Virus record (IMG/VR): IMGVR_UViG_3300021963_000027
Coordinates: 1-64,000 of that record
Strand: one strand, 5' to 3'
From: a virus
Length of the DNA stretch: 64,000 bases
Shown: positions 1 through 64,000 of the stretch, one piece after another
Layout of the letters: the number at the start of each line of letters is the position of its first letter
How positions within the stretch are numbered: position 1 is the first letter of the stretch
Made by a program: the position numbers and the translations under genes
The notes under the pieces: generated by a model
Databases searched by the model: none
What the model was told of the DNA's origin: nothing
The model's input: only the letters and a program-made list of their open reading frames with translations

Positions 1-2
1 TC

Positions 3-332
3 ACAGGGCAGCTAACTGATTTTGTTGGTGCAATTGATGGTGATCGTGAAACGCGCTACAATGCCAATCCTGCTCCTAATTATTATTTTCGTGGCAGTGA
101 GATTGTGAATGAGCCGAGATATGTTCTCGTTCAATTTACTGGCATGAAAGACAAGAACAACTTGAAAGAAGTTTATGAAGGCGATATAATAGATAAACAT
201 GGAAACATCAAAGGAAGCGTCTATCAAATGGACGAAGAAGAAACTGATACAGTCATTCAAGGATTTGGAACAAAGACTTGGTGCGAGACCTACCGCAGAG
301 CAATATTACTTGGACTCAGAGACTCCGAGTAA
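3..332 (+). CDS. YopX-like protein (5' truncated by window)
   Basis: QFTGMKDKNNLKEVYEGDII motif; frame open from nt 3. Confidence 0.75.
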   Translation, partial: TGQLTDFVGAIDGDRETRYNANPAPNYYFRGSEIVNEPRYVLVQFTGMKDKNNLKEVYEGDIIDKHGNIKGSVYQMDEEETDTVIQGFGTKTWCETYRRAILLGLRDSE

Positions 333-780
333 TATGCCCATACGTCAGAGATTTGGTAATTGGACGGGATTTATAAAAGAAATGGGATTAAAACCATTAG
401 AACCTAAGTTTTCAGAACTTGCTCGTAAAAATAGCGCATTGGCACATAAGGGCAAAAGAAGTTGTGGATGGAAGGGTGGAAGAATTATAGATGCAAATGG
501 ATATGTTATGGTTTACGAACCGAATCACCCTAACACGACAAAAAAAGGTTATATCGGTGAACATAGATTAGTAATGTCTAAATATCTTGAAAGACCGCTT
601 GCTAAAGGTGAAAATGTTCACCACAAAGATGGAAATAGGCAAAATAATGAATTATCTAACCTAGAACTTTGGAATACTACGCAGCCAAGTGGACAAAGGG
701 TAGAGGATAAAATTAAATGGGCAAAAGAAATATTAAAAATATATGAGAATTTCGAGAACCCTGAACTTTTAAAACAATGA
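199..780 (+). CDS. HNH homing endonuclease with N-terminal HNH-associated repeat
   Basis: EHRLVM..HHKDGNRQNNELSNLELW; N-term LGARPT..Y..PS..RFGNW. Confidence 0.85.
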   Translation: METSKEASIKWTKKKLIQSFKDLEQRLGARPTAEQYYLDSETPSNMPIRQRFGNWTGFIKEMGLKPLEPKFSELARKNSALAHKGKRSCGWKGGRIIDANGYVMVYEPNHPNTTKKGYIGEHRLVMSKYLERPLAKGENVHHKDGNRQNNELSNLELWNTTQPSGQRVEDKIKWAKEILKIYENFENPELLKQ

Positions 781-974
781 CAGGCAACGAAACAATCACA
801 ATTACAATAGAAGACTCCGATAGAAATATTCGCCTCTCCACTCGTTACTTATTTTTGAAAGAAGATGGAGCCGTCATCACGAAAGGAAAATATCACAATT
901 TAGAACTTGACAATCTGATTGAAAGATTTGATAATTATCGAAGACAAAATAGTCAGAAAAATGAGACCCTCTAA
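777..974 (+). CDS. hypothetical protein
   Basis: ATGA-coupled ORF. Confidence 0.65.
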   Translation: MTGNETITITIEDSDRNIRLSTRYLFLKEDGAVITKGKYHNLELDNLIERFDNYRRQNSQKNETL

Positions 975-1194
975 ACAAAGACAAAAAGAAGATTTGGAAT
1001 TAGTCATCGCTGCGATGCGCAAAAATAACTTCCAACCTTACGACGAAAAACTAAATCCATTTACTGAAGGAGTTCGCAAAGAAAGATTCGAGAGATACTA
1101 TCACCGCGAACATAGAAGCTTTATCGCCGCAGACAATAACTGGAAAGATTTATGCGAAGTATATGGATACCCTTACAAAATACCAAAACTATGA
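961..1194 (+). CDS. hypothetical protein
   Basis: ORF, ATG start at 961. Confidence 0.7.
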   Translation: MRPSKQRQKEDLELVIAAMRKNNFQPYDEKLNPFTEGVRKERFERYYHREHRSFIAADNNWKDLCEVYGYPYKIPKL

Positions 1195-1319
1195 AATGGC
1201 AAGAATACAAAGAACACATGCGCGAAGAGTGGGAATTCCACAAACGCAACCCTGAACTGTTTTTTGTTTGGGCAGCATACGCAACAGCGATAATCATCGC
1301 TCTTTTCTCTGACAATTAA
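1191..1319 (+). CDS. small membrane protein (42 aa)
   Basis: ATGA-coupled, hydrophobic C-term. Confidence 0.6.
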   Translation: MKWQEYKEHMREEWEFHKRNPELFFVWAAYATAIIIALFSDN

Positions 1320-1327
1320 TCAACAAA

Positions 1328-1546
1328 ATGAAACATAAATTTTATTATTACGAATACTCCGACGATGGTGGGCAAACTTGGACAATGGGCGATTATCGCC
1401 GCTATTTGATGCCCATCATAGAGCAAGTAAGAGAACTGTCCTATCCATTTCGCGTCCTTAATCAAGATGATGAACAAATCAGTGAAGAAGAAGTTCGCGA
1501 AACAATTGATCAAATGAACACAATGGAAACAATTTTTGGAAAATAA
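1328..1546 (+). CDS. hypothetical protein
   Basis: ORF in gene-dense run. Confidence 0.75.
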   Translation: MKHKFYYYEYSDDGGQTWTMGDYRRYLMPIIEQVRELSYPFRVLNQDDEQISEEEVRETIDQMNTMETIFGK

Positions 1547-1567
1547 AAACTAAGGTATACTATAATC

Positions 1568-2035
1568 ATGAAACTTTTAGGAATAACAGACGGTGAGAAA
1601 TTCATCGCATCGCTCCATCACTATCATTATGTGACTCATGGTGACATGATGTTTGATGGTGGTCAACCCCATACTAATTTTTACGGTGGTTACAATCGCT
1701 ATTCTTTGCAAGGTGAAAGAGTTTGGTTTGAAGTTGATGAAGATTTCGCAGAAATTTATAACAAATATAATCGAAAAGAAATCAATGGTGTTTGGGATGT
1801 GAAACAAGGTAGAATCCTACCACCTGAAGAACATCCAAATTGTGATAGCATCGAAGAGCAAGTCGAGAATTTTATTTGGGGGACTCGTGGTAAAGATGGT
1901 AAATCACCTCTGAAATACGTTCTCCTAAAGAATTGCGATACTGATCATCTACAGAATATTTTGAAAGATGTTAAACATATTCAAGCAGAGACGAAGAAAG
2001 TAATTGAATACATTTTGAAAAATCGTGAAGTATGA
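1568..2035 (+). CDS. hypothetical protein
   Basis: Leaderless start after M-promoter variant. Confidence 0.85.
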   Translation: MKLLGITDGEKFIASLHHYHYVTHGDMMFDGGQPHTNFYGGYNRYSLQGERVWFEVDEDFAEIYNKYNRKEINGVWDVKQGRILPPEEHPNCDSIEEQVENFIWGTRGKDGKSPLKYVLLKNCDTDHLQNILKDVKHIQAETKKVIEYILKNREV

Positions 2036-2343
2036 AAATAACAGTTACAAAAACAGAAGTCTATGATTACGATTTGAAAAAAGAGATTCGTCGTTTGAAA
2101 AAATGCTTTAAAGGTGAACAGCTTCAAAGACAGATGGATATTCTTCATGCCGCTTTCATCGAAAGAGACGATATTAAATTTAGAGAACTTTATTATGCTT
2201 TACCTGATTGTAAAGAAAATGAGTGTAGTGAGATGGAATATGTTGGATCGTGGATTAATTTTTTTGGTGGTGGAAATTGGCGTGGGGAATATTTGGTAGA
2301 AGAGGATCATGTGGTAGATTTTGAAAAATTGGAAAAATTATGA
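2032..2343 (+). CDS. hypothetical protein
   Basis: ATGA-coupled ORF. Confidence 0.8.
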   Translation: MKITVTKTEVYDYDLKKEIRRLKKCFKGEQLQRQMDILHAAFIERDDIKFRELYYALPDCKENECSEMEYVGSWINFFGGGNWRGEYLVEEDHVVDFEKLEKL

Positions 2344-2609
2344 AAGAATGCTACTGTGGTAAAAAATCATCCGACAATTACACTTGGTGTGATGATTGCC
2401 TAATCAGGAATCACAAAGCTGTTGATGCGCTTTTTAAGGTGTGTCATGATAGTCACAGAAGCGGTGCTGGAGGCGCGAGAATGTGTATATGTGGTGCTGG
2501 TTGTGGCGGCAGTGAGGCTTGCAATGGGTTGTATTTACTACAATCAGCATTGAAGTATGGTGGTAAGCAAAAAGATGATGTGATGCGATTATTTGGATGG
2601 TATGAGTGA
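2340..2609 (+). CDS. Cys-rich hypothetical protein
   Basis: CYCG..CDDC, CICG motifs. Confidence 0.75.
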   Translation: MKECYCGKKSSDNYTWCDDCLIRNHKAVDALFKVCHDSHRSGAGGARMCICGAGCGGSEACNGLYLLQSALKYGGKQKDDVMRLFGWYE

Positions 2610-2841
2610 AGAACTTGGTAAAGAAATGTGGAGGAAACATCGCGCATTACTGGATAAACATTCTGAAGAACGCTCTTCTTTATTAGCAGAAGCTTCTAAA
2701 AAATGGTTGAAAGAAGAGGCTGAATTGTATCAAGAATGCTTTGAAAAGACAGGACACAAATTCGCTATTACACCAGAAAGAAGACGCAAATTAAATGGAA
2801 TTTTGGCAGAGCGTTGTCAATATTGTGGGAGAGAAAAATAA
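2602..2841 (+). CDS. hypothetical protein, C-terminal CxxC
   Basis: ORF ending at motif. Confidence 0.75.
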   Translation: MSEELGKEMWRKHRALLDKHSEERSSLLAEASKKWLKEEAELYQECFEKTGHKFAITPERRRKLNGILAERCQYCGREK

Positions 2842-2863
2842 AAAACTAGATTACAATAATAGC

Positions 2864-3205
2864 ATGAAAAGATTAACAAAAATAGACGTAAACCCTAACA
2901 GTCTTGTGCTTCAAGCGCAAACAATCGAAGAATATAGAATTGATCAAGAGCGTGGAGGATGGGGACAGTTCTTTGAAGGTAAATCCCCACCAATTGCTTA
3001 TGAAATGGTCGGTGAATTGATTGGTGAAATTGAAGTTGATCGACAAATTTTAATGAATCGATTTTTCCGATCTGACATCACAGGAGCATTGATTGAAATG
3101 CGTGGTGTTTTCCATAGCTCGATTGTTCGGAATGTGGAAGAGCGGAATGGCGTGACTTACGTTACGACTGATAATAGTTTATACAAAGTAGAAGATTATT
3201 CATAA
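2864..3205 (+). CDS. hypothetical protein
   Basis: Leaderless start after M-promoter (track start 2795 is upstream of it). Confidence 0.8.
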   Translation: MKRLTKIDVNPNSLVLQAQTIEEYRIDQERGGWGQFFEGKSPPIAYEMVGELIGEIEVDRQILMNRFFRSDITGALIEMRGVFHSSIVRNVEERNGVTYVTTDNSLYKVEDYS

Positions 3206-3208
3206 ACC

Positions 3209-3439
3209 ATGCAGAAACTAATTTTACGATACGATTGGTCAGTTCCTTACGAAGCGTCAGGAACTGAAGTCATCCCATTTGAATATGAATCACCTGAACG
3301 GGCTTATGTTGACTTTTGTGATTTACAAGAAAAGGCTGAATACTTTTTCTGGTTTTTGGGTCACGAATTTGAAAAAGATGTTGATGTCGAATTCTTTACT
3401 TTAGAAGAATGGTTTGAGCGTTATAAATTTAAACAATAA
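3209..3439 (+). CDS. hypothetical protein
   Basis: ORF. Confidence 0.75.
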   Translation: MQKLILRYDWSVPYEASGTEVIPFEYESPERAYVDFCDLQEKAEYFFWFLGHEFEKDVDVEFFTLEEWFERYKFKQ

Positions 3440-3831
3440 TGAAAAAAAATCAATTAATCGAACAATTGCAAAAAATCAAAGGCAATCCCGAAATCAAAAT
3501 GTGGAACGGGTATGTCGATGATTGGATGGATATTAAGCTTTGCGAACAAGAGTTTGTCAAAGAATCGGAGGACTTTATTCGTTGGGGTGTCGAGATGGCT
3601 TGGAAGGAGCGTAACCAAAAATGGGAAATCCCTGAAGAGGCACAGATTCAAATCGAAGAGGTTATAAAAGAAATGTTAAAAAATAGACAGTGGGAATTGC
3701 CGAATCAATATTTGCAAACAGAAGAAGATGAGAAGCGTTGGTATGGTAAAAATAAAAAGAAGTTTGTTTTAATCAACGGAAAAATTCGCGGCAAATCAAT
3801 TGAAGATCGACTTGGAAAAGTCAGCTACTAA
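3439..3831 (+). CDS. hypothetical protein
   Basis: TAATG-coupled ORF. Confidence 0.8.
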   Translation: MKKNQLIEQLQKIKGNPEIKMWNGYVDDWMDIKLCEQEFVKESEDFIRWGVEMAWKERNQKWEIPEEAQIQIEEVIKEMLKNRQWELPNQYLQTEEDEKRWYGKNKKKFVLINGKIRGKSIEDRLGKVSY

Positions 3832-3832
3832 T

Positions 3833-4924
3833 ATGAAACTACCAAATAAAGAAGAATTCAATTTCAAAGATTGCGTCATCGCTGGTGACGAATGTTGGCT
3901 CATTACACCAAAAGATATGAGCGTCAAATGGAACGACGAAAATACTCGTTTCCGTTCTTGTATTGTGCGTAAGTCTGACAATTTCGTAATTAGCCAAGGA
4001 TTCCGAAAATTTACAAATTTCGGAGAGCAACCAGCATTTGAACCATGGAAAGATTGTTGGAAATTTGAAGCGAGACACAAGTTGGATGGTAGTCTTTTAA
4101 TCATTTCTCGATACAAAGGTCAGTGGATTACCAGAACCCGTGGCACTGTAGATGCTCGCCAACTTCCTAATGGTCATGAGATTGACCTGTTAATTGAAAA
4201 ATATAAAAAATTTTTTGAAGATAGTGATGCTATTGATAGCATATCAGCATTAGAGCAATCTTGGTTATTTGAATGGACTACTCCGTCCAATATTATTGTA
4301 TTGAAAGAGTCCGATGAGTATGAATTAACTTTAATCGGTATTGTTTCCAATGAGGATGCAGCATACTATAGTCAGGCATATGTAGATATATGTGCGATTC
4401 AATACGATTTTAAACGTCCAGAGATGTATCATTACAATTCTGTTTCAGAGTGCATTGCTGATGTTACTGCTTGGAAAGGTAAAGAGGGCGTTGTCATTTA
4501 CTCTCCCAATGGTCAAACTCTCAAGAAAATCAAAGCAAGTGAATACTGTGAACTTCATAAAATTGCTACTGGAATTAAAAATGTAAAAAATGTTCTGGAT
4601 GTATTTATGGAGTCCCCAAAATTCACCAAATATGAAGATTTCTATAGCCATATTGAAAAGTTACTCGACTTTGAGATCGCGGAAAAATGCAAACCATTTA
4701 TCCAAGAAATCACTGATGCCTATGCTAAGTTCGTAAAGGGTGTGGATAATATGAATGAGCGTATTCCTTTTATTCAGAATTACGAAACTCGCAAAGAACA
4801 AGCAATGGCGATTCAACAAGAGTTCCGTGATTGGAAGACTGCTATTGCATTTCTTCTACTTGACAATCGTAAGGTTGATGATAAAGTTGTGCGCAAAGCA
4901 ATGGAGAAAATCTTAGAACTATGA
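3833..4924 (+). CDS. RNA ligase 1 (T4 Rnl1-like)
   Basis: Motif I HKLDGS, WLFEW, KEGVV, LKKIK nucleotidyltransferase motifs. Confidence 0.85.
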   Translation: MKLPNKEEFNFKDCVIAGDECWLITPKDMSVKWNDENTRFRSCIVRKSDNFVISQGFRKFTNFGEQPAFEPWKDCWKFEARHKLDGSLLIISRYKGQWITRTRGTVDARQLPNGHEIDLLIEKYKKFFEDSDAIDSISALEQSWLFEWTTPSNIIVLKESDEYELTLIGIVSNEDAAYYSQAYVDICAIQYDFKRPEMYHYNSVSECIADVTAWKGKEGVVIYSPNGQTLKKIKASEYCELHKIATGIKNVKNVLDVFMESPKFTKYEDFYSHIEKLLDFEIAEKCKPFIQEITDAYAKFVKGVDNMNERIPFIQNYETRKEQAMAIQQEFRDWKTAIAFLLLDNRKVDDKVVRKAMEKILEL

Positions 4925-4949
4925 AAGCGAAAAACAATAAAAAATAAAT

Positions 4950-5171
4950 ATGATCATCTGTCCATACTGCCAAAAGGTAGAAGCTAAATGGGTTTATATG
5001 CCTAATGGTGAATACGCCTGTGATGACTGTGTGCCACGAAAGTGTTCCTGTAATATGGAGCCGATAGATGGCAATTGGGAAAACGAAAATGAAAGTAATT
5101 GGGACTATATAAAAGATGAAAATGAAAAACATTTACCTTGCTGTGAATGGGAATGGATAGAAGAAATATGA
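4950..5171 (+). CDS. Cys-rich hypothetical protein
   Basis: CPYC..CDDC..CSC..PCCEW. Confidence 0.75.
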   Translation: MIICPYCQKVEAKWVYMPNGEYACDDCVPRKCSCNMEPIDGNWENENESNWDYIKDENEKHLPCCEWEWIEEI

Positions 5172-5593
5172 AGAAAATAGATTTTTTAAATAACTATATA
5201 CGACTTTATAAGAAAAATATTGCAGAAATTCTTGAAAAGAAGGTTAAACCTCTTAAAGAACTTATAGCAATCCTTGAGAAACAAAGGGATGAAATCATTT
5301 TAGATTCTCAGTTTACATGGAACGATAAGACATTCAATGTTTCTGATATGCGATGGTTTAACGACTGGATGTATGAGGATTGTCCTTATACTCCAGGATT
5401 TAAAAGTTATACGGAAACATTGCATATATTTTCCACAGACGGCAGATCTATCCATTTTAGCTTGCCTGAAAACGAACACGGATGGTATGATGAAAAACAC
5501 CAACAATTCAAAGACTTCGAAGATTTTTTTATTGACAAATTTGGAGTATCGTTTAAAATGGTATTGAAAAAAGGAGAAGTGAAAGAACAATAA
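5168..5593 (+). CDS. hypothetical protein
   Basis: ORF. Confidence 0.75.
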   Translation: MKKIDFLNNYIRLYKKNIAEILEKKVKPLKELIAILEKQRDEIILDSQFTWNDKTFNVSDMRWFNDWMYEDCPYTPGFKSYTETLHIFSTDGRSIHFSLPENEHGWYDEKHQQFKDFEDFFIDKFGVSFKMVLKKGEVKEQ

Positions 5594-5594
5594 T

Positions 5595-6032
5595 ATGTTA
5601 GAAAAAATTAAACAAGATACAATTCAAGCAATGCGCGATAAGATTCGAGTAGATTTGAGCGTATTACGTATGTTGCAGAGCGCAATTACCAATGCACAAA
5701 TTCTCAAGAGAGGCGAATTGGATAAAAATGAAATCATTGGGTTGATTCGTAAACAGATTGCACAACGACAAGATAGTGTAACACAATTTCGTGCTGGAGG
5801 TAGGGAAGAATTAGCCGATAAAGAGCTTGTGGAAATCACAGTTCTTCGACGCTACTTACCTACCGAATGGTCTGATGCTGAACTCGAACAGAACGTGCAA
5901 AACGCTATTGACAATCTTGGCGCATCAAGTAAAAAAGATATGGGTCGAGTGATCAAGGCAGTTGTTGAAGCAGCAAATGGTCAATGCGATAATAAGAGAA
6001 TCTCTCAAACAGTAGGAGCAAAATTGAATTGA
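5595..6032 (+). CDS. yqeY: GatB/YqeY domain protein
   Basis: IKQDTIQAMR..LRMLQSAI..QRQDSVTQF..GREEL..KKDMGRVIK. Confidence 0.9.
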   Translation: MLEKIKQDTIQAMRDKIRVDLSVLRMLQSAITNAQILKRGELDKNEIIGLIRKQIAQRQDSVTQFRAGGREELADKELVEITVLRRYLPTEWSDAELEQNVQNAIDNLGASSKKDMGRVIKAVVEAANGQCDNKRISQTVGAKLN

Positions 6033-6033
6033 T

Positions 6034-6435
6034 ATGAAATACAGAACAGAGAAAATTATAGATGATTTCGAATGGGATAAATTGGTGCAGGAAACCTATG
6101 GTAAACCATATATCTTTCAACAACAAAATGGTTGTGTTGGCAGAGGATTATATAGCTTAACAGTTCCAAGTGAAGAAGATTATGACGATGAAATGCCTGA
6201 CAGCATTCCTGAAGTAGTCAATGGAGAGATTCAGGGTATTAAATTTGCTAAATGGTTAGAACGAGATCCTAAACAACCTCTATCAGAGGGAGAAGAGAAT
6301 ATTAGCGAATATCAATGGGCTATTGATCTTTGGTGGGAACGTAATTTTTACCCTTGTTTGGGAACTATTGCAAACGATCTTCACAAAAAAGGTTTGTTGG
6401 AGGCTGGTGAGTATATGATTAATGTTGATTGGTGA
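6034..6435 (+). CDS. hypothetical protein
   Basis: ORF. Confidence 0.8.
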   Translation: MKYRTEKIIDDFEWDKLVQETYGKPYIFQQQNGCVGRGLYSLTVPSEEDYDDEMPDSIPEVVNGEIQGIKFAKWLERDPKQPLSEGEENISEYQWAIDLWWERNFYPCLGTIANDLHKKGLLEAGEYMINVDW

Positions 6436-6464
6436 TTCTAACTAAAAAAAAGATATAAATTAAA

Positions 6465-6707
6465 ATGAATAAAAATTTCGTATTGGCAACGAGTGCAACT
6501 TGCGGTCCATGTCACTTGCTTAAAGCAAGACTGGAGAAATTGGAATTAACTGTGGAAATTAAAAATTATAATGATCCACAAAACATTGAATGGTTTAAAA
6601 AACATGGTATTCGTAATGTGCCATGTTTGGTAGTGGAAGATGATACTACCTTCGAAATCATTCAAGGTATCGATGATATTATTGAAAAAATAAAACAAGG
6701 TGAATAA
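6465..6707 (+). CDS. glutaredoxin/thioredoxin-like protein
   Basis: TCGPC and NVP motifs. Confidence 0.85.
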   Translation: MNKNFVLATSATCGPCHLLKARLEKLELTVEIKNYNDPQNIEWFKKHGIRNVPCLVVEDDTTFEIIQGIDDIIEKIKQGE

Positions 6708-7350
6708 AATTATTAAACATAAATGGGAAGATAGAAATAAAATCTTTTTCTCAAGTGATTGGCATAATTACCATGATCCGAAGTGGGATGTTCCCATCTG
6801 GAAGATGCGTGGTTATTCGTCCCCTCAAGAATCTTTGGATGATGTAGTGAACAAAATCAATGCGAGAGTTAAAGAAGATGATTTTTTATATTTTCTTGGA
6901 GATGGATTTTTGAATGCTACAGATGAACAAGTTCTGGAATGGTTCTCACGAATCAATTGTAAGAATATTAATTACATCTATGGGAATCATGAATCAAACA
7001 TTTTCCGTATCTATCGGCGAACAGTATTGGAAAAATACGGTGATCCTGATATCGAAGTGTATCCCATGCGATTTAACAATGTAGTGTTCTTGGGTAATTA
7101 CCAAGAACTCCAAGTTGGTAAGAAAAGTGTTATCCTACAACATTTTTCGATTAAGACATGGCATAACAATTCTCGTGGGAGTATCCATCTTCATGGTCAT
7201 AGCCATAATACTGATAAAACAAGAAATCCAGAGTATCCAATGGGTAAATGCCTAGACTGCTCATGGGACTATAAGAAAGATGTGTGGTCTTGGGAAGAAA
7301 TTGAAGATATCATGTCAACGAAAGACGTTTTGATAACTGACCACCATTAA
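6700..7350 (+). CDS. calcineurin-like metallophosphoesterase
   Basis: SDWH, LGD, GNHE, HGHSH motifs. Confidence 0.9.
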   Translation: MNKIIKHKWEDRNKIFFSSDWHNYHDPKWDVPIWKMRGYSSPQESLDDVVNKINARVKEDDFLYFLGDGFLNATDEQVLEWFSRINCKNINYIYGNHESNIFRIYRRTVLEKYGDPDIEVYPMRFNNVVFLGNYQELQVGKKSVILQHFSIKTWHNNSRGSIHLHGHSHNTDKTRNPEYPMGKCLDCSWDYKKDVWSWEEIEDIMSTKDVLITDHH

Positions 7351-8353
7351 TACAATAATGAGAGATTATCATAGCTTTATCATATTTTCTTTTTAAGCAC
7401 ATGCTGTGATTATTATAAATGTATTTTACAATTTTGTTGATATTTTTATAACCACATGAGCGAACAGTGGAACTTTTACTTTTCTCATGTCTGATTCTTC
7501 TATCTATTTTGTAGCTCACTCCTATATCGTCTAATAAATTAGTGAGAGATGTCCAGTCTTGTTCGTATGTTCCTGATATAGAAAATTGAAACATTTTACG
7601 TTTTAAATTTACATAAAAACAACCATCACCATCTATCCAACCTCGAAGAAAGTCTTTATGGTATTCTTTTCTAATATTTTCTAATATTTTATTTGGTGAA
7701 ATTTTTGATTTATTACAAAAATCATTATCAAATAACCATTTAGTTAAACCATAATTTCTAATATATGCATCAATTTGTGGTTGTCTTCCGATTCTGGTTC
7801 TTTTTAGATAACTTAATTTACCTAATTTTGATAAAGAATGCTCAAAATCGTAAAAGTCTTTTTCGACGCATGAAAATTTTAATGATCTACTTTTATTAAC
7901 ATAAAGATAACCATCCGCCCAAAGTAATCCGAGAGCATATGATTGCATATCATCAAATTCTGGTGTGAAGTCTTTATATAGGGTTTTTTGTTTTTCATCC
8001 ATTCTTTGTTTTTTCGTTATTTCAAGTCCACTATCGGTTAAATTTAACCGTTTTTTAGATGCGAAAAATCTTACCAATTTTTCAGAGATATTGAGATTGT
8101 CTGCACAATAACGAGTTCCAAATTTTGGATAATTATCCAAGATAAATTTTTCTTGATCTTTTGTTATTTTCGACTCTTTCTTGGATATATCCGCAACATT
8201 TTTAATTTTTTGAGGTTTTTTAATATTATTTCTATGTGTGATGTGTCTTATCGCATTTGGAGTGGTGTTTAATTTATTCGCTATTTCTAAAGTTGTCAAT
8301 CTACCATAATTGCTTTTGATAAATTCTAAAATTTCTGGTGTTAATTTGATCAT
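7310..8353 (-). CDS. LAGLIDADG homing endonuclease
   Basis: YALGLLWADG and FLRGWIDGDG motifs; TAAATA 6 nt upstream of ATG. Confidence 0.9.
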   Translation of the reverse strand: MIKLTPEILEFIKSNYGRLTTLEIANKLNTTPNAIRHITHRNNIKKPQKIKNVADISKKESKITKDQEKFILDNYPKFGTRYCADNLNISEKLVRFFASKKRLNLTDSGLEITKKQRMDEKQKTLYKDFTPEFDDMQSYALGLLWADGYLYVNKSRSLKFSCVEKDFYDFEHSLSKLGKLSYLKRTRIGRQPQIDAYIRNYGLTKWLFDNDFCNKSKISPNKILENIRKEYHKDFLRGWIDGDGCFYVNLKRKMFQFSISGTYEQDWTSLTNLLDDIGVSYKIDRRIRHEKSKSSTVRSCGYKNINKIVKYIYNNHSMCLKRKYDKAMIISHYCINGGQLSKRLSLT

Positions 8354-8419
8354 ATTAAGTATTTAATGTAACAGGACACAAATTTTACAAAAACATAGAA
8401 AAAAATATTCCAATCTCCC

Positions 8420-8447
8420 TTGACAAATGGAAAAACAATATTAACAT
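8420..8447 (+). promoter_or_regulatory. sigma70-like promoter TTGACA-N16-TAACAT
   Basis: Upstream of ATG 8458. Confidence 0.55.
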
Positions 8448-8457
8448 AATAAAACTT

Positions 8458-8742
8458 ATGCAAACAGAAACAAAACAACAAAAAAATATGGAAAACAACA
8501 AAACAACAAAAACAGTAAAAAACAACCGAAAAAACAAACAGTGGCTACGTAGCCGTGATCAACGCAAACATCCAAAATTGTTCAATGTGCAGATGGTGCA
8601 GATGAAAGACGGATCGTTCCATATCCTTGGAGGAGGTGCTAATGTTGCCATTTCTAAGAACCAACACTCCACACAATGGGCGAGTGTAGATGTTCGAGAC
8701 TTGGCAACCGAGATTAGGATGAACGGTGTTCGTTCGTTCTGA
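8458..8742 (+). CDS. basic hypothetical protein
   Basis: ORF between promoter and terminator. Confidence 0.75.
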   Translation: MQTETKQQKNMENNKTTKTVKNNRKNKQWLRSRDQRKHPKLFNVQMVQMKDGSFHILGGGANVAISKNQHSTQWASVDVRDLATEIRMNGVRSF

Positions 8743-8749
8743 TCCCACC

Positions 8750-8785
8750 GAAAAATGCCCCTGAAATATGGGGCATTTTTCATTT
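8750..8785 (+). terminator. intrinsic terminator
   Basis: GAAAAATGCCCC-loop-GGGGCATTTTTC. Confidence 0.8.
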
Positions 8786-8798
8786 ACTATGGGAAGGG

Positions 8799-8855
8799 TT
8801 AATGTGTGGTATATACAACATTAACTCGATTTATGAGTGATATACCACACATTAA
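8799..8855. repeat. perfect 16-bp inverted repeat
   Basis: TTAATGTGTGGTATAT (8799-8814) / ATATACCACACATTAA (8840-8855). Confidence 0.9.
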
Positions 8856-8877
8856 AAAACTAGAATACACTCTGCTC

Positions 8878-9363
8878 ATGAATATTTTTTCAACTTCCGA
8901 ATCTCCTGATCAATCCGCTAGATGGTTAGTGGATAAACATTGCGTAAAAATGTTGCTCGAATCAACACAACTCTTATGCACAGCTTATCATGAGCAAGGT
9001 ATCGAAGCACCTTACAAACCATCACACCGCTCGCATCCGTCATCTATTTGGACAAGAGCAAGCTGGGATAACTTCCAATGGTTGATTGCTCATGCTCATG
9101 CTATTGCTGACGAATATACAGCACGTTATGGTAAGATACACAAGTCTCAAGCAGTATTAGAATGGTGTGAAGACCATGCTCATCTATTGGGGTTTGACTC
9201 TTGGGATTTGACACCATTCGCTATCGCTATTGCTGATGACTGCGAGTGTCGTAAGCTATCAAATTTTGAATCTTTGTCAGCAATTGACAAATACCGACAA
9301 TATATTATCTTGGACAAGAAGCATATCCATGCTTGGAAAAGAAACAAACCCGATTGGATTTAA
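8878..9363 (+). CDS. pyrimidine-dimer DNA glycosylase (DenV-like family)
   Basis: MNIF..DKHCVKMLLESTQLL..YKPSHRSHPSSIW; leaderless start. Confidence 0.8.
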   Translation: MNIFSTSESPDQSARWLVDKHCVKMLLESTQLLCTAYHEQGIEAPYKPSHRSHPSSIWTRASWDNFQWLIAHAHAIADEYTARYGKIHKSQAVLEWCEDHAHLLGFDSWDLTPFAIAIADDCECRKLSNFESLSAIDKYRQYIILDKKHIHAWKRNKPDWI

Positions 9364-9368
9364 TAATT

Positions 9369-9581
9369 ATGGAAGAAGAAATTAGCGAAGAAATTGTATT
9401 TAAAACATATAATGATAACAATCTCATTCATTTTGAGGTAACACTTGCCAAAGAAGATAAGTGGTTTGCACTCATCTCTGGATTACCAAACAATGGCGAA
9501 ATTAAAGATATTGAGACATTGAAGAGAATTATTAAGTGTTTGAAAAAAGCTAAAAAACGCTGGAAAGAATTAAAAAACTAG
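9369..9581 (+). CDS. hypothetical protein
   Basis: Ends LKN* in motif. Confidence 0.7.
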   Translation: MEEEISEEIVFKTYNDNNLIHFEVTLAKEDKWFALISGLPNNGEIKDIETLKRIIKCLKKAKKRWKELKN

Positions 9582-9595
9582 AATACAATCGGTGC

Positions 9596-10030
9596 ATGAT
9601 CAATGCCAGTGGGGTAATTAAAGTAGAAAGAGATAGACAACGCATCGTCGTTGAGACTTCTCCTGATATTATTGATTATTACCACTGGCATCTGTCAAAA
9701 AAATATTGGATTCTCTTACAACGTCCTTTACATAAAGCTCACATCACTATTACGAATCCCAAATTTCACAAAGATGTCAATTGGCAACGTGCTGTGTATT
9801 ATGATGGAGAACGTGTGAATTTTCAGTATGATCCATGTGTAATACAAGGTGGTCACACCAAAGGATTCATCATGTTTTATTTAAAAGTTTATTCGGAAGT
9901 GCTTGACAATATGAAAAAAGACCTTAATATCGTGGAGAACAATGGCTACCGTGGACTTCATATTACCCTTGCGAACGGAAAACACGGTAATGTTCATCCG
10001 TGGTGGCCTAAAATGATTACAATCAAATAA
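9596..10030 (+). CDS. 2H phosphoesterase-like protein
   Basis: Two HxT motifs (AHITI, LHITL). Confidence 0.65.
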   Translation: MINASGVIKVERDRQRIVVETSPDIIDYYHWHLSKKYWILLQRPLHKAHITITNPKFHKDVNWQRAVYYDGERVNFQYDPCVIQGGHTKGFIMFYLKVYSEVLDNMKKDLNIVENNGYRGLHITLANGKHGNVHPWWPKMITIK

Positions 10031-10034
10031 TTTT

Positions 10035-10205
10035 ATGAAAACATATACTTGGAATTATGCTGTTGAAGGTATCTTTACTTTTATGCCTCTTTACATCACG
10101 GTAGAAGCCGAAACAGAAAAAGAGGCTAAGGATGAAGCTATTGTAAAAATACAATCAACACACGGAGATAGGAAAATCATTTTCTTCACATTAGATATAA
10201 AATAA
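10035..10205 (+). CDS. hypothetical protein (56 aa)
   Basis: Fills gap, TAATG-coupled. Confidence 0.65.
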   Translation: MKTYTWNYAVEGIFTFMPLYITVEAETEKEAKDEAIVKIQSTHGDRKIIFFTLDIK

Positions 10206-10705
10206 TGAAATATAAAAAACATGCAGTTACAATGATGGATGGTTTGGAAACCTATCGCATCGGTAGTGAAGCTATCATTACACTACAACCATCTACTGGT
10301 TATGTGTCGGTATCATGCCCTCATTATCAGGAGTTGAATGGGTGTCATTGGTGGACACATCGAGGTAACTATACTCTACACGAATTTTTAATCGATTTAC
10401 ATGCCGATTACACTATGAATAAATTATTCGATTCGCGCAAATTGGAAGAATATGATGAAGATCAGACCAAAAAAGACATTCGTGACTATGTGATCAATTT
10501 GAGAGTGAATAATCGGATTTCCAAAATTAAAGCTAGAGATATTTGGACAGAGGTTGAGTATGCAGAAACAATGGATGATATTGCTAGATTGGAAGGGATT
10601 GAATGTCCATATGAATTCATTCGACACAAAGACAAATGGTGTGTGGCGTGGTTTTGGAATGAGGTTTGGTTTTCGTTTATTGAACACTTAAAAGAAAAGA
10701 AATAA
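10205..10705 (+). CDS. hypothetical protein
   Basis: ORF. Confidence 0.8.
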   Translation: MKYKKHAVTMMDGLETYRIGSEAIITLQPSTGYVSVSCPHYQELNGCHWWTHRGNYTLHEFLIDLHADYTMNKLFDSRKLEEYDEDQTKKDIRDYVINLRVNNRISKIKARDIWTEVEYAETMDDIARLEGIECPYEFIRHKDKWCVAWFWNEVWFSFIEHLKEKK

Positions 10706-10709
10706 TAAT

Positions 10710-10895
10710 ATGAATGAACATTTTATATCAGGAGCATGTGGTTTTGGGTTAGCGATTCTTCTATTGATCGTGACAGGACTTACTCCAAAAGCCACACAAG
10801 AAAAATTTGAAAAAGAAGCATTTAGCCATGGCTATATGGAAAAAATTATTAACGACAAAGACCAAGTGATCTATCGCTGGAAGGAGAAACAATAA
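10710..10895 (+). CDS. small membrane-anchored protein
   Basis: Hydrophobic N-term. Confidence 0.7.
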   Translation: MNEHFISGACGFGLAILLLIVTGLTPKATQEKFEKEAFSHGYMEKIINDKDQVIYRWKEKQ

Positions 10896-10896
10896 C

Positions 10897-11505
10897 ATGA
10901 AACCAATCAAAGGAAAAACATATCGTCTGAAAGATGGAGATCGGATTTTAAGAGGCATTTATTCTGGTGAGGAAGATGGTTCTTTCACTATTTATAAATT
11001 TTTTATTTTCGATGATACCGATGATCGTAAATGGTTTTCGGAATCTGAAATCATCGAAGAAATCGAACCTAAAGAGAGACAGCGAATCCACGGCAAAGAC
11101 CGCAACCCAAAGCATGGTGACTTCTCTGATTATGAAGTTCGCTGTATGGTGGCAAACTATTGCCGCGACATTACAGTTGGGGTGGCAGGTTGGGGCGTTC
11201 CCTTCACTGTGTGGGTAGAACTGAAAGGTCTTGCCAAATTCGAGAACGGTTCTCTCTATAAGCTAGAGAAACCTACTTGTGAATGTGAGATGTGTGATGG
11301 GCGCAGAGCAGCGCACGAAGAACTTGAGGAATGTCTTGACAATCTGGAAGTAGATGATAGAGTGAAAGTAATCAATCCTGATTATACATTATCTCTTGGT
11401 CAAGAGGGGTTTATTAGTGAGATCGTTGAGGATGAAATTATGGTTAATTTCACTGGTGGATGGAGAGGTTGGTTTAATAAAGAAGATGTAGAAAAAATAA
11501 AATAA
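10897..11505 (+). CDS. hypothetical protein
   Basis: ORF. Confidence 0.8.
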   Translation: MKPIKGKTYRLKDGDRILRGIYSGEEDGSFTIYKFFIFDDTDDRKWFSESEIIEEIEPKERQRIHGKDRNPKHGDFSDYEVRCMVANYCRDITVGVAGWGVPFTVWVELKGLAKFENGSLYKLEKPTCECEMCDGRRAAHEELEECLDNLEVDDRVKVINPDYTLSLGQEGFISEIVEDEIMVNFTGGWRGWFNKEDVEKIK

Positions 11506-11681
11506 TGATAACAGAAGAGCAACAAAAACAAATTGAATCCATCGTCAAAAACCTGATTCCTTGTCGTGCGCAAGCATATATGTTTGGATCAAAACATAAG
11601 ATTGTTCACACTAATAACCGCTATTGGGATTTGATGAGCTTTTATCAAGGACAATGGCATTACATCGCAACATTAAAATAA
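11505..11681 (+). CDS. hypothetical protein (58 aa)
   Basis: TAATG-coupled. Confidence 0.6.
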   Translation: MITEEQQKQIESIVKNLIPCRAQAYMFGSKHKIVHTNNRYWDLMSFYQGQWHYIATLK

Positions 11682-11692
11682 TAAAAAAAAAT

Positions 11693-11926
11693 ATGAAAAT
11701 TATATTTGAAAAAGAAGAAAATCAAGATAAGCATTTGACTATTGCTGATGTCGAGGACAATCAATTCTTTGTATGCGAAGTCGGTTATCTGTGTCAAAAG
11801 GTCAGCAATTCCCTTTACACTACCATCACGGATGAAGATGGATTACTTAGCTGCGAAATTTTTGATTGCGATTCTGATTACCCAATCAAGCGCATTCTTC
11901 CTAAGATCGCGAAGATTGAATTCTAA
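11693..11926 (+). CDS. hypothetical protein
   Basis: ORF. Confidence 0.7.
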   Translation: MKIIFEKEENQDKHLTIADVEDNQFFVCEVGYLCQKVSNSLYTTITDEDGLLSCEIFDCDSDYPIKRILPKIAKIEF

Positions 11927-11938
11927 TCAATAAAAAAT

Positions 11939-12181
11939 ATGAACTACTTTATACTTCTAGCAACTAACCCTCCTATGGACAATAAGATCGCTGCGATAAT
12001 TTTTCTATGCAGTGCTGTGTTGGTTGCAACACACATACTTTCCTATCTAGCTGGTGCTAATGCTGAGAGCAGCGGTGGTGGTGATGCACCAATAATGCTG
12101 CCATTCGTATTGGTCATGTTTGCTACAATCGCATCAACATTAGGCTCTCTTATTATTATCTTAATAAACATTTTATCTTAA
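11939..12181 (+). CDS. membrane protein
   Basis: Two hydrophobic segments. Confidence 0.75.
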   Translation: MNYFILLATNPPMDNKIAAIIFLCSAVLVATHILSYLAGANAESSGGGDAPIMLPFVLVMFATIASTLGSLIIILINILS

Positions 12182-12190
12182 ACTAACACT

Positions 12191-12385
12191 ATGTCAAAAA
12201 ATATATTAATCTACTTATTCGGAGCTTGGACAGCAAGCTCAATCTGGATGGCTATAACAGGTATTGGTTATAACTCAAATCAAGCACAGGCGATTCCATT
12301 TGGGCTTTTCAGCTTAATTGCTTGGGTTGGCACAATTATTGGTTTAATCTACGAGACAATGAAAACTCTTGATAACGAAGACTAA
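12191..12385 (+). CDS. membrane protein
   Basis: Two hydrophobic segments. Confidence 0.75.
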   Translation: MSKNILIYLFGAWTASSIWMAITGIGYNSNQAQAIPFGLFSLIAWVGTIIGLIYETMKTLDNED

Positions 12386-12624
12386 TGAACCATAATCCTC
12401 TCACGAAAAAACAATTAGAAGAATTAGGCTTTACAGTCACAGAGCAAAAGCTTAAAACAAAAACAAAAGTAGAAATCGAATACGAACCGTGGGGGAATAA
12501 TCACATTGATACGTTTTATCATTACCCTTCTTTTGGAGAAATTATTGATCGCATCGTCTCAAATGTGAGACAAGATGAACGTGACAGAATAAAAGCAAAA
12601 ATAACAAACAAATTATTCCAATAA
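12385..12624 (+). CDS. hypothetical protein
   Basis: ORF. Confidence 0.75.
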   Translation: MNHNPLTKKQLEELGFTVTEQKLKTKTKVEIEYEPWGNNHIDTFYHYPSFGEIIDRIVSNVRQDERDRIKAKITNKLFQ

Positions 12625-12703
12625 AAAATATGAGAACAAAACAATTTGAATTAAGCAACTACTCATCAAACGGTAAACACTTTGGAGGAATTATTATACA
12701 CCT

Positions 12704-12976
12704 ATGACATACGAAAAATTCAGAGCAAAATACCGAATCGTCAAAGTGCAATATGATGAACGACCTAATTACTTCACTTACATTGTTCAATGCCGAAAAT
12801 TTTTCTTCTGGTGGGGTGCGCCAGTCACACCATACTCAGATAAACGATTCCTATCTTTTAGAGTGTGTATGGGTGAATACCAGCACATAACTTTCTTTAG
12901 TATTGAAAAGGCTGAAGAGGCTATTAAGAAACAATACAATTATTGGTATCGTGTAACACCTGAAGTAGTAGCTTAA
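12704..12976 (+). CDS. hypothetical protein
   Basis: ORF. Confidence 0.75.
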   Translation: MTYEKFRAKYRIVKVQYDERPNYFTYIVQCRKFFFWWGAPVTPYSDKRFLSFRVCMGEYQHITFFSIEKAEEAIKKQYNYWYRVTPEVVA

Positions 12977-12991
12977 CTAACAAAACGAGAT

Positions 12992-13285
12992 ATGAGAACA
13001 AAACAATTTGAATTAGAAAACAGCAGTATTGCTTATGGTGAGTCAATTGAACAGCTAATTAAAACTCTTGAGAGCCTTAACAAACGAGCAAAGGAGCACG
13101 GAGCAATTGATACATCTGTCGATTTTTATCATGGAGACGGTGGCTATGTTCAAATTTGCGGCATTCGATACATGACACCTGAAGAGATTGCAAAAGCTGA
13201 AGCAGACGATGCAGTTAGAAACCAAAAACAACTTGATTGGGAGCGCAAACAATACGAAGCTCTTAGAGCAAAATTCGAACCATAA
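12992..13285 (+). CDS. hypothetical protein
   Basis: ORF. Confidence 0.8.
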   Translation: MRTKQFELENSSIAYGESIEQLIKTLESLNKRAKEHGAIDTSVDFYHGDGGYVQICGIRYMTPEEIAKAEADDAVRNQKQLDWERKQYEALRAKFEP

Positions 13286-13292
13286 TAAAAAT

Positions 13293-13613
13293 ATGAATTA
13301 TAATCACGAAACACACGACGAACGTAATCTCTGTGAATACTATCCAGAGGGGTTCGACTGGGAAGACGAAATGACACTTGAATATCTTATCGACGCACTT
13401 CAAAAGACATTACAAAATGCTTATGCAGATGGAATGGAAGTAGAAGACACCAGTTTCAAATGGTTTAGACATGATGGGTATATGGATATTGATGGCTTCT
13501 TCCCATATACGGAAGAGCAAATTGAGGAAAATAGAATCCGAGAAGAGCAGCGTCAGAAATGGAGAAAAGAACATCTTAAACAAGAATTGGAGAAATTAGA
13601 AAAAGGAGAATAA
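13293..13613 (+). CDS. hypothetical protein (resembles upstream neighbour)
   Basis: ORF. Confidence 0.75.
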   Translation: MNYNHETHDERNLCEYYPEGFDWEDEMTLEYLIDALQKTLQNAYADGMEVEDTSFKWFRHDGYMDIDGFFPYTEEQIEENRIREEQRQKWRKEHLKQELEKLEKGE

Positions 13614-13719
13614 TATGTGGTGCTTTATATCGTTAATCTTTTACTGTCTTTGTTTGCTTGCGGTGATTGCCATGTGCAAAGCTGCAAGTGACGAATATAA
13701 ACCCAAAAAATAAAAAAAT

Positions 13720-14223
13720 ATGAAACCATGGATGCCACAAAATCAAATTGATTTAATACAATCGTATTTAAAACCAACTGACACAATGTTGGAATATGGA
13801 GCAGGAGGATCTACTTTATATTTTTCTCAATATGTGGAAAAATATGTCAGTATTGAACATGATATAAATTGGATTGATAAAATACGTGAGAATAAAATGC
13901 CTGATAATGTTGAATTACATTATTGCGCTCCAAATAATAAAATTCAATTACCAACTTGGAAAGGAAATCCTGAAGATTTTCAAAATTATATTTCTTTTAT
14001 TGATACTTTAAATTACAAAAATTATGATAAGGTTTTTATTGATGGGAGAGTTCGGGTTGAATGTAGCGTGAAAGTATTGGATTATTTAAATACTGATTCA
14101 CTCGTATTCGTTCATGACTTCTTTGAAAGAGATAGGTATCATAAAATACTCGAATATTATAAAATTATTGATCAAGATAGAAACACTAGACCAAGTTTAG
14201 TGATACTTAAAAAACATGAATAA
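13720..14223 (+). CDS. class I SAM-dependent methyltransferase-like protein
   Basis: LEYGAGGST, VSIEHD, YDKVFIDGR, VHDF. Confidence 0.8.
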   Translation: MKPWMPQNQIDLIQSYLKPTDTMLEYGAGGSTLYFSQYVEKYVSIEHDINWIDKIRENKMPDNVELHYCAPNNKIQLPTWKGNPEDFQNYISFIDTLNYKNYDKVFIDGRVRVECSVKVLDYLNTDSLVFVHDFFERDRYHKILEYYKIIDQDRNTRPSLVILKKHE

Positions 14224-14539
14224 AAATATGGAAGAAGAACCAGAATACGAATACTATGTTGTGGAGGTGGTTAAAAAATCTTACTCCGAAATCTATATCA
14301 AAGTCCCAAAAGGAGAAGAGATTACATGGAGAGATAAGAAATTGATTTCCGAAGCAGCAGTGGAAACGCTTGAAGACTGTGATTGGGACGACTGTGGGGA
14401 TTTGGAAACCGATTCTATTCGGAAAACATCTGAAAAAACCGCTAAGTTCTACGAAGTTTATGATGCGACAGAATACTTTCCAGTAAGACCAAAACCTGAA
14501 GACCCAAATCAAATGACACTTGACTTTTTAAAAAACTAG
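14216..14539 (+). CDS. hypothetical protein
   Basis: Ends LKN* in motif. Confidence 0.8.
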   Translation: MNKNMEEEPEYEYYVVEVVKKSYSEIYIKVPKGEEITWRDKKLISEAAVETLEDCDWDDCGDLETDSIRKTSEKTAKFYEVYDATEYFPVRPKPEDPNQMTLDFLKN

Positions 14540-14571
14540 AATACAATAACCACCACAACGAAAATAATATT

Positions 14572-14925
14572 ATGGGATTAGATATGGGTTTATATTCCGC
14601 AAAGCGGAAAAATGATGAAATTGCTTATTGGAGAAAATTCAACGCACTACATCAGTGGTTTGTTGAAAATTTGGAAGGAGTTGATAATTGCGAATACTCT
14701 CCAGTATCCAAAGAAAAATTGGAAGAATTGGTGAAAACGTTGGAAGAATTACAAACAACCAAAAACACAGAACTTCTACCAACTCAAAGTGGCTTTTTCT
14801 TCGGTTCAACGGAGTATGATGAATGGTATTGGGGAAACGTTGATAGAACTATCTCCACTCTAAAAGGGATTCTTGGAGACTTTGATTTTGAAAACGACCA
14901 ATTACTTTACAGCGCAAATTGGTAA
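14572..14925 (+). CDS. conserved phage hypothetical protein
   Basis: MGLDM..YWRKFNALHQWF..DNC. Confidence 0.85.
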   Translation: MGLDMGLYSAKRKNDEIAYWRKFNALHQWFVENLEGVDNCEYSPVSKEKLEELVKTLEELQTTKNTELLPTQSGFFFGSTEYDEWYWGNVDRTISTLKGILGDFDFENDQLLYSANW

Positions 14926-14956
14926 AAATAAAAAACTAGAATACACTATGCAGACA

Positions 14957-15217
14957 ATGTTAATTAATTATATTAGAAATGAAAATCGGAAACCACACGG
15001 AGTCGTTGTGGCATTTAAACAAGACGGAAAAATTCATTATGGATACTCTCTCCATAATCCTATTGACAAATGGGATCGTGAGCTTGGTATCAAAATTGCT
15101 GTGGCTCGTGCCAATGCGAATGAATTTCAATTGCCTAAAGTTGATAATCGCCTTAAATCGGTGAGTGAAGCAATTGAACATATGAAAACCCGCTCTAACA
15201 AATACTTCAAACAATAA
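14957..15217 (+). CDS. hypothetical protein
   Basis: After M-promoter. Confidence 0.75.
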   Translation: MLINYIRNENRKPHGVVVAFKQDGKIHYGYSLHNPIDKWDRELGIKIAVARANANEFQLPKVDNRLKSVSEAIEHMKTRSNKYFKQ

Positions 15218-15218
15218 T

Positions 15219-15830
15219 ATGGGAACACGAAATTTGACATGTGCTGTCATCGATAAGAAATACAAAGTAGCTCAATACGGGCAATGGGATGGCTATCCAT
15301 CTGGTCAGGGTATTACGATTCTAAATTTCTTGAGAAATAAGCTGAATCGTCCTCTGATGGAGAAACGACTTCGCGAAGTTCAATTCCTGAATGATGCTGA
15401 AATTAAACTGATCAACGAAGCTAATAAACCATTACCCCAACAATTAAGTAGGGATTGTGGTGGTCACATCTTGGAATTTCTTCAAAATGGGGAATATACT
15501 AAAAGTGAATTGTTTAGATCAGTGACATATACATGGGAGATGGATAAGTTACATAATCGATTGGATTTTGCTGGTGATTCTTTATTCTGTGAATGGGCTT
15601 ATGTCGTGGACTTTGATGAAAATACTTTTGAAGTCTATGAGGGATTTGTTAAAGAACCTCATGAGGGTGAAAGGTTTTCTGATGTGGGATGTGTGGAGAC
15701 TGCCCAAGGGGAACGACGATACTATCCAATCAAATTGAAGAAAAAATATGATTTAAATAATCTCCCAACGGAAGAAGAATTTTTAAAAGAATTAGAACAA
15801 CAAGAAGAAGAAGAACAAGACAATGAGTGA
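15219..15830 (+). CDS. conserved phage hypothetical protein
   Basis: MGTR..QYGQWDGYP..G..CEWAYVVD. Confidence 0.85.
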   Translation: MGTRNLTCAVIDKKYKVAQYGQWDGYPSGQGITILNFLRNKLNRPLMEKRLREVQFLNDAEIKLINEANKPLPQQLSRDCGGHILEFLQNGEYTKSELFRSVTYTWEMDKLHNRLDFAGDSLFCEWAYVVDFDENTFEVYEGFVKEPHEGERFSDVGCVETAQGERRYYPIKLKKKYDLNNLPTEEEFLKELEQQEEEEQDNE

Positions 15831-16014
15831 TAATAGTAGTAGTAATGGTGGAATTGGATTTGCTGGTCTTTTGACTGTGGCATTTGTGGTTCTGAAATTG
15901 TGTGGAGTAATTGCGTGGTCGTGGTGGTGGGTTCTTTCCCCTATCTGGATTTCCATTTTATTGGTAATCGCTATTGTGGCATTGATTGTCATCGTAAAAT
16001 TATTCACTGAATGA
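15823..16014 (+). CDS. membrane protein
   Basis: GGIGFAGLLTVAFVVLKL..WSWWWV. Confidence 0.85.
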   Translation: MSDNSSSNGGIGFAGLLTVAFVVLKLCGVIAWSWWWVLSPIWISILLVIAIVALIVIVKLFTE

Positions 16015-16331
16015 TGATCCCAGAGAAGACATTACCTGTTCATGAACTCAAGTATTACCACAGTGATAATCTAGGGTTCGTGTTCATCGGTGCTTCAAAA
16101 TCCTCCGATGATGCCATTCAAAGATTAGCTCAATTTTTGGTGGATATTGGAGTATCGAACGAATTACCAGAATTTTATCAACGTGTTAAATCAAATGCAG
16201 TAGTATTCGTATATGGGGGTAATTCTGGATTTCAAAGCGGTAATTTCTATCGTGCTGCCAATCGAACCAATCTGATGGGTATTTTTAAAATTGAAACATT
16301 GGGAATATATTTAGATGGATTACAAGCTTAA
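16011..16331 (+). CDS. hypothetical protein
   Basis: ORF. Confidence 0.75.
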   Translation: MMIPEKTLPVHELKYYHSDNLGFVFIGASKSSDDAIQRLAQFLVDIGVSNELPEFYQRVKSNAVVFVYGGNSGFQSGNFYRAANRTNLMGIFKIETLGIYLDGLQA

Positions 16332-16332
16332 T

Positions 16333-16560
16333 ATGTTACCAATGGAATTAGGGGGGACTGCTGTTCTTGATTATGATCCTGAATATCATCATCTCATGGA
16401 AGAAACCTTAGTGCTTTGTGGTCGAGAGGATATTATTTTATGCTCTCGATCATATACAAACCAAGAAAAATGTTCCATGCACCTAATTAGTGAAAATTAT
16501 GACTTGACAGATTGGTGGGATGCCACTAAGATAATCAGCGAAAAGTATGCAAACAAATGA
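16333..16560 (+). CDS. hypothetical protein
   Basis: ORF. Confidence 0.7.
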   Translation: MLPMELGGTAVLDYDPEYHHLMEETLVLCGREDIILCSRSYTNQEKCSMHLISENYDLTDWWDATKIISEKYANK

Positions 16561-16981
16561 AATTACAATACCTCTGGAACTTTTTGATGGTAGATTCTCT
16601 CTTGAAGAAATCGCCACAATAAGTATGATCTTTGCCTCTCCAAATCTCTCTTTAAAAACTAGAGAACAATGGGGTGGTAATCCGAAGTGCGGTGAAATCA
16701 CTGATAAATTAGTGCAAGACGGTATCATCAAATTTCATGATGATAAAATTGAAATCGACATAACAGAAAAACAAGAACCTATGAACATCCATAAACAAAT
16801 TGAAAATATTCTTGGTAAATATCAAATCGACCAAGAAGATCAAGAAGACCTCAATGATTTGCTGGAAACCATTGGACACGAATCCTTTGGTTCTGGTTAC
16901 GAGAAAGGCTATGATGATGGTAGAATCGATTTCGCAGAACCATCGTTTTCTTCCTATGGTAATAAGGAAGACTACGTTTAA
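16547..16981 (+). CDS. hypothetical protein
   Basis: ORF. Confidence 0.75.
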   Translation: MQTNEITIPLELFDGRFSLEEIATISMIFASPNLSLKTREQWGGNPKCGEITDKLVQDGIIKFHDDKIEIDITEKQEPMNIHKQIENILGKYQIDQEDQEDLNDLLETIGHESFGSGYEKGYDDGRIDFAEPSFSSYGNKEDYV

Positions 16982-17003
16982 AAAACTAGAGTATACTATC
17001 GAC

Positions 17004-17543
17004 ATGATTTACGACGATTTTCAAAAAATCCCCCAATTCCCTCAAACGTATTATGGCATTGATGTTGGGTTGGATTATCTCGAAGACTGCCTTGCAAATT
17101 GGGACAGACCAGACACCCCTCTTATCATGAATCCAGAATGGCAACGAGGGCACGTCTGGACGCAAGAGCAACAAATTCGCTTTATGGAATTCATGTTGAT
17201 GGGTGGAACTACTGGTATGGATATTTACTTTAATTGTTCTTCGTGGCAAGGAGCATACGATACACCTGTATTTGTTGTCGATGGCTTGCAGCGTCTTACT
17301 GCTGCGATGGCATTTGTTCGAAACGAAATCCCTGCTTTTGGAACTTATCGTAAAGATTATAAGGGTAAATTGCGTAGCTTGTCTCATAACCGTTTTCGGT
17401 TTAATATGCTATGCTTAAAAAGTAAAAGAGAACTTTTGAATCTCTATATCATGTTCAATTCTGGAGGTGTTATACACAAACCAGAAGAAATTGAGCGCAT
17501 CAAAAAAATGCTTGAAGAGACATCTGAAAGCGAAATGATCTAA
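17004..17543 (+). CDS. DUF262 / ParB-Srx-like domain protein
   Basis: PEWQRGHVWT and VVDGLQRLT; leaderless start. Confidence 0.8.
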   Translation: MIYDDFQKIPQFPQTYYGIDVGLDYLEDCLANWDRPDTPLIMNPEWQRGHVWTQEQQIRFMEFMLMGGTTGMDIYFNCSSWQGAYDTPVFVVDGLQRLTAAMAFVRNEIPAFGTYRKDYKGKLRSLSHNRFRFNMLCLKSKRELLNLYIMFNSGGVIHKPEEIERIKKMLEETSESEMI

Positions 17544-17552
17544 AATATTTTC

Positions 17553-17580
17553 TTGACAAACACGAAAAACCTGTTAAATT
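17553..17580 (+). promoter_or_regulatory. sigma70-like promoter TTGACA-N16-TAAATT with TG extension
   Basis: Directly upstream of hairpin array. Confidence 0.6.
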
Positions 17581-17583
17581 AAT

Positions 17584-17820
17584 TTCAAGCAAAGAGAGTT
17601 CCTAAAAAATAATCTGTTAAATTATTACTCTCCGCTTAAAAAAATTTCAAACAAAGAAAGTTCCTAAAAAATAATCTGTTAAATTATTACTTTCCGTTTG
17701 AAACACTTTCCAATTTTGAGCAAAGGGGGTTCCTAAATAAATTTATGGAAATTCTACCCCCCGCTCTCTAACTTTGAGCATCAGAAGTTCCTAATTACGC
17801 AAAGATTTTACTTCTCGCTC
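17584..17820 (+). ncRNA. array of four covarying structured RNA hairpins
   Basis: Units 17584-17640, 17646-17702, 17718-17766, 17776-17820; compensatory stems; invariant GTTCCTAA..TAC. Confidence 0.75.
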
Positions 17821-17852
17821 TCTAACTTTAAAAACTAAAATATACTGAACTT

Positions 17853-19643
17853 ATGAAATCACTTGAATTATTCAATTGCGTACAAGCTAAAAAAGGGGGA
17901 GAATATAAAATTCTTCCTGAATATGGTGTCATCGTGGAGCCATCTGCTTCCCATGCCATCACTGAAATCAAACAATTTCTATATAAGAAACTGACAGGCA
18001 AACAATTAAATGCTACTTTCCATAAATCTTGGAAAGTGATTCAGGAGTCCAGTAGAGAAGAATTGTATCTACATCAAATTCTTCATTATCTCACTACCTA
18101 TGGTACGGGATTTCAATCGTCTTTCGTATATCTTCCCAATGAAGAATTGGATGTTCCTCAAGTGGAAACCAAATTCTTGGTGATTCGGGGTCTGACTAAA
18201 GACGAAATTATTGAAAAAGCTCTCGATCTATTCAAGTCTGGTGTTGCTCTTAAACAAGATACTATCATCAATGTTCTTGAATTGTTGAATAGCTTGGGTT
18301 ACGAATTTACTGGTAGTGAAAACATCAAGAACAAAGAAGCTCTGATGTATATCTGTAAAGAGAAAGGTATCGTTCCCACTGACCCTTCGGAATTTGTTAG
18401 ATACTTGATCTATCTAGCGACTGGCAACACTCTCCTTATCAAGAATAAGGACACTTATCTGAAAATTCGTAGCATCTCCAAAGATCAGAAATATTATGTG
18501 AACCGAGCATTTTCAAATTGTAGTGTGGAATCCTTGGCAGAGGTGTTCAACCGATTTAAGCCTATTTTCCTTACTTTCAAACAAGTGTTGTCGAACGAAT
18601 CTTCGAGAACCATTAACAAAATTTCTCGTCTTAGTAAGACTCTTCATGTTCCCATGAAGTCCAACATTCTCAATAACATTGCTGCTTGTGGTGTTACAGA
18701 GTTGATGGATCAGAAAGAGAATCTGGTGCAAAATGCTAACTTCTTCCAATTGGCGAGATGTCTTCAATTCTTGAAACAATCAGCTAATGCTGATGCGAAA
18801 GTGTATAACATTCGTAATGGTAAATCATGGGTAGAGAACGTCACTCCGAATAATAAATGGTATGGTCGTAAGATGGTAATTCTTCAAGATATCATTGCTC
18901 AAAAATTCGGAGAAAATCTGAAAGGTAAAAAGGTATATATTCCCGATGGTGTATTTTATGCTCTCCCAACATCGGAAAAGATGTTTGTTGGTAATGTGCC
19001 AATGGGTAGTATGTTCTTAACCAAATCTCCTATTGCTATGGGTGTTTATTGGGAAAATTCGGGAGGAGCAAGAGACTTGGATTTGTCTGCTGTGGCACTT
19101 AACAAAGTGGGATGGAACGCTCGTTATAATCAGGGCGAGGGTAATGTGATGTATTCTGGTGATATGACAAATGCTGAAAATGGTGCAACCGAATATATCA
19201 GAGTTGATGATGCTGATGATGATTATCTGATTCTGAATAATGTATTCTCTGGTGAACAAAAAGGTTCTATTTTCAATATCGTTATTGGTAAAGGTGGTCA
19301 TGTCGATAGAAAATATATGATGAATCCAAACGATGTTTGGTTCACTACTCAAACCGAAACGATCCAAAGACAGACTGTTGTTGGTTTGATCACCAAGCAT
19401 GGTAAAGACAATGCTGCCATTGTATTGAATTTCGCATCAGGTGCTAATCAAGTATCAACTACTGGTGGTAAGAATGATATCATGCGAAGAGCATTGGTTC
19501 AGAGATGGAAGAATTGCTTTCATGTGAATGATCTGTTGGAATTCTGTGGTGCTGTCATTGTTGATAGTTCCGAGGATTGTGATGTGGATTTGACCCCATC
19601 AAGTCTGGAAAAAGACACGATTCTGAATCTGTTTAAAAACTAG
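17853..19643 (+). CDS. 596-aa protein with C-terminal TerD-like domain
   Basis: ARDLDLSA..YSGDMTNAENGATEYI; helical N-term; leaderless start. Confidence 0.7.
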   Translation: MKSLELFNCVQAKKGGEYKILPEYGVIVEPSASHAITEIKQFLYKKLTGKQLNATFHKSWKVIQESSREELYLHQILHYLTTYGTGFQSSFVYLPNEELDVPQVETKFLVIRGLTKDEIIEKALDLFKSGVALKQDTIINVLELLNSLGYEFTGSENIKNKEALMYICKEKGIVPTDPSEFVRYLIYLATGNTLLIKNKDTYLKIRSISKDQKYYVNRAFSNCSVESLAEVFNRFKPIFLTFKQVLSNESSRTINKISRLSKTLHVPMKSNILNNIAACGVTELMDQKENLVQNANFFQLARCLQFLKQSANADAKVYNIRNGKSWVENVTPNNKWYGRKMVILQDIIAQKFGENLKGKKVYIPDGVFYALPTSEKMFVGNVPMGSMFLTKSPIAMGVYWENSGGARDLDLSAVALNKVGWNARYNQGEGNVMYSGDMTNAENGATEYIRVDDADDDYLILNNVFSGEQKGSIFNIVIGKGGHVDRKYMMNPNDVWFTTQTETIQRQTVVGLITKHGKDNAAIVLNFASGANQVSTTGGKNDIMRRALVQRWKNCFHVNDLLEFCGAVIVDSSEDCDVDLTPSSLEKDTILNLFKN

Positions 19644-19657
19644 AGTATACTCATGTC

Positions 19658-19870
19658 ATGAAAAACAAAATCGTTAAATTTTGGGATGACTTCATTTATG
19701 GTCAAGCATACCATACCATCAAACGCATGGCAGCTAGAAATAGTGGAATCCCTTATTTATTGGAATTACATATCCGTAAATGGAATGAACTGAATCCGAT
19801 TCCTGAAAGTCTAAAAAAAGCAACTGAAGATTTTTTCAATGCTATGGAAGAACACTCTGATAAAAAATAA
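19658..19870 (+). CDS. hypothetical protein
   Basis: Leaderless after M-promoter. Confidence 0.8.
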   Translation: MKNKIVKFWDDFIYGQAYHTIKRMAARNSGIPYLLELHIRKWNELNPIPESLKKATEDFFNAMEEHSDKK

Positions 19871-19874
19871 TATT

Positions 19875-20075
19875 ATGAAAGCAAGCTATCGAAAAATTAA
19901 AAACGGATTCTACCCTGTTATTATTTTTAATGACAAGTCAAGAATGACACACAAAGTATTGTGCTGCAATAAAGAATTGGCTACCAATCTGGCACAGAAC
20001 GTTATTATAGGAATTGAAAAATATCAAAAAAATGAAGTCAGAGAAGAAGGAAAAGAAAAAAAAGAATACGTTTAA
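19875..20075 (+). CDS. hypothetical protein
   Basis: ORF. Confidence 0.65.
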   Translation: MKASYRKIKNGFYPVIIFNDKSRMTHKVLCCNKELATNLAQNVIIGIEKYQKNEVREEGKEKKEYV

Positions 20076-20076
20076 G

Positions 20077-20238
20077 ATGTGGCTTGACGGTCCCGATATT
20101 ATCTTACCTGATGGTTATCATTGGAATATGGAGTCGGGAGAAGTCATCGCCAACGATGGATCATGGCGTGGTGGTCTAGTCGATTTTTATAATAAACAAA
20201 AAAATATTCAATTAAATGAACAACAAAGATCAAATTAA
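20077..20238 (+). CDS. hypothetical protein
   Basis: ORF. Confidence 0.55.
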   Translation: MWLDGPDIILPDGYHWNMESGEVIANDGSWRGGLVDFYNKQKNIQLNEQQRSN

Positions 20239-20686
20239 TCAGTCGATTAACGGCATTGCCTTGTTTGATAAGCAAGTTATCAAAAAGAAATGTCTCAAAG
20301 TAAAAGCTGTTCTCAAAAAAGTGAGAGAAAAAAAGCTTAAAGAAGCTAAAGAAAATCAAAAATCTCATGCTGATCTTCTTCGTAAAGATTATTACCTAAA
20401 ATCCTTTTGGTATCGTTTGAGATTGAAATGGGGTAGAATTGAAGATGTGAATCAAATGTCTGATAAAGACTTGATAACACAATATAAAAATGATATTCGT
20501 TCTATATCCACATATAAAGAAGTTGGTAGGTTAATCGATTTATGGTACGAAGATAAAGAAGCTATTTCCTACAAGAGAGACACAGAAAAATTATGCGATG
20601 AGCTAGTATCAGTCTGTGATGCATTGAAAGGCGATGAAATTTGGATTTCGTCTCAAACATGGAGCAAAATTAACGAAAAAATTTAA
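20216..20686 (+). CDS. hypothetical protein
   Basis: ORF. Confidence 0.8.
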   Translation: MNNKDQINQSINGIALFDKQVIKKKCLKVKAVLKKVREKKLKEAKENQKSHADLLRKDYYLKSFWYRLRLKWGRIEDVNQMSDKDLITQYKNDIRSISTYKEVGRLIDLWYEDKEAISYKRDTEKLCDELVSVCDALKGDEIWISSQTWSKINEKI

Positions 20687-20696
20687 ATGAAAATCT

Positions 20697-21071
20697 ATGC
20701 AATTAAAATTTAGAGTATGGAACGGTAAAAAATATCTACCACAAGATTCATTCTGTTTATTCCCGACCGATGACGGTGATTTTGAAGCGAGGTCTTTGGA
20801 GTCTTATGGAGTGTTAGGAGATATTCCAAATCAAAAAATCGAACAATGGACTGGTACGAAAGACAAAAATAATGAAGAAATTTATTGTGGAGATATTGTA
20901 AAAGCTACATCTGATGAATATTCGAATGAAAATTTCATAGCGCATGTGATTTTCGATGATGGTAATTATCTAACTTATATCAATTCTTGCGACATCAGAG
21001 GGTTGTGGAGCGGCGAAAACATTGAAATTATTGGCAATATTAACGAAAACTCCGAACTTATTAAAAACTAG
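20697..21071 (+). CDS. YopX family protein
   Basis: KFRVW..QWTGTKDKNNEEIYCGDIV..IIGNINEN. Confidence 0.85.
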   Translation: MQLKFRVWNGKKYLPQDSFCLFPTDDGDFEARSLESYGVLGDIPNQKIEQWTGTKDKNNEEIYCGDIVKATSDEYSNENFIAHVIFDDGNYLTYINSCDIRGLWSGENIEIIGNINENSELIKN

Positions 21072-21085
21072 AATACACTCACGAC

Positions 21086-22042
21086 ATGCAACTTAACACT
21101 TTAGAAACAAAATTCGCCAAATGCTCATCCATTGAAATTCCCGATGCGTTCTACAATCGCATGTCAACTGGTAACGATGAGATTGACACTATGTTTGGCA
21201 CTGAACAATTCAAAGGATTCATGGCAGGTAGTGCCATCACCATCACTGGCACTCCAGGTGCTGGTAAGTCCACTCTTCTCTGTCAGGTGTCACAGATGCT
21301 CACCACGCAAGGTAAACGTGCTGCAATCGCTTCTGGTGAAGAATCTCATATTCAAATCGCCTATGCTTGCAAGCGTCTCGGAGTGACTGATGTGGATGTG
21401 GCTCACATCAAGGATGTGGAAGAAATCGCTGCTGCCATGCACTCATATGATTTCATGGTCGTGGATAGCTTTCAAGCTCTTCGTTCTAACAAGAATATGA
21501 AGAAGAGAGAGTTCAACCAATATGCACAAGACTTGCTCCTTTCCACTGCTAAAGAGACTGGTTGCGTGTTGGTATTCGTTCTTCACATCACTGTCAGTGG
21601 TCTTCCCAAAGGTGGCACTGATGTTATTCATGCTGTCGATGTGAACATGCGTGTAACGGTGGATAAAGATGACAATTCCATGCGTCTGATCGATGTTTAT
21701 AAGAATCGCTTCGGTGAGACTAAGACTCACATGGCTATTATGAATGCCAATGGTTTTGATTTCAAAGGTCTTTACACTGCTCCTACTGAGGAAGTCAAAG
21801 AGAAGAAAGATAAAGAACCTGCTAACGACAAGCGTAAAGAAGAAATTCTTGCAATGGATGAACCTCCTCACTTGACATTGGATCGTATCTGTGATAAGCT
21901 GAACGTGTCAGGACAAACCGCTGGTAACATTCTACGTGAAATGGTTGGAGAAGGCAAGCTTCAAAAGTTCGGTCGTGGTGTCAATGCTGTGTGGAAAATC
22001 GCTCAAGAGTGTCAGAAATTACATAAAGAATTAACGAAATAA
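21086..22042 (+). CDS. RadA/Sms-like RecA-fold ATPase with C-terminal HTH
   Basis: GTPGAGKST, SGEES, VVDSFQ, KNRFG. Confidence 0.85.
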   Translation: MQLNTLETKFAKCSSIEIPDAFYNRMSTGNDEIDTMFGTEQFKGFMAGSAITITGTPGAGKSTLLCQVSQMLTTQGKRAAIASGEESHIQIAYACKRLGVTDVDVAHIKDVEEIAAAMHSYDFMVVDSFQALRSNKNMKKREFNQYAQDLLLSTAKETGCVLVFVLHITVSGLPKGGTDVIHAVDVNMRVTVDKDDNSMRLIDVYKNRFGETKTHMAIMNANGFDFKGLYTAPTEEVKEKKDKEPANDKRKEEILAMDEPPHLTLDRICDKLNVSGQTAGNILREMVGEGKLQKFGRGVNAVWKIAQECQKLHKELTK

Positions 22043-22129
22043 TAATTATGAGTAATATTTCTGCTTGTGTGAATATCGCAAGTTTGAAAGTAATTTTAAC
22101 CGAATTTGAAGAAAAGAAATCGACATATC

Positions 22130-22363
22130 ATGAACACAGCAGAAAAACAACAAATATCAGAATTTCGTCGATTGGAAATGGGCGAAATCGTCTTAGCAAC
22201 GGACGAAATCTACGATGACCACAAGCGGGAATGGGTAGAACCAGAATGGAGCGTGGGAGAACCCGCTCCTGACCCAGACTACACGTCTCACCGTCAATTC
22301 CGCCGTAAGATCAATTCTGCGCCAAACGCAAAAGCTAAAACATCACCACCCGAACCACAATAA
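22130..22363 (+). CDS. hypothetical protein
   Basis: ORF. Confidence 0.7.
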   Translation: MNTAEKQQISEFRRLEMGEIVLATDEIYDDHKREWVEPEWSVGEPAPDPDYTSHRQFRRKINSAPNAKAKTSPPEPQ

Positions 22364-22366
22364 ACC

Positions 22367-22573
22367 ATGCCTAACCTAGTGCAATACCCACACGACAAAT
22401 GGACTATTCATCAAAACAAAACTGGTGATGATTGTCTTGCCGCGACTTGCTCTCCATCAACCGAAGCCTTGCAATACGCAGATTACATCCTAAATCACTA
22501 CTCGCGATATAGTCATGCCGACAAATTGCGCCTTGCCATCGATTTGGAGAAGCGCGGATGGAAAAAAGGATAA
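22367..22573 (+). CDS. hypothetical protein
   Basis: ORF. Confidence 0.7.
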   Translation: MPNLVQYPHDKWTIHQNKTGDDCLAATCSPSTEALQYADYILNHYSRYSHADKLRLAIDLEKRGWKKG

Positions 22574-22723
22574 TTCTAATACCCTTAAAAAACAAATGAA
22601 CACAACAACAAATATCGGACTCCCTGCTTGCTGCGTGCAAAGCGGCGTGGCTTATCGACTCATTACAATACACAGAGAATCATACGGTTTGCACACAAAA
22701 CAATAAATCGAAGAAAAAAAATT

Positions 22724-23161
22724 ATGAAACAGAAAATAGAAGATATTAAAGGACTGGTAAATAAAGAAGCATTACTAAAACAAATTGAAATCAATGACGA
22801 TGGATACGGTTCTGCTTGTGTAAATATCGCAATCAATGTGATGCAACATTTGGATAACTTTGAAGGAGAATTCAATATTGGGTATCATCCTGATATGACG
22901 ACGACTCATGGTATCATTTGTGAATGTGATGATCAGGGTGGTATCACTGGATTTATGGCTAGTGCTGCTAGAAACATCGTAGCGCAATGCTATAAAGATG
23001 GGTGGAAATTCTGGCTTGCTGATGTGATTAGTTCATATGCTATAAACAACACTGAAGAACTTGAACGATATATTTCTAATATTTCTAAAGATGGTTTTGC
23101 GTCTGAAGAAGATGCTAGAGAATATGTAAATGCTTTGATCGATAGATATAAAAAAAAATAA
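22724..23161 (+). CDS. hypothetical protein
   Basis: ORF. Confidence 0.8.
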   Translation: MKQKIEDIKGLVNKEALLKQIEINDDGYGSACVNIAINVMQHLDNFEGEFNIGYHPDMTTTHGIICECDDQGGITGFMASAARNIVAQCYKDGWKFWLADVISSYAINNTEELERYISNISKDGFASEEDAREYVNALIDRYKKK

Positions 23162-23195
23162 TCCTCCCTCTTAAAAACTAGAATACAATGTCCCT

Positions 23196-23279
23196 GTGAA
23201 AAAAATCTTGACAATCATTGCCCTTGTGGTAATATATGGAACAGGAATTTACATCCTTTACAAACTACTTAAAAAATAA
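23196..23279 (+). CDS. 27-aa single-TM peptide
   Basis: GTG exactly at +1 of M-promoter; MKKILTIIALVVIYGTGIYILYKLLKK. Confidence 0.55.
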   Translation: MKKILTIIALVVIYGTGIYILYKLLKK

Positions 23280-23281
23280 TT

Positions 23282-24661
23282 ATGATTAGTATCTCTAAAA
23301 ATGCAGACCCGAATTACCTTGCTACGGTAATTGAATGCCCTGAATTGAAGAATCATCCAAATGCTGACCGTCTGGAGATTACTAATGTGTTTGGTGGTGA
23401 TGTGATCGTTGCCAAAGGACAGTATCAAAAAGGCGAATTGCTATGCTATTTTCCAGTGGAGTCTTGTATCTCACAGAAGTTCTTGGCATGGGCTAATCTG
23501 TTAGATAAAGCAGAATCGAATGCTGATGGTAAGACCAAGGGCTTTTTCTCATCGAAAAATGGTCGTGTTCGTGCTATTAAATTAAGAGAGATTCCAAGTC
23601 AAGGATTCCTTTTCAAAGTCTCTAAGCTTGCTGAATACTACGGTGTTAAAGAATCTGTGTTCAAATTGGGAGAGTCATTTGATACTATCAATGATGATCT
23701 ACTGGTGAAGAAATATGTATCAGGAGAACGCAAGAGTGGAAATCAGAATGAGTCTAAGAAGCGCATTCCAAAATGGATTGAAAATACTGTTCGTATCTTC
23801 CCTCTTCCCATTCGTAAGCGTCTATACACTGGTATCAATTACTTCTACGATAAGAACAAGCAAGGTATCGGTAGCTTGATTGTGGATGGGCATTGGGCAT
23901 TCCATTATAAAACAGAAGGGGCTGGTAGAAATATACACATTTTATCACCAGAGGATACAATAATTATTACAGAAAAATTACACGGTGCTAATGGGGTATA
24001 TGGTAACATTCTTTGTAAAAAACCTTTTAATATTTTTCGATACTTTGGAAAAAAAATCGGTTTTAGTGTTGAAGAGACGGAACATAAGTTGGTTTACAGT
24101 AGCAGAAACATTCTAAAAAATAGGAGAGATGGTAAATATACTGATGATGTGTGGGGCAATGTAGCACAAGATATTGATGGTAAATTACCAAAGGATATTA
24201 TTCTATATGGAGAATTAATCGGTTGGTCATCTGATAATAAATGTATTCAGAAGAATTATGACTACTCACTGCCTAATGGTAAGGTCGGGTTTAGAGTATT
24301 TCGTGGAGTTCGAAATACTCAAGAAGGTAAACAAATTGAACTATCTTGGGATGAGCTTGTGGAAATTTGTGAATATTCAAATTTGGAAATGGTTCCCATT
24401 CACTATAAAGGCTTGGTAAAAGATTTGTTTGATATTCATATTGATGATACATGGCGCGATAAATTTCTTTCAAATCTGGCGAAAAAATTCTTCAAAAATA
24501 AATGCCATTATTGTAAAAATTCTGTTGTAAATGAGGGGGTCGTGTTGAGAATCGAATCTTCCGAGCGCAAAACAGTATTAAAATATAAAAATCCGAGCTT
24601 TCTAGTACAAGAAAGTAGTGCCAGAGATATCAACGAAGAAAATATTGATGAAGAAAATTAA
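23282..24661 (+). CDS. RNA ligase (Rnl2/DRB0094-like) with N-terminal OB-like domain
   Basis: HPNADRLEI, ITEKLHG, YGEL, EGVVLR, LKYK. Confidence 0.85.
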   Translation: MISISKNADPNYLATVIECPELKNHPNADRLEITNVFGGDVIVAKGQYQKGELLCYFPVESCISQKFLAWANLLDKAESNADGKTKGFFSSKNGRVRAIKLREIPSQGFLFKVSKLAEYYGVKESVFKLGESFDTINDDLLVKKYVSGERKSGNQNESKKRIPKWIENTVRIFPLPIRKRLYTGINYFYDKNKQGIGSLIVDGHWAFHYKTEGAGRNIHILSPEDTIIITEKLHGANGVYGNILCKKPFNIFRYFGKKIGFSVEETEHKLVYSSRNILKNRRDGKYTDDVWGNVAQDIDGKLPKDIILYGELIGWSSDNKCIQKNYDYSLPNGKVGFRVFRGVRNTQEGKQIELSWDELVEICEYSNLEMVPIHYKGLVKDLFDIHIDDTWRDKFLSNLAKKFFKNKCHYCKNSVVNEGVVLRIESSERKTVLKYKNPSFLVQESSARDINEENIDEEN

Positions 24662-25428
24662 TCAACATATTTCATCATATAAGTCTCGTTTCGTTGTTTA
24701 CCAGTGCATAGGTTTCTTATACTTGTTCTACTGAGTCCAAGTGTTTTAGCGGCATAAGATACTGATTCATAAACTGTCTCGATATTAGAAACTTTATCGA
24801 GACAGTTTATCGCTCTTCTTGTGTCGGTAGAAATCGGTTCTATGTGATCTCCCATATAAGAAGATTTGAATACGTAACCACCGCATTGTTTGGTTTTATT
24901 CGATAAAACATTACAAATACCGCTATGTGAGTATAAATTTAATTGTCTAGCCGCTTCTGTATAGCCTATAAAAGAACCAACATACCCACCAGTAATGTGA
25001 TTATATACATAAACTTGTTTGCTAAGAATACATTTTTCACCTGTTTTACCCTTTGTATGCGAATTTTTACTCATTTTAATTTTAGTTTCCTCACTGTGTC
25101 GTAATCCAACGCAACCTCTACCCTTAGAACAGATATTATATCCGTTCGGTGTTAAACTATTATATTTGATTATCATTTGTTCTTCCAAATTCCATAATTG
25201 TTCTTTGTTTGCATTTGGGAAATATTCAACATGTATTTCGAAATTATCACGACCATATTTTCTTATGGCGTTGTGGATCAAGCTACGTTTTTCCGCACCG
25301 ACTCTGCTTCTATGCTCACATATTCGTTTATGGATATTTATAGTTTCTCCGATATAACATTTACCATTTATTAGATTTTTAATAATGTAAATCCCCGCAT
25401 TGTTTTCAAATTTATCGTTTAATTTCAT
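24658..25428 (-). CDS. GIY-YIG homing endonuclease with NUMOD-type repeats
   Basis: GIYIIKNLINGKCYIGET; HSEETKIKMS. Confidence 0.9.
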   Translation of the reverse strand: MKLNDKFENNAGIYIIKNLINGKCYIGETINIHKRICEHRSRVGAEKRSLIHNAIRKYGRDNFEIHVEYFPNANKEQLWNLEEQMIIKYNSLTPNGYNICSKGRGCVGLRHSEETKIKMSKNSHTKGKTGEKCILSKQVYVYNHITGGYVGSFIGYTEAARQLNLYSHSGICNVLSNKTKQCGGYVFKSSYMGDHIEPISTDTRRAINCLDKVSNIETVYESVSYAAKTLGLSRTSIRNLCTGKQRNETYMMKYVD

Positions 25429-25559
25429 TTTAAATATTCATCTAACATTCTTTTGATCAGTTCTGACATCGTGATACCCATTAAATCAGCTTTGGTTCTC
25501 AGCATTTTTTTAATGTCTGGTAGTAAATACACCTCTATTTTTTCTTTATTTTTTCTCAT
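25425..25559 (-). CDS. 44-aa ribbon-helix-helix-like protein
   Basis: MRKNKEKIEVYLLPDIKKMLRTKADLMGITMSELIKRMLDEYLK; TAAATA 7 nt upstream; ATGA-coupled to GIY-YIG. Confidence 0.7.
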   Translation of the reverse strand: MRKNKEKIEVYLLPDIKKMLRTKADLMGITMSELIKRMLDEYLK

Positions 25560-25641
25560 ACCTTATTATTTAGTGTTTTTATCATGTTTTTTTCATTACA
25601 GTATTGACTAAATTAAAAACTAAGATAATATAATCTTAATT

Positions 25642-26211
25642 ATGAAATTACTAATCACTCGTCATGGTCAGTCAGAGGGTAATATCAACAAGTCAGTGTA
25701 TTTCAAAATGCCTGATTGGTCTGTTCCTCTAACAGAAAAAGGTAAAGAGCAAGCAAATAAAGTTGGGGAAGAGATTCGTGCAGAGCTTCTCTCATCAAAT
25801 GAATTTTTATTGATTCATAGTCCTTATGTGCGAGCAAAAGAGACAATGCAAATTATCAATACACACTTTCCTCTCTATACTCCATTTTATAAAGAAGAGC
25901 ATGTCTTGATTCGCGAACGTGAATGGGGAAATCTTAGAGAAGAATACGAAACATATAAAACCAGAGAAGAACGTGAACACCTGTTTGATTTCTATCGTCG
26001 TCCTAATGGTGGAGAATCATTCGCTGATTGCTATCAAAGAGCATTCATCTTTCTGAATTGGTTGAAGACACAAGTGGCTGATACAGCTATTATCGTATCT
26101 CATGGAGAATTTATCAAAACGATGTTGATGATCATTGACAACGTGAGTGTGGAAGACTTCGATAAGATTCCCAATGTTAAGAATTGTAAATTGATTATCC
26201 GCGAAATTTAA
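25642..26211 (+). CDS. histidine phosphatase (phosphoglycerate mutase family)
   Basis: RHGQS, SPYVRA, GGES, VSHG. Confidence 0.9.
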   Translation: MKLLITRHGQSEGNINKSVYFKMPDWSVPLTEKGKEQANKVGEEIRAELLSSNEFLLIHSPYVRAKETMQIINTHFPLYTPFYKEEHVLIREREWGNLREEYETYKTREEREHLFDFYRRPNGGESFADCYQRAFIFLNWLKTQVADTAIIVSHGEFIKTMLMIIDNVSVEDFDKIPNVKNCKLIIREI

Positions 26212-26233
26212 AAAACTAGAATATACTGAACAC

Positions 26234-26629
26234 ATGACAAACGAATTGGAAACGAAATTGATTGGATGGCTTGAAACATCCGCACAGGCTATTGGAGACT
26301 TTGCTTCGAAAGAAGTGCCTCCTTTCATTCACGAATACCTTCAATGGAAATTCTTGGAGTGTTTTTATGCACCTTGTATGGCACTATTAGGATTTGTCGT
26401 ATTTGGACTTATTATGCGTAAATGTTGGAAAAAATATAAAACTGATAATGATTCTGTTCTAACAGAATTATATTTTGGTGGCACAATTTTTTCTGCTTTT
26501 TCTTTATTTATTATATTCCTTATCTTTATGATTAGCTCACTAAAAAACATACCCACAGCAATACAAATCAAAGTAGCACCAAAAGTATATCTTATGGAGA
26601 AAGCAACAGAATTTATTAAAAGTAAATAA
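26234..26629 (+). CDS. membrane protein
   Basis: Two TM segments; leaderless start. Confidence 0.8.
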   Translation: MTNELETKLIGWLETSAQAIGDFASKEVPPFIHEYLQWKFLECFYAPCMALLGFVVFGLIMRKCWKKYKTDNDSVLTELYFGGTIFSAFSLFIIFLIFMISSLKNIPTAIQIKVAPKVYLMEKATEFIKSK

Positions 26630-26630
26630 T

Positions 26631-26828
26631 ATGGTGACAAAATTAGAAAAACAATACGATGCGGGAGAAAATCTATCTTCCATTCAGAAAATTGATGAAA
26701 AGCTTTCTATTCTTCGTGAATCTTGGCAAGATGCTGGTGAGGATAAAAAAAATAAATGGATGAAAATGATTAACGAACAACTTGATCAACGCTTGACTTT
26801 GATGAGTATTCGTGATAACATGGGGTGA
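26631..26828 (+). CDS. hypothetical protein
   Basis: ORF. Confidence 0.75.
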   Translation: MVTKLEKQYDAGENLSSIQKIDEKLSILRESWQDAGEDKKNKWMKMINEQLDQRLTLMSIRDNMG

Positions 26829-26864
26829 TGGCAGAGTGGTAATGGTCTGGTCTTGAAAACCAGA
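26822..26864 (+). pseudogene. truncated tRNA-Ser(TGA) 5' part
   Basis: GGGGTGATGGCAGAGTGGTAA..CTGGT-CTTGAAA-ACCAG; no T-arm or acceptor 3' strand. Confidence 0.6.
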
Positions 26865-26926
26865 GACAACCCTGACAGGCATCTTAAAAAACTAGAATAC
26901 AATAACAACACAACAAAATAATATAT

Positions 26927-27097
26927 ATGGCTAATCGTAATACTAAATCGGCTCGCAGAGCGGGATTCGCAAGTAAAAAAGACCAGAACAACAACGGCAC
27001 TCGTATTTTCAAGGGCAAAGCTTGTGACACTGGATGGGATGCTCCTGAGAGTAAACACAAGAAGCGCAAGGTATATCAGCGCAACAATTCCAATTAA
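26927..27097 (+). CDS. 56-aa basic protein
   Basis: After M-promoter, A-rich leader. Confidence 0.65.
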   Translation: MANRNTKSARRAGFASKKDQNNNGTRIFKGKACDTGWDAPESKHKKRKVYQRNNSN

Positions 27098-27103
27098 CGA
27101 TTT

Positions 27104-27287
27104 TTCGCTTCGGCAGTATCAATAAATGACCAGAACCTCCCTCTACTATTCACTTAGCATGGAGACTGGTGGGATCGAGAAATAGAGCCTTCGGGTGCGC
27201 GGATAAAGTCAGTAATGACAGGTAGTAATTCTATCCTCCCTAAAACTCGGATACTGAAAAGGTAGGCGCAGACCGTTCCGAAGCGAA
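27104..27287 (+). ncRNA. 184-nt structured RNA of unknown class
   Basis: 10-bp closing helix, 7-bp second helix, UUCG and GUAA tetraloops. Confidence 0.65.
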
Positions 27288-27307
27288 TTAATTTTAATCA
27301 ATAAATT

Positions 27308-27508
27308 ATGAATATCATTGTAAAAAACGATAAAGGACATAGCTACTCCGACAGAGTTGAAGCTGTCGCTAGAAAAGGCGACTTCATTATTTTCGACGAA
27401 CAAGTTAAAGAAGTAAAAAGTGTTGTTTGGTATCCTGATTACGATTACATCAAAACTCATTACACATCAAACATAGGAAATATCACAGCATTCATTTGGG
27501 TAGAATAA
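27308..27508 (+). CDS. hypothetical protein
   Basis: ORF. Confidence 0.75.
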   Translation: MNIIVKNDKGHSYSDRVEAVARKGDFIIFDEQVKEVKSVVWYPDYDYIKTHYTSNIGNITAFIWVE

Positions 27509-27519
27509 TATTAAAAATT

Positions 27520-27825
27520 ATGTTTATAGAAATTGGAAAATATTTAGCAGAACAAAACATCACAGTAACACTTCATTTTAATTCAGAGACGAAACAACAC
27601 TATTGGGATTTAAACACCCAAGCAAAGTCTGATCTCCATCTATATGAAGATTTAACTTTGAAAGGTCGTTATGGTTATACTTCTAAGCTGGAAAACGAAA
27701 CTCTTGAAGAAAACATCCGAAGTCTTTGTTGGGAATTTAAAGACTGTCTTCATGGAAGAGATTACGGCTCATGTGCTTGGTTTGAGCTTTGTGAGAAAAA
27801 ACAATTTGACTATTTAAAAAACTAG
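27520..27825 (+). CDS. hypothetical protein
   Basis: Ends LKN*. Confidence 0.75.
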   Translation: MFIEIGKYLAEQNITVTLHFNSETKQHYWDLNTQAKSDLHLYEDLTLKGRYGYTSKLENETLEENIRSLCWEFKDCLHGRDYGSCAWFELCEKKQFDYLKN

Positions 27826-27839
27826 AATACAATTTCATC

Positions 27840-28214
27840 ATGAACGAACAACAAAAAGAAAACCTTAAATTGGGAATCAAAGCTTTACGCGAAAATCCCT
27901 TAAAAGCAAAAGATCAAATGCGTGACTCATCTGGAGGACGATGCTGTCTCTGTGTCTTGTCAGAAGTGGCAGAAGATATTCAGGGTGTTCCTCGCGGAAC
28001 TTTCACGTATTGCGAACCTGATGGGGAAGATGCTATAGCACCAACAAGCGATCTTGCCGAAATCTTCGGATTGCGTAATGTATCTATTTCACAGACGTTC
28101 AACTTTATGATTAATCATAAGATGGCATCTATCTGGAATGATGGTTTCGGTTATACATCTGAATTATCTCATGCAGAAATTGCTGATATGATTGAAAAAG
28201 AATTTCTAAGCTAA
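27840..28214 (+). CDS. hypothetical protein
   Basis: Leaderless; CCLC motif. Confidence 0.8.
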   Translation: MNEQQKENLKLGIKALRENPLKAKDQMRDSSGGRCCLCVLSEVAEDIQGVPRGTFTYCEPDGEDAIAPTSDLAEIFGLRNVSISQTFNFMINHKMASIWNDGFGYTSELSHAEIADMIEKEFLS

Positions 28215-28223
28215 AACAACATC

Positions 28224-28499
28224 ATGGAAACAGTTGAAACATACACACCAGTTCTACGCGAATACAAATTTGATTACTTCTCTGCTGAAATGGTGCTTGA
28301 TAGCTCTGGTGAATGGGTGCGCTATGAAGACTACAAAGAACTCTCAGAATATGCTGACAAGCTCGCAGAAGGGTTGCCATGCTTGCCAAAGGACATTGAA
28401 GTTCTCCGTGATGCTAACGCCACACTTGCTCAACGAGTCTTTGAACTTGAACAACAATTACATTATGACAAAGACTTATCCATTCTGGACAGTATTTAA
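28224..28499 (+). CDS. hypothetical protein
   Basis: ORF. Confidence 0.75.
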   Translation: METVETYTPVLREYKFDYFSAEMVLDSSGEWVRYEDYKELSEYADKLAEGLPCLPKDIEVLRDANATLAQRVFELEQQLHYDKDLSILDSI

Positions 28500-28722
28500 T
28501 CCACGCCGTATAATGCTCGGTAGTTGTGAGCATAAGATTAAAGTAACTCATCTTGGCAAAGGTATCTACGGGTGCCGAGTATTTACTAATGGTTTACTCA
28601 ATGCTGAGAATCGCTGCAAAGGTAAAGAGAACATTCGCTTTGCTTGTCGTGATCTATTGCGCTGGGAGTCTAAGTTAGGCAACATCAGCGATTTCTCTCA
28701 AGCATCTCGCTGTCGCCAATAA
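28465..28722 (+). CDS. hypothetical protein
   Basis: ORF. Confidence 0.6.
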   Translation: MTKTYPFWTVFNPRRIMLGSCEHKIKVTHLGKGIYGCRVFTNGLLNAENRCKGKENIRFACRDLLRWESKLGNISDFSQASRCRQ

Positions 28723-28743
28723 CGAACTCTGATACAATTAGGT

Positions 28744-28938
28744 ATGACCATTTCCAAACTTATTACTGAATTACAAAAGGCTCAAGCTGAACACGGAGAC
28801 GTTCCAGTTATGCTCGATGGCATGGAGTATCGAGAGGAGATTTACGACATTCGACTCTGCTATCCAACTAAGCCAGGGTATATTTGGTATGAAGAAGACA
28901 AGACTCAGCCAGTTAATGCAATCGTTCTCAATTCTTAA
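28744..28938 (+). CDS. hypothetical protein
   Basis: Flanked by 23-bp direct repeat of variant promoter. Confidence 0.8.
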   Translation: MTISKLITELQKAQAEHGDVPVMLDGMEYREEIYDIRLCYPTKPGYIWYEEDKTQPVNAIVLNS

Positions 28939-28981
28939 TAACGAACTCTGATATAATTAAAAACTAGAATACAATTGAGCC

Positions 28982-29284
28982 ATGTTTAAATTACCTTATA
29001 TTGGAGTAGGACTTATTTTGTTTCTAATCGGAATAGCTATGAATGCAGGATTATTTTCCTTTGGATTGGCTTTAATTGGTTGCTACATTCTTTCAAGAAT
29101 CATGGCACAAGATTTTGGTGTCCCTGCCTTTTTCGTTATTGGTATTTTTATTTTTGGATTAGCTTTTTTCGTAGCATCCCCTTTACTACAAGAAATTGGT
29201 GTTGATGTGGGAACAGCAAATATCGTCCGTATAGTAACAACATTGGCATCTGGTGTATTAACATGGTTATCAGTCCCGAAATAA
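28982..29284 (+). CDS. multi-pass membrane protein
   Basis: Hydrophobic; leaderless. Confidence 0.8.
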   Translation: MFKLPYIGVGLILFLIGIAMNAGLFSFGLALIGCYILSRIMAQDFGVPAFFVIGIFIFGLAFFVASPLLQEIGVDVGTANIVRIVTTLASGVLTWLSVPK

Positions 29285-29285
29285 T

Positions 29286-29558
29286 ATGAACAGAGAAGAA
29301 TCTCCTAAAACAAGCCAATTCGCATTGAATCTCTACGCTGCTGGATGCGTGGATGAAGCGATGGAATTCGAAAAGATGGAAAAAGAAATCCGCGAACTAA
29401 AAGAAAAATTTTCTTCTGGCAAGCCTGTTTGCCCTTTCTGTCTAACGGAAATGAAAACAATCGAATACCATGGATATTATGAATCGTTCCCAATGTGGGA
29501 ATGCAGATGTGAAAAATTCGAAAAACCAGATTACACAGCACATGGTGCTTACGCTTAA
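29286..29558 (+). CDS. hypothetical protein with CxxC motifs
   Basis: CPFC..CRC. Confidence 0.75.
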   Translation: MNREESPKTSQFALNLYAAGCVDEAMEFEKMEKEIRELKEKFSSGKPVCPFCLTEMKTIEYHGYYESFPMWECRCEKFEKPDYTAHGAYA

Positions 29559-29580
29559 AAAACTAGAATACAATCAACAC

Positions 29581-29898
29581 ATGACAATCGCTCAACAATT
29601 AAAGATCAAAGAATTCCCATTCAGCATCAAAGATTCCAATGGTAATGAGATTTACCACGAATATTCCGATGGATTTTGGATTAAACGTGAATACGATTCC
29701 AATGGTAATCGCAATCGCTTTGAAACGTCCACTGGTTACTGGTCAATTTGCGAGTATGACGAAGAAAATAGAGAGATTTACTGGGAGAACTCCGATGGAG
29801 AAATCCTCGACAATCGCCCCAAGACAGATGTTCAAAAAGCTATTGATCTTCTGACAAAAGAAGGATTGTTGGTGGATGGTAAGATTTTAAAAAACTAA
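29581..29898 (+). CDS. 21-aa-repeat family paralog A (3 units)
   Basis: MTIAQQLKIKEFPF..KREYDSNG..DNRPKT..ILKN. Confidence 0.9.
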   Translation: MTIAQQLKIKEFPFSIKDSNGNEIYHEYSDGFWIKREYDSNGNRNRFETSTGYWSICEYDEENREIYWENSDGEILDNRPKTDVQKAIDLLTKEGLLVDGKILKN

Positions 29899-29917
29899 GA
29901 TACAATCATAACATAAT

Positions 29918-30175
29918 ATGAAAACAATCGCACAACAACTTAACGTAAAGGAATTTCCATTCATTATCAAAGATTCTAATGGTAAAGTGATTTACTCCGA
30001 GAACTACAAAGGATATTGGATAAAGCGCGAGTGGGATTCCAAAGGTAATGTGATTTACTTCGAGAACTCCTATGGACAAATCGTTGATAATCGTCCTAAA
30101 ACAGAAATCCAAAAGGCTATTGATCTTCTCACAAAAGAAGGATTGATCGTAGATGGTAAGATTTTAAAAAACTAG
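29918..30175 (+). CDS. 21-aa-repeat family paralog B (2 units)
   Basis: Same family. Confidence 0.9.
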   Translation: MKTIAQQLNVKEFPFIIKDSNGKVIYSENYKGYWIKREWDSKGNVIYFENSYGQIVDNRPKTEIQKAIDLLTKEGLIVDGKILKN

Positions 30176-30189
30176 AATACACTTGGGAC

Positions 30190-30417
30190 ATGACACATAC
30201 ATTTGAAGTAGAAGTAGATGATGAGATTTACGAATCCGAAGTTGATATCGTTCGCATTTATAGCGATTGGGAACACGGTTACGATGGTGAGATTTGCCCT
30301 ACTGGTGATGTGATCGATTGGGAAATTGATATTCTCGATCTAACTCTCTCTCCCAAAGTTACACAAAAAATGAAAGAAGTTGCCACGAAATGGGCAGCAG
30401 AATACATGAAATATTAA
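30190..30417 (+). CDS. acidic hypothetical protein
   Basis: Leaderless. Confidence 0.8.
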   Translation: MTHTFEVEVDDEIYESEVDIVRIYSDWEHGYDGEICPTGDVIDWEIDILDLTLSPKVTQKMKEVATKWAAEYMKY

Positions 30418-30418
30418 A

Positions 30419-30919
30419 ATGCACGAAATATACAATCCCATTAATCTTTTAAACAAAGAAGTTGAAATCTCTTATCATGTTAGTGATTTGGGAGAAGATG
30501 CTAAAGTAATTGAAATTGAACCTGTAGATGGGCAAAGACGATTTGAAATTGTTTTTGCGAAATTTCCAGAGGAACAAGATGACGAACGCTTTTTTTGGAC
30601 AGATCAAAAACCGTATGAGATTGTTGGTGATAAAGCTGTATTCTCTGATATTGGTCATCCACGAAGAATTTACTTGAATATTAAAAAACTAGAGTATACT
30701 GAAGAAGTAACAAGTGAACAAACAAACAACGAATCAAATATGAAAACAACTGTTAAAGAATTGAGCGATAAATTGGGTGTTGATGTGGTCTATATCAATG
30801 GATTCCTTCAAACACTGGTCAAGATTGGTAAAGCAGAAGTGGTCGGTAAGGTTGAAAAACCTGCTGGTGCGCGTGGTAAACCATCTAACATCTATCAAAT
30901 CGCAGAAGGTATTCTGTAA
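30419..30919 (+). CDS. hypothetical protein; in-frame join of two units via internal M-promoter (second start 30740, HTH-like)
   Basis: Motif at 30683 read as KKLEYT. Confidence 0.6.
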   Translation: MHEIYNPINLLNKEVEISYHVSDLGEDAKVIEIEPVDGQRRFEIVFAKFPEEQDDERFFWTDQKPYEIVGDKAVFSDIGHPRRIYLNIKKLEYTEEVTSEQTNNESNMKTTVKELSDKLGVDVVYINGFLQTLVKIGKAEVVGKVEKPAGARGKPSNIYQIAEGIL

Positions 30920-30927
30920 ATTTTAAT

Positions 30928-31153
30928 GAAACAGCGGCGTGGAAAGTAGACACGCAGGAACAAAAGAACTGGAACAAAACCAACACGGAGATGCACCGAG
31001 ATGTGATTGTGAGTGAAGGTTGTATGACCGAAGAGAAGACCCGTGCATGGGGAGAAGACGGGAGCTTGATGTGGTGTCACATTTTAACGCTCAACAATAC
31101 GTCGATGGGTTTTAAACTCATTCTAGCAGGAGTTACACCCTGCCTGTTTCACC
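30928..31153 (+). ncRNA. tRNA-like RNA with large insertion replacing anticodon arm
   Basis: Acceptor GAAACAG/CTGTTTC+ACC, D-like arm GCGTG/CACGC, T-like arm GCAGG/CCTGC. Confidence 0.55.
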
Positions 31154-31162
31154 TTTTTTAAT

Positions 31163-31274
31163 GAAGCAACGGTGTGGATGGAGACACATAGACCTCGACC
31201 CCAGAGATGGATGATGGTCGCCTTACCCCAAAGTCAAAGGATAGGTGCAGTTGGTTCGAATCCAACTTGCTTCG
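31163..31274 (+). ncRNA. tRNA-like RNA with non-canonical anticodon domain
   Basis: Acceptor GAAGCAA/TTGCTTC, T-arm GTTGG-TTCGAAT-CCAAC. Confidence 0.65.
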
Positions 31275-31393
31275 CTTTTTTTAATATGAACTTAGAACTG
31301 AAAAACATACTAGAAAATCAAGCATGGGATGATGAATTCTATGCAGCCATGTTGGAGAAATCACAACAACAATCGCGTATAATATAAACAATA

Positions 31394-31771
31394 ATGAAGA
31401 TATTTAACTTTGGAAAATACAAAGGACTAAGCATACAAAGAGTTGCCTTTGGAAATCCAAATTATGTTAGATGGGCGATTGAAAATGTTGCTGGATTCGA
31501 AGAGTTGGCTAAAGACATTGAAATTCCAGAAACAAAAATCAAGAACATGGCAAGCCATAATCAATACAGCGAACTGTATGATGAAAAAATGCCATCCGAT
31601 CACGGATCAGAGGTTACAGATGATAGAGGATGCGTAATAGGTACAAGATACTACAGGCGATCTTCAACTGGTAGCGATCTTGAATGTCATACTGTATATC
31701 CAAATGGATCAGGAGTTTGGCATGGTGGAATGGGCGGCGATCTGTATTACGATGAATTCGGGAACACTTAA
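31394..31771 (+). CDS. hypothetical protein with FGKYKG (ExoX C-terminal-like) motif
   Basis: FNFGKYKG..PNYVRWA. Confidence 0.75.
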   Translation: MKIFNFGKYKGLSIQRVAFGNPNYVRWAIENVAGFEELAKDIEIPETKIKNMASHNQYSELYDEKMPSDHGSEVTDDRGCVIGTRYYRRSSTGSDLECHTVYPNGSGVWHGGMGGDLYYDEFGNT

Positions 31772-31797
31772 TTAAAAAACTAGATTACTATTGTGAC

Positions 31798-32154
31798 ATG
31801 CTTAAAGAAACTTTATTTGAACTTTTCGGTGAACTTAATACAGTTCATGAATTGGATGAATGCGGTTATGCTCGTTATTCCACCGATGACTTTATCATCT
31901 GTGTTGATGAATATCATGGTTTTCATATCGTCTCTGTAGATTTAAAAGAGGTCTTCAACAAGACTTCACAATCTCCCATTCACTTCGAATTCTCGGAATA
32001 CAAACCACTCTCCAAGCGTAAGAAAGATCGCATTCGTGAAGCTATGCGATTCTTGATTAAGAATCGGAAAGATGCTGGTGGTTTCTTTGGATGTATGGAT
32101 GGGTTCGACGATTTGAGTTCTGATATTCGACGAGCATTTTATCAAACAATCTAA
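31798..32154 (+). CDS. hypothetical protein
   Basis: Leaderless. Confidence 0.8.
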   Translation: MLKETLFELFGELNTVHELDECGYARYSTDDFIICVDEYHGFHIVSVDLKEVFNKTSQSPIHFEFSEYKPLSKRKKDRIREAMRFLIKNRKDAGGFFGCMDGFDDLSSDIRRAFYQTI

Positions 32155-32242
32155 CAATTTTGGTGGGGAGGTGGGATACCATGAGTGTGGTCATTCTGTC
32201 ATTGTCTTTTTCATACCCTCCTCACCATCAATTTTCAAATAT

Positions 32243-32476
32243 ATGGAACTGATTCCTATAGAATATAAAATAAAACACGATTTCAACGAATACACTTACT
32301 ACATCGTGTCGAGAAATACCAATAAAGGGAACCAAAAATGGTTTATCACTATGTATCGTAAAGAAATTTATTTTAATATTGAAGATATGTCTTGGACGTA
32401 TTTTGCTTTGGATTGGTGCGGTTTCAACAAACCTGAAGAAGCTTTGGAAGCTTTTGAAAAATATCTTAAAAACTAG
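32243..32476 (+). CDS. hypothetical protein
   Basis: Ends LKN*. Confidence 0.7.
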   Translation: MELIPIEYKIKHDFNEYTYYIVSRNTNKGNQKWFITMYRKEIYFNIEDMSWTYFALDWCGFNKPEEALEAFEKYLKN

Positions 32477-32490
32477 AATACAATCGTGTC

Positions 32491-32757
32491 ATGCAGAAAC
32501 GTTATTACATGTATCTCCCAATGAATATCGACAAAGAAAAGAATACTCGCTTTGTCGTGGAAACTGATGGCATCCCTCAAAGTGATTTGTTCACTGGTAG
32601 AGTCGTCGCTCGTAATTCCAAAGCTTATTTCCATCTTGGTCGTGTAATGAATGAGTGGGTCAATCCCATGGCAGACTTGCGAAATGGTATGCAACCATCT
32701 TTTATTCCTATCAGTCTATCAGAGGTCAAAGAGAAATTTGAACAACACATTTTATAA
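32491..32757 (+). CDS. hypothetical protein
   Basis: Leaderless. Confidence 0.8.
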   Translation: MQKRYYMYLPMNIDKEKNTRFVVETDGIPQSDLFTGRVVARNSKAYFHLGRVMNEWVNPMADLRNGMQPSFIPISLSEVKEKFEQHIL

Positions 32758-32759
32758 TT

Positions 32760-33038
32760 ATGAAAAAAGAAATCGCAGAACTTATTGTTGAAAATAGCTA
32801 CGACATGGACATTCGTGAGGATTACAGTGGTCGAGGAATGTTTGGGAATACCACTACTGGTATCGTGTGTGATAGCGAGAAAGATTTTTATAACGCCATT
32901 GGTGAACTTTACATGGAAATGATCAAAGATGCTATGATTGAAGCTGAAAATTATGATATGGAGCCAGCACAAGAACTAACAGAAACAATCGGTCGAATTC
33001 GCGTTGATAACATGGGATATCGTTATATTTTTTACTGA
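32760..33038 (+). CDS. hypothetical protein
   Basis: YSGRGMFG motif. Confidence 0.8.
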   Translation: MKKEIAELIVENSYDMDIREDYSGRGMFGNTTTGIVCDSEKDFYNAIGELYMEMIKDAMIEAENYDMEPAQELTETIGRIRVDNMGYRYIFY

Positions 33039-33256
33039 TGATAGAAGAACGATCAATATTCATCGAAGAAGGACAAAGCGTATTCTTCCCCAGAGTTGGT
33101 CTTTGTTTTCATAAATCATTTTCGGATAAATTTAAAGGACTGACATTCCCCCAAGCAAGGCGTAAATTGAAGAAGTCTTTCACACATAGTCAGCAAGATC
33201 ACATCATGCACTATCTGAAACAAAAAGGAATCACAATATCACCATTAAAAAACTAG
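33038..33256 (+). CDS. hypothetical protein
   Basis: Ends LKN*. Confidence 0.7.
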   Translation: MIEERSIFIEEGQSVFFPRVGLCFHKSFSDKFKGLTFPQARRKLKKSFTHSQQDHIMHYLKQKGITISPLKN

Positions 33257-33299
33257 AATAAAATCGTAGCACAACAACGAACCAACAGAATAACACATT

Positions 33300-34328
33300 A
33301 TGGCACACGAAATTGAAATCGGAACTGATCGGGTAATCACATTTGGCGAACGCGCATGGCATCGTCTCGATGAGAATCACCAGACTCCTCTTACTAAAGA
33401 GATTATCAATCCTTTGTTCATTCCTTATCTGGAAGGGCAAGCTAACGTCAACATCGATGGGGTAGAAGTACCTCTTGAGGGTTGGAAGACTATTGTTGCT
33501 GATCTTCGTAACAGTGACATTGAAGGCGATTTCCGTCCTGTTCATGTTGCGTCTGATCGCTATGAGATTCTCCAAAATGAAGTCTTGTTCGATGCACTGC
33601 AAGAGGCACTGCGTGGAATCAATTACAATATCGTATCTGCTGGCACACTGGCAGGTCTAAAGAACTTCTTCGTATCGGTGGAATTCAATGGAGAATCGAA
33701 TATCAATCTACCTGATGGTAGTGAGTGCAAAGCGTTCTTCTCCCTCTTTACTTCTCATGATGGCACGAAAAATGCTTCCTACTACGATACGACACATCGC
33801 ACTGTTTGCATGAACACTGTTCGTTCTTCTTATCAAGCTCGCGGTAATCAAGGGTTCAACATCGCTCACACCAAAAACGCAAGTGTGCGTATCATGAACA
33901 TGGCTCAAATCTTCAATGATACTCTCCATGGTCGTCGTGTCTTCGAAGAGAATATGGCTGAATTGTATTCCATTGAATGCGATTTGTCCAAAGCAGAACG
34001 ATTCGTTGCTGGTTTCTTGGCAGACAAGACAAAAGCCGAAGAGAAGCTTTCCACACGCTCTTTCAACCAAATGACAGAGATTGTCGCTCTTGCTTGGAAC
34101 GGTGCTGGTAATCGCGGTGGCAATCTGTTCTACCTTGCCCAAGGTGCTACTGAGTATTGGACTCGCGGCAATGGCACTGGTGGTGCAAACAAAGACCTCG
34201 GACGCAAAGCATTCTCTTCTGAGTTCGGTCTTGGCATGGATAACAAGTGCAATTTCCTCTCTGCTCTTAGCAATCCATCGCAACGTGAGAAATTCATCAA
34301 GCGGGGAGATTTGGTTCTTAGCAACTGA
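33300..34328 (+). CDS. DUF932 family protein
   Basis: MAHEI..AWHRL..SHDGT..RTVCMNT. Confidence 0.85.
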   Translation: MAHEIEIGTDRVITFGERAWHRLDENHQTPLTKEIINPLFIPYLEGQANVNIDGVEVPLEGWKTIVADLRNSDIEGDFRPVHVASDRYEILQNEVLFDALQEALRGINYNIVSAGTLAGLKNFFVSVEFNGESNINLPDGSECKAFFSLFTSHDGTKNASYYDTTHRTVCMNTVRSSYQARGNQGFNIAHTKNASVRIMNMAQIFNDTLHGRRVFEENMAELYSIECDLSKAERFVAGFLADKTKAEEKLSTRSFNQMTEIVALAWNGAGNRGGNLFYLAQGATEYWTRGNGTGGANKDLGRKAFSSEFGLGMDNKCNFLSALSNPSQREKFIKRGDLVLSN

Positions 34329-34385
34329 TCCCTACGCCCCCCCCCCCCTCCCTCCCTAATTAAAAAACTAGAATAAAATAATCGC

Positions 34386-34778
34386 ATGAATGAATCACGA
34401 ATGTATTTCTTTGTCATGAGACAATTAAACGGTTTAAATAAAGGAATCCAAGCAGGTCACGCAGCAATCGAATATCAACTGGAACACGGTAATAAAAAAG
34501 TTTATAAGGACTTTGCAAAATATCACAAGACATTCATCATCTTGGATGGTGGTGGGTCAAAAGATATGGAATCGCGCCTGACTGAATTGGAATATTTCAA
34601 AGTTGATCATGCACCATTTTATGAGCCTGATCTGAACAATTCTTTGAGCGCAATCGCTTTTATTGTTCCTGAAAGTATCTATGGTATGGATATTAAAACA
34701 ATCGATGATCCTATCTTTGTTACCAGAAATGAAGAATTCGCACGGTATCTCAAATCTTTCAAATTAGCAAGTAATTAA
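34386..34778 (+). CDS. peptidyl-tRNA hydrolase 2-like protein
   Basis: GIQAGHAA..FYEPDLNNSLSAIAF. Confidence 0.65.
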   Translation: MNESRMYFFVMRQLNGLNKGIQAGHAAIEYQLEHGNKKVYKDFAKYHKTFIILDGGGSKDMESRLTELEYFKVDHAPFYEPDLNNSLSAIAFIVPESIYGMDIKTIDDPIFVTRNEEFARYLKSFKLASN

Positions 34779-34803
34779 AAAACTAGAATACAATAATCAC
34801 ATC

Positions 34804-35298
34804 ATGAAAATTACAACAAACATTCAGTCATTGACTGCCACAGACACCATTTCTAACTTCTTCAAAGGGAAAGGTCAATTCATGCGAGCAGCATGGAAAA
34901 GTAATCCGAAACCAGCAGCAGCGTTTAAAGGTGTTGTTTTGGAAAAACGCACCACCACTATCGTTCGCTCTGGATTGGAATTCCAAAATCTTTCGAGTGT
35001 TAAAGAAGCTATCGAATCTGGTGAACGTGGAGAAGTTCAAGAGCTTCCTTGGGGTGAATGGGTTTATTATCCTTACCTTATCAAGCACAACGAATCGTAT
35101 TATCTGCGAATGTATCCCACTGATTCTATTCCTATCGTGCGATATTTTGTCGATGATGTTGAAGTCACAAAAGATGTTTTCGCGACATATCTCACACCAT
35201 CGGAAGCTAAGAAATTGCTGAGTGAAGATAAAGAAAAACCCGAATGCTTCACGATCAAAATGGAAAACGTTCTCTCAACTGAGGAATTCATTGGCTAA
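34804..35298 (+). CDS. hypothetical protein
   Basis: After M-promoter. Confidence 0.85.
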   Translation: MKITTNIQSLTATDTISNFFKGKGQFMRAAWKSNPKPAAAFKGVVLEKRTTTIVRSGLEFQNLSSVKEAIESGERGEVQELPWGEWVYYPYLIKHNESYYLRMYPTDSIPIVRYFVDDVEVTKDVFATYLTPSEAKKLLSEDKEKPECFTIKMENVLSTEEFIG

Positions 35299-35335
35299 TC
35301 AATCCCAAACAAACAACACAAATACACAAATACAC

Positions 35336-35572
35336 ATGAATAACAAACTAAATTGCTGTGCATACAACATCGGTCGTCCACAAAAAACCCATACAGGTTG
35401 GGTAAACAGAGGGGCAACTGAAGTATTGAATGCTAATCGTAAAGGTATCGCCAAACTTCGTCAACGTGGATTCACTTGGGCGCAGATCAACCAATGCCTT
35501 GAGCGTGTCGGTGTTAATGTTGGTTACAATAACCTTTATCAGTGGTCTTTGAATCATTACAATAAACGCTAA
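35336..35572 (+). CDS. basic hypothetical protein
   Basis: ORF. Confidence 0.7.
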   Translation: MNNKLNCCAYNIGRPQKTHTGWVNRGATEVLNANRKGIAKLRQRGFTWAQINQCLERVGVNVGYNNLYQWSLNHYNKR

Positions 35573-35581
35573 TCTGTAGGA

Positions 35582-35634
35582 CTTGGCTGATTCCCTCTCT
35601 CCCATAGCCAAGGGGACTCATATCAGAGAGGGAA
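35582..35634 (+). other. pseudoknot-capable stem-loop
   Basis: CTTGGCT/AGCCAAG crossing TTCCCTCTCT/AGAGAGGGAA. Confidence 0.55.
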
Positions 35635-35666
35635 TTACTTTTAAAAAACTAGAATAGACTCTTCAC

Positions 35667-35846
35667 ATGCACGTTGCCGAAGCTATCCAACACCTCAAAA
35701 AAGTTCTTCCTTACATTCACACCATCGAGCCGATTGGTAAGAATCTATTCACTGTCAAGTATGCAAGCTACAATGGAATCAGATCGTGGAGATGTCCAAC
35801 TTGCTTTGCGGAACATAGAAAGCGCATAGCCGATCTTAAAAACTAG
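35667..35846 (+). CDS. hypothetical protein (59 aa, CxxC)
   Basis: Leaderless, ends LKN*. Confidence 0.7.
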   Translation: MHVAEAIQHLKKVLPYIHTIEPIGKNLFTVKYASYNGIRSWRCPTCFAEHRKRIADLKN

Positions 35847-35860
35847 AATACACTTGAGAC

Positions 35861-36013
35861 ATGATAAAAAGTATATTAGAAATTGAAAAATTGATTGATG
35901 ATGCCAAAGATTGCGGTAGAAATTTTAACGGTATGACATATCTCGAAGGTGTTATAGTTGCTTTGGAATGGGTTCTCGGTAATCTTGAAGATGACGAATC
36001 ACCAATCGAATAA
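35861..36013 (+). CDS. hypothetical protein (50 aa)
   Basis: Leaderless. Confidence 0.7.
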   Translation: MIKSILEIEKLIDDAKDCGRNFNGMTYLEGVIVALEWVLGNLEDDESPIE

Positions 36014-36019
36014 AATATT

Positions 36020-36259
36020 ATGAAAGACGATCACCCATTTGATGATTTTAAATTTACTATTGATTTCACACCAGAGAATGAAAAGTATCTGAAAAGTAAA
36101 GGTTACGAAAAACGCAATGGTTCTTGTGCATATACGAGAACAGTTCTTACGGTAGTGCCTTTTAAAAAGTGGTATTGGGAAGATGCTTATAAATCTAAAA
36201 TCCATTTAAATATCGAAACAGAAACGATTGTGAAAGCACGTTTGGTAATTAAAAACTAG
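36020..36259 (+). CDS. hypothetical protein
   Basis: Ends IKN*. Confidence 0.75.
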   Translation: MKDDHPFDDFKFTIDFTPENEKYLKSKGYEKRNGSCAYTRTVLTVVPFKKWYWEDAYKSKIHLNIETETIVKARLVIKN

Positions 36260-36273
36260 AATACACCCAAATT

Positions 36274-36558
36274 ATGGAAAATATCAAATTTATTAATAAC
36301 GATGAGTGGTCTGGTTGTTTTGTGAATAATAATCACCCACCTTACAAATCAAATCCATTGCATCAATATACCTATACTGGAAGTGTGGAGGGTAATAATA
36401 TTGTATTTTATCAATTATACGAACACACATTTCTCTACGAAGAAATAATGCTTTATAAAATTCTTCGATGGGAACCAATTTCGGTGAAAAGACATTGCGT
36501 GTCAATGCTTCGAAATGTCATCGATGGTTTGAATGCTTGTACAGAATTTAAAAACTAG
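36274..36558 (+). CDS. hypothetical protein
   Basis: Motif-bounded. Confidence 0.75.
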   Translation: MENIKFINNDEWSGCFVNNNHPPYKSNPLHQYTYTGSVEGNNIVFYQLYEHTFLYEEIMLYKILRWEPISVKRHCVSMLRNVIDGLNACTEFKN

Positions 36559-36572
36559 AATACACTTGAGAC

Positions 36573-37331
36573 ATGACAAATAACCTTGCTACCATCGCCA
36601 AAGCATTCCGTCACAACACTGGTAAGTCTTTTCTTGACTCTGGTGATCACTATGGTCGTCACTATGAAAAACCTCCCATTACTGATGAGACTCCATTGGT
36701 GTCTATTGATACATGGAGAACGGAAATCACTGCCACAATCGACACTGCTCGCTTTCTGGCTGAAACCTGTAAAGTCGATACTGAACTTCAAAATCAATTT
36801 GATAAGTGGGTTGAACTGGAAGAGAATTCTGAATTGAATTGGTTCGAAGCGGGAGAGACATTTGCTACAGAAGTGTTAGGTCTAACACAATTGGCGAGAG
36901 ACAATACTTACAATGGTGAGAATGATTTATCTCAAACGTATGTTTGGGAAGTCTATGCCGATGAGGATGATGGTGATTGGATTTACAATGACGATGCTCT
37001 GATGGTCGTCTATGCTCACACTGGTTGCGATGTACGCGGTGGTTATGCTTATCCCTTGTTCCTACGATGCCAAGGGGATTATTCGATTCCCATGGATTTG
37101 GTAGCTGAATTTTTCATCACCGATGCTCGTTTGAATGGTGAAGACTTGGAAGACGAAGCATGTCGATCATTGGATGAACAATGGCAATGTGGCTATACTT
37201 CCAATCCTGCTTACCATATGTCCAAGGACATTGAGCGCGTATTTGAATTCACCAAGACAGTGAACACGGTGGTCGTGAAGCTGACAAGCGGTGAGATTGT
37301 CAGAATCATGGCAGGAGCAAGAACATATTAA
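36573..37331 (+). CDS. hypothetical protein
   Basis: Leaderless; LDSGDHYGRH, HTGCDVRGGY. Confidence 0.85.
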   Translation: MTNNLATIAKAFRHNTGKSFLDSGDHYGRHYEKPPITDETPLVSIDTWRTEITATIDTARFLAETCKVDTELQNQFDKWVELEENSELNWFEAGETFATEVLGLTQLARDNTYNGENDLSQTYVWEVYADEDDGDWIYNDDALMVVYAHTGCDVRGGYAYPLFLRCQGDYSIPMDLVAEFFITDARLNGEDLEDEACRSLDEQWQCGYTSNPAYHMSKDIERVFEFTKTVNTVVVKLTSGEIVRIMAGARTY

Positions 37332-37353
37332 AAAACTAGATTAAAATTTGGAC

Positions 37354-37551
37354 ATGATGAAGATCGTCAAACTCGACATGGAGTATGTCAATAAAGGAAC
37401 TCCAATGCATGAACTACCCGTTATCTTTAAAGGTAATTCAAAACAATGTAAGGGTATGTTGTTACGCTATCAATTTGTTAAAGAGAGTAATCTCTATGGA
37501 GGTTACTGGAACGATGAAGAAGGAAACAGTTATTTTATTTTACCCTCATGA
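37354..37551 (+). CDS. hypothetical protein
   Basis: Leaderless. Confidence 0.75.
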   Translation: MMKIVKLDMEYVNKGTPMHELPVIFKGNSKQCKGMLLRYQFVKESNLYGGYWNDEEGNSYFILPS

Positions 37552-37802
37552 ATGATCTTACTTTACGTATGAATAATCTTGCACGATATGTGAAATGCCC
37601 GATCTACATTGATTACTATACTCATGATAGTTGTGATTGTTACAAGATCGATGTACCATATACTACATATGCCAAAGAAACACGGGTTTTGTGTCGAGTC
37701 GATGAAGGTATCGAACTGGCAAGACAACGAGCAAAACAAATTTTGTTTAACAGAATTGAAGAATCTCTCACCTTAAATCCAATTGAAAGTTATGAACGAT
37801 GA
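37548..37802 (+). CDS. hypothetical protein
   Basis: ATGA-coupled. Confidence 0.75.
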   Translation: MNDLTLRMNNLARYVKCPIYIDYYTHDSCDCYKIDVPYTTYAKETRVLCRVDEGIELARQRAKQILFNRIEESLTLNPIESYER

Positions 37803-38007
37803 TGATTTAGATATGTTTCGCGCCATTGCGAACGAATGTGATTATGATGAATGTGTTTTGATCATGGAGGATTGTTTGGAATCTGATTCGGAAATCATGC
37901 GAACATCTGTGTATGAAATCTATAAAAGTAGGCTTAGATATTTGAAGGATTTGGAGGATGAACTTGAATACTACGAATATCTTAGCGAATCAGGAAATTG
38001 GGATTAA
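37792..38007 (+). CDS. acidic hypothetical protein
   Basis: ORF. Confidence 0.7.
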   Translation: MNDDDLDMFRAIANECDYDECVLIMEDCLESDSEIMRTSVYEIYKSRLRYLKDLEDELEYYEYLSESGNWD

Positions 38008-38028
38008 AAACTAAAACATAATTAAGCC

Positions 38029-38172
38029 ATGAAATACATTCTAACAAAACGCTGCCCTGATGGTCAAATCGTAATTGTGCATCTCGCATCTGAACAGGAA
38101 CTCAAATTTCATCTTACTGGTATGTGGCATCACACCACTGGTTACGAAATCATTTCCATCGTCAAAGCATAA
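38029..38172 (+). CDS. hypothetical protein (47 aa)
   Basis: Leaderless. Confidence 0.65.
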   Translation: MKYILTKRCPDGQIVIVHLASEQELKFHLTGMWHHTTGYEIISIVKA

Positions 38173-38176
38173 TCCT

Positions 38177-38389
38177 ATGAAAAGACTCACTAAAGAAGAA
38201 ATAGAACGATTTGCCAATGCATCCACAAACAAAGATGCTGTGTGGAATTTCCTTGGCACTGCTCATCACTGTGGTAATTATGTCAATGCGATTGCCAATC
38301 TGTTAGACGATGCGGCACTGTATGGTTGGAACAATTTGACTGTGATGGCAATCTATGAGGGATTGAAATACGCAAATTTAAAAAACTAG
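38177..38389 (+). CDS. hypothetical protein
   Basis: Ends LKN*. Confidence 0.75.
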   Translation: MKRLTKEEIERFANASTNKDAVWNFLGTAHHCGNYVNAIANLLDDAALYGWNNLTVMAIYEGLKYANLKN

Positions 38390-38403
38390 AATATACTTGG
38401 GAC

Positions 38404-38604
38404 ATGAACATTACAGCAGAAGCAGGAGAATCGGTGTTTAATTTAGCAAAGAGAGCCATACAAGAAGCAGCATATAAAAACATTGCAATTGGGATGACTC
38501 ATAATGGAGATACTGTATCGGTTTATCCAGAAAGTCATATTCATGATATTCTTGAAAAAATGCATTATCTTCGGGAGTATAAAAGATTAAAAACTAGAGC
38601 ATAA
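38404..38604 (+). CDS. hypothetical protein
   Basis: Leaderless. Confidence 0.8.
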   Translation: MNITAEAGESVFNLAKRAIQEAAYKNIAIGMTHNGDTVSVYPESHIHDILEKMHYLREYKRLKTRA

Positions 38605-38611
38605 TCAGGAT

Positions 38612-38758
38612 ATGATAGTTGAAAACAATCCAATCGATGGTAGTATTCAAATTACTACGATTAAATTCAATCGTCTGATTACCCGAACATACTTCGACTT
38701 CACGCATGACGAAGCAGTTGCGGCATTCGATGAATATCTCAAATCTCTAAAAAAATGA
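38612..38758 (+). CDS. hypothetical protein (48 aa)
   Basis: Leaderless. Confidence 0.65.
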   Translation: MIVENNPIDGSIQITTIKFNRLITRTYFDFTHDEAVAAFDEYLKSLKK

Positions 38759-38970
38759 AAATTAAATTTATACCAGCAAAGGAATATCCGAAAGAATCGG
38801 GGCAATATTTATGGAAATCTTGCTTTGGGGATGTTATGCTTGTGAATGTTCGCAAGTTGTCTTCTGAATTTGGCTATGGGGACTGGTTTGGAGTATCTGA
38901 ATTCGGGGGTAAGAATGTTGAGAGATACAATGCGAATCAATTCAGTGAGAAAGTAGAATTTGAACAATGA
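38755..38970 (+). CDS. hypothetical protein
   Basis: ATGA-coupled. Confidence 0.75.
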   Translation: MKIKFIPAKEYPKESGQYLWKSCFGDVMLVNVRKLSSEFGYGDWFGVSEFGGKNVERYNANQFSEKVEFEQ

Positions 38971-39164
38971 AAGACAAATTTACAACCCAAGAAGTGTGGC
39001 GATACGTGGAAGGATTCATGTCTACCCAATCGAATAGTCAAGAGCTATCCATGAATGAAATCCTTGCCATGTTGAAAAATGCGTTGGCATGTATCGAAGA
39101 TGGTGATGATGGTCTTGTTGCTTATCTTGATCGCATGGAATACTACAAAAATTTAAAAAACTAG
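38967..39164 (+). CDS. hypothetical protein
   Basis: Ends LKN*. Confidence 0.75.
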   Translation: MKDKFTTQEVWRYVEGFMSTQSNSQELSMNEILAMLKNALACIEDGDDGLVAYLDRMEYYKNLKN

Positions 39165-39178
39165 ACTACACTTGGGAC

Positions 39179-39727
39179 ATGACAACGACACGAAAAGTAA
39201 TCGAATCAATCGATCTTGAAAAACATGGGAAAGAAGTCCATGGAAATGAGGATCTTTGTAATGTGTTTGGTATCTACGAATACTTACATTTTGATGATAG
39301 AATCAAAATGGTGTTTGTTCGCCCTCATCTTTGCACAGACTCTTGGGTTGGTGTTAGAGCATACTTTCTTGATGGAGAATTCGTAGCAATCTCCACACAA
39401 GTTGGTCGAAAATGGGATGAAGAATTTAAATTCGTTTCCAACGAAGCGGCAATGAAAGTTAAAGATTATGTATTGTCTTTCGTAGAAGAACCTCGATACG
39501 ATATTAGCATTGCTGATGATCTGGATGTCGAAATTGATGATTTTTATACCGTTGAGTATGCTGAACAAATTCTACACAAGCATGGTGTATATCAAGGAGA
39601 ACGTGTTGCAATCAAACGCAAGCATAGAAATTGGAATGATTTGCACACTGCAACAATTATGCTGAATGTGAAAGAATGTGATGTGGATTGTCGCGAAATT
39701 CAATTGGCTTACGTCGATCTTTCTTAA
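39179..39727 (+). CDS. hypothetical protein
   Basis: Leaderless. Confidence 0.85.
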   Translation: MTTTRKVIESIDLEKHGKEVHGNEDLCNVFGIYEYLHFDDRIKMVFVRPHLCTDSWVGVRAYFLDGEFVAISTQVGRKWDEEFKFVSNEAAMKVKDYVLSFVEEPRYDISIADDLDVEIDDFYTVEYAEQILHKHGVYQGERVAIKRKHRNWNDLHTATIMLNVKECDVDCREIQLAYVDLS

Positions 39728-39749
39728 AAAACTAGAATATACTTGGGAC

Positions 39750-40091
39750 ATGACAGGACGGGACATGACAGGAGAACAAAATGAATTCATTAACAATCAT
39801 TTCTTCAAAAATTATGATAATCATGGTTGGGATAATATCGCACGGAAGCTTATCAAAGATGGGAAATGTATTGTAGCGGGAAATAGTAAACTTTGGCATG
39901 GTGGTATTGGAAACTTTATCAAATGCGCCCCTGCTGAAAATGCCATTGGTTGTTCTCTATTGACTTTCGATAAAGAATCTTTTTTACAATCAGCATGGTT
40001 CAAAGAACAAGTAGGATACTATCTCAAAGAATTGACACATCAAATTGATTCTTTACAAGATGAGCGATACGCAATCACGAATCTACTTTAA
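39750..40091 (+). CDS. hypothetical protein
   Basis: Leaderless (track start 39678 crosses motif). Confidence 0.8.
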   Translation: MTGRDMTGEQNEFINNHFFKNYDNHGWDNIARKLIKDGKCIVAGNSKLWHGGIGNFIKCAPAENAIGCSLLTFDKESFLQSAWFKEQVGYYLKELTHQIDSLQDERYAITNLL

Positions 40092-40113
40092 AAAACTAGA
40101 ATATACTTGGGAC

Positions 40114-40284
40114 ATGACGAGAGACGAATTACTACCAATCATTGAAAAGATGGAACAATACGGTGGAAGCTTTGCGAAATCGCTGGCAGTTGCCATGCGT
40201 TATGCTGATTCAAACAATCTTCAACGTATTGTGAATGCCTTCCCCGAAATGATTAAAAGCTACTCAGAATTTTTAAAAAACTAA
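40114..40284 (+). CDS. hypothetical protein
   Basis: Leaderless; YGGSFAKSLA..ADSNN. Confidence 0.8.
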   Translation: MTRDELLPIIEKMEQYGGSFAKSLAVAMRYADSNNLQRIVNAFPEMIKSYSEFLKN

Positions 40285-40298
40285 ATTAGAATAATAAC

Positions 40299-40595
40299 AT
40301 GAACATCGACAACATCGAAAAAGCATTATTTATCAAACAAAGAATTGACAATAACAACATCGCAATTAAAAAAATTGATTCTCTACTCGCGAAATATCCT
40401 AATGGAAACTCCGATGGTAAGTCATTTAATGGAGATGGTAAAATTTACGCTCTTTATTTGGGAGAGTATAAAGATGGTAGTGGAATTTCGATTGAACTTA
40501 CTGGTTCATTGATTCAAACCCAATTATTGGAAAATGCGATGCGATTATTGGAAGCTCAAATCGAAAATGATATCAAAATTATCGAATCTCTATAA
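40299..40595 (+). CDS. hypothetical protein
   Basis: Leaderless. Confidence 0.8.
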   Translation: MNIDNIEKALFIKQRIDNNNIAIKKIDSLLAKYPNGNSDGKSFNGDGKIYALYLGEYKDGSGISIELTGSLIQTQLLENAMRLLEAQIENDIKIIESL

Positions 40596-40618
40596 AAACT
40601 AGAATACACTAAAAGCAC

Positions 40619-40753
40619 ATGAAATACATATATCGAATCTGGAACTTCTTCTCTCCCCCTGCCACTCCCACCTATGGTTGGAAAATCCTTGAACAACGGT
40701 CTTGGCTTGAAAAACAAGTGCAAGAAGAATTACTGAAACGCCGCGAATACTAA
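40619..40753 (+). CDS. hypothetical protein (44 aa)
   Basis: After M-promoter. Confidence 0.65.
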   Translation: MKYIYRIWNFFSPPATPTYGWKILEQRSWLEKQVQEELLKRREY

Positions 40754-40754
40754 T

Positions 40755-41072
40755 ATGACAATCGCTCAACAATTAAAGATTAAAGAATTCCCATTCAGCA
40801 TCAAAGATTCCAAAGGTAATGTGATTTACTTCGAGAACTCCGATGGATATTGGATTAAACGTGAATACGATTCCAATGGTAATCGGATTTACTACGAGGA
40901 CTCTGATGGAGGTTGGATTAAGCGTGAATACGATTCTGATGGTAAAGAGATTTACTACGAATCTTCTTTCGGAACAGTCATTGATAATCGTCCCAAGACA
41001 GAAATCCAGAAAGCAATTGAACTTCTCACGAAAGAAGGGTTGATCGTGGATGGTAAGATTTTAAAAAACTAG
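40755..41072 (+). CDS. 21-aa-repeat family paralog C (3 units)
   Basis: Same family. Confidence 0.9.
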   Translation: MTIAQQLKIKEFPFSIKDSKGNVIYFENSDGYWIKREYDSNGNRIYYEDSDGGWIKREYDSDGKEIYYESSFGTVIDNRPKTEIQKAIELLTKEGLIVDGKILKN

Positions 41073-41086
41073 AGTATAATCAACAC

Positions 41087-41278
41087 ATGAACAAACCATA
41101 TTTATATCAGGCAGGTTACTCCCTTGACACCGTAGAGGCTGGAAAATGCCAAATCCGAACCACGGACATTCGTGGGAATACTGTGAAATTGTCAGGCTGG
41201 TTTAAAGATGACAAGGCAGCACAAAAAGAGTTAATACGCCGCCAACGTGAATTTGGCAGCGCATACGGTTGCCGATAA
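41087..41278 (+). CDS. hypothetical protein
   Basis: Leaderless. Confidence 0.75.
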   Translation: MNKPYLYQAGYSLDTVEAGKCQIRTTDIRGNTVKLSGWFKDDKAAQKELIRRQREFGSAYGCR

Positions 41279-41300
41279 AAAACTAGAGTATAATAACGAC

Positions 41301-41528
41301 ATGGTAACTAATGAACATTTGATTCAATGGGCAAAACACAGATGTGCAAGCGAAAATAGTTCTCCTGAATACCAACTATTTGCTGAAATCACCGCACGAT
41401 ATGAAGCGTCTTTAGAAATGTTGGATATTGTTTCTCGACATTGTTTGATGTTTAGTAATGATCGCAAGATTTTCATGGAAAATCTTATAATTTGGGCTAA
41501 AAAATATAATAATATACCAGATGCCTAA
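41301..41528 (+). CDS. hypothetical protein
   Basis: Leaderless. Confidence 0.75.
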   Translation: MVTNEHLIQWAKHRCASENSSPEYQLFAEITARYEASLEMLDIVSRHCLMFSNDRKIFMENLIIWAKKYNNIPDA

Positions 41529-41644
41529 GATTAAAGTCTATCTCGATACAAACCAAGCTAAGGGATTCCCAATCTCTGAAAAGAATCGTAAGCGGTCTTT
41601 TTTCACTAGACTTTTACGAAAGATTTGGTAAGTATCATAATAAT

Positions 41645-41739
41645 AAGGGTGTACCAGTACGCACTTCTAATGCGTGGACGTTTAAATATACTGTAATTGG
41701 ATATGTCCTATGTAGGTTCGAATCCTATCATCCTTGCCA
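41645..41739 (+). tRNA. atypical tRNA-Arg(TCT)-like RNA, no D-arm, 36-nt variable region
   Basis: Acceptor AAGGGTG/CATCCTT+GCCA; ACGCA-CTTCTAA-TGCGT; GTAGG-TTCGAAT-CCTAT. Confidence 0.65.
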
Positions 41740-42655
41740 CTTTTCTAATGAAATAACCTCTTGGTGGGTAATCTATAATACCATATGATTTACACCACTT
41801 TCTAACAGCATTATCTGATATATTATATTTCTTTCCTATTTTTGTGAATGGTAATTCCCATAGTAAATTCTCCAATTCTTCTTTACTAGGTTTTATTCGA
41901 TGTGAATATTGTTTGATCGCAGAACATCGTTTACACCTATAAGACGTTTTGGATATATCAACACCGCAATCTAAACACTTTTTAACCACTTTGTTTTTTG
42001 GAACATAATTGAAGTAATCAAATTCAACTTTAACATTCGCATTTGATAACTTATCTATAAAATCACTCCACTTATCTAAATTAAAACATGCTGAATAATG
42101 AATCTCATATACATCCCATCCACTAAATTCTAACAAATCATGTCTTTCCTGATAGTAAGCTTTCAATGTTCCATCTCTTTCATAATGTTGATTACCATTG
42201 ATTTCTAAAGCTATCATCTTATCGGGTAATGCTATATCAATTGAAAAAGCTCTCCCATTAATCTCTGGTTGATATTCTTCTATAAATGGTATATTCAATT
42301 GAGATAGAAATTCTTTCACTTTCTCACAAGGTTTTGATTTGAACTTGTCTTTATTTCTCCATGGATGTTTATCGGGATTATCTTTCAACCATTGCTTTCT
42401 CTTCTCTGATAGATTCCTTTTTGTTTCCTCTGTATGTTTTTTTCTTATGTTGATATTTTCATTGACGATGAATAATTTTTGTTCTCTCGCATTTTTAAGT
42501 GCTGCATATGGTAATTTATATTCCTTCCTTAATTTAGACATTGTAACGCCTCTATCGTGTAACTCTTGAATATGATTCCAGTCGTATCTATCTTCTAATT
42601 TACCCCATCGCAACTCATTCATGATTTTTGCTCTATCTTTATCAATCGAACTCAT
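41708..42655 (-). CDS. PD-(D/E)XK (DUF559/Vsr-like) endonuclease with NUMOD3-like, Zn-ribbon and HTH parts
   Basis: FSIDIALPDKMIALEINGNQHY; CLDCG..CKRC; TAAATA 5 nt upstream of ATG 42655. Confidence 0.8.
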   Translation of the reverse strand: MSSIDKDRAKIMNELRWGKLEDRYDWNHIQELHDRGVTMSKLRKEYKLPYAALKNAREQKLFIVNENINIRKKHTEETKRNLSEKRKQWLKDNPDKHPWRNKDKFKSKPCEKVKEFLSQLNIPFIEEYQPEINGRAFSIDIALPDKMIALEINGNQHYERDGTLKAYYQERHDLLEFSGWDVYEIHYSACFNLDKWSDFIDKLSNANVKVEFDYFNYVPKNKVVKKCLDCGVDISKTSYRCKRCSAIKQYSHRIKPSKEELENLLWELPFTKIGKKYNISDNAVRKWCKSYGIIDYPPRGYFIRKVARMIGFEPT

Positions 42656-42748
42656 ATTATTATTTATCTCCAATGTTAATATTTTTGCTCTATCCAATAA
42701 ATAAAGATATTGACTAATTAAAAAACTAGAATACACTTTTCATACAAT

Positions 42749-42820
42749 GCGCTTGTAGCTAATTGGTCTAGCGATCTGCTCATAACGGATGGCAAGCAGG
42801 TTCGATTCCTGTCGGGCGCA
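42749..42820 (+). tRNA. tRNA-Met/Ile2 (CAT)
   Basis: Cloverleaf, ATCTG-CTCATAA-CGGAT; no encoded CCA. Confidence 0.85.
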
Positions 42821-42854
42821 TCAACTTTTTAAAAAACTAGAATACAATCAACAC

Positions 42855-43109
42855 ATGACAATCGCCAAACAATTAAAGATTAAAGAATTCCCATTCATCA
42901 TCAAAGATTCTAATGGTGAAGGGATTTACCGTGAGGACTCTGATGGATATTGGGAGAAGATAGAACGAAATTCAAAGGGTAAAGTGATTTTCTTCAAAAA
43001 CTCCAATGGAACAATCTATGATAATCGTCCCAAGACAGATGTTCAGAAAGCCATTGAACTTCTCACGAAAGAAGGATTGATCGTGGATGGTAAGATTTTA
43101 AAAAACTAG
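42855..43109 (+). CDS. 21-aa-repeat family paralog D (2 units)
   Basis: Same family; leaderless. Confidence 0.9.
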   Translation: MTIAKQLKIKEFPFIIKDSNGEGIYREDSDGYWEKIERNSKGKVIFFKNSNGTIYDNRPKTDVQKAIELLTKEGLIVDGKILKN

Positions 43110-43123
43110 AATACAATCATAAC

Positions 43124-43504
43124 ATGACAATCGCCAAACAATTAAAGATTAAAGAATTCCCATTTGAAATCAACGATTCCAAGGGTGATCGGATTTACTG
43201 GGAGGACTCTGATGGATATTGGATTAAACGTGAATACGATTCCAATGGTAATATGATTTACTGGGAGAACTCTGATGGACTTTGTGAGAAGCGTGGATAC
43301 GATTCCAAAGGTAATGAGATTTACGTAGAGTATTCCAACGGAAGTTGGGAGAAGCGTGAATACGATTCCAAGAGTAATCAGATTTACTACGAGGACTCTG
43401 ATGGCTTGATCGTTGATAATCGTCCCAAGACAGATGTTCAGAAAGCAATTGAACTTCTCACGAAAGAAGGGTTGATCGTAGATGGTAAGATTTTAAAAAA
43501 CTAG
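43124..43504 (+). CDS. 21-aa-repeat family paralog E (4 units)
   Basis: Same family; leaderless. Confidence 0.9.
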   Translation: MTIAKQLKIKEFPFEINDSKGDRIYWEDSDGYWIKREYDSNGNMIYWENSDGLCEKRGYDSKGNEIYVEYSNGSWEKREYDSKSNQIYYEDSDGLIVDNRPKTDVQKAIELLTKEGLIVDGKILKN

Positions 43505-43518
43505 AATACAATCAACAC

Positions 43519-43698
43519 ATGACAACTCAAGAAATAGACTCATTGGAAAGCACATTTGATAGCGTGGCATCTGAAATTCTCGATACTCTACGTGATCATC
43601 CTGACTATGTTTCGATTAAAGTTAAATTTGATTCAATGCAAACGATGATGCAGAAAGCTATCGGAGAAAAATTTCCTGATAGTTGGATGGCAAAATAA
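43519..43698 (+). CDS. hypothetical protein (59 aa)
   Basis: Leaderless. Confidence 0.7.
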   Translation: MTTQEIDSLESTFDSVASEILDTLRDHPDYVSIKVKFDSMQTMMQKAIGEKFPDSWMAK

Positions 43699-43720
43699 AA
43701 AACTAAAATACACTTACAAT

Positions 43721-43879
43721 ATGTTCAAAATACTCGGTTCAGGCGTTGGCGGAATTTCTTCTGCTCTTATCACAGGTGGAAATTGCTTCCAATCAACTTA
43801 TCACTTCGGCGTGTTCATCGCATTCCTTTTTGTGGGTATGGTGTTGGGTATTATTGCTGATATAGTAATTGAAAACTAA
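43721..43879 (+). CDS. small membrane protein
   Basis: Leaderless. Confidence 0.7.
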   Translation: MFKILGSGVGGISSALITGGNCFQSTYHFGVFIAFLFVGMVLGIIADIVIEN

Positions 43880-43885
43880 AATACT

Positions 43886-44242
43886 ATGGGATTATTCAGT
43901 TGGAAAACACAAGACACAGATCGCTCAATTCCCTGCGAGGGAGCAAGCAGACCTACTTTCAAAGTGGTGATGCATGACAACAACGGTAAAAAATGGATTG
44001 AAGATTGTTATGAGGGTTACGGTGTTTTTGGAGGAAAGGATTACTACGAACTTCTAGCAGAAATGAATGGAGAAGAACGGAGTGATCCCGAATTGGCAAG
44101 AGCAAAAGGTATCAACATCGCATATGGTAAAAACCCATTCATTGCGCCCAACCTAACAGAAACCGAGGATTGAGAATGGATTGACGAGGAACCTGAAAAT
44201 TGTGAATATCAAGGGTATTTCTACGATGACGAAGATTTTTAA
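43886..44242 (+). pseudogene. hypothetical gene interrupted by in-frame TGA at 44171
   Basis: Frame continues EWIDEEPENCEYQGYFYD after TGA. Confidence 0.5.
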
Positions 44243-44267
44243 TTAAAAACTAATATATCATAATAAC

Positions 44268-44429
44268 ATGCAACCTATCATCAAGCTTATTATAGCACCT
44301 TCAATTTATTGCGTATTGTCAATCATTCATGCGATTGTTGACACTCCATACAATTTCCAAAATGTTGCGCTGACAATCATTCTATCAATCGTGGTGTTTT
44401 TGGCTATTGATAAAATCTTTGGGAATTAA
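44268..44429 (+). CDS. small membrane protein
   Basis: Leaderless. Confidence 0.7.
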   Translation: MQPIIKLIIAPSIYCVLSIIHAIVDTPYNFQNVALTIILSIVVFLAIDKIFGN

Positions 44430-44451
44430 AAAACTAGAATACACTGATACC

Positions 44452-44598
44452 ATGGACACTATTGATACTATCATTAAAAAAATCGATCTTATTGAAGAAC
44501 AAACCATCAATCTTATCAAAGAGCGTGACGAGTGGAAACGCATGTATTACGAGTTGAAACAAGAATGTGAGGAGACGATCAAAGCTTTTAAAAACTAG
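44452..44598 (+). CDS. small coiled-coil protein
   Basis: Leaderless, ends FKN*. Confidence 0.7.
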   Translation: MDTIDTIIKKIDLIEEQTINLIKERDEWKRMYYELKQECEETIKAFKN

Positions 44599-44612
44599 AA
44601 TACAATTGAGAC

Positions 44613-44984
44613 ATGCGATTCAATAACACCGCAGAATTCCCTCAGTGGGTCAAGGATTACAAAGACTCACAGAATACCTATCCAACAGGGTATCAAGAAA
44701 TTGCCAACGCATTGAAGGTCAAGGGTAACGAAATGGCTAAAAAATGGCGTGGTGTTGGCTTGAAAGAAATGCCTTTCACACGATGTGAAGTTGACAACAA
44801 GTTGGGATGTGATTACGATACGTATGATTCTTATCAAGTCTTTTGCGCATCCAAAGGTTCTCGCCCATCAGAGTGGGATCATCTGCATGATTCTGATGAT
44901 CAGTATGACTTTTGCCGAACTGGTTACTTCGAAGAGGCACAAATCGGAGAGTGGTATCTGGTAGTGGGATTTGATTTTGATTAA
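44613..44984 (+). CDS. hypothetical protein
   Basis: Leaderless. Confidence 0.8.
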   Translation: MRFNNTAEFPQWVKDYKDSQNTYPTGYQEIANALKVKGNEMAKKWRGVGLKEMPFTRCEVDNKLGCDYDTYDSYQVFCASKGSRPSEWDHLHDSDDQYDFCRTGYFEEAQIGEWYLVVGFDFD

Positions 44985-45008
44985 AAAACTAGACTAATAT
45001 AAACGCAT

Positions 45009-45296
45009 ATGGAATACGAACTTATACAAGTAGCTTACGACACAAAACAACGGATTGAGCGAAATTCAAAATTACACTCTCTGTTACTGGAGAGAGTCAA
45101 TCAAGGTGAGCAATTCCCACCTACGGAGAAAAATCATCAATTTGGACAAGACTTTGGTTATCTATCAATTGGCGATGGTTTTAATTTTCAGATTGGTTTC
45201 GCCTCAACAGGATGTAACAAAGCAATCATCGACGCAATTCTGGATATTCTGGAGAAGAAAGTGGCAGAAGACAAGGAATTCATCGAAAATATTTAA
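45009..45296 (+). CDS. hypothetical protein
   Basis: Motif-bounded. Confidence 0.8.
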   Translation: MEYELIQVAYDTKQRIERNSKLHSLLLERVNQGEQFPPTEKNHQFGQDFGYLSIGDGFNFQIGFASTGCNKAIIDAILDILEKKVAEDKEFIENI

Positions 45297-45318
45297 AAAA
45301 CTAGAATACAATTGAGCC

Positions 45319-45540
45319 ATGACATTACAAGAACATATCGCTTACCAAGAAGACAAGATTGATCGCCTTTATGAGCAGTATTATCAGACTCAGGGTTATA
45401 TTCACAAAGAAACAAGTATCAATTCTCATTTGAAAGCGGGAACTTTATTGGAATTGGTGAAACAACTCTATTCTTTAGAGATTGAGTTACGCTCTGCCAT
45501 TGACACTCGCATGACACTTATCAATATTAAAAGCAATTAA
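45319..45540 (+). CDS. hypothetical protein
   Basis: Leaderless. Confidence 0.8.
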   Translation: MTLQEHIAYQEDKIDRLYEQYYQTQGYIHKETSINSHLKAGTLLELVKQLYSLEIELRSAIDTRMTLINIKSN

Positions 45541-45562
45541 AAAACTAGAATACAATTTACAC

Positions 45563-45958
45563 ATGAACTTTATAATTCTTACAAAAACAAAAGTCGAAAA
45601 ATTCACAGCAATTCAACTCATCCACAAATTTACAGGAGCGGAATTGGATGTATATACCAACGAAGAAGTTGGGGATATGTGGATGAGTTTTCCATATTTG
45701 AAAATCGACGAACACGAAAAGGTTGTCAATGCATACAGCGATGATCAAGGATTGGAAGTTCTGGTATGGGAGACGCAATTGAATGAAATCGTTGAAAGAC
45801 TCACTGTCTTGAATGATAATACTATCGAGGATTTTGCTGGTAACAAAGTGGAAATCACGAAATCAGGAATTCTAATCGGAAATGAAAAAGTTTCATTTGA
45901 AAAGTTTGAAGAACTGGCAAAAAAGGTTGAAAAATTCCTAAGCTCGACAAAAGCTTAA
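45563..45958 (+). CDS. hypothetical protein
   Basis: Leaderless. Confidence 0.8.
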   Translation: MNFIILTKTKVEKFTAIQLIHKFTGAELDVYTNEEVGDMWMSFPYLKIDEHEKVVNAYSDDQGLEVLVWETQLNEIVERLTVLNDNTIEDFAGNKVEITKSGILIGNEKVSFEKFEELAKKVEKFLSSTKA

Positions 45959-45987
45959 TTAAAAAACTAGATTACAATTATACCATC

Positions 45988-46323
45988 ATGAAAGTTACTA
46001 CAGAAAACGTTATCAATGCCATCGTTCGGGAAAAAATCAGTCACCGTGGTGGTGGAGTGGAAATCGATTTGAGCCAATTTGGATTCCCCGATGGTTCTCT
46101 CATGTCTGCTTATCAAAATTACCTTGGTGGTGGCATGTTGGGAGCAATCCAAAGCAATCACAACATGTTCCGCATGGAATTCACTAAAGCACAAGAGAAA
46201 AAGATTGAGAACTTGTCAGAGATTCTCAAGCGTTATCTCCATGATCAAACGAATCATGAAGATGATGAATGGGAAAGCGCAACATATTTCCAAAATCAAA
46301 TGCGCCCAACCTCTGCTTATTAA
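45988..46323 (+). CDS. hypothetical protein
   Basis: Motif-bounded. Confidence 0.8.
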   Translation: MKVTTENVINAIVREKISHRGGGVEIDLSQFGFPDGSLMSAYQNYLGGGMLGAIQSNHNMFRMEFTKAQEKKIENLSEILKRYLHDQTNHEDDEWESATYFQNQMRPTSAY

Positions 46324-46348
46324 AAAACTAGACTAAAATTGCACCATC

Positions 46349-46594
46349 ATGAAATACTTACCGACTATCGACCTCTGGAATCCCGCTGTGAATTACGCTG
46401 TTCGCACAGGACAATTGAAATTACAAGCGGGACAATGGGTGAAATGTGGCAATGAGAAGAAATCCCGCTTCGTCTGTGTAAAGCCTAAGAGCGGCACAAT
46501 CTGGGCAAGCCATTGGCAAGGGAATAGTAAAAGCACCAACGAGCGTTTCAAAACGTTGTTGGAAGCATCCAAAGGAATTAAAAAACTAGCTTAA
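46349..46594 (+). CDS. hypothetical protein
   Basis: Motif-bounded. Confidence 0.8.
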   Translation: MKYLPTIDLWNPAVNYAVRTGQLKLQAGQWVKCGNEKKSRFVCVKPKSGTIWASHWQGNSKSTNERFKTLLEASKGIKKLA

Positions 46595-46603
46595 TATTGA
46601 GGC

Positions 46604-46768
46604 ATGACAAAAGAATTAACTGAAAAATACCTTGAAACAGCAATCAGAAGAAAATCTTATCTTCTTGATCGTATCTCGAAAGTGACAGATATTCTCGAAG
46701 AATTGGAAGGCGATCTGGAGGATGTGGAGAACGAAATCCAAGACTTGCAAAGCGTTTTAAAAAACTAA
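46604..46768 (+). CDS. small coiled-coil protein
   Basis: Leaderless, ends LKN*. Confidence 0.7.
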   Translation: MTKELTEKYLETAIRRKSYLLDRISKVTDILEELEGDLEDVENEIQDLQSVLKN

Positions 46769-46787
46769 GATACAATCATAACATAAC

Positions 46788-47168
46788 ATGACAATCGCTC
46801 AACAACTTAACGTAAAGGAATTTCCATTCATTATCAAAGATTCCAATGGTAAAGAGATTTACTGGGAGAACTCTGATGGACTTTGGGAGAAGCGTGAATA
46901 CGATTCTAATGGTAAAGAGATTTACTACGAGGACTCCTATGGATTTTGGATTAAGCGTGAATACGATTCTAATGGTAAAGTGATTTACTCCGAGAACTAC
47001 AAAGGATATTGGATAAAGCGCGAGTGGGATTCCAAAGGTAATGTGATTTACTTCGAGAACTCCTATGGACAAATCGTTGATAATCGTCCCAAGACAGATG
47101 TTCAGAAAGCTATTGAACTTCTCACGAAAGAAGGATTGCTGGAAGATGGTGAGATTTTAAAAAACTAG
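46788..47168 (+). CDS. 21-aa-repeat family paralog F (4 units)
   Basis: Same family. Confidence 0.9.
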   Translation: MTIAQQLNVKEFPFIIKDSNGKEIYWENSDGLWEKREYDSNGKEIYYEDSYGFWIKREYDSNGKVIYSENYKGYWIKREWDSKGNVIYFENSYGQIVDNRPKTDVQKAIELLTKEGLLEDGEILKN

Positions 47169-47182
47169 AATACAATCAACAC

Positions 47183-47452
47183 ATGTTCTTTACATATCGT
47201 CAAAACAACTCAGGTGGTAGATTCATTGGTGAAATCAATATCATCATCGAAGCCGATTCAGCAAAAGAAGCTGATGAAATTGCACAAGAAAACGGTGTAT
47301 ATTTCGATGGCGTTGATGAGGGTCACGACTGCGGATGCTGCGGTGATCGCTGGTCACGCGCATGGGAAAGTGATGGCACGGAAAATCCTGAAATTTACGA
47401 TGAAGCAGTAGGTGAAAGTCACAATTGCAAAATCGTTAGAAAACAAGCTTAA
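47183..47452 (+). CDS. conserved phage hypothetical protein
   Basis: YRQNNSGG..DCGCCGDRWS. Confidence 0.85.
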   Translation: MFFTYRQNNSGGRFIGEINIIIEADSAKEADEIAQENGVYFDGVDEGHDCGCCGDRWSRAWESDGTENPEIYDEAVGESHNCKIVRKQA

Positions 47453-47458
47453 TCTTGG

Positions 47459-47509
47459 TAACATGGTAAAGACCTCTCCCTTGGTGGTTCTTGGGAGAGG
47501 CAAATGTTA
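47459..47509 (+). other. GC-rich stem-loop (family with 53565 and 56376)
   Basis: CCTCTCCC/GGGAGAGG followed by CAA. Confidence 0.7.
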
Positions 47510-47543
47510 CAACAATTAAAAAACTAGACTATCATTGAGCCAT

Positions 47544-47798
47544 ATGAAAAACGAAATTCAATCTTATCGCGAAACAATTAAAAAGCTTGAAGAAACCAGA
47601 CAAAACACAGCAATTCTCGAAGTGGGTTGCGAGGTAACTTTAGCTAACGGAACGAAACAAATCATTTCAAAAGTAGAATTCGATGAAGCATATGGTGAGA
47701 ATGCATTTTACCGATGGGACAGATTCTTTCCGTATGAAATCGAACACGCTGCGATGTATGGCTCGAACTTGGAAATCGTGGATGTAAAACACAATTAA
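47544..47798 (+). CDS. hypothetical protein
   Basis: Motif-bounded. Confidence 0.8.
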   Translation: MKNEIQSYRETIKKLEETRQNTAILEVGCEVTLANGTKQIISKVEFDEAYGENAFYRWDRFFPYEIEHAAMYGSNLEIVDVKHN

Positions 47799-47823
47799 AA
47801 AACTAGATTAGAATTAGAGCATC

Positions 47824-48003
47824 ATGAAACAATATCCCACTCACGAAGAAATCTATGAGCAAATCAGAAAGCTTGTCCTTGGCAATGTCAATCACGCATC
47901 CATGCACAATCGCGAATCATTGGATGATTTGATTGCTGATCTGGAGCAATATCGTGATACTCTTCCAAGTGTCGATGAATACATGAAGGTAAACAAACTC
48001 TGA
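47824..48003 (+). CDS. hypothetical protein (59 aa)
   Basis: Motif-bounded. Confidence 0.7.
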   Translation: MKQYPTHEEIYEQIRKLVLGNVNHASMHNRESLDDLIADLEQYRDTLPSVDEYMKVNKL

Positions 48004-48030
48004 ATTAAAAAACTAGAATACAATTACATC

Positions 48031-48189
48031 ATGCAATCCATTTACATTATCGCAGCTTTCTTCGCTGGTTATCTTTTGCCAGAATTTATTAAGATGCTCG
48101 CACCTCGCAATTACACTGTTCCATTTATGATGAACATTATGTGCGGTTTCATCGCCTCTGCAATTCTCCACTACATCCTTACTCACTAA
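48031..48189 (+). CDS. small membrane protein
   Basis: Leaderless. Confidence 0.7.
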   Translation: MQSIYIIAAFFAGYLLPEFIKMLAPRNYTVPFMMNIMCGFIASAILHYILTH

Positions 48190-48229
48190 TATCGAACTCA
48201 GAATTAAAAAACTAGATTAGAATTGAGCC

Positions 48230-48460
48230 ATGACAAACAACATCGTAGTAATCAAAATCCACAATGCAAGAGTATCATCTGTTTACAGTGTAGATACCAT
48301 AGAAAATGCCAAAGCACTGGTGAGTGATCTATTCTTTAGCCAATTCCATCGCTCCCTCAATGAAGAGGAAATTGATGATCTGGAAGTATTCATGGAATTG
48401 TATAATGACGAAGACCATGACAATCAATTCACATTCTCCATCTCATTCGTTGACAATTAA
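48230..48460 (+). CDS. hypothetical protein (paralog of 52175)
   Basis: Leaderless. Confidence 0.8.
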   Translation: MTNNIVVIKIHNARVSSVYSVDTIENAKALVSDLFFSQFHRSLNEEEIDDLEVFMELYNDEDHDNQFTFSISFVDN

Positions 48461-48484
48461 AAAACTAGAGTAACATTGAGCCAT

Positions 48485-48694
48485 ATGAAAAAACAATATC
48501 TCATAATCCAATTGGAAACCAAAGAGAGTCAAGTTCCTGATGGTTATCACATGACTACGAGAACAGAGTATTTTGGCGTTACTAATGGTTATCCTATCAC
48601 TTTCGATACACTGGAAGAAGCAGAAAAAGAATTGGCACTGCGGATTGGTAAATGGTCTAAATACACGATCATCCCCCTTTACACTCAAGAATAA
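48485..48694 (+). CDS. hypothetical protein
   Basis: Motif-bounded. Confidence 0.75.
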   Translation: MKKQYLIIQLETKESQVPDGYHMTTRTEYFGVTNGYPITFDTLEEAEKELALRIGKWSKYTIIPLYTQE

Positions 48695-48717
48695 AAAAAC
48701 TAGATTAAAATTAGGAC

Positions 48718-48912
48718 ATGGAAAGTATTAAACGATACAATTGGACAATCCGCAACACTGTTACTGATAAGATAGTTGGGTATAATTGTCGGTTCTGCGC
48801 TTGTGACGAAAATCATGTTCGTAGTAGTCCATCGGTTCAAATTTGGGCAAATGGTGATGAAATCGAAGTGATTGCAGAATCATTCAGTGACTTCGATGAA
48901 TTAGTGGGATAA
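48718..48912 (+). CDS. hypothetical protein
   Basis: Leaderless. Confidence 0.75.
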   Translation: MESIKRYNWTIRNTVTDKIVGYNCRFCACDENHVRSSPSVQIWANGDEIEVIAESFSDFDELVG

Positions 48913-48934
48913 AAAACTAGATTAGAATTGGGAC

Positions 48935-49117
48935 ATGGAAACAACCAAAGAAAAGATGGAGAAAGCTTACGAGAGCTTGAAAAACATTCAAGAAATCCTA
49001 AGCACTGTAGTTGCCTCTGAAATTGATCAGACTTTCGACTTCTATCGCATGACAAATAACGTTTTCATTGCAAAAATGCACATGGAACATATTCTCCAAC
49101 ACCCAATTAAAAACTAG
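48935..49117 (+). CDS. hypothetical protein
   Basis: Leaderless, ends IKN*. Confidence 0.75.
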   Translation: METTKEKMEKAYESLKNIQEILSTVVASEIDQTFDFYRMTNNVFIAKMHMEHILQHPIKN

Positions 49118-49133
49118 AACATACTTTCATTCT

Positions 49134-49201
49134 ACGGAGAAATAGGGTTCAAGTCCCTTAGTCTAGCAATCGCTAGTCATAGCATACTGGTCATGCGCCG
49201 T
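49134..49201 (+). ncRNA. circularly permuted tRNA-like RNA (T-arm, loop-closed acceptor, D-arm)
   Basis: ACGG..AGGG-TTCAAGT-CCCT..CTAGC-AATC-GCTAG..TA-GCAT-ACTGGTC-ATGC-G-CCGT; own M-promoter. Confidence 0.7.
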
Positions 49202-49232
49202 TTTTCTTTAAAAACTAGATTAGAATTAGGAC

Positions 49233-49619
49233 ATGCAAAAGATCAGCACAACACAATTCGGTGGTATCAAAGTCACCATGTTTCTCTCCAACACCAAGCA
49301 ACCAACTTGGTCAAACGGTAATCATGATCATTATCGAGTGAAGATTGAACATGAGGGAAAATCCCACACTTTCGATTTTTGGGGTAGCATTGCCAATAAA
49401 GAAAATAATCAATTGGAGAATGTAAAAAATGCTCTGAATTGCTTTGCCAGTGATTGCGATCTGGGAGAGGGTGAATTCAAAGACTTCATCTGGAAAACAG
49501 GTGGATTCGAAGATTCAAAGAATTTGAAAATCTTCAAAGCTTGTCAGAAATCCCATAAAGCAATGAAACGCTTGAACATTCCCAACGATGTTTTCCTTGG
49601 ATGGTTGGACGGTGAATAA
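49233..49619 (+). CDS. hypothetical protein
   Basis: Leaderless. Confidence 0.85.
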   Translation: MQKISTTQFGGIKVTMFLSNTKQPTWSNGNHDHYRVKIEHEGKSHTFDFWGSIANKENNQLENVKNALNCFASDCDLGEGEFKDFIWKTGGFEDSKNLKIFKACQKSHKAMKRLNIPNDVFLGWLDGE

Positions 49620-49641
49620 AAAACTAGATTAGAATTGGGAC

Positions 49642-49923
49642 ATGACAACAATCCATCTAATCAACCTTTGTAGAGAATCAGATTTTCAAAAGAAATACGG
49701 TTCGCAAGTCTATTACGATATTTCAAAGGCTAAAAAGGAATCAAATTGTTTCGATGATGTTATTCGTTCCCTACAACAAGAACACGATGATTTTGTTGGG
49801 TTCTCAGGAGAAGAACACACTAAACAACGCAAGCAAGACATTCAAAACGCAATTCAATTTTTGAACGATTACAAAGAAAATGTCAATCTCGCCAACATGA
49901 CAGTTCAATTTGTAGAATATTAA
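49642..49923 (+). CDS. hypothetical protein
   Basis: Leaderless. Confidence 0.8.
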   Translation: MTTIHLINLCRESDFQKKYGSQVYYDISKAKKESNCFDDVIRSLQQEHDDFVGFSGEEHTKQRKQDIQNAIQFLNDYKENVNLANMTVQFVEY

Positions 49924-49945
49924 AAAACTAGATTAGAATTAGGAC

Positions 49946-50212
49946 ATGCGAACATACATTCAATATAAAGACGGAAAACAAAAAGAAGTCAAGAATCTGG
50001 GTTGGTTAGCTCGTAATATCACCCGTGTCGAAGGTATCACAATCAGCGATAGAAACGATGGTGCGAAATGCGGATGCCAATTCGTGGCAACTCTATCGGG
50101 AGGGGATTACTACCACACTGCATTCAATTCTTACGATGTTTGTAAAGATTGGATTGCAAGCCGTAGAGGACTGAAAAACGTTCGTGTCATTGATCTTGTC
50201 GATCTCATTTAA
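49946..50212 (+). CDS. hypothetical protein
   Basis: Leaderless. Confidence 0.8.
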   Translation: MRTYIQYKDGKQKEVKNLGWLARNITRVEGITISDRNDGAKCGCQFVATLSGGDYYHTAFNSYDVCKDWIASRRGLKNVRVIDLVDLI

Positions 50213-50234
50213 AAAACTAGAATAGAATTAGAAC

Positions 50235-50447
50235 ATGACAGAGACTATTATCATAAATCATTTTACTGGTTATCGTAAGTTGATCCTTACAAAAGGTTTA
50301 CCCAAGATTGGAACTCTAAGAAAACACCTGCGAGCAAGTAAAGCCCAAGGATGCCAAAGCGTAACCCATATTTTCACGGAACAAGGTGTAATTGATGTCA
50401 CACGATTCGGGGAAGTTCTAATCAATGGAAGACAATTAAAAAACTAG
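50235..50447 (+). CDS. hypothetical protein
   Basis: Leaderless, ends LKN*. Confidence 0.8.
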   Translation: MTETIIINHFTGYRKLILTKGLPKIGTLRKHLRASKAQGCQSVTHIFTEQGVIDVTRFGEVLINGRQLKN

Positions 50448-50461
50448 AATACAATTACACC

Positions 50462-50755
50462 ATGCCTATTATTGAACCAAATTTAAGCAAAGAAGTCAAA
50501 GCATACATTGCTAAAGAATGTCACCGCATCTTGAAAGCAGTGGAAGAGGGTCGTGCAATCAAATACGTGGGACTGTGCTCCAATTCCAAGATGGATGAAA
50601 AATTACTAATCAGCCTTAAAGATGTTTTCCATAAATCCTACCCTTTCAATAGTAGTGGTGGGGAATATGGAGCGGAAGCTATGTCACAATCAATCTTTAA
50701 AAATAAAAAGCGCATGGCATTTCTTCGTCGATGGGCAAAGAAACATAAAAACTAG
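50462..50755 (+). CDS. basic hypothetical protein
   Basis: Leaderless. Confidence 0.8.
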   Translation: MPIIEPNLSKEVKAYIAKECHRILKAVEEGRAIKYVGLCSNSKMDEKLLISLKDVFHKSYPFNSSGGEYGAEAMSQSIFKNKKRMAFLRRWAKKHKN

Positions 50756-50769
50756 AATACACTTGGGAC

Positions 50770-50973
50770 ATGAAAAGATACAGATACGATCCTTATTGTG
50801 ATAGCTTCAAGTGCTTCCAAGGAATGGAAGAATCACCTGATGGTGATTGGGTGAACATCGAAGCAAGAGAACTCCTGAAACGTGCGATGGATTTACTACA
50901 AGATTATTGCACGGAACTCAATGGCATGAATTGCTATCTCAGCAAAGAGATTGAAGAATTTCTTAAAAACTAA
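50770..50973 (+). CDS. hypothetical protein
   Basis: Leaderless. Confidence 0.8.
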   Translation: MKRYRYDPYCDSFKCFQGMEESPDGDWVNIEARELLKRAMDLLQDYCTELNGMNCYLSKEIEEFLKN

Positions 50974-50987
50974 GATTCAATAAACAC

Positions 50988-51191
50988 ATGAACAGAAGCA
51001 GAATCGCATTGGTTTACATGGATGATGGAAACAATTTCTTCATCGAAAATCCCCCGAATGGTAATCCCGAAACATGGATTGATCATCATGTTTATTCCAT
51101 CTCTAATGTGGAGAATGTCATAGTTTATGATTTGGGAGGGGTGGTAGAGAATTGGGTAAATCCTGATGTGTCATCCGAAGAAGAGGAATAA
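50988..51191 (+). CDS. acidic hypothetical protein
   Basis: Leaderless. Confidence 0.75.
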   Translation: MNRSRIALVYMDDGNNFFIENPPNGNPETWIDHHVYSISNVENVIVYDLGGVVENWVNPDVSSEEEE

Positions 51192-51213
51192 AAAACTAGA
51201 TTAAAATAAACAC

Positions 51214-51351
51214 ATGATGACACTTGAACAAATTATCAATTTCTTCAAATCTCTGGAAGAAATCACCCATGAAAACATGGAATCTGAATCAGATAGAACG
51301 GAATTGTTGCGCTGTGTTGCTCTAGCAGAAAATGCTCTTCGCGGTGGTTAA
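51214..51351 (+). CDS. hypothetical protein (45 aa)
   Basis: Leaderless. Confidence 0.65.
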   Translation: MMTLEQIINFFKSLEEITHENMESESDRTELLRCVALAENALRGG

Positions 51352-51395
51352 TCAACATGATTAAAAACATTGATAAACCAAGGAAAAACGACTGC

Positions 51396-51433
51396 GACAA
51401 AATGACGCAGGGGTGTGACAAAATGACGCAGGG
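51396..51433. repeat. 17-bp direct repeat GACAAAATGACGCAGGG x2, period 21 bp
   Basis: 51396-51412 and 51417-51433; related copy at 53704-53724. Confidence 0.85.
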
Positions 51434-51485
51434 ATAGACGGATATAGAAAAGAATATAAATAAAAAACTAGAGTAAAATTTTACT

Positions 51486-51728
51486 ATGCTCAACATCACC
51501 ATTGATCCCAAAGAAATCCGCGCTGAATATCGTGAAGACCAAAGCAATCGCGGATGGTTGTATATCTCAGTTCCTAACGGATGGGATGACGTATCAAAAT
51601 TGTGTAAGAAAGTTCTCACGTATGACAATCGCAAATTCTTTTATAGTGGTTGGAATTCCGATAGAAATGATTGTTTCTTCAAGGAAGAACTGGTAGGAAG
51701 TTCCACGGTGGTAGCACGAATCAATTAA
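51486..51728 (+). CDS. hypothetical protein
   Basis: Leaderless. Confidence 0.8.
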   Translation: MLNITIDPKEIRAEYREDQSNRGWLYISVPNGWDDVSKLCKKVLTYDNRKFFYSGWNSDRNDCFFKEELVGSSTVVARIN

Positions 51729-51749
51729 AAACTAGAATAAACTGATAAC

Positions 51750-51929
51750 ATGATAAGACAATACACCAATCAACTACTGGAAATGATCGACAACGGAATC
51801 CTTGATGCTGAAACGGTTCTCCGTTCGTGTCTCTCTTATATGTCCGAAGCAGAAGTGCAGGACATGGCAGAATCCGAGGGATTCATCGAAGAAGAGGAAG
51901 AGGAAGAGGAAGAGGACGAAGAAGAGTAA
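51750..51929 (+). CDS. acidic protein with poly-Glu tail
   Basis: Leaderless. Confidence 0.75.
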   Translation: MIRQYTNQLLEMIDNGILDAETVLRSCLSYMSEAEVQDMAESEGFIEEEEEEEEEDEEE

Positions 51930-51939
51930 AATCCCCCCT

Positions 51940-52029
51940 CAGTCTCAATAAGGGCATTTTCAAGAATCCTTGATATATCAATGAAAAAAGTCATTTTGCT
52001 CTAGGACTATTTGAAGCTTATTGAGACTG
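51940..52029. repeat. 90-bp element with 13-bp terminal inverted repeats
   Basis: CAGTCTCAATAAG / CTTATTGAGACTG; internal palindrome TTGATATATCAA. Confidence 0.85.
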
Positions 52030-52066
52030 GAAAACACAAATTAAAAAACTAGACTAATATGTGTAT

Positions 52067-52141
52067 GTTGTCGGTGGCGAAGTGGTAACGCGAGGCTGAA
52101 TTAACAGCAAGAAACGTGAGTTCGATTCTCACCCGACGACA
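52067..52141 (+). ncRNA. tRNA-like RNA with 6-nt AATTAA anticodon loop
   Basis: Acceptor GTTGTCGG/CCGACGAC, D-arm, GTGAG-TTCGATT-CTCAC; starts at +1 of M-promoter. Confidence 0.7.
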
Positions 52142-52174
52142 CACTCTTTAAAAACTAACCTAAAATAATACCAC

Positions 52175-52402
52175 ATGAAAGACATCGCAGTAATCAAACT
52201 TCATAATAGCACAGTAAGTTCCGTTTATAGCACGGACACTGTAGAAGGTGCAAAAGAACTGGTGCGGGATTTGTTCTATTTCCAATTCAAACGCACTCTA
52301 AATGATGAAGAAAATGACCAATTGGAAGACATGTTAGAAGTTTACAATGATGAAGATCATGATAATATTTTCACATTCAGCATCGCATTTGTCAATCCTT
52401 AA
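52175..52402 (+). CDS. hypothetical protein (paralog of 48230)
   Basis: Motif-bounded. Confidence 0.8.
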   Translation: MKDIAVIKLHNSTVSSVYSTDTVEGAKELVRDLFYFQFKRTLNDEENDQLEDMLEVYNDEDHDNIFTFSIAFVNP

Positions 52403-52423
52403 AAACTAGACTAAACTGATACC

Positions 52424-52756
52424 ATGACCAACACCGACCTACAACAACCAAACGATCTATCAAACAAAGGCAAACAAGCCCATGCTGCAATCGTGGCATT
52501 TCTTGAGAAGCACAAACTCACCTACACAGGGGGATGCAAAGCGTTCTATTCACCTAAAGAGTGGAAGGAGCGGGAAGAGGATTACGGGTGTGACAGTGAG
52601 CTTGTCGTGGTGTATGATGGGGGTGATCACGGAGACGCTTTCTCATACAGCCGTGAGAATTACAAGATGATCGAAGCAATGAATGAGATTCTGAAACCGC
52701 TCGGTCTTTACAGTGAACCATGCACCTGCTGGTACACAGCGATCTACCTCAGTTAA
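52424..52756 (+). CDS. hypothetical protein
   Basis: Leaderless. Confidence 0.85.
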   Translation: MTNTDLQQPNDLSNKGKQAHAAIVAFLEKHKLTYTGGCKAFYSPKEWKEREEDYGCDSELVVVYDGGDHGDAFSYSRENYKMIEAMNEILKPLGLYSEPCTCWYTAIYLS

Positions 52757-52778
52757 AAAACTAGACTAACATTGCACC

Positions 52779-52982
52779 ATGATCATTCGATACACTAGCA
52801 AGATGGGATATAAAGCAATGCCAGATGAGAAGTTCAAAGGAACAGTTCTTGAGGCGAAAGCTCATGCGATGGGGAAAATGAATGATGATACTTACACCAT
52901 CTCCATTGAAGACAAGAAAAACAAAATTGTTTTTAACTATGGCTACACGGGAGTATCTCTCGGACAAAATAAAGTGAAATAA
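52779..52982 (+). CDS. hypothetical protein
   Basis: Leaderless. Confidence 0.8.
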   Translation: MIIRYTSKMGYKAMPDEKFKGTVLEAKAHAMGKMNDDTYTISIEDKKNKIVFNYGYTGVSLGQNKVK

Positions 52983-53003
52983 AAACTAGACTAACATTGC
53001 ACC

Positions 53004-53114
53004 ATGACATACCTATTCATTCCGACACTCATCATATCATTCATAGCTATCGGCTCCCGCAGCTTCATATTCTATGCTACTGCGATAGTCATGTGGTGTC
53101 TGACACTCAGCTAA
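53004..53114 (+). CDS. 36-aa hydrophobic peptide
   Basis: Leaderless. Confidence 0.65.
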   Translation: MTYLFIPTLIISFIAIGSRSFIFYATAIVMWCLTLS

Positions 53115-53146
53115 GAATTAAAAAACTAGACTAAACTGATTCCGTT

Positions 53147-53272
53147 ATGAAATACAAACACTGCACAATCCTCAAAGCAATCGCTGGTTACAATGTATAT
53201 GCCAGCAATGACATCTTGAATGTTCCTACCATCGCAGCAGCAAAGGCACTGATCGACGGATTAAAAAACTAG
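53147..53272 (+). CDS. 41-aa peptide
   Basis: Motif-bounded, ends LKN*. Confidence 0.65.
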   Translation: MKYKHCTILKAIAGYNVYASNDILNVPTIAAAKALIDGLKN

Positions 53273-53309
53273 ACTAAACTGATAACGTAACCAATAACCA
53301 CTGAATACC

Positions 53310-53567
53310 ATGACCAATAAAGAAATCATTACAAAATTCGTAAAAGGCGCAACCACTGGCAAGATCACCCGCAACAATCCATATGCAGGGGGCAAGCTCA
53401 CTCCGCTCTTCATCGAGGGTGACACTATCTACTCTTATGGACACCACTTCCCCCTCGCTCGTCGCAATGGCGATGGCACTTTCTGGGTGAATCCCGACAA
53501 GTATAGCGTCACCACCAGCAAGCATCAGTCGCTTGTGCGCTACGCAATCAGCAAATTTTCGGTGTAA
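53310..53567 (+). CDS. hypothetical protein
   Basis: IYSYGHHFPLA..YSVTTSKHQS. Confidence 0.85.
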   Translation: MTNKEIITKFVKGATTGKITRNNPYAGGKLTPLFIEGDTIYSYGHHFPLARRNGDGTFWVNPDKYSVTTSKHQSLVRYAISKFSV

Positions 53568-53611
53568 CATGGCAAAGTCCCCTCTCTTCCGTGGTAGGAA
53601 GAGAGGGGCAA
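53565..53611 (+). other. GC-rich stem-loop
   Basis: CCCCTCTCTTCC/GGAAGAGAGGGG then CAA. Confidence 0.75.
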
Positions 53612-53643
53612 CCCTTTTTAAAAAACTAGACTAAACTGTTACC

Positions 53644-53718
53644 ATGCCTGACATCACCGACCTATCCGACAGCGACCTGCAAGACCTGATTGACTACTTG
53701 CAAGGTGTGACAAAATGA
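53644..53718 (+). CDS. 24-aa acidic peptide
   Basis: Leaderless. Confidence 0.55.
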   Translation: MPDITDLSDSDLQDLIDYLQGVTK

Positions 53719-53769
53719 CGCACCTGAAAAACCAATCCAATTAAAAAACTAGCATAGAATAGCTATACC

Positions 53770-53931
53770 ATGCAAGACTTTAAAGAATATATTCAATCCG
53801 CTCTCGACTCCAACGTTCTCTGTGAGGTTATGGGATGGGACACAAAACACGGTCCAACAGTGGAACAAATGCAAGCACTGGACACCCTTTTGGGTGAGAG
53901 TCTCGAATCTTTAAAAACTAGACTAAACTGA
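53770..53931 (+). CDS. hypothetical protein (53 aa)
   Basis: Motif-bounded. Confidence 0.65.
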   Translation: MQDFKEYIQSALDSNVLCEVMGWDTKHGPTVEQMQALDTLLGESLESLKTRLN

Positions 53932-53938
53932 TTACGTC

Positions 53939-54079
53939 ATGAAAACTTACTACGCGCATATCCGTCTGACTAACCGCGAGCGCAGTCTGCTCGCGCAAGC
54001 AATCCGCATCAATCGCCACCAGCGCAAAACCTTCACCCGTAAAGATGCCCACAATCTGGCATGGGTGCTGTTCGCATAA
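53939..54079 (+). CDS. basic peptide (46 aa)
   Basis: Motif-bounded. Confidence 0.65.
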   Translation: MKTYYAHIRLTNRERSLLAQAIRINRHQRKTFTRKDAHNLAWVLFA

Positions 54080-54108
54080 TTAAAAAACTAGAGTAAACTG
54101 ATTACGTC

Positions 54109-54396
54109 ATGAAAACACAAAAAGAGATTAAATTAAAAGACGGTTCAACGCTTGCCAAAGGTCTGCCAGTATCATTCGTTGCTGGCAGTGATAGCCGATG
54201 CCTTGTGCATTCTCCCGCGCATTCTGAGCCGTTGCAAGTGCGCATCACAAGCGCGTTCAAAGCACCTTCCATGGCTTCTCTGGAACGCTGGGGAATGGAT
54301 GGCGTGTGCAAGACTCCCACGGGCAAGCGTGTCGAGCCTGATGGATACGGTTCTGATGGTAGCCCGTCATGGCTGCTGGTTTTCGGACTCATCTGA
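54109..54396 (+). CDS. hypothetical protein
   Basis: CKTPTGKRVEPDG..DGSPSWLL. Confidence 0.85.
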   Translation: MKTQKEIKLKDGSTLAKGLPVSFVAGSDSRCLVHSPAHSEPLQVRITSAFKAPSMASLERWGMDGVCKTPTGKRVEPDGYGSDGSPSWLLVFGLI

Positions 54397-54456
54397 ATCC
54401 AAGGGGGGAGCGCATCCTACACGCTCATTAAAAAACTAGACTAAACTGATTGCACC

Positions 54457-54612
54457 ATGAAAGTCTATATCTCTTACAACTGTGGTTTCGCTTGCATCCG
54501 TGAAATGGGAACTGACAAAGTTCTCCACGAACTCAAAGGCAAGCGTTCTATTGAACAGCACTTTGCTACTGGTAAAACCTATGCCAAGAAAATGGGATGG
54601 GAACTCGCATAA
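54457..54612 (+). CDS. hypothetical protein (51 aa)
   Basis: Motif-bounded. Confidence 0.65.
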   Translation: MKVYISYNCGFACIREMGTDKVLHELKGKRSIEQHFATGKTYAKKMGWELA

Positions 54613-54640
54613 TTAAAAACTAGCCTAAACTGATTGCACC

Positions 54641-54805
54641 ATGAAATACAACGTAACTAATATTCAATGGGATACCGATGGTATCCCTAACAAATCCCTT
54701 CCGACAAGCATCACCCTTGAAGTGGAAGATGAAGATGATGTGATAGATGATCTTTCCGATGAATATGGCTTTTGCATATTCTCTGCTGACATTGAAGAAG
54801 CGTAA
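54641..54805 (+). CDS. acidic hypothetical protein (54 aa)
   Basis: IQWDTDG..LSDEYGFC. Confidence 0.75.
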   Translation: MKYNVTNIQWDTDGIPNKSLPTSITLEVEDEDDVIDDLSDEYGFCIFSADIEEA

Positions 54806-54833
54806 TTAAAAACTAGCCTAAACTGATTGCACC

Positions 54834-54929
54834 ATGAAACTCGACACTAACAAATGCAAGGGACTTCCAATGGGAGTCCGCAATCGCAAGCGCACGATCC
54901 TATCCAAGATCATCCGCTGGTTCAATTAA
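54834..54929 (+). CDS. basic peptide (31 aa)
   Basis: Motif-bounded. Confidence 0.6.
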   Translation: MKLDTNKCKGLPMGVRNRKRTILSKIIRWFN

Positions 54930-54951
54930 AAAACTAGACTAAACTACTACC

Positions 54952-55254
54952 ATGTCCAACACCATCAACACCCTGTCAGGCAAGTGCGCGAAATCATTCG
55001 CGTGGAAACCATTCGCGTCCGCGACTATCGCAAAAGGTAAAATTCCCTTTGCTTTCTGGGAGTCAAACCGATCAAAACGTGAGTGCAATAGCATCACGGT
55101 GATTGAGTTCGACTCGGAGCATGAAATTTCATCATGGATCTCGGATCTCTGCTCTGGTGCAATCATTTGCGATTCCAACTATTTCTGGTGCGTCTCAGTG
55201 AATGGTAAATTCGAATCATCAAAATCTCGCTACGGTGGATACCTCAGTGCCTAA
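54952..55254 (+). CDS. hypothetical protein
   Basis: Leaderless. Confidence 0.8.
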   Translation: MSNTINTLSGKCAKSFAWKPFASATIAKGKIPFAFWESNRSKRECNSITVIEFDSEHEISSWISDLCSGAIICDSNYFWCVSVNGKFESSKSRYGGYLSA

Positions 55255-55297
55255 CGGTGCTGGGGCTTTTAAAAAACTAGACTAAACTGTTACTACC

Positions 55298-55504
55298 ATG
55301 AGACTTCAAACCATCATCAATCAATTCGCCATCACCACGCGCAAAACACGCGAGGGCAATACCATCGTGGAAGCACCCATCGGCACTGAGTATCGTCGCT
55401 TTCTTTTCAACCTTCAGGACTACGTTGTCACGGGTTGCGCTGGTGATATGGTATGGCTTAGTCCACGCCAAGGTTTCTATGGCGGTGTCCCATACGGCAA
55501 TTAA
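55298..55504 (+). CDS. hypothetical protein
   Basis: Motif-bounded. Confidence 0.8.
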   Translation: MRLQTIINQFAITTRKTREGNTIVEAPIGTEYRRFLFNLQDYVVTGCAGDMVWLSPRQGFYGGVPYGN

Positions 55505-55529
55505 AAAACTAGACTAAACTGTTACTACC

Positions 55530-55766
55530 ATGAGAAAAGGATACGGACCAACCAACGTTAGCTACCACCTCCCCCTTCAGCGTTTCACCGAGATGGTGAA
55601 GCAGGGGATCAACATCGCTCAGGGAGTCGATGACAATAACAAAGTGCTTTCCAGCACACTGCCGCAAAACCTATCGGAAAATTCAATCAAAAGAATTTTC
55701 GACGATGCGGATTGCGTCTGCTACCACGGAGGTGTTCAGATGATCATCCCCCGTCATCTTGCTTAA
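55530..55766 (+). CDS. hypothetical protein
   Basis: Motif-bounded. Confidence 0.8.
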   Translation: MRKGYGPTNVSYHLPLQRFTEMVKQGINIAQGVDDNNKVLSSTLPQNLSENSIKRIFDDADCVCYHGGVQMIIPRHLA

Positions 55767-55826
55767 AGACTAGGGGGGAGCGCATCCTACACGCTCATTA
55801 AAAAACTAGAGTAAACTGTTACTACC

Positions 55827-56039
55827 ATGATTACTGTATTGACCATCGAAGACCTTGAAACAATCATCACCAAAACGTCCCCGCGCCTTAGTGCGCTCGG
55901 AATCGTGTACGCAATCATCAATGATGATACTGATGAAGAAGTCACAAGCCGATACCCCACAATCGAGGAAGCGTGGGATGAATTTAAAAAGACTTGGGTT
56001 GTCGGGACGTTCACCGTTCTCACAATCTTTAGATCCTGA
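55827..56039 (+). CDS. hypothetical protein
   Basis: Motif-bounded. Confidence 0.8.
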   Translation: MITVLTIEDLETIITKTSPRLSALGIVYAIINDDTDEEVTSRYPTIEEAWDEFKKTWVVGTFTVLTIFRS

Positions 56040-56068
56040 TTAAAAAACTAGAGTAAACTGTTACTACC

Positions 56069-56305
56069 ATGAATACTACCACTGCTACCACCGCCACCGC
56101 CAAGAACTTCATCGTTGCCTTCCACGACTGGCAAGGCAATCGCCATACAGTTCAAGTCAAAGCTTCCGATAAAACGTCCGCATACGATGCGGCGTGGCAA
56201 TGGATTGAAGAGAATCGCGGCGACCAACTGGAAATTGAATTTGCGGGTGTTAAAGAGATTGTCTATCTCAAAGACATCATCGCAGAAGCACTGGCTGCAA
56301 ATTAA
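56069..56305 (+). CDS. hypothetical protein
   Basis: Motif-bounded. Confidence 0.8.
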   Translation: MNTTTATTATAKNFIVAFHDWQGNRHTVQVKASDKTSAYDAAWQWIEENRGDQLEIEFAGVKEIVYLKDIIAEALAAN

Positions 56306-56327
56306 AAAACTAGAGTAAAATAGCTCT

Positions 56328-56420
56328 GTCAACCCCTTCCAACTATCGCGAAGGGTCAACCTGAACCATCAACTACCCCGTCTCTCCCGACCACAGGGAG
56401 GGGCGGGGCAACCAATCTGC
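56328..56420 (+). ncRNA. ORF-less M-promoter cassette with two hairpins
   Basis: No ATG; CCCTT/AAGGG and 13-bp GC stem 56376-56408. Confidence 0.45.
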
Positions 56421-56451
56421 TTTTAAAAAACTAGAGTAGACTGCTACTACC

Positions 56452-56670
56452 ATGAATTACATCACTCCAGAATACGACTTCACAGGACGCTGCACTCCAT
56501 CGGAGGAAGCACAACGCAAGGAAGCGCAAGCGTTCGCCGCCTATCGCGAAAAGGAAGAAGCTAAAAAATTCAAGGTGCGCGATGCCTTCGGGTTCTCCCG
56601 CTACGCCACCTTGGAAGAAGCGCAAGCGTTCGCCGCCACCCTCAAGAATGCAGAGATCATCATCCTATAA
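56452..56670 (+). CDS. hypothetical protein with internal repeat EEAQRK/AFAA
   Basis: Motif-bounded. Confidence 0.75.
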   Translation: MNYITPEYDFTGRCTPSEEAQRKEAQAFAAYREKEEAKKFKVRDAFGFSRYATLEEAQAFAATLKNAEIIIL

Positions 56671-56699
56671 TTAAAAAACTAGAGTAAACTGATTACGCC

Positions 56700-56909
56700 A
56701 TGAATGAAATTACTGCTGACGAGGCACTTGCCCAAATTCGCTCCATGTCCGATAGAGAGTTAGTTGCTTTCTGGAATGTCTTGCAATTCTCTTCCCGTAT
56801 GGTAGGGAGCGGTCGCGACACTTTCAGAGAACCACTGGTTTCTCTTGTCATGAGTGAGCGCAAAATCCCTCATGAGATTGGGAAGCGAACTCTAACATCT
56901 AACATCTAA
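56700..56909 (+). CDS. hypothetical protein
   Basis: Motif-bounded. Confidence 0.75.
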   Translation: MNEITADEALAQIRSMSDRELVAFWNVLQFSSRMVGSGRDTFREPLVSLVMSERKIPHEIGKRTLTSNI

Positions 56910-56942
56910 CATCTAACGCCCACGGTCTAACAGATCGTGGGC
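56891..56942 (+). repeat. 52-bp direct repeat copy 1: (TCTAACA)3 + hairpin
   Basis: Identical to 58097-58148. Confidence 0.9.
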
Positions 56943-56969
56943 TTTTAAAAACTAGAGCAAACTGTTGCC

Positions 56970-58094
56970 ATGCCTACTACCAATACTACCACTGCTACCA
57001 TCCCCGCCTCCGCCCGTGCAGCATTCATCGCTGCCCTCGTCAAACTCAATCGTCGCGCTGCTCGCTTGGGCTGCGCACCACTGACAATCGTATCGACAGT
57101 CGATACGATCGTGGAGATCGACAGAGTGAAGTTCCCTGCGCTCCGTCTCGAAATCGCAGGTACAACACCAACTTTTTCAGGTTGGACGTTTGCCGCCTCT
57201 GTCGAAGCACTTGACACTGGAAAAAACATCTTCCATGGTGCTAGCGACATCCCTGCGCGATTCGCTAGCACTGGTCACGCCTGTGAGCATTGCAACCAAA
57301 ATCGCAAGCGCAACTCCAGCTTCATCTTGAGCCATGAAGCAGGTGACTACAAGCAGGTTGGTTCGACCTGCATCAACGACTTCCTCGGTGGTAATCACTT
57401 GCCAGTGTTCAATTTCCTCTCGAATGCGCGTGAGATTCTCAGCGAGTTTGAGAGCTTCGCAAACGCTACCATTGACAGCGTGAGCGTGATCACCACCCTC
57501 GTGGCATCCGCCGCCACGATTCGAGAGCATGGCTTCGCGAAGAAAACAGGATGGGATGGTGAAGGTGCGCGTCCCACGGCATCTCTCGTCGAATCGTTTC
57601 TTTTGGACGTTCGCAACCCTAAGCGTTTCGTTCCTGACATCACGGAAAACGATGAGGCGAAAGCAGAAGCCGTTCGCGCTTGGTTGGTCAACCACGAAGG
57701 AACGCAAAGCGATTACCTGCAAAAGCTGATCGACTTGGCAGCAGCAACACGGGTGTCATCTCGAAACATCGGTATCCTCGCATCGTCCATCGCCGCCTAT
57801 GATCGCGAGTTAGAGCGCAAAGCACAAGTCCTTGCCAGTCCTTCCAATCACGTTGGAACGGTGGGCAAGCGTGAGTCGTTCACCGTCTCTCTCACTGGTT
57901 GCAAGGTGCTTCCCGACTATGGCTATGGTTGCTCAAATCTCTATTCATTCAAGGACGAAAACGGCAACATCCTGAAGTGGAAAACACAAGCGCAACTCGA
58001 ACGCACTGGCACGTTCCAGATCACTGGAACGGTGAAATCACACGGTGCGTGGAACGGCGTGAGTGAAACCGAACTGACTCGGTGCAAAGTCTAA
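56970..58094 (+). CDS. 374-aa protein with CxxC Zn motif and C-terminal OB-fold-like region
   Basis: CEHCNQNRKRN..VGSTC; HVGTVGKRESF..FKDENGNILKW..ITGTVKSH. Confidence 0.8.
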   Translation: MPTTNTTTATIPASARAAFIAALVKLNRRAARLGCAPLTIVSTVDTIVEIDRVKFPALRLEIAGTTPTFSGWTFAASVEALDTGKNIFHGASDIPARFASTGHACEHCNQNRKRNSSFILSHEAGDYKQVGSTCINDFLGGNHLPVFNFLSNAREILSEFESFANATIDSVSVITTLVASAATIREHGFAKKTGWDGEGARPTASLVESFLLDVRNPKRFVPDITENDEAKAEAVRAWLVNHEGTQSDYLQKLIDLAAATRVSSRNIGILASSIAAYDRELERKAQVLASPSNHVGTVGKRESFTVSLTGCKVLPDYGYGCSNLYSFKDENGNILKWKTQAQLERTGTFQITGTVKSHGAWNGVSETELTRCKV

Positions 58095-58159
58095 CATCTA
58101 ACATCTAACATCTAACATCTAACGCCCACGGTCTAACAGATCGTGGGCGTTTTTTTTTT
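58090..58159 (+). terminator. direct repeat copy 2 with intrinsic terminator
   Basis: AACGCCCACG-loop-CGTGGGCGTT plus long T tract. Confidence 0.85.
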
Positions 58160-58164
58160 GCGTA

Positions 58165-58390
58165 CTGGTAGTCTAGTTTTTTAATTCAACTTTTTAAAAA
58201 CTAGGGGGGTCTGTTTGGATTTGCTTTAGTTTTTAAAAACTAGGGTAGGGGGGGTGTATGCCATGGCTAAATAATTTTTTATATAATTCTTGGAAATTCG
58301 CCCATTGAAAAAAATTTTTTTTATATGAAATTTTCCAATTTTCCTATATTCGCGCCCTCCTCAAAAAATTTTTTTTGGTATTTTTTAGCG
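58165..58390. other. strand-switch junction with inverted/palindromic motif copies, G-runs and A/T palindromes
   Basis: TAGTCTAGTTTTTTAATT (inverted motif), TAGTTTTTAAAAACTA palindrome, AAAAAATTTTTT blocks. Confidence 0.6.
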
Positions 58391-58392
58391 AA

Positions 58393-59247
58393 TCACATAA
58401 TGGACATTGTTCTCATATGCTTACCGATCATGACATTGAACATTTCATCTAGAGCATATTTAAATTGATTAATATATTCCCAAGCTTCGTCTTCATCTTC
58501 CAATCGATAATTACGTGCTGTCGATTTACCCCATGCTTGTTTGTTACTGTCTTGTAGAATTTTTGGGGGATCATTGAAGTCCAATTCTCCATCATGTAGT
58601 AACCAATAGGCAAATGCTTCGTGATAGAATTCTGCGGGTCTTACGAGCTTACCCATTCTTGCGCTACGGAACTTACCGATCTTTTGGAAGAAGTCTCTTA
58701 CATAATAATCAGATGAATAGCGTAAATCTCTGGAATTACTTGTGTTTATATTATAAGCTTGTTCAAAAAGATTTTTAAGGATGTTTGATATATTTCTATT
58801 AATATAATTTAAATCATTATTCCTTCTAAATGTTGCTGCAAAGCTATGACCGATTCTATGAGCGATTGTCCATGGAGTCAGAGGGACTTTTTCTGCTGCT
58901 GCGTTATTGGTGAAGAATACTGTGATTTGGTCGTTCTGTGGTTCGGGAAAATCTTTACCTACTTCCAGACCCAAATGTTCTTTTACAAATTCGGGAGTCA
59001 CTAGACCTTTTTCTGCTTCTTTCCATGCATTAGGTAACTTTACGAAATATAAATTAAAATCCCAATTACCAATTCTATTGAAAGTATTTTCCAATTTCTT
59101 CAGACCAGCAGGAGATGACAAAATACCAATGGATGCTTTGTCATAACCGTGTCTGTTCTTTCTGTCCTCCCACTTTCCAATCTTTTGGAGATTGGTCAGA
59201 GCCATTTCTTGGTAGATTTGTTGTAGGGAGATTTCGTCTCTATTCAT
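58393..59247 (-). CDS. hypothetical protein, late-type promoter
   Basis: TAAATA 5 nt upstream; N-term MNRDEISLQQIYQEM. Confidence 0.85.
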   Translation of the reverse strand: MNRDEISLQQIYQEMALTNLQKIGKWEDRKNRHGYDKASIGILSSPAGLKKLENTFNRIGNWDFNLYFVKLPNAWKEAEKGLVTPEFVKEHLGLEVGKDFPEPQNDQITVFFTNNAAAEKVPLTPWTIAHRIGHSFAATFRRNNDLNYINRNISNILKNLFEQAYNINTSNSRDLRYSSDYYVRDFFQKIGKFRSARMGKLVRPAEFYHEAFAYWLLHDGELDFNDPPKILQDSNKQAWGKSTARNYRLEDEDEAWEYINQFKYALDEMFNVMIGKHMRTMSIM

Positions 59248-59286
59248 TCTATTATTTAATCAATAGACCATTCGACTTCTTTTATT

Positions 59287-60390
59287 TTAAGGGAATATGT
59301 CTTCTTGGTGAAAGAAATAGTAAATTGCTGCTTGGGAGATAATTAAGATAATGAATGCTGCAATGACCCATCCCGTAGGAATCAGGAAATCTGTGTCTTT
59401 ATACATTGTCCATTCATGGGATTGGAAGTCTTTGCGGACAATCGCTTTCAATTCTTTTAGGATATCATCGTTTACGGGATTTGTTAAGAACAGAGTTTGG
59501 ATATTTTGTTTCACCAATTCACTCTTAGACCAACCAAAGACATAGCACCAATCAGCGGAAGCGTTTTTAGTCCCTCCATGACAGATCACCAGATCATTCT
59601 TTTTACCGTTTTGCCAGTGAGCCTGAATATATTTCGCCTTTTCAATGCTATCTGTCTTTACTAGAATGAGGTTGACATGTTTCTGCGGTCCGAGCGCACT
59701 ATTCATTTTGTCCCAATTCCAGATATCAATGGCAGTGTCACCGATGATTCTCGATGAACTGAACGTGGCATTGTCGGGATAATTTGGTAGTCCCATTTTT
59801 TGAGCCTCTTCTTTGGAGATCTTTTGATAATTATGTAGTGTTTTACTATTTTTCAGAGGGTTCATCCATGTTCTGATTTTCGTTACAGGGTAATCACAAA
59901 ATTCAGGATCATCATTCACATAGGAAATATAATCGTTTCTATCACCGCTATCATAATCAGGACGATAACCCTTTTCTACGGAGATTCCGTGTTTCTCCGA
60001 GATTTGATCAAAGAACCAAGGCTCGATATCATACCTACCCAAAGTCGTTTCCACCCACCATTTGGGGTAATGTGTCTCCCGTTTTGTTTCAGGGACTGTG
60101 TATGATGTGGTGTTGCCTTTGCTGTCAGTAGAATAATGTGTTACCAATTCTATCCACTCTGCTTCCCACTTGGGAATATGAACTGCTTTTTCAACCTTTC
60201 CTGAATGAGTCTCTGTATCTCTTTGATTGGAACACTTCGACAAACCCAAGACCATCGAAATTGTTACCAGAGCAGCGGCGATTCCCACACCGCTTTCTCT
60301 GATATCAATCGTATGGAATTTAATCCATGCGAAAACCCCCGCCGCAACGGGGATAATCATCAATAAGAATAACCAATATCCGAATGTCAT
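59287..60390 (-). CDS. membrane protein (2 N-terminal + 1 C-terminal TM)
   Basis: Hydrophobic segments; coupled to upstream ORF. Confidence 0.85.
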   Translation of the reverse strand: MTFGYWLFLLMIIPVAAGVFAWIKFHTIDIRESGVGIAAALVTISMVLGLSKCSNQRDTETHSGKVEKAVHIPKWEAEWIELVTHYSTDSKGNTTSYTVPETKRETHYPKWWVETTLGRYDIEPWFFDQISEKHGISVEKGYRPDYDSGDRNDYISYVNDDPEFCDYPVTKIRTWMNPLKNSKTLHNYQKISKEEAQKMGLPNYPDNATFSSSRIIGDTAIDIWNWDKMNSALGPQKHVNLILVKTDSIEKAKYIQAHWQNGKKNDLVICHGGTKNASADWCYVFGWSKSELVKQNIQTLFLTNPVNDDILKELKAIVRKDFQSHEWTMYKDTDFLIPTGWVIAAFIILIISQAAIYYFFHQEDIFP

Positions 60391-60950
60391 TACTTGATCC
60401 AGTTGGAGTTATCTTCCCCTGTTTGGAAATTCTCTTTGGTTTCCGCACTTGTCACGATCACGACTTGGATTTCCTGTTTACCAAACATCTTGAGAATGAT
60501 GCCTGATGGGAATTGAGTGATCATATCGTCTCCTTGTCTTTTGATTTCCAAAAGACGGGTTTGAGAGAATTGCCAATCCTTACGACCAGCCACAATGATA
60601 TTCTGTAGATTAGTCAAAGTCTTGACTTCCGTAATCGTCGGAACCGCTTCTTGAACCATACCCACAGTCACCAATTGACCTTCTCCTGCTGTGTTACCCC
60701 CTCTTGCCTGAGCATAACCAGTAATAATATTCGTCAGAGCTTCCACTTCCTTATCGGATACAGATGCTGCTTCTCGAATCGCCTTTCGTGTATTATCCAA
60801 CACGTTCTTATTATCTTCCTGTGTAGCTTTCGCCAAATTCTCCAATTTCGTGTAGCCATTGAAGCTACCGATAGCGGAGAACAAGAAGATAAGACCAAGG
60901 AAGACAATACTTCCACCTGCAACCAATGATGTAATTAATGTTTTATTCAT
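60390..60950 (-). CDS. LemA-like membrane-anchored protein
   Basis: N-terminal TM followed by helical domain, ending FPSGIILKMFG. Confidence 0.6.
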   Translation of the reverse strand: MNKTLITSLVAGGSIVFLGLIFLFSAIGSFNGYTKLENLAKATQEDNKNVLDNTRKAIREAASVSDKEVEALTNIITGYAQARGGNTAGEGQLVTVGMVQEAVPTITEVKTLTNLQNIIVAGRKDWQFSQTRLLEIKRQGDDMITQFPSGIILKMFGKQEIQVVIVTSAETKENFQTGEDNSNWIK

Positions 60951-60983
60951 TTCGCAAGTATCTTACCCTATTTTTTTATTTTG

Positions 60984-61373
60984 TCAATAGGGTTGCCATT
61001 CCCAATCACCGTTTTTCATTTCCCAACAATTACTCAAAAATGTTTCTCGGTATGCCGAGTGATTACCCTTTTCAATAATAACATCATCTGTATTAATAGC
61101 GTATTTTGTCCAATCTCCATCAATATTTTTAATATTTACAATATCCCATAAACGATTTTCTATTTCCACTGTCTCCATCTGTCCTTTATTCCTACGCATT
61201 TGGGGTACGATAATTTTGAGTAATTCCGTATCCTCCGACTTCAAAAAATGTCGTTCCCAATTCTCAAAAAGAGTCGCAAGATACAATCTTTCAAATTCGC
61301 TCAATTCGGGAGTGACATCATCTCTGTAATCCAACACCTTTTTCCATTTTTTCAATAATTCGTCGCTCGACAT
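60984..61373 (-). CDS. protein resembling N-terminal propeptide of T4-type major capsid gp23
   Basis: ELLKKWKKVLDY..ATLFEN. Confidence 0.55.
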   Translation of the reverse strand: MSSDELLKKWKKVLDYRDDVTPELSEFERLYLATLFENWERHFLKSEDTELLKIIVPQMRRNKGQMETVEIENRLWDIVNIKNIDGDWTKYAINTDDVIIEKGNHSAYRETFLSNCWEMKNGDWEWQPY

Positions 61374-61445
61374 AGAAAAATATTACTCCATTTTTTATTT
61401 TTGTCAACCCCTTGACTTATTTAAAAACTAGAATACAATCAGAAC

Positions 61446-61640
61446 ATGAAAGACAGATATACATTATACACAGAACCTAATGGAGATCGATGGATTTCCG
61501 CTCCCATAAATGGGGGAGACATTGGTGATCTTTCTGATATCGTGGAAGAACTCAACATGCTTTACAATAAAAACAAAGCATATGCAAAAATAATTGAATC
61601 ATACGAGAAAAGACTTGACAAATCGGAATCTCGTGATTAA
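61446..61640 (+). CDS. hypothetical protein
   Basis: Leaderless after TTGACT-N16-TACAAT M-promoter. Confidence 0.8.
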   Translation: MKDRYTLYTEPNGDRWISAPINGGDIGDLSDIVEELNMLYNKNKAYAKIIESYEKRLDKSESRD

Positions 61641-61653
61641 ATACTTACTCAAT

Positions 61654-61725
61654 TGCGGGATGGAGCAGTGGTAGCTCGTCTGGCTCATAACCAGAAGGTC
61701 GTCGGTTCGACCCCGACTCCCGCTA
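61654..61725 (+). tRNA. tRNA-Met(CAT), initiator-like (1:72 mismatch)
   Basis: Cloverleaf, TCTGG-CTCATAA-CCAGA. Confidence 0.9.
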
Positions 61726-61731
61726 CATAAA

Positions 61732-61802
61732 GCGTCCTTGATGTAATGGTAACATGCCTTCCTTCCAAGTAGGTTACGTGGGTTCGAGTCCCACAGGACG
61801 CT
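61732..61802 (+). tRNA. tRNA-Gly(TCC)
   Basis: Cloverleaf. Confidence 0.9.
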
Positions 61803-61858
61803 CCCAAAAATAAAAAAACTTGAAAAAGTTGAAACAAATGCTAAATACTAATAACAAC

Positions 61859-61921
61859 ATGAAATACGAACAATATAATCAAGAGAAGGCAGCGACACCG
61901 AATAGGTGGCGGCGTGAATGA
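61859..61921 (+). CDS. 20-aa putative leader peptide MKYEQYNQEKAATPNRWRRE
   Basis: After TAAATA, before terminator. Confidence 0.5.
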   Translation: MKYEQYNQEKAATPNRWRRE

Positions 61922-61949
61922 TTGTGTTTTAGTGCATATTGAATTTCGC

Positions 61950-61980
61950 GCCTCATCTGAAAAGATGAGGTTTTTTATTT
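61950..61980 (+). terminator. intrinsic terminator/attenuator upstream of tRNA cluster
   Basis: CCTCATCT-GAAA-AGATGAGG-TTTTTTATTT. Confidence 0.85.
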
Positions 61981-62055
61981 TAGAGGTGAACGAAGCAACC
62001 TGAATTGCTAGAGAGTGGTGAAAGACTAATAGAGAATGTTGAAGTATATTTTAAT

Positions 62056-62128
62056 TCCCAAGTAGCTCAGTTGGTAGAGCGCGTGACTGTTAATCACGTT
62101 GTCGTAGGTTCGAACCCTACCTTGGGAG
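62056..62128 (+). tRNA. tRNA-Asn(GTT)
   Basis: Cloverleaf. Confidence 0.95.
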
Positions 62129-62133
62129 CAGAA

Positions 62134-62209
62134 GGGTGTGTAGCTCAGTTGGTAGAGCAAGAAGCTTTTAACTTCGTGGTCATAGGTTCAAATCCTGTCA
62201 CACCCACCA
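62134..62209 (+). tRNA. tRNA-Lys(TTT)
   Basis: Cloverleaf with CCA. Confidence 0.95.
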
Positions 62210-62210
62210 T

Positions 62211-62285
62211 GCTTCTATCGTCTAATGGTTAGGACAGGTGGTTTTCATCCACCAAATAAGGGTTCGATTCCCTTTAGAAGTGCCA
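62211..62285 (+). tRNA. tRNA-Glu(TTC)
   Basis: Cloverleaf with CCA. Confidence 0.95.
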
Positions 62286-62287
62286 AT

Positions 62288-62358
62288 GCCTCCATAGTTC
62301 AATGGTAGAACCCCCGATTTGTAATCGGGAGATACAGATTCGAATTCTGTTGGAGGCT
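62288..62358 (+). tRNA. tRNA-Thr(TGT)
   Basis: Cloverleaf. Confidence 0.9.
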
Positions 62359-62386
62359 CTTGACAAAATAATTTTTATGATACAAT

Positions 62387-62473
62387 GTGTTACCGCCAAA
62401 GTTGGAGAGTTGGGAATGACTGTAAATCATTTGCCTTCGGGCTGAGTAGGTTCGAATCCTATGTAACACACCA
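62387..62473 (+). tRNA. tRNA-Tyr(GTA)
   Basis: Cloverleaf, long variable arm, CCA. Confidence 0.9.
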
Positions 62474-62476
62474 TAT

Positions 62477-62549
62477 CGGGAGTTGATGTAACTTGGTAGC
62501 ATGAGGCATTTGGATTGCTTTCGTCAGAGTTCAAATCTCTGGCTCCCGA
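62477..62549 (+). tRNA. tRNA-Pro(TGG)
   Basis: Cloverleaf. Confidence 0.9.
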
Positions 62550-63111
62550 CTATTTTTTTCATATTCCAAAATCCATCACCAGCTAAAAAATGATCTTCTA
62601 TATGACAAGTGGGACATAATATTTTTAAATTTTCTAATGTGTTATTGTGTCTATTTCTATCTATGTGATGCACTTGTAAAATTTCTGGATATTTATCATA
62701 TCCACACCCAAAACATTTTTTATCATTAGCCCTAAAAGCTATATCTCTGTAATTAGTAATACCAGTTCCATAATGATCTGGTCTTATTTCTGGAAAATGA
62801 TTTTCTAATCGTTGTGCATTATCTTTACACACTCTACTACAAAAATATAACCCAGATTTACTTTTATTAAGATGTGATTGTCTCCTTTTAAATAAATTTT
62901 TACAAAAAGAACACGATATATTAACCATACTTCTTCGAGAAGTAGTATCTGCCCAGCATTTATGGGAACAAAAATTTTCAGAATTATTTTTGAAAATTCT
63001 TTTAGGTCTATCAGAAACTTCACCACATCCATCACATTTAAATTCTACGAATGTTCTCAACTTCCCTTCGGTATCTCTCTTTTTAAAATCTCTAATAATT
63101 AAAGTGGGCAT
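62524..63111 (-). CDS. HNH homing endonuclease with Zn ribbons
   Basis: CFGCG..VHHIDRNRHNN..LCPTCH. Confidence 0.9.
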   Translation of the reverse strand: MPTLIIRDFKKRDTEGKLRTFVEFKCDGCGEVSDRPKRIFKNNSENFCSHKCWADTTSRRSMVNISCSFCKNLFKRRQSHLNKSKSGLYFCSRVCKDNAQRLENHFPEIRPDHYGTGITNYRDIAFRANDKKCFGCGYDKYPEILQVHHIDRNRHNNTLENLKILCPTCHIEDHFLAGDGFWNMKKIVGSQRFEL

Positions 63112-63169
63112 AATATAATACTTACACTTTTATCCACTTTTTACAAATATATTTATCCACATTTTTAAT

Positions 63170-63243
63170 TGGGCGTTAGTGTAATGGTAGCACCGCAGAT
63201 TTTGATTCTGTTAGTAGAGGTTCAAGTCCTCTACGCCCTACCA
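63170..63243 (+). tRNA. tRNA-Gln(TTG)
   Basis: Cloverleaf with CCA. Confidence 0.9.
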
Positions 63244-63284
63244 CAATAACTTCAATTTCTCAAGTCAATATATTAAATAATATT

Positions 63285-63659
63285 ATGATTACATTTTCAA
63301 AATTTTTCGAATTGTTTTTAGAAAATTACAATGAAGTTCGGATATACAATAGTGTGGTGCGTCTTCCCATGGATAAACCTTATGGCTTTTGGATGGATAA
63401 GCATGGTAATTTCGCAGTTGTTAAAGGTGGAATGGGAGCGCATGAAAAAATTGGTAATTTGATTTTGGATCAACTTGGTATAGATTCAGGAGGAAGTGTG
63501 TATGAAACATTATTTGAAAATGGTTGGGTTCGTGTCATGTTAGACAGGGGTAAAACATATTATGAGATTCAACATGGAAGAAGATTAACTCCTATTCAAA
63601 GACGTAATTTATCTTTTATTAACGAATTCTACGAATTAAAAGGAGTTGAAGAAGGTTAA
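63285..63659 (+). CDS. hypothetical protein, late-type promoter, internal-protein-like N-terminus
   Basis: TAAATA 5 nt upstream; MITFSKFFELFLE. Confidence 0.8.
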   Translation: MITFSKFFELFLENYNEVRIYNSVVRLPMDKPYGFWMDKHGNFAVVKGGMGAHEKIGNLILDQLGIDSGGSVYETLFENGWVRVMLDRGKTYYEIQHGRRLTPIQRRNLSFINEFYELKGVEEG

Positions 63660-63666
63660 TATTTTT

Positions 63667-64000
63667 ATGAGAACATTTCTAGAATCCTTTTATGATATCC
63701 AAGAGCTATCTCCGAATAGTAAGCTACAGGATATCTTGAATACTCACTATCTCAAAGTCTATCGTTCATCGGCTCGTCCCAATAAGAGTGATTATACTTC
63801 AGGTTCTCATGCAGGAACTAAACAACAAGCTCTAATTCGTGCCGATTATATGATCAATGATGAAGGGAAATACGACAAGTATTATCTTTATGAATTGACA
63901 ATTCGAATTGATAAAGTGTATCCCAAGTTACTATCTGATGATGGAACAGATCATGGATATGATTATGTAAAAGATTTAGGTGATTATGATATTGCTTTCT
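63667..64000 (+). CDS. hypothetical protein (3' truncated), possible ART-like fold
   Basis: MRTFLE..VYRS..GSHAGTKQQALIRA. Confidence 0.65.
   Translation, partial: MRTFLESFYDIQELSPNSKLQDILNTHYLKVYRSSARPNKSDYTSGSHAGTKQQALIRADYMINDEGKYDKYYLYELTIRIDKVYPKLLSDDGTDHGYDYVKDLGDYDIAF

What the first reader, a model, noticed from the sequence alone, without database searches (positions are those of the whole stretch)
1545..61445. About 100 copies of one phage-specific promoter motif organise the whole accessory region
Seen: TTAAAAA(A)CTAGRN immediately followed by a TAnnnT hexamer recurs about 100 times (manual count). All copies but one (58169) are on the + strand, and density rises from one per 2-3 kb at 1-25 kb to one per ~250 bp at 43-57 kb, where almost every gene or small RNA has its own copy. 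Most lack a -35 box. Known: T4 middle promoters replace -35 with a MotA box, and PeSL cassettes shuffle genes in T4-type phages. Inference: the A-tract/CTAG block at about -13 to -24 is read by a phage activator or sigma factor encoded outside the window, or is an unusual host extended-promoter element. This may be an undescribed promoter class.
Basis: partly seen in the sequence, partly recalled or inferred. Interest (0 to 1): 0.9.

Follow-up and report, generated by a model that had tools for sequence, protein, structure and literature searches.

The report
Phage promoters fused to start codons
An uncultured T4-like lake phage puts the same 20-base promoter, made of a phage-private box plus an ordinary -10 element and no -35, directly against the start codon of about 80 small genes, so each gene probably makes its own message with no leader or ribosome-binding site; what reads the box is unknown.

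Summary
A position-weight scan finds 98 copies on the + strand and 2 on the - strand of the 184-kb genome. 93 strict copies lie in window 1550-61428, against 0.05 expected for the exact 12-mer. The consensus is (a)TT-A5/6-CTA-GAn-TAcAaT-N5-C-ATG.

It is a promoter class. The hexamer has the invariant -10 positions, 90 of 94 sites have pyrimidine/purine at -1/+1, and the -35 region matches TTGACA no better than random sequence.

tRNA genes also begin at that position. The messages are therefore probably leaderless, which explains one promoter per gene.

The T4-late-type motif (TAAATA-N5-ATG, 49 sites) and host-type promoters (TTGACA-N16-TGn-TAnnnT) also abut ATGs, and Shine-Dalgarno sites are nearly absent.

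The box lacks both -35 and TGn, is all-or-none, and is AAAAACTA here but AAACACTA in a sister lineage. This favours an unidentified phage-specified adaptor over host sigma alone. No MotA, AsiA or phage RNA polymerase was found.

It is not a PeSL: there are no stem-loops. Strain breakpoints do cluster at copies.

This scan has noted the same layout on other DNA (e1-5390801, e1-5809651). No 5' ends are mapped and the host is unknown.

The parts
1542..58151 (+). Co-oriented array of box-promoter/leaderless-ORF units, closed by one strong terminator. C of the CTA core lies at: 1550, 2846, 8860, 9578, 14536, 14936, 16986, 17835, 19640, 21068, 23178, 25620, 26216, 26892, 27822, 28964, 29563, 29895, 30172, 30689, 31780, 32473, 33253, 34368, 34783, 35649, 35843, 36555, 37336, 38386, 39161, 39732, 40096, 40281, 40599, 41069, 41283, 42726, 42837, 43106, 43501, 43703, 43876, 44250, 44434, 44595, 44989, 45301, 45545, 45967, 46328, 46586, 46765, 47165, 47524, 47803, 48013, 48212, 48465, 48700, 48917, 49215, 49624, 49928, 50217, 50444, 50752, 51196, 51468, 51732, 52049, 52155, 52406, 52761, 52986, 53126, 53269, 53626, 53749, 53918, 54088, 54436, 54620, 54813, 54934, 55277, 55509, 55806, 56048, 56310, 56431, 56679. 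Each unit spans C-8 to C+20.
   Evidence: Counts and statistics are. Terminator-like sites are at chance level inside 40-58 kb.
43098..43126 (+). Representative unit: TT-AAAAAA-CTA-GAA-TACAAT-CATAAC-ATG. Box at -26..-14, -10 hexamer at 43112-43117, ATG at 43124 (= predicted +1). Its TAG (43107-43109) is the stop codon of the upstream ORF 42855-43109.
54428..54459 (+). Representative unit of the GC-richer 52-57 kb block: box, -10 variant TAAACT, conserved C/A at +17/+18 and ATG at +21 (ACC-ATG), giving a 3-nt leader.
14520..14547 (+). Box promoter that also carries a -35 hexamer: TTGACT, 16 nt, TACAAT. The same arrangement occurs at 27806, 42710 and 61412.
   Evidence: The 16-nt spacing to TAcAaT identifies that hexamer as the -10 element.
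42718..42822 (+). Box promoter with -35 driving tRNA-Met (42748-42822). The predicted start at 42744 is 4 nt before the mature 5' end.
52041..52142 (+). Box promoter driving a tRNA-like gene (52067-52142). The predicted +1 at 52067 is the first base of the RNA.
61420..61448 (+). Last copy, with -35 TTGACT at 61412. Its ATG at 61446 precedes the main tRNA cluster.
58121..58151 (+). The only strong intrinsic terminator of the array: 14-bp stem followed by a T run. All array transcripts would end here.
   Evidence: sequence shown.
58173..58184 (-). The single - strand copy in the window. It faces the terminator and no ORF follows it.
8420..8447 (+). Example of the host-type promoter class, TTGACA-N16-TAACAT, with the ATG 10 nt after the hexamer (a leader of about 4 nt). 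Others in the window: 25604 (+), 60987 (-) and 61407 (-). The last puts +1 on the ATG.
63263..63287 (+). Example of the T4-late-type class (TAAATA-N5-ATG) inside the window. Two more lie on the - strand, with their ATGs at 59247 and 42655.

Best explanation
The repeat is a phage-lineage-specific promoter.

Its downstream half, TAcAaT, is an ordinary sigma-70-family -10 element read by the host core RNA polymerase with its housekeeping sigma. Its upstream half is the invariant box A5-6-CTA(GA) at -24 to -14. This box takes the place of both the -35 hexamer and the TGn extended -10.

The geometry puts the transcription start on the A of the start codon, or 3 nt before it. Each unit therefore yields a leaderless mRNA that ribosomes must enter at the 5'-terminal AUG.

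Only a 5'-terminal AUG can be used in this way, and the array has no internal terminators or Shine-Dalgarno sites. Every gene therefore needs its own promoter. Each promoter is packed into the last codons of the gene before it and often supplies that gene's stop codon (TAA or TAG).

I think it more likely than not (about 55-60%) that the box is read by a still unidentified phage-specified adaptor that retargets the host holoenzyme. This would resemble T4 MotA/AsiA or mycobacterial PafBC in principle. The alternative is that host sigma reads it unaided.

The identical 20-bp copies also mark the points at which related phages differ in gene content.

Shown by sequence: the motif, its numbers, geometry, conservation and lineage variants.
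For: 1. Excess and strand bias. 80 exact copies against 0.05 expected. 98 on + and 2 on - by PWM.

2. A -10 signature. T, A, A and T at hexamer positions 1, 2, 4 and 6 in 89-99% of copies. -1/+1 is CA in 70 of 94 copies and pyrimidine-purine in 90 of 94.

3. Register. Four copies have TTGACT exactly 16 nt upstream of this hexamer. That is the spacing preferred by the genome's host-type promoters: 33 sites at N16 against about 6 at other spacings.

4. Start codons. The ATG follows the hexamer by 6 nt in 56 copies and by 9 nt in 18. In 82 of 93 copies an ORF of at least 25 codons opens there. Only 38% of all + strand ATGs open 30 or more codons.

5. RNA genes begin at or near the same predicted +1: the tRNA at 52067 exactly, and tRNA-Met 4 nt downstream.

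6. No Shine-Dalgarno. 10 of 144 non-early genes have an SD core, and G is depleted upstream of starts. Two other promoter classes also abut ATGs: TAAATA-N5-ATG at 49 sites against about 4 at neighbouring spacings, and host-type promoters.

7. Not a duplication artefact. 76 cassette proteins contain only one paralogue family, of 3 members.

8. Selection in orthologous pairs, using relatives at 70-88% nt identity. The box core is 0.90-1.0 identical, the key -10 positions 0.94-0.97 and the ATG 0.93-0.97. The 6 nt between hexamer and ATG are only 0.58-0.73 identical.

9. Packing. 28 of 75 upstream ORFs stop in the motif's own TAA or TAG. There are no internal terminators.

10. Evidence for a private reader.
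- Host-type promoters of the same genome carry T-15 G-14 in 18-19 of 29 sites, whereas the box class has G-15 A-14.
- Of 79 TAnnnT-N6-ATG sites, 57 have a perfect AAAACTA, none has 1-2 mismatches and 22 have 3 or more.
- Relatives at about 80% aa identity keep AAAAACTA in 75 of 75 copies. A sister lineage at 45-65% aa identity uses AAACACTA in 49 of 50 copies, yet has the same host-type and late grammars.
- No bacterial genome among the 120 rows returned carried the motif more than once.

11. Cassette boundaries. 87 of 206 homology break points lie within 25 nt of a copy, against 23 expected and a maximum of 40 in 1000 randomisations.
Against: - No 5' ends, transcripts or proteins have been measured. 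Promoter activity, the start site and leaderless translation all rest on geometry.
- A second TAnnnT (TAGAnT, 5 nt upstream) overlaps the box. If it were the real -10, the mRNAs would have a leader of about 5 nt instead of none.
- No reader gene was found. MotA, AsiA, T7-type RNA polymerase and a second sigma are absent. Pfam and PHROGs scans of about 60 proteins gave no transcription factor.
- The record is only 89% complete, so a reader gene could lie in the missing part.
- The host is unknown. If it belongs to a group where a bare -10 suffices, as in Actinobacteria or Deinococcus-Thermus, host sigma alone could work and the box could simply be an enhancer.
- Lineage-fixed box variants could reflect different hosts, or homogenisation by recombination between copies.
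- Genes inside operons lack both a promoter and an SD, so the host must also have some SD-independent internal initiation. This weakens the argument that one promoter per gene is forced.
- Break points at copies cannot be separated from break points at gene borders.
Confidence: 0.72

Rival explanations
1. Host sigma-A holoenzyme reads the whole motif unaided. The A tract and CTA in the spacer act as a strong spacer or extended -10-like element tuned to the unknown host. No phage factor is involved, and the class is simply this phage's version of strong early promoters, as in T4 early promoters.
For: - The -10 element is canonical.
- The host-type TTGACA promoters of the same genome are also A-rich at -23..-21 (17-20 of 29) and have A at -16 (16 of 29). 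Part of the box therefore matches a general preference.
- Hybrid promoters exist that combine -35, box and -10: 14520, 25604, 27806, 42710 and 61412.
- No factor gene was found.
- Early genes have to be transcribed before any phage protein has been made.
Against: - The box class lacks both -35 and the TGn that host-type promoters carry.
- The box is all-or-none, with no 1-2 mismatch forms. Elements read softly by sigma are degenerate.
- Position -20 is fixed as A in one lineage and C in the sister lineage across about 50-95 copies each, while both share the same host-type grammar.
- Bare TAnnnT-N6-ATG sites are not enriched: 14 of 268 ORFs against roughly 8 expected.
Confidence: 0.3
2. The primary role of the repeat is recombinational. 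It would be a 20-bp homology site at which gene cassettes are inserted, deleted and exchanged (PeSL-like or integron-like), with any promoter activity secondary.
For: - Homology break points between related phages cluster at copies: 87 of 206 against 23 expected.
- The cassettes are unrelated ORFans.
- The copies are co-oriented.
Against: - A recombination site would not need a -10 signature, a pyrimidine/purine start context or a fixed 6-nt distance to the ATG.
- The copies sit at every gene border, so break points at gene borders give the same statistic.
- No integrase-type gene was seen among the proteins scanned.
- PeSL stem-loops are absent.
Confidence: 0.1
3. The motif acts at the RNA level. 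It would be an A-rich, SD-independent translation enhancer or an RNase processing site inside one long early transcript, not a transcription start.
For: - The phage has almost no Shine-Dalgarno sites, and A/T-rich sequence precedes internal genes.
- No terminators separate the units.
Against: - The conserved positions are exactly those of a -10 hexamer, T1 A2 A4 T6, not a generic A-rich tract.
- A -35 hexamer occurs at correct spacing in several copies.
- tRNA genes, which are not translated, carry the same motif at the same distance.
- The 6 nt next to the ATG are the least conserved. This is the opposite of what a ribosome-contact site would show.
Confidence: 0.04
4. The motif is the promoter of a phage-encoded RNA polymerase, or of a complete phage sigma factor, that recognises the whole 20 bp.
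For: A conserved block of about 20 bp with near-invariant positions resembles single-subunit polymerase promoters.
Against: - There is no T7-type polymerase match, although that search's control genomes gave no match either, so this test is weak.
- The only sigma-like ORF is a weak gp55-like one of 146 aa. It fits the separate TAAATA class.
- The downstream half is a standard sigma-70 -10 with standard spacing to +1.
- The core genes are T4-like, and T4-like phages use the host core enzyme. That last point is my own knowledge.
Confidence: 0.04

Closest known systems
T4 middle promoters (MotA box plus sigma-70 -10; sigma appropriation by MotA and AsiA)
   Same: A T4-type phage uses a hybrid promoter. 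The host -10 element is kept, the -35 hexamer is missing, and a phage-private box upstream takes its place. There are many copies in regions of small accessory genes.
   Different: - The box sequence differs: A5-6CTAGA rather than (a/t)(a/t)(a/t)TGCTTtA.
- It lies about 8-10 bp closer to the -10, at -26..-14 instead of centred at -30 (MotA-box details from my own knowledge).
- No motA or asiA homologue was found.
- The transcripts are predicted to be leaderless, unlike T4's.
PafBC-dependent promoters of mycobacteria ('sigma adaptation', -26 element; Muller et al. 2021, PMC8635444)
   Same: The geometry matches: a canonical -10 (tA-N3-T), no -35, and an activator-specific element one helical turn closer than a -35 (-23..-28). 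It is read by a factor that inserts between the DNA and sigma domain 4.
   Different: - The element sequence is different (tGTCgg).
- PafBC is a cellular WYL-domain regulator of DNA-damage genes, not a phage system.
- No homologue was tested for or identified here.
- The box here extends down to -14.
PeSL cassettes (promoter-early stem-loops) of T4-type phages RB49/phi1 (Arbiol et al. 2010, PMC2839356)
   Same: Repeated early-type promoters head ORFan genes in hyperplastic regions of T4-type genomes. Differences between related phages map to the repeats.
   Different: - PeSLs are full sigma-70-like promoters joined to stem-loop terminators.
- Here there is no -35 and no stem-loop, and terminators are at chance level with a single one at the end of the array.
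- The promoter is fused to the ATG.
Leaderless gene architecture of Deinococcus-Thermus and Actinobacteria (TANNNT about 6-7 nt before the start codon; Zheng et al. 2011, PMC3160421; PMC12340547), and Thermus phage phiYS40 with mostly leaderless middle and late mRNAs (reviewed in PMC3594737)
   Same: A -10 motif lies directly next to the ORF, there is no SD, and the start falls on the initiation codon. phiYS40 shows that a large myovirus can run most of a temporal class on leaderless mRNAs.
   Different: - Here a private box is added to the -10.
- The arrangement covers early-type, late-type and host-type promoters alike in a T4-like phage with 36% G+C.
- Leadered and internal genes also lack SD, unlike in Actinobacteria (my own knowledge).
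- The host is unknown.

Membership tests
Sigma-70-family (housekeeping-type) bacterial promoter | -10 hexamer TAnnnT with near-invariant A-11 and T-7 | tested here: met
   T 86/92, A 91/92, A 82/92 and T 90/92 at hexamer positions 1, 2, 4 and 6. These positions are 0.94-0.97 conserved in orthologous pairs.
Sigma-70-family (housekeeping-type) bacterial promoter | -35 hexamer TTGACA 16-18 nt upstream of the -10 | tested here: not met
   Information content is 0.08 bit or less at that position. The best-match distribution equals random windows, except for about 9 of 94 copies.
Sigma-70-family (housekeeping-type) bacterial promoter | Extended -10 TGn at -15/-14, which normally compensates for a missing -35 | tested here: not met
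   The box class has G-15 A-14. The genome's own TTGACA-type promoters have T-15 in 18 of 29 and G-14 in 19 of 29.
Sigma-70-family (housekeeping-type) bacterial promoter | Primary transcript 5' end about 7 nt after the -10 | not testable with these tools
   Indirect evidence only: pyrimidine/purine at -1/+1 in 90 of 94 copies, and a tRNA-like gene whose first base falls on the predicted +1.
T4 middle promoter / MotA-AsiA sigma appropriation | MotA box (a/t)(a/t)(a/t)TGCTTtA centred at about -30 | tested here: not met
   The box is (a)TT-A5/6-CTAGA at -26..-14, with no TGCTT.
T4 middle promoter / MotA-AsiA sigma appropriation | motA and asiA genes in the phage | tested here: not met
   No match to PF09114, PF09158 or PF09010 in the six-frame genome at E<=1. 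The record is 89% complete.
PeSL cassette | Stem-loop terminator joined to each early promoter | tested here: not met
   14 terminator-like sites in 40-59 kb against 13.7 expected. The only strong + strand one is at 58121-58151. Upstream ORFs run into the motif.
PeSL cassette | Insertions, deletions and replacements between related phages bounded by the repeats | tested here: inconclusive
   87 of 206 break points lie within 25 nt of a copy against 23 expected. However, copies coincide with gene borders.
Leaderless gene architecture (-10 next to the ORF) | TANNNT at a fixed 6-7 nt before the start codon, with no SD | tested here: met
   The gap is 6 nt in 56 copies and 9 nt in 18. The 6 intervening nt are the least conserved. 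SD cores occur in 10 of 144 other genes.
Leaderless gene architecture (-10 next to the ORF) | mRNA 5' end at the start codon, and translation from it | not testable with these tools
   Needs 5'-end mapping and ribosome profiling or N-terminal proteomics in the unknown host.
PafBC-type sigma adaptation promoter | Canonical -10, no -35, activator element at about -26 | tested here: met
   The geometry is met when compared with PMC8635444. This is likeness in layout only.
PafBC-type sigma adaptation promoter | PafBC/WYL-type activator and the tGTCgg element | tested here: not met
   The tGTCgg element is absent. No HTH or WYL family appeared among about 60 proteins scanned. There was no dedicated WYL search.
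T4-type late promoter (second class in this genome) | TATAAATA-like motif centred at -10, plus a gp55 late sigma | tested here: inconclusive
   TAAATA-N5-ATG occurs at 49 sites before structural genes. A 146-aa ORF at genome 115775-116215 matches Sigma70_r2 only weakly, at 15-16 bits, below the cut-off.

The most novel reading that the evidence does not exclude
A clade of lake T4-like phages carries an undiscovered sigma-retargeting factor. It would read a private box of 12-15 bp set directly against the -10 element and would co-evolve with that box (AAAAACTA in one lineage, AAACACTA in the sister lineage).

These phages would also run almost their whole programme, early-type and late-type genes alike, on leaderless mRNAs. 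'One promoter per gene' would then be a rule of genome construction, and phage messages might be set apart from host messages at the ribosome.
Probability: 0.3. Interest if true: 0.85.

Novelty: new variant of a known kind. Interest (0 to 1): 0.68.

Why it matters
- **Expression strategy.** If the geometry is borne out, this is a large T4-type phage in which about 80 accessory genes, and about 50 genes behind late-type promoters, are each expressed from a 20-bp promoter fused to the start codon. No ribosome-binding site would be used anywhere. That would be one of the most systematic uses of leaderless expression in a bacterial virus. It would also explain the otherwise odd 'one promoter per gene' layout.
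- **A missing factor.** The private box is all-or-none and changes between sister lineages. This points to a promoter-specificity factor that none of the family models searched detected, and so to a possible new way of retargeting host RNA polymerase.
- **Practical uses.** The motif gives exact start codons for about 130 genes of an uncultured phage. It marks small RNA genes. It also gives a compact, testable expression unit.
- **Genome evolution.** The motif marks the joints at which related phages exchange accessory genes.

Tried and rejected
- **Host identification failed.**
  - Megablast of 10 kb against isolate phages found nothing.
  - The DNA polymerase and portal proteins are only about 30% identical to those of cyanophage, pelagiphage and KVP40-type phages.
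  - The YqeY-like gene has only phage or metagenome relatives, with bacterial hits at 40% or less.
- **Motif in bacterial genomes.** Only single, scattered hits were returned, with no similarity to the phage.
- **Search for a reader gene.**
  - PF04542 gave one weak gp55-like hit. PF00940, PF09010, PF09114 and PF09158 gave none.
  - Pfam and PHROGs scans of about 60 proteins gave RNA ligases, a phosphoesterase, DenV, YqeY, YopX, a glutaredoxin-like protein, homing endonucleases and a DNA methylase, but no transcription factor.
  - ORF 8458-8742 (94 aa, basic, host-type promoter) was considered as an AsiA-like candidate. Its sister-lineage orthologue has no host-type promoter, and the Atlas gave only sub-threshold look-alikes. 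I dropped it.
- **Translation-modifying genes.** bS21, IF3 and MazF are absent.
- **Archaeal TATA-box reading of TTAAAAAA.** Rejected, because the core genes are T4-like, canonical -35/TGn/-10 promoters are present, and the hexamer sits 6 nt from the ATG.
- **Tandem duplication as the source of the repeat.** Rejected.
- **Are TAAATA-to-ATG fusions general in T4-like isolates?** No. The counts are 1-11 in S-CRM01, Mosig, Melnitz, T4 and C48C1, against 49 here.
- **Literature.** The primary phiYS40 paper (PMC1885378) is not held. Searches for the motif, or for leaderless T4-like or cyanophage promoters, found nothing relevant.

Full report
**Setting**

The window is the first 64 kb of a 184,181-bp IMG/VR virus record. 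The record is linear and CheckV estimates it at 89% complete.

PHROGs assigns a tail sheath, a baseplate wedge subunit, a portal, a large terminase, a family-B DNA polymerase and a ribonucleotide reductase. The polymerase and portal are only about 30% identical to those of cyanophages, pelagiphages, Melnitz and KVP40-type phages. This is therefore a deep-branching T4-like myovirus with no close cultured relative. Its G+C content is about 36%. The host is unknown.

**The observation**

- The exact 11-mer and 12-mer occur 22 and 58 times, against 0.04-0.05 expected.
- A weight-matrix scan of the whole genome gives 98 sites on the + strand and 2 on the - strand.
- The general form AAAACTA-N3-TAnnnT gives 94 on + and 1 on -, with 93 inside window 1550-61428.
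- The rest of the genome, 120 kb, has only a handful.
- Density is one per 2.3 kb up to 25 kb, one per 0.64 kb at 25-43 kb and one per 264 bp at 43-57 kb.
- The consensus is (a)TT-A5/6-CTA-GAn-TAcA(a/c)T-N5-C-ATG-A.
- The A run is A6 in 68 copies and A5 in 23. Seven copies read CTAA instead of CTAG.
- The region where a -35 hexamer would lie carries no information. It matches TTGACA no better than random windows, except in about nine copies.

**It is a promoter**

- The hexamer has the signature of a sigma-70-family -10 element: positions 1, 2, 4 and 6 are conserved at 89-99%.
- Four copies (14520, 27806, 42710, 61412) carry TTGACT exactly 16 nt upstream of this hexamer.
- 16 nt is the spacing preferred by the genome's ordinary promoters. 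TTGAC[AT]-N16-TAnnnT occurs 33 times, against about 6 at other spacings.
- Six or seven nucleotides after the hexamer, the sequence is CA in 70 of 94 copies and pyrimidine-purine in 90 of 94. This is the usual context of a start site.
- In orthologous promoter pairs from relatives at 70-88% nucleotide identity, the box core is 0.90-1.0 identical and the key -10 positions 0.94-0.97. The six bases after the hexamer are only 0.58-0.73 identical.
- The upstream flank shows three-base periodicity, so it is coding sequence right up to the motif.
- The 76 proteins behind the copies include only one paralogue family of three members. The repeat is therefore not a by-product of gene duplication.

**The start falls on the start codon**

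- The ATG begins exactly 6 nt after the hexamer in 56 copies and 9 nt after it in 18. In the latter, the C/A of the predicted start is kept, giving a 3-nt leader.
- In 82 of 93 copies an ORF of at least 25 codons opens there. Among all + strand ATGs, 38% open 30 or more codons.
- RNA genes give independent support. A tRNA-like gene begins at 52067, exactly at +18 from the C at 52049. tRNA-Met begins 4 nt after the predicted start.
I did not verify that gene.

This geometry is the accepted sequence signature of leaderless genes: TANNNT about 6-7 nt before the start codon. It was defined computationally (PMC3160421) and validated experimentally in Deinococcus (PMC12340547).

**Leaderless design is general in this phage**

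- TAAATA, the last six bases of the T4 late motif TATAAATA (my own knowledge), is followed by N5-ATG at 49 sites, against about 4 at neighbouring spacings.
- These sites precede the sheath gene and other genes at 63-184 kb, including some beside the polymerase gene.
- Several host-type promoters also put +1 on the ATG, for example at 61407(-), 71620(-), 112207, 124076 and 133498.
- Only 10 of 144 genes outside the early region have a Shine-Dalgarno core, and G is depleted upstream of starts.
- Internal operon genes are preceded by A/T-rich sequence only.
- This is not a general trait of T4-like isolates. TAAATA-N5-ATG occurs 1-11 times in S-CRM01, Mosig, Melnitz, T4 and C48C1.

**Packing**

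- Of 75 ORFs that are followed by another copy, 19 stop in the motif's TAA and 9 in its TAG. Most of the others stop within about 40 nt.
- Terminator-like hairpins are at chance level in 40-59 kb. One strong terminator at 58121-58151 closes the array, and - strand genes converge beyond it.
- Transcripts from all copies would therefore be nested and co-terminal.
- A leaderless message can only be entered at its 5' AUG. One promoter per gene is then what one would expect.

**Who reads the box**

The genome's host-type promoters show what the host enzyme likes: TTGACA, a 16-nt spacer that is A-rich at -23..-21, and T-15 G-14 in 18-19 of 29 sites. The box class has neither -35 nor TGn. It has G-15 A-14 instead.

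The box is all-or-none. Of 79 TAnnnT-N6-ATG sites on the + strand, 57 have a perfect AAAACTA at -22..-16, none has one or two mismatches, and 22 have three or more.

Comparison of lineages:

| Genome or set | Relation to this phage | Box | Source |
|---|---|---|---|
| 157 unique sites in 21 IMG/VR loci | 77-96% nt identity | same motif, same ATG offset | |
| Further relatives, e.g. complete 207-kb G004 | about 80% aa identity | AAAAACTA, mostly with A5, in 75 of 75 copies | |
| Sister lineage, complete 202-kb G001 | 45-65% aa identity | (g)AT-n-AAACACTA-N3-TAtAAT-N6-ATG, with C at -20 in 49 of 50 copies and variable -15/-14 | |

G001 has the same three classes, including TTGACA-N16 with T-15 G-14 and 54 TAAATA-N5-ATG sites.

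So there are two lineages with the same general promoter grammar but different, internally uniform private boxes. This fits a dedicated reader that co-evolves with its site better than a soft preference of host sigma. A scan of bacterial genomes found no genome with more than one copy among the 120 rows returned.

Against this view:

- MotA, AsiA and T7-type polymerase are absent.
- The one sigma-like ORF is a weak gp55-like match, which suits the late class.
- About 60 proteins scanned gave no transcription factor.
- The two lineages may simply have different hosts.

I put the adaptor reading at about 55-60% and host sigma alone at about 30%.

**Comparison with known systems**

- **T4 middle promoters.** In function, the closest analogues are T4 middle promoters (private box plus host -10). 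By position, the closest are the PafBC 'sigma adaptation' promoters of mycobacteria, which have a -10, no -35 and an element at -23..-28 (PMC8635444). Membership in either family fails on sequence and on the absence of the factors.
- **PeSLs.** PeSLs are sigma-70-like promoters joined to stem-loop terminators (PMC2839356). The stem-loops are missing here. The evolutionary role may be shared, because homology break points between relatives fall within 25 nt of a copy 87 times out of 206 against 23 expected. Copies and gene borders coincide, however.
- **phiYS40.** Thermus phage phiYS40 is the precedent for a large myovirus with mostly leaderless middle and late messages (PMC3594737).

**Earlier notes and literature**

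Earlier notes of this scan describe the same layout in other lake T4-like phages. One is the AAACACTA lineage, which I re-derived and tested here. I found no paper that describes this promoter class or this degree of leaderless organisation in a T4-type phage.

**Verdict**

- The feature is real and highly non-random.
- It is almost certainly a promoter class.
- It very probably drives leaderless mRNAs.
- I class it as a new variant of known kinds: hybrid phage promoters and leaderless gene architecture.
- Everything beyond sequence geometry awaits 5'-end mapping and a host.

Noticed in passing
genome 63-184 kb; in the window, ATGs at 42655(-), 59247(-) and 63285(+): A second promoter class, (c/t)TAAATAATAwT-ATG (TAAATA-N5-ATG), occurs at 49 sites against about 4 at other spacings. 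It precedes the sheath gene and other genes at 63-184 kb, including some beside the polymerase gene. These are T4-late-type promoters that would also give leaderless mRNAs. The count is far higher than in T4, S-CRM01, Mosig, Melnitz or C48C1 (1-11).
   Followed up: partly
window 8420, 25604, 60987(-), 61407(-); genome 71620(-), 112207, 124076, 133498: A third class of host-type promoters: TTGACA, a 16-nt spacer with an A tract at -23..-19, TGn, then TAnnnT. Several have the ATG at or within 4 nt of the predicted start.
   Followed up: partly
window 52000-58100: G+C rises from about 36% to 43-51%. The cassettes here use the -10 variant TAAACT and an ACC-ATG start at +21. This suggests a block of genes acquired from a source richer in G+C.
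   Followed up: no
window 58100-58260: The region contains three TCTAACA repeats and then the strong terminator at 58121-58151. Next come an inverted pair of box copies, 58173-58184(-) and 58194-58204(+), and a further copy at 58233-58243. The two + strand copies are followed by G runs instead of a -10 hexamer. They are box copies without a promoter half, at the point where + and - strand genes converge.
   Followed up: no
window 26793-26880: A host-type promoter, TTGACT-N16-TAACAT, is followed by a tRNA-like stretch (GGCAGAGTGGTAATGG..CTGGTCTTGAAAACCAG..). ARAGORN and Rfam do not call it. It may be a truncated or unusual tRNA.
   Followed up: no
window 34337-34360: A run of 12 C followed by TCCCTCCCT lies directly upstream of a box copy (C at 34368).
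   Followed up: no
window 199-780(+), 7310-8353(-), 24658-25428(-): Three homing-endonuclease genes of different families (HNH, LAGLIDADG, GIY-YIG) lie in the early region. Two are on the strand opposite to the array.
   Followed up: no
genome 112241-113167 (+): An N6/N4 DNA methylase gene has a host-type promoter whose predicted start is its ATG. Whether it modifies CTAG is unknown. CTAG is under-represented in the genome (275 against 604 expected), and about a third of all CTAGs lie in the box.
   Followed up: no
window 29895, 46765 and 25620: Box variants carry one extra base (AAAAACTAAGA-TACAAT) and an ATG 11 nt after the hexamer. The copy at 25620 combines a -35, the box and G at -14. These are hybrid forms between the two promoter classes.
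   Followed up: no
window 61654-63243: The phage tRNAs (Gly-TCC, Asn, Lys-TTT, Glu-TTC, Thr-TGT, Tyr, Pro-TGG, Gln-TTG, Met) mostly read A/T-ending codons. This hints at a host with higher G+C than the phage.
   Followed up: no

Follow-up and report, generated by a model that had tools for sequence, protein, structure and literature searches.

How is it to be explained that one short sequence recurs at the head of scores of small genes in a phage genome, most often at exactly the same distance from the start codon, and could it be a promoter so close to the coding sequence that the messages begin with their own initiation codon? The window, by which we mean the whole 64-kb stretch of DNA that was analysed, forms the beginning of a 184-kb record of an uncultured T4-like phage with a GC content of 36%. 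A DNA search with this phage yielded no match among cultured phages, the capsid protein shares no more than 32-34% identity with cyanophage gp23, and the thousands of capsid relatives are metagenomic. Matches in GTDB are scattered over MAGs labelled Bacteriovoracaceae, Terrimicrobiaceae, gut Firmicutes and Bacteroidales, which are mutually unrelated.

The repeat is a 26-nt motif, TTAAAAAACTAGA-N-TAnAMT-N5-Y-R, that consists of a conserved 13-bp upstream box at -26 to -14 from the predicted start site, a TAnAMT hexamer at -12 to -7 and a terminal pyrimidine-purine step. Counted in the strict form AAAACTA-N3-TA-N3-T, it is present 93 times in the window, always on the plus strand, and the remaining 120 kb of the record contain this form once on each strand; AAAACTA as such is found in the window 104 times on the plus strand versus twice on the minus strand. 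Strict copies span positions 1546-61424 (1546..61449, plus strand, for the array including the last unit), so that the end of the array at 56972 given in an earlier note on this DNA was placed too short. In 57 of the 93 copies, the predicted +1 is itself the A of an ATG, 6 nt past the TAnnnT hexamer, with about 1.8 such copies expected from base composition. Another 27 copies show short leaders (2 nt in five, 3 nt in 19, 4 nt in one and 5 nt in two), and the last nine are followed by a longer A/C-rich leader, a GTG start or a non-coding RNA target; in five units, 17-33 nt separate the motif from the ATG. The gap of 6 nt between hexamer and ATG, first reported for the starts at 9596, 17004, 21086, 29581 and 49946, is confirmed at all five, and the pattern is stronger than had been noted. 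Frames of at least 40 aa are opened by 60 of 63 motif ATGs, compared with 30% of all ATGs, and the 86 motif-led ORFs belong to 81 unrelated sequence families, which rules out recent cassette duplication as the source of the regular spacing.

Which features of this motif are suggestive of transcription? In bacteria, the modal start site is located 7 bp downstream of the -10 element, at a non-template purine preceded by a pyrimidine (PMC5730371); these rules are borrowed from the E. coli RNA polymerase and may not be those of the host. In the window, the step from pyrimidine at -1 to purine at +1 is present in 90 of the 93 strict copies, those ahead of tRNA genes included, and is retained in 33 of the 36 copies without an ATG at +1, which implies that the step is not a product of the start codon; the earlier observation of a purine after a pyrimidine at the seventh nucleotide of the 8-, 9- and 11-nt gaps is thus correct. 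There is no trace of a -35 element: the motif logo carries no information at -36 to -29, and canonical -35/-10 sites show no excess (72 versus 72.2 expected). The units differ in what lies behind the predicted start:

9570..9598, plus strand: typical exact unit, with the box at -26 to -14, TACAAT at -12 to -7, then CGGTGC and the ATG at 9596, which opens a 144-aa ORF.
49920..49948, plus strand: exact unit in which the -10 hexamer reads TAGAAT and the ATG is at 49946.
54080..54111, plus strand: near-leaderless unit; the predicted +1 is G 54106, after a C, and the 3-nt leader GTC precedes the ATG at 54109.
33245..33302, plus strand: leadered unit; predicted +1 at 33271, a 29-nt A/C-rich leader without a Shine-Dalgarno (SD) sequence, and the ATG at 33300 of a 342-aa DUF932 protein.
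23170..23279, plus strand: GTG unit; the predicted +1 is the G of the GTG at 23196, which opens a 27-aa hydrophobic mini-ORF that stops 2 nt short of the ATG (23282) of an RNA-ligase-like gene.
52041..52142, plus strand: unit before an unusual tRNA, with the predicted +1, 52067, as base 1 of the tRNA (52067 by ARAGORN, 52068 by Rfam).
42718..42822, plus strand: unit before a tRNA-Met(CAT); predicted +1 at 42744, tRNA start at 42748/42749, that is, 4-5 nt later.
49106..49206, plus strand: unit whose predicted +1, 49132, is also the first base of a non-coding, tRNA-like stretch.
56918..56972, plus strand: unit with a terminator-like hairpin, GCCCACGGTC...GATCGTGGGC followed by TTTT, that abuts the motif upstream, one of few such; ATG at 56970.

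The copies ahead of non-coding genes, with a tRNA at the predicted +1, point to a signal for transcription rather than translation.

A second class of genes, additional to the early set, shows an analogous layout. A search with TAAATA-N5-ATG, in which the position of TAAATA at -11 to -6 is fixed by the pattern, returns 49 occurrences, 45 of which open frames of at least 40 aa; among these 45 sites, -13 is mainly A or G and -12 mainly C or T, the upstream information is slight and there is no -35 element. This register agrees with that of the T4 late promoter box, TATAAATA at -13 to -6 (PMC2988020). Three of these late units are:

42653..42666, minus strand: TAAATA-N5-ATG, with the ATG at 42655 and a 315-aa frame.
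59245..59258, minus strand: TAAATA-N5-ATG, with the ATG at 59247 and a frame of 284 aa.
63274..63287, plus strand: TAAATA-N5-ATG, with the ATG at 63285 and a frame of 124 aa.

The phage encodes a homologue of the late sigma factor gp55 at 115856-116137 (E 1.2e-11, 38% identity to T4 gp55), a locus that also gives a weak match to Sigma70_r2. Taken together, the register and the homologue suggest that the late class is a T4-type late promoter core with the ATG of 45 genes at the predicted +1. This layout is absent both from T4 (10 versus 5 in the control) and from cyanophage S-SM1 (1 versus 3).

Both layouts are found again in related phages. The early motif with the identical 22-nt register is present in about 20 IMG/VR contigs as well as in a complete 207-kb relative genome, and the late N5 spacing peak can be traced in relatives down to 58-67% capsid identity; a cultured SAR11 phage shows the late layout in a weaker form (14 versus 4 in the control). 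A 202-kb relative carries 86 copies of an altered upstream box, AAACACTA, 40 of them with the 22-nt register unchanged; conservation at -15 to -13 is lost there and TAnAAT at -12 to -7 is retained. This joint change hints at a dedicated recognition factor, the spacing rules of which may differ. What could that factor be? The gp55 homologue is the only sigma-like gene that we found. Searches with the Pfam families MotCF and AsiA gave no match, a weak negative given how narrow these families are, and no RNA polymerase PHROG was matched among the 20 largest ORFs outside the window; a search for a T7-type RNA polymerase found none either, with a positive control that itself failed to match. The box is also distinct from the T4 middle promoter, which depends on MotA and AsiA and has its MotA box centred near -30, whereas here the box, of a different sequence, occupies -26 to -14.

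The hypothesis that we consider likely is that the early repeat is a compact promoter of pre-replicative genes that lacks a -35 element and directs initiation on, or a few nucleotides before, the ATG, and that the late genes follow the same design. Some 90 early and 45 late genes would then lie directly behind a short promoter, and their messages would probably be mostly leaderless and devoid of a ribosome-binding site. The ATG, the pyrimidine-purine step and the -10 hexamer match the known start-site geometry, and this reading is further favoured by the independence of the late class, the register kept in relatives, the absence of SD sequences and the 81 unrelated families that the motif heads. 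Under this hypothesis, TAnAMT at -12 to -7 would be followed, six bases on, by the step at which the polymerase starts. In about 60% of the units, the start purine would be the A of the ATG, and the message, with AUG as its first codon, would have no leader; in another 30% or so, the purine would lie 2-5 nt upstream of the ATG; and the remaining units would yield tRNAs, other small RNAs or messages with SD-free, A/C-rich leaders. The box at -26 to -14 would substitute for the -35 element and might be read either by the host sigma factor and RNA polymerase or by a phage-specific factor. In the late genes, a gp55-type core, TAAATA at -11 to -6, would be followed by five bases and the ATG. In both classes, the 5'-terminal AUG would be loaded by ribosomes without SD pairing.

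Indeed, no SD signal is detectable genome-wide. Pairing to the anti-SD at dG <= -4.5 is seen in 3% of the early upstream regions and 7% of the late ones, below the 14.6% at random positions, which bears out the earlier impression that no SD sequences are visible. Roughly one phage gene in two is without a promoter of its own and lies within -12 to +15 nt of its predecessor, again with no SD, so that internal cistrons must already be initiated by the host ribosome in an SD-independent way. Terminators between genes show no excess (15 versus an expected 11.7). Given their rarity, each gene is probably also part of longer read-through RNAs, which must be translated as well, and the RNA that covers each ATG may largely be of this kind rather than 5'-terminal. 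In these RNAs, initiation at all genes, including the promoter-less ones, would be SD-independent or coupled. Polycistronic transcripts that start upstream, which the earlier note had set against its own proposal, thus probably exist alongside leaderless starts.

Could the same promoter start elsewhere? A second TAnnnT-like hexamer, TAGAnT at -17 to -12, overlaps the first one, and if this were the -10 element, transcription would start near -5 and every message would have an SD-less leader of 4-6 nt. The sequence lends this possibility some substance: T-17, A-16 and T-12 equal T-12, A-11 and T-7 in invariance, and 81 of 104 copies have a purine at -5. The pyrimidine-purine step, however, is much sharper at -1/+1 (pyrimidine in 99 and purine in 102 of 104 copies) than at -6/-5 (pyrimidine in 55 of 104). 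Furthermore, the tRNA begins at the predicted +1 and not at -5, the late class independently indicates the A of the ATG, and the relative with the altered box has lost conservation at -15 to -13, within the upstream hexamer, but kept the downstream hexamer. We regard a start near -5 as improbable.

Very doubtful, in our opinion, is the alternative that the repeat works chiefly in RNA, as an SD-independent signal for ribosomes to land or re-initiate, positioned behind the stop codon of the upstream gene, or as a processing site on long read-through transcripts, and is not a promoter. The stop codon of the upstream gene falls within the motif in about 60% of the units (TAA at -25/-24; TAG or TAA at -17) and the motif is A-rich, which, together with the rarity of terminators and the SD-free translation of promoter-less genes in the same genome, would suit such a role. 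It is nonetheless hard to see why an RNA-level signal should stand ahead of genes for tRNAs and other non-coding RNAs; the pyrimidine-purine step and the TAnnnT-N6 spacing belong to transcription, the 17-33-nt leaders of five units break any constant distance between motif and ATG, and the late counterpart matches a known promoter, the sigma factor of which is encoded.

The earlier note had gone further and proposed that the leaderless design keeps phage translation going while SD-dependent host initiation is disabled, with the phage's own initiator tRNA assisting. A tRNA of initiator type does exist:

61654..61726, plus strand: initiator-type tRNA-Met with a U1.U72 mismatch, A11:U24, G30:C40 and G31:C39.

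Two of the three G:C pairs of the initiator set are present in its anticodon stem, the 29:41 pair being U:A. Nothing, though, ties this tRNA to the leaderless design, and initiator tRNAs are common phage cargo. The genome-wide absence of SD would fit such a bypass, but about half of the genes are SD-less internal or coupled cistrons, which demands that SD-independent internal initiation keep working; no bS21 gene was found in the phage; and the host itself may be SD-poor; the SAR11 phage shows the weaker late layout. Hence, whereas geometry, relatives and the second promoter class uphold the note's figure of roughly 80 leaderless or near-leaderless genes, at about 80-90 with predicted start sites, the shutdown or bypass of host initiation found no support and appears even less probable than an RNA-level role.

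In its organization, the array resembles the PeSL elements of T4-like phages, repeated early-promoter cassettes around ORFans in hyperplastic regions (PMC2839356, PMC4122927). A PeSL comprises a stem-loop, an AT-rich tract, -35 and -10 elements, an SD and a start codon (PMC4122927); here, by contrast, there is neither -35 nor SD, the promoter abuts the ATG, and clear strong hairpins precede the motif in only about 5 of 102 copies (mean MFE -6.6 versus -6.0 in controls, with 9 of 102 below the 5th percentile of the controls). Least probable of all is a repeat that serves mainly as a recombination substrate for shuffling one-gene cassettes, as proposed for PeSLs (PMC2839356, PMC4122927), with a secondary promoter role: a hypervariable arm with 93 near-identical repeats around 81 unrelated small ORFs would suit it, but promoter function is compatible with shuffling, the PeSL hallmarks are missing, and the single-base ATG register, the pyrimidine-purine step and the strand bias would go unexplained.

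We also considered an archaeal-type promoter with TTAAAAAA as the TATA box and rejected it: archaeal TATA boxes are centred at about -27 and this one near -22, such a reading does not account for the invariant CTAGA and TAnAMT, and the late sigma factor encoded by the phage is of bacterial type.

How does the compact promoter compare with known systems? The closest parallel are the Thermus phages phiYS40 (YS40) and Lalka27a, most transcripts of which are experimentally leaderless (bioRxiv 10.64898/2026.04.20.719267) and have the initiation codon's A or G as their first base (also Sevostyanova et al., 2007); their promoters likewise lack a -35 element, and the host RNA polymerase is re-targeted for the late genes. 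There, the 5' ends have been mapped and leaderless mRNAs are the norm in the host phylum, whereas here the starts are predicted from the sequence; besides, the Thermus phages are unrelated and use other promoter sequences, in contrast to the single 26-nt unit that this T4-like phage repeats 93 times. In cellular leaderless genes with an ORF-adjacent -10 element, a bare hexamer similarly lies a few bp before the start codon and the -35 is dispensable, but that hexamer is degenerate and stands alone, without the extra invariant 13-bp box seen here, and the GC content of the phage does not fit the phyla concerned. With the late promoters of T4 (read with gp55, gp33 and gp45; PMC2988020) and with the cyanophage sequence NATAAATA, the late class shares the TAAATA core at -11 to -6 and the lack of a -35; in T4 and S-SM1, a leader, in S-SM1 of about 20 nt, follows the late box and an N5-ATG peak is lacking, as opposed to the 45 genes with ATG at +1 in the present phage. 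Leaderless transcripts are absent in phiKZ, and AR9 has long UTRs. In the literature, we found no description of a promoter fused to the ATG in T4-like phages; in the OM43 phage paper, "leaderless" occurs only within a reference.

Should the predicted 5' ends prove real, we would have here a second phage lineage built on leaderless mRNAs, unrelated to the Thermus phages and very abundant, and a sharp break with the T4 paradigm, in which a promoter is followed by a leader and an SD. A more ambitious version, which we find unlikely but worth stating, is that in a whole clade of T4-like phages of about 200 kb, abundant in the environment, between a third and a half of the genes are expressed as genuinely leaderless mRNAs through two classes of promoter joined directly to the start codon, with the upstream box of the early class (AAAAACTAG here, AAACACTA in the relative) perhaps being read by a co-evolving phage-specific factor; this would combine something like sigma appropriation with SD-free translation and possibly afford selective expression at takeover. 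The coordinated change of the box between relatives offers a route to the protein that reads it. For annotation, the motif fixes start codons to the base and lets small ORFs and RNA genes be called, and the 26-nt module of promoter plus start would serve as a compact natural expression cassette.

The starts cited in the earlier note, which had described a leaderless layout repeated across the genome, all carry a TAnnnT hexamer followed by 6 bases and ATG. These starts belong to a repeated unit with the core AAAACTA, of which the window has 104 copies on the + strand and 2 on the - strand. The strict form, AAAACTA-N3-TA-N3-T, accounts for 93 copies on the + strand, from 1546 to 61424, and for only one copy per strand in the other 120 kb of the record. 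With the A of ATG as +1, the logo reads T-26 T A A A A A A C T A G A-14, N, T-12 A n A M T-7, followed by 5 bases under little constraint and then by C or T at -1 and A or G at +1; it holds no -35 information, positions -36 to -29 being empty. The ATG lies exactly at +1, the predicted transcription start, in 57 of the 93 strict copies (about 1.8 expected), and a further 27 have leaders of 2-5 nt. The remaining 9 comprise five with A/C-rich, G-poor leaders (17-33 nt), one GTG-initiated ORF of 27 codons, and RNA genes. The pyrimidine/purine step from -1 to +1 is kept in 90 of the 93 copies, including 33 of the 36 without ATG at +1, so the remark that a purine still follows a pyrimidine where the gap is longer is correct. 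The ATGs of the motif open at least 40 codons in 60 of 63 cases, against 30% of all ATGs, and the 86 motif-led ORFs fall into 81 unrelated families.

The preferred start site of bacterial RNA polymerase (RNAP) lies 7 bp past the -10 element, on a purine of the non-template strand that follows a pyrimidine; RNAP seldom shifts its start from there by over 2 bp in the downstream or over 1 bp in the upstream direction (PMC5730371). In the motif exactly this position falls on the A of ATG. This coincidence, the persistence of the pyrimidine/purine step where ATG is absent, and the presence of copies in front of non-coding genes, where a translation signal is unexpected, all argue for a promoter from which transcription begins at the ATG. 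Leaderless transcription is the best explanation of these patterns and is quite probably correct. Canonical -35/-10 promoters are no more frequent than expected (72 found against 72.2), and the invariant box at -26 to -14 would replace the -35 element. The enzyme is likely the host RNAP, because the sole sigma-like gene is a homologue of the T4 late sigma factor gp55, and no phage RNAP was detected when the 20 largest ORFs outside the window were checked for a match to an RNAP PHROG; a search for a T7-type RNAP gave no match, but its control gave none either.

Features behind copies of the early motif
23196-23279, GTG-initiated hydrophobic mini-ORF of 27 codons (VKKILTIIALVV...), starting at the predicted +1
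23282-24661, RNA-ligase-like gene, 459 aa, its ATG 2 nt past the end of the mini-ORF
49110-49206, motif copy and, behind it, a tRNA-like non-coding stretch with T-arm GGTTCAAGTCC; start of the stretch 49132 (49110+22) at the predicted +1
52067-52142, unusual tRNA with its own motif copy, which begins at the predicted +1 (ARAGORN places its first base at 52067, Rfam at 52068)
56328-56426, candidate small RNA, about 100 nt free of ORFs after the motif copy at 56306, with a GC-rich hairpin and a T-run before the next motif

The mini-ORF resembles a leaderless upstream ORF to which the RNA-ligase-like gene, as the main gene, is coupled. Among the RNA genes, that at 52067-52142 is drawn by ARAGORN with an 8-bp acceptor stem, a 3-bp D stem and an irregular anticodon loop and labelled tRNA-?(Asn|Stop)(tt), with an Rfam tRNA score of 36.7 bits; a tRNA-Met starts 4-5 nt past the predicted +1 of its motif copy. 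ARAGORN calls no tRNA at 49110-49206. A separate Rfam tRNA match of 92 nt at 41645-41736 (31.3 bits), absent from the ARAGORN calls, may contain an insertion. The initiator-like tRNA that the earlier note brought into connection with leaderless translation corresponds to the tRNA at 61654-61726, which has several initiator-type features (a U1.U72 mismatch, A11:U24 and, of the three G:C pairs in the anticodon stem, two); nothing, though, connects it to the leaderless layout.

The early arm includes a LAGLIDADG homing-endonuclease gene on the other strand (7310-8353, -). Across 52000-58000, GC rises from about 0.36 to 0.43-0.51, and the cassettes there have mainly 3-nt leaders (ACC, GTC, GCC), TAAACT hexamers and the few strong terminator hairpins; this block may be separately acquired or younger. 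At 58160-58260, where the early arm on the + strand gives way to - strand genes, two motif-like copies face each other (AAAAACTAGGGGGG... and its complement) and build a long palindrome that could be a bidirectional terminator.

A second class of units, separate from the layout that the earlier note described, consists of TAAATA, exactly 5 bases and ATG, with 49 sites on both strands of the whole genome; other TAAATA-ATG spacings number at most 6 per strand. At least 40 codons are opened by 45 of the 49, among them virion genes such as that for the tail sheath, and three of these 45 lie within the window.

Late units (TAAATA-N5-ATG) within the window
42655, - strand
59247, - strand
63285, + strand

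The T4 late promoter is an 8-bp TATAAATA box with its first base at -13 (PMC2988020), and TAAATA at -11 to -6 (A of ATG as +1) is in the same register; the gp55 homologue lies at 115856-116137 (E 1.2e-11). T4 itself lacks the N5-ATG layout (10 sites, against 5 in the reversed control), as does cyanophage S-SM1 (1 against 3), whose boxes precede leaders of about 20 nt. The cultured SAR11 phage HTVC008M has a weaker form (14 against 4).

Terminator-like hairpins show no enrichment (15 against an expected 11.7), and a strong one stands just upstream of only about five motif copies, mainly in the GC-richer 52-57 kb segment, so that RNAs from one unit probably continue across the next units. In about 60% of units the stop codon of the upstream gene lies inside the motif (TAA at -25/-24, TAG or TAA at -17). 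Any given gene would then head one RNA and sit inside others, and polycistronic read-through, which the earlier note had set against leaderless starts, is likely true together with them.

Pairing with the anti-Shine-Dalgarno (SD) sequence at dG <= -4.5 is found upstream of 3% of early starts and 7% of late starts, compared with 14.6% of random positions. In a crude classification of 309 ORFs, 67 have fused early and 42 fused late promoters, 92 start within -12 to +15 nt of the preceding ORF on the same strand, and about 100, miscalls included, are unclassified. The upstream regions of promoter-less genes are A/T-rich and SD-free, so that host ribosomes must also be able to initiate without SD on internal cistrons. 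A takeover in which the phage bypasses canonical host initiation is therefore neither needed nor evidenced, and that proposal is unsupported. A search for a phage bS21 found none.

The window covers bases 1-64000 of the virus record, which is 184,181 bp long (completeness rating 89%, IMG/VR) and encodes a gp23-type capsid protein, portal, large terminase, tail sheath and baseplate wedge, as well as DNA polymerase, helicases, ribonucleotide reductase, NAMPT and a CCA-adding enzyme. Given this gene content, the best cultured capsid matches at 32-34% identity (T4-like cyanophages), and metagenomic relatives in the thousands, several of them complete genomes of 200-230 kb, the phage is a distant, uncultured, abundant T4-like myovirus. 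The exact 18-mer of the motif occurs in 29 stretches on 19 IMG/VR contigs, most with the motif on a single strand and ATG mainly at the 22-nt register, and more than 70 copies are present in a complete relative of 207 kb, whose capsid is 85% identical. In another complete relative, of 202 kb (IMGVR_UViG_3300032281_000616, capsid 76%), 86 early copies lie on the minus strand of a 64-kb arm (~135-199 kb) in the form AAACACTA-N3-TAnAAT, all bearing AAACACTA in place of AAAAACTAG, the upstream box of the present phage; ATG is at the same 22-nt register in 40 of the 86, and TAAATA stands at -11 for 44 genes. This concerted change of the box, with the register unchanged, suggests a dedicated reader of the upstream box. 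A 211-kb relative (capsid 62%) lacks an early motif of this kind and shows a blurred late peak; among 80 capsid-linked loci, the late N5 peak is retained down to 58-67% capsid identity.

The closest published cases are the Thermus phages phiYS40 and Lalka27a, most of whose transcripts have been shown experimentally to be leaderless (bioRxiv 10.64898/2026.04.20.719267). The genes of Deinococcus-Thermus and Actinobacteria described as "-10 adjacent to the ORF" come close as well. Leaderless transcripts are absent from phiKZ, and AR9 has long UTRs. The PeSL cassettes of T4-like phages, composed of stem-loop, -35, -10 and SD (PMC4122927), share the theme of a repeated early promoter, but their stem-loop, -35 and SD do not apply to the units described here. 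In the literature we found no description of promoter-ATG fusion in T4-like phages. The main observation of the earlier note is confirmed and extended.

Follow-up and report, generated by a model that had tools for sequence, protein, structure and literature searches.

Promoter-early stem-loops (PeSLs) are mobile regulatory cassettes of T4-type phages, described in RB49/phi1, T4/PST and KVP40/nt-1 (Arbiol et al. 2010, PMC2839356; Comeau et al. 2014, PMC4122927), and homologous recombination between the repeats, possibly via mini-circles, has been proposed as their mechanism (PMC2839356, PMC4122927). The PeSL repeat is ~100 bp long, occurs in ~50 copies, and combines an AT-rich upstream region and sigma-70-like −35 and −10 boxes with a stem-loop (terminator or attenuator) and with a Shine-Dalgarno sequence and start codon at its 3′ end. 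By analogy, the array that we describe here is best read as a leaderless PeSL-like variant without a stem-loop, without a Shine-Dalgarno sequence and mostly without a −35 box, and not as an integron. As with PeSLs, its putative early promoters are repeated and cluster in hyperplastic regions rich in ORFans, in a T4-superfamily genome; the AT-rich 5′ part of the repeat holds the stop codon of the upstream gene; and the indels and replacements that separate close relatives have their breakpoints in the repeats. The array differs from PeSLs in that the conserved unit is ~30 bp, the ~90 copies are packed at about twice the density, most copies lack a −35 box and nearly all lack a stem-loop, the 3′ end holds the start codon only, at the predicted +1, and the invariant AAAAACTAGA core has no counterpart there.

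The window, the 64,000-nt stretch of DNA that we analysed, is the first 64 kb of a 184-kb record from an uncultured T4-superfamily myophage; the record is 89% complete, and the missing stretch is covered by a relative, G002. The record encodes T4-type core genes (gp23-like head protein, portal, sheath, terminase, PolB, gp55-like late sigma and UvsX), and its core proteins are 30–33% identical to those of known T4-like marine phages. Judged by these sequences, the phage is a distant member of the T4-superfamily myophages. The repeats are restricted to 1–62 kb, amid small ORFs mostly without a known family, as is true of the majority of early ORFs. The sole sizeable family among the early ORFs is a set of six dispersed paralogues with the C-terminus DGKILKN followed directly by the stop codon (Table 1).

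Table 1. Coordinates of the repeat array and of associated features in the window
Feature	Position	Strand	Remarks
Promoter array	8852..56972	+	~88 co-oriented copies of (A)TTWAAAAACTAGA-n-TAnAMT-n5-C-ATG
Typical copy, TTAAAAAACTAGAATACACTGATACCATG	44426..44454	+	TAA is the stop of the 53-aa ORF upstream; TACACT, putative −10 box; ATG of 48-aa ORF at predicted +1
Variant AAAACTAAG	25616..25641	+	TTGACT −35 box; heads + strand unit after a minus-strand gene
Copy before tRNA-Met	42722..42822	+	TTGACT −35 box (16-nt spacer); heads + strand unit; tRNA starts 26 nt after motif start
ORF-less copy	49110..49206	+	
ORF-less copy	52045..52142	+	tRNA-like gene exactly at offset 22 (predicted +1)
Isolated copy	61424..61448	+	TTGACT −35 box; heads 64-aa ORF and tRNA cluster 61654-63243
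Identical-tail blocks	54432..56070	+	CTAAACTGATTGCACC x3, TAAACTGTTACTACC x4; ATG at offset 25; ORFs unrelated
Six-member paralogue family	29470..47168	+	starts 29470, 29918, 40755, 42789, 43124, 46788; 49-73% aa identity
775-bp motif-to-motif block	38382..39156	+	absent at that place in G004; crossover at offsets -9..+9
Promoter + 182-aa gene (phrog_4518)	39157..39727	+	motif-bounded in four different neighbourhoods
161-bp motif-to-motif unit	44430..44590	+	promoter + 48-aa ORF; absent from G004; crossover inside shared AAAAACTAGAATACA
422-bp motif-to-motif unit	45541..45962	+	131-aa ORF; absent from G004; crossover at offsets 9..17
52-bp perfect direct repeat, left copy	56891..56942	+	TCTAACA heptamers and terminator hairpin
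52-bp repeat, right copy	58097..58148	+	with T-run (to 58160), intrinsic terminator closing the + strand array

The consensus from the logo of 86 copies is (A)TTWAAAAACTAGA-n-TAnA[A/C]T-n5-C-ATG. Allowing at most one mismatch, AAAAACTAGA occurs 104 times in the window, compared to 11.1 ± 3.2 times in shuffles, while AAAACTAG occurs in the whole 184-kb record 92 times on the + strand and twice on the − strand, with all except two of the + strand copies within 1–62 kb. Of the ~90 copies in the window, nearly all fall in 1–58 kb. Thus the array of near-identical copies that had been claimed across 9572–56972 from the sequence alone is borne out, with 85 copies in that interval. The density of the array rises from ~1 copy per 2 kb at 9–34 kb to ~1 per 300 bp at 44–57 kb. 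With the first A of AAAACTAG as the origin, the ATG stands at offset 22 in 62 copies, at 25 in 18 and at 24 in 5, and the motif and its spacing are also found in relatives.

The sequences between motif and ATG are shared among neighbours in blocks, as had been noted earlier, and every block quoted then is present: AATACACTTGAGAC at 35839 and 36551, AATATACTTGGGAC at 38382, 39728 and 40092, ATTAGAATTRGGAC across 48913–49924, CTAAACTGATTGCACC across 54432–54809 and TAAACTGTTACTACC across 55273–56044. Adjacent copies have 9.45 of 14 tail positions in common, compared to 7.91 in shuffled order (0 of 10,000 shuffles as high), and the similarity falls off with the lag between copies. The ORFs that follow identical tails encode unrelated proteins, which rules out duplication of whole units as the source of the blocks. 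The tails of neighbouring promoters may instead have been homogenised through local exchange or gene conversion.

We consider it likely that the repeat is the early-class promoter of this T4-superfamily phage, and that units are exchanged by homologous recombination between the promoter repeats. The hexamer downstream of the core is conserved in the 86 copies as T (95%), A (100%), n, A (91%), A/C, T (99%), followed by 5 nt and C-ATG. In sigma-70 promoters, a −10 box at such spacing sets +1; TAnA[A/C]T would be a sigma-70-type −10 box at −12..−7, with the C at −1 and the A of the ATG at +1, and the spacing by itself predicts leaderless transcripts. The copies with ATG at offset 25 or 24 imply 2–3-nt leaders or a shifted start, which counts against a uniform leaderless start. 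Nearly all copies have the −10-like hexamer and an AT-rich 5′ part; a TTGAC[A/T]-like −35 box is present in 7 of 103, in five of them as TTGACT with a 16-nt spacer, and three of these stand at the heads of + strand units. The strict co-orientation of the copies likewise favours a promoter. The invariant WAAAAACTAGA (about −26..−14) may stand in for the −35 box, either recognised as an atypical extended −10/spacer element by the host holoenzyme or read with the help of a phage-made factor. We can name no promoter element that this core resembles. A search for MotA gave no match, and the control for that search was likewise silent; no AsiA homologue was found.

T4 late promoters carry TATAAATA at −13..−6, read by gp55/gp33, while the MotA box of T4 middle promoters lies at about −30 and the TGn of extended −10 promoters at −15/−14. 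As in these three types, a −10-type element would suffice here with an upstream element replacing the −35 box, and promoters mark the temporal class; the phage has gp55 and TAAATA late promoters. The upstream element at −26..−14 differs in position from both the MotA box and TGn, and the phage differs from T4 in that its early and late classes both abut the start codon. TAAATA lies exactly 11 nt ahead of the ATG in 32 ORFs of late genes, which is the T4-late position (−11..−6) and would put +1 on the ATG.

The −10 box and the ATG are 6 nt apart, which leaves no space for a Shine-Dalgarno site, and Shine-Dalgarno motifs are not enriched genome-wide (6% versus 7.7% background). A translation signal does not explain the motif, since tRNA or tRNA-like genes begin 22–26 nt after the copies at 42722 and 52045. 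The other ORF-less copy in Table 1, at 49110, gave no tRNA call by Rfam or ARAGORN. With no Shine-Dalgarno sites and nearly no terminators between units, a gene would be well translated mainly when it is 5′-terminal on its transcript, and this preference would account for one promoter per small gene.

The gap between the stop codon of one ORF and the start codon of the next is just 14–22 nt, and is filled entirely by the motif. The upstream ORF stops on the in-motif TAG or TAA (offset +5), with a protein ending in [L/I/F]KN, in 28 copies, on the 5′-edge TAA (offset −3 or −2) in ~36, and on a TAA 4–7 nt further upstream in ~10. These numbers agree with the sequence-only reading, which had about 27 ORFs ending inside the motif as LKN, IKN or FKN and most others on the 5′-edge TAA with no intergenic DNA. 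Since the preceding gene reaches into the AT-rich element, the TAA and TAG of the motif close the upstream ORF in two of three reading frames. That reading had also proposed a recombination site that doubles as promoter and stop signal; we retain the promoter reading, and TAA and TAG do end ORFs, but the stop codons are a by-product of promoters overlapping gene ends. On this reading the motif is primarily a promoter; that it supplies stop codons and serves as a recombination substrate follows from its being a repeated, AT-rich element that overlaps gene ends in a phage with UvsX.

Hairpins are not enriched near the motif: the 44 nt upstream of it fold at −6.0 kcal/mol versus −5.9 in control stretches, and terminator-like hairpins number 13 compared to 14.3 expected, with almost no terminators between units. 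Clear hairpins are found at only ~5 of 86 copies (53622, 55273, 56427, 56948 and a site at 35.6 kb), and, CTAG apart, the motif lacks dyad symmetry. The 52-bp repeat pair at the end of the array flanks a unit that consists of the promoter at 56948 and a 374-aa gene; this unit is a 1.2-kb indel, as the relative G004 has a single copy of the 52-bp repeat and lacks the gene.

Relatives of 85–99% identity differ by the insertion, deletion, replacement and movement of motif-to-motif units, and the crossovers lie within the shared motif. Of the 14 pure indels between G004 and the window at 34–57 kb, 10 begin and end in a motif and another 2 are borderline; the junction overlap at the motif indels is 13–51 nt. 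The test suggested from the sequence alone was to ask if relatives have their indel breakpoints at the motif, and in the motif-dense part they do. Transposed units are also seen between relatives, and the 182-aa gene occurs in four neighbourhoods (the window, G004, IMGVR 3300008266_000544 and 3300043438_000704). Three-way alignments put the crossover within the repeat, in intervals that vary (before offset 9, 9–17 and 21–26); most clean crossovers map to the AAAAACTAGA core, and at least two lie outside it, at offsets 9–17 and 21–26. Breakpoint density is ~1.1 per kb in the array versus ~0.3 per kb in the core region (~3–4x). Breakpoints occur at 48 of 75 motif junctions versus 53 of 115 motif-less junctions (odds ratio 2.1, P = 0.018), a comparison based on crude ORF calls and non-independent comparisons and confounded by region. 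Every motif junction examined is scar-free with 13–51 nt of common sequence at the join, while motif-less junctions break at short A-rich microhomologies of 7–41 nt. The proposal that ORFs move as motif-to-motif units through the motif core therefore stands as far as the gain, loss, replacement and movement of units go; the integron analogy drawn with it is not supported, as crossovers vary and both motif-less junctions and the 52-bp repeat break too.

From these breakpoints, the exchange of units is best read as homologous recombination. The ~90 repeats, with 15–35 bp of identity, would serve as portable homology for the general recombination system of the phage, which encodes UvsX. Recombination between two copies would delete a unit, possibly as a circle, and recombination with another genome or circle would insert, replace or move units. 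The varied crossovers, the microhomology junctions, the 52-bp repeat and the lack of any integrase or resolvase among the genes found suggest, as the best reading, that recombination is general and not site-specific. Identity tracts of ~15–35 bp are short for strand-exchange recombination, which counts against this mechanism.

Alternatively, illegitimate recombination might strike at random everywhere, with selection sparing only junctions at gene ends, so that the motif marks gene ends and has no mechanistic part. Selection of this kind would by itself concentrate surviving breakpoints at gene ends, and it would fit both the breakage of motif-less gene junctions at 1–34 kb and one deletion that takes a gene body and spares its promoter (17011/17533). 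We nevertheless regard it as unlikely: the 14–22 nt between genes are all functional, and illegitimate joins would rarely restore an intact motif at exact spacing. The motif junctions are free of scars, even motif-less breakpoints lie in microhomologies or in the 52-bp repeat, and breakpoints are ~2x as frequent at motif junctions as at motif-less ones.

The array resembles an integron, as the sequence-only reading had it, in being a same-strand series of small units of one gene each, which lie between copies of a repeated site and differ between relatives. That reading found no integrase in the window, and the same holds for the whole record: neither tyrosine recombinases (PF00589, for which positive controls responded) nor serine recombinases (PF00239, likewise) gave a match in the 184-kb record or five relatives, and no integrase was found in G002, which spans the gap in the record. 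The genome search for a recombinase that had been advised thus speaks against an integron. Integrons use the IntI tyrosine recombinase, an attC site that is an imperfect palindrome folding as a hairpin, and one Pc promoter for promoterless cassettes; here the repeat is non-palindromic, a separate −10 box stands at a set distance from the ATG of each unit, crossover points vary and the genome is that of a lytic phage. Motif-less junctions and the 52-bp terminator repeat also act as breakpoints, and we reject the integron.

It is also very doubtful that a dedicated cassette system operates, in which an unrecognised recombinase or nuclease acting at the invariant AAAAACTAGA core excises and inserts units as circles. 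The invariance of the 10-nt core far exceeds the needs of a −10 box, clean crossovers fall mostly in it, units are exchanged precisely, and the many early ORFs without a known family leave room for such an enzyme. However, no tyrosine or serine recombinase was found in the six records, the core is non-palindromic without enriched hairpins, at least two crossovers lie outside it, other repeats and microhomologies serve equally, and each unit has its own promoter, unlike integron cassettes. We give equally little credence to a combined role, with the core both a promoter element and the target of an unrecognised early ORFan nuclease or recombinase that cuts or joins there; if true, this would be a true phage-borne cassette-exchange system, integron-like in function and unrelated to integrons. 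Least probable of all is a role of the motif at the RNA level and not the DNA level, in which long read-through transcripts would be processed at the motif, or translation would terminate and reinitiate there, so that each AUG is freed or exposed: the near-absence of inter-unit terminators means that the motif is also transcribed, and a stop codon precedes the next AUG by 14–22 nt with no Shine-Dalgarno signal, but conservation follows the pattern of a −10 hexamer with C at −1 and A at +1, unit-head copies carry TTGACT at the correct 16-nt spacing, tRNA genes are preceded by the motif as well, and late genes share this geometry although their box, TAAATA, is a known DNA promoter.

With the repeat read as an exchanged early promoter, the scar-free unit indels, moved units and mapped crossovers are unusually clean natural evidence that large lytic phages shuffle genes with repeated promoters as portable homology. 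They also widen the PeSL idea to take in a lineage that shares neither the stem-loop nor the −35 box nor the ribosome-binding site. Early and late promoters that both abut the start codon imply, as a prediction, genome-wide leaderless expression, and a promoter type with a conserved element at −26..−14. The motif yields exact start codons and unit boundaries for ~90 ORFan genes, and it is a handle for finding relatives and tracking the turnover of accessory genes in metagenomes.

Small genes in the array are gained, lost and moved between related phages as segments that run from one motif copy to the next. Relatives were located by scanning IMG/VR for the motif, which yielded about ten related contigs, five of which were fetched. 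Three of these align with the window in mosaic blocks of 85–99% identity (G004 with window 34.4–64 kb, G002 with 1.2–34.3 kb and G001 with 1–26 kb), and G005 is a more distant relative. The sequence-only reading, in which the motif is the stop signal, promoter and recombination site of an integron-like cassette array, predicts indel breakpoints in relatives at the motif, and in the motif-dense part this is what we find. There, aligned blocks begin at motif offset −1 to −4 (counted from the first A of AAAACTAG) and end at +13 to +30, almost without exception; between G004 and window 34–57 kb, both ends lie in the motif for 10 of 14 pure indels, and two more are borderline. In the genome that lacks a unit, the two flanks overlap by 13–51 nt, as expected if a single copy of the repeat has stayed in place. 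The clearest case is a 161-bp unit, where G004 follows the window's left flank as far as AAAAACTAGAATACA and then continues with the right flank. Units also move between positions: a 182-aa gene is found in a changed order in G004, near sequence that is 12 kb distant in the window in IMGVR 3300008266_000544, and between unrelated neighbours on both sides in 3300043438_000704, and it is bounded by the motif in every neighbourhood compared.

Breakpoint density is ∼1.1 per kb in the array versus ∼0.3 per kb in the structural core. Breakpoints occur at 48 of 75 motif junctions and at 53 of 115 motif-less ones, which makes motif junctions breakpoints about twice as often (P = 0.018; the ORF calls are crude, and the comparisons are not independent of one another). 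The crossover interval varies by event, falling before offset 9, between 9 and 17, or between 21 and 26; three-way mapping was uninformative in about half of 14 events, because the tail of the product (the variable 3′ part of the motif up to the ATG) differs from both parents. In the motif-poor region from 1 to 34 kb, indels and one moved gene break at motif-less junctions, which share 7–41 nt of A-rich microhomology of the ...TAAAAAAATATGAA type. Similarly, a perfect 52-bp direct repeat, composed of a TCTAACA heptamer run and a GC-rich terminator hairpin, flanks a unit of a promoter and a 374-aa GC-rich gene (phrog_2319, unknown function); G004 has a single copy of the repeat and lacks the unit.

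Two further differences concern individual genes. Motif copy 16982 heads a 179-aa ORF that carries a GmrSD_N (DUF262-type) domain; of this gene, G001 and G002 retain the promoter and first codons but have lost the body. A LAGLIDADG homing-endonuclease gene lies on the strand opposite to the array; a 1,129-bp stretch here, represented in G001 and G002 by 31 nt, shows the classic pattern of insertion by a homing endonuclease and has no connection with the motif.

The motif itself has the composition of a promoter that abuts the start codon and that would serve the early class of genes. With up to one mismatch, AAAAACTAGA occurs 104 times in the window versus 11 expected, and the whole record has 92 copies of AAAACTAG on the + strand and two on the − strand, nearly all within 1–62 kb. 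The logo of 86 copies reads (A)TTWAAAAACTAGA-n-TAnA[A/C]T-n5-C-ATG, with no conservation farther upstream, and the ATG lies at offset 22 in 62 copies, 25 in 18 and 24 in 5. Conservation at offsets 10–15 (T 95%, A 100%, n, A 91%, A/C, T 99%) follows the pattern of a sigma-70 −10 hexamer. Six bases past this hexamer the ATG begins, in 80% of copies directly after a C, and this is the distance at which the −10 box of bacterial promoters places +1. A TTGAC[A/T]-like −35 box is present in seven copies, five of them TTGACT with a 16-nt spacer, and TTGACT copies 25616, 42722 and 61424 lie in true intergenic DNA, heading + strand transcription units. Two copies without an ORF precede RNA genes (see the table), for which a translation signal would not account. 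Nine further tRNA genes follow isolated copy 61424.

Coordinates of features in the record (window positions unless another piece is named)
Feature	Location	Remark
161-bp unit	44430–44590	indel in G004
182-aa gene	39179–39727	moved unit
52-bp direct repeat	56891–56942, 58097–58148	
GmrSD_N ORF	17004–17543	
LAGLIDADG gene	7310–8353 (−)	
Stretch differing in G001 and G002	7351–8479	
tRNA-Met	42748	starts 26 nt after copy 42722; copy without ORF
tRNA-like gene		starts exactly at offset 22 of copy 52045; copy without ORF
tRNA genes (Met, Gly, Asn, Lys, Glu, Thr, Tyr, Pro, Gln)	61654–63243	
Paralogue family	29470–47168	six dispersed members
Strong terminator	58121–58160	closes array
Partial motif copies	58160–58250	
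cTAAATAATAnn before ATG	L009:16899–16960 (−), L014:6120–6181 (+)	examples, beyond the window
gp55-like late sigma factor	115775–116215 (record)	PHROG/Pfam
UvsX-like recombinase	129286–130404 (record)	PHROG/Pfam
gp23-like major head protein, portal, tail sheath	record	PHROG/Pfam
T4-type large terminase, family-B DNA polymerase	record	PHROG/Pfam
Ribonucleotide reductase, CCA-adding enzyme	record	PHROG/Pfam

Upstream ORFs do end inside the motif, as the sequence-only reading had it, at 28 copies on an internal TAG or TAA and at ∼36 on the TAA of its 5′ edge, but this is simple geometry: two of the three frames meet a stop in the motif, and ORFs in the third must end earlier, since that frame runs through the motif into the next ATG. 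Units do not regularly include a stem-loop or terminator: within the array, terminators are no more frequent than expected (13 versus 14.3), and a hairpin lies directly upstream of only ∼5 copies. The array is closed by one strong terminator, just past which are three partial motif copies, inverted and direct (CTAGTTTTTTAA / TTTAAAAACTAG), and then G-runs. By crude ORF calls, about half of the ORFs in 1–58 kb have no motif and lie in overlapping or tightly coupled operons.

Among proteins that might read the invariant core of the motif (−26 to −14), neither a T7-type phage RNA polymerase (PF00940) nor MotA gave a match, in searches in which the positive controls were silent too; the large unknown proteins matched no polymerase family, and the gp55-like protein was the only sigma factor found.

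Late genes, which lie beyond the window, bear cTAAATAATAnn directly 5′ of the ATG, and 32 ORFs of at least 120 aa outside the window have TAAATA exactly 11 nt before it. T4 late promoters carry TATAAATA at −13 to −6, and thus transcription is predicted to start on the A of the ATG here too, and the late class looks leaderless as well. Some other genes have TTGACA-N17-TAnnnT-N6-ATG. Shine-Dalgarno motifs are not enriched genome-wide (6% versus 7.7% background), and this result, together with the early motif geometry and the late TAAATA spacing, makes the whole genome look built for leaderless messages. With terminators and hairpins so sparse inside the array, genes probably need a 5′-terminal position to be translated, and this would account for each having its own promoter. 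A literature search on leaderless early promoters in myoviruses returned nothing relevant.

The blocks of near-identical neighbouring tails that had been quoted from the sequence are all present; indeed, neighbouring tails match at 9.45 of 14 positions compared to 7.91 when shuffled, a value reached by 0 of 10,000 shuffles. The proteins behind identical tails are unrelated to one another even at relaxed thresholds, and unit duplication as the source of these tails is therefore rejected. Early ORFs include a single sizeable paralogue family, whose six members (85–142 aa, 49–73% identity) match no Pfam or PHROG family and all end ...DGKILKN* in the motif; further tandem copies are found in relatives (G004 7.5–8.3, 13.0–13.4 and 14.9–16.1 kb). 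A crossover in the core should carry the tail along with the downstream gene; in that case, for tails to become alike, either neighbouring copies must undergo gene conversion or whole blocks of genes must stem from donors whose consensus was slightly different. At some orthologous sites the G004 tail is unlike both window parents, which favours conversion. The distal array (52–58 kb) has a GC content of 43–57%, compared to ∼35% elsewhere, and its own tail subtype (CTAAACTG..., ATG at offset 25), and its genes may be of foreign, higher-GC origin.

The record (184,181 bp, linear, 89% complete), whose first 64,000 bases form the window, encodes a T4-type core gene set recognised through PHROG and Pfam matches. 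The cultured phages nearest to its polymerase and head protein (Methylophilales phage Melnitz, Pelagibacter phage Mosig and cyanomyophages) share only 30–33% identity, and window 17–24.9 kb had no match in a nucleotide search of the phage collection; these sequence comparisons place the phage in the T4 superfamily, as an uncultured and distant member. G002 carries ∼20 kb (66.4–86.6 kb) between stretches matching the last and first kilobases of the record, which therefore lacks ∼16 kb between its ends; the genome is probably circularly permuted. Most of ∼20 early ORFs matched no Pfam or PHROG family, the exceptions being a GmrSD_N-like domain, a hydrolase, DUF932, RNA ligases and an ATPase.

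The sequence-only reading is supported insofar as units are gained, lost and moved from motif to motif. However, the array is not an integron. The absence of an integrase noted for the window extends to the whole record and five relatives, one of which spans the missing ∼16 kb: no tyrosine or serine recombinase was detectable there, although positive controls responded. Moreover, the motif is not palindromic and lacks flanking hairpins, each unit bears its own promoter, the crossover point differs between events, and exchange extends to motif-less microhomologies and the 52-bp terminator repeat. Parsimony points to a mechanism of general homologous or short-homology recombination, which would act on any short repeats at gene ends, would be served by the phage-encoded UvsX, and would find in the promoter by far the most abundant such repeat.

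A closer counterpart is found in the PeSLs, ∼100-bp promoter-early stem-loop cassettes in hyperplastic regions of T4-type phages. Recombination of these cassettes accounts for the ORFan indels that distinguish RB49 from phi1, and yields mini-circles (PMC2839356), a model later extended to T4/PST and KVP40/nt-1 (PMC4122927). The array fails three descriptive features of PeSLs (the stem-loop and the −35 box, each present at only a few copies, and the Shine-Dalgarno site) and is shorter, denser and, as predicted, leaderless; thus it is not a PeSL array in the strict sense. It is nonetheless akin to PeSLs, sharing with them location, upstream stop codons in an AT-rich part and association with breakpoints, and the same recombination model proposed for T4-type phages.
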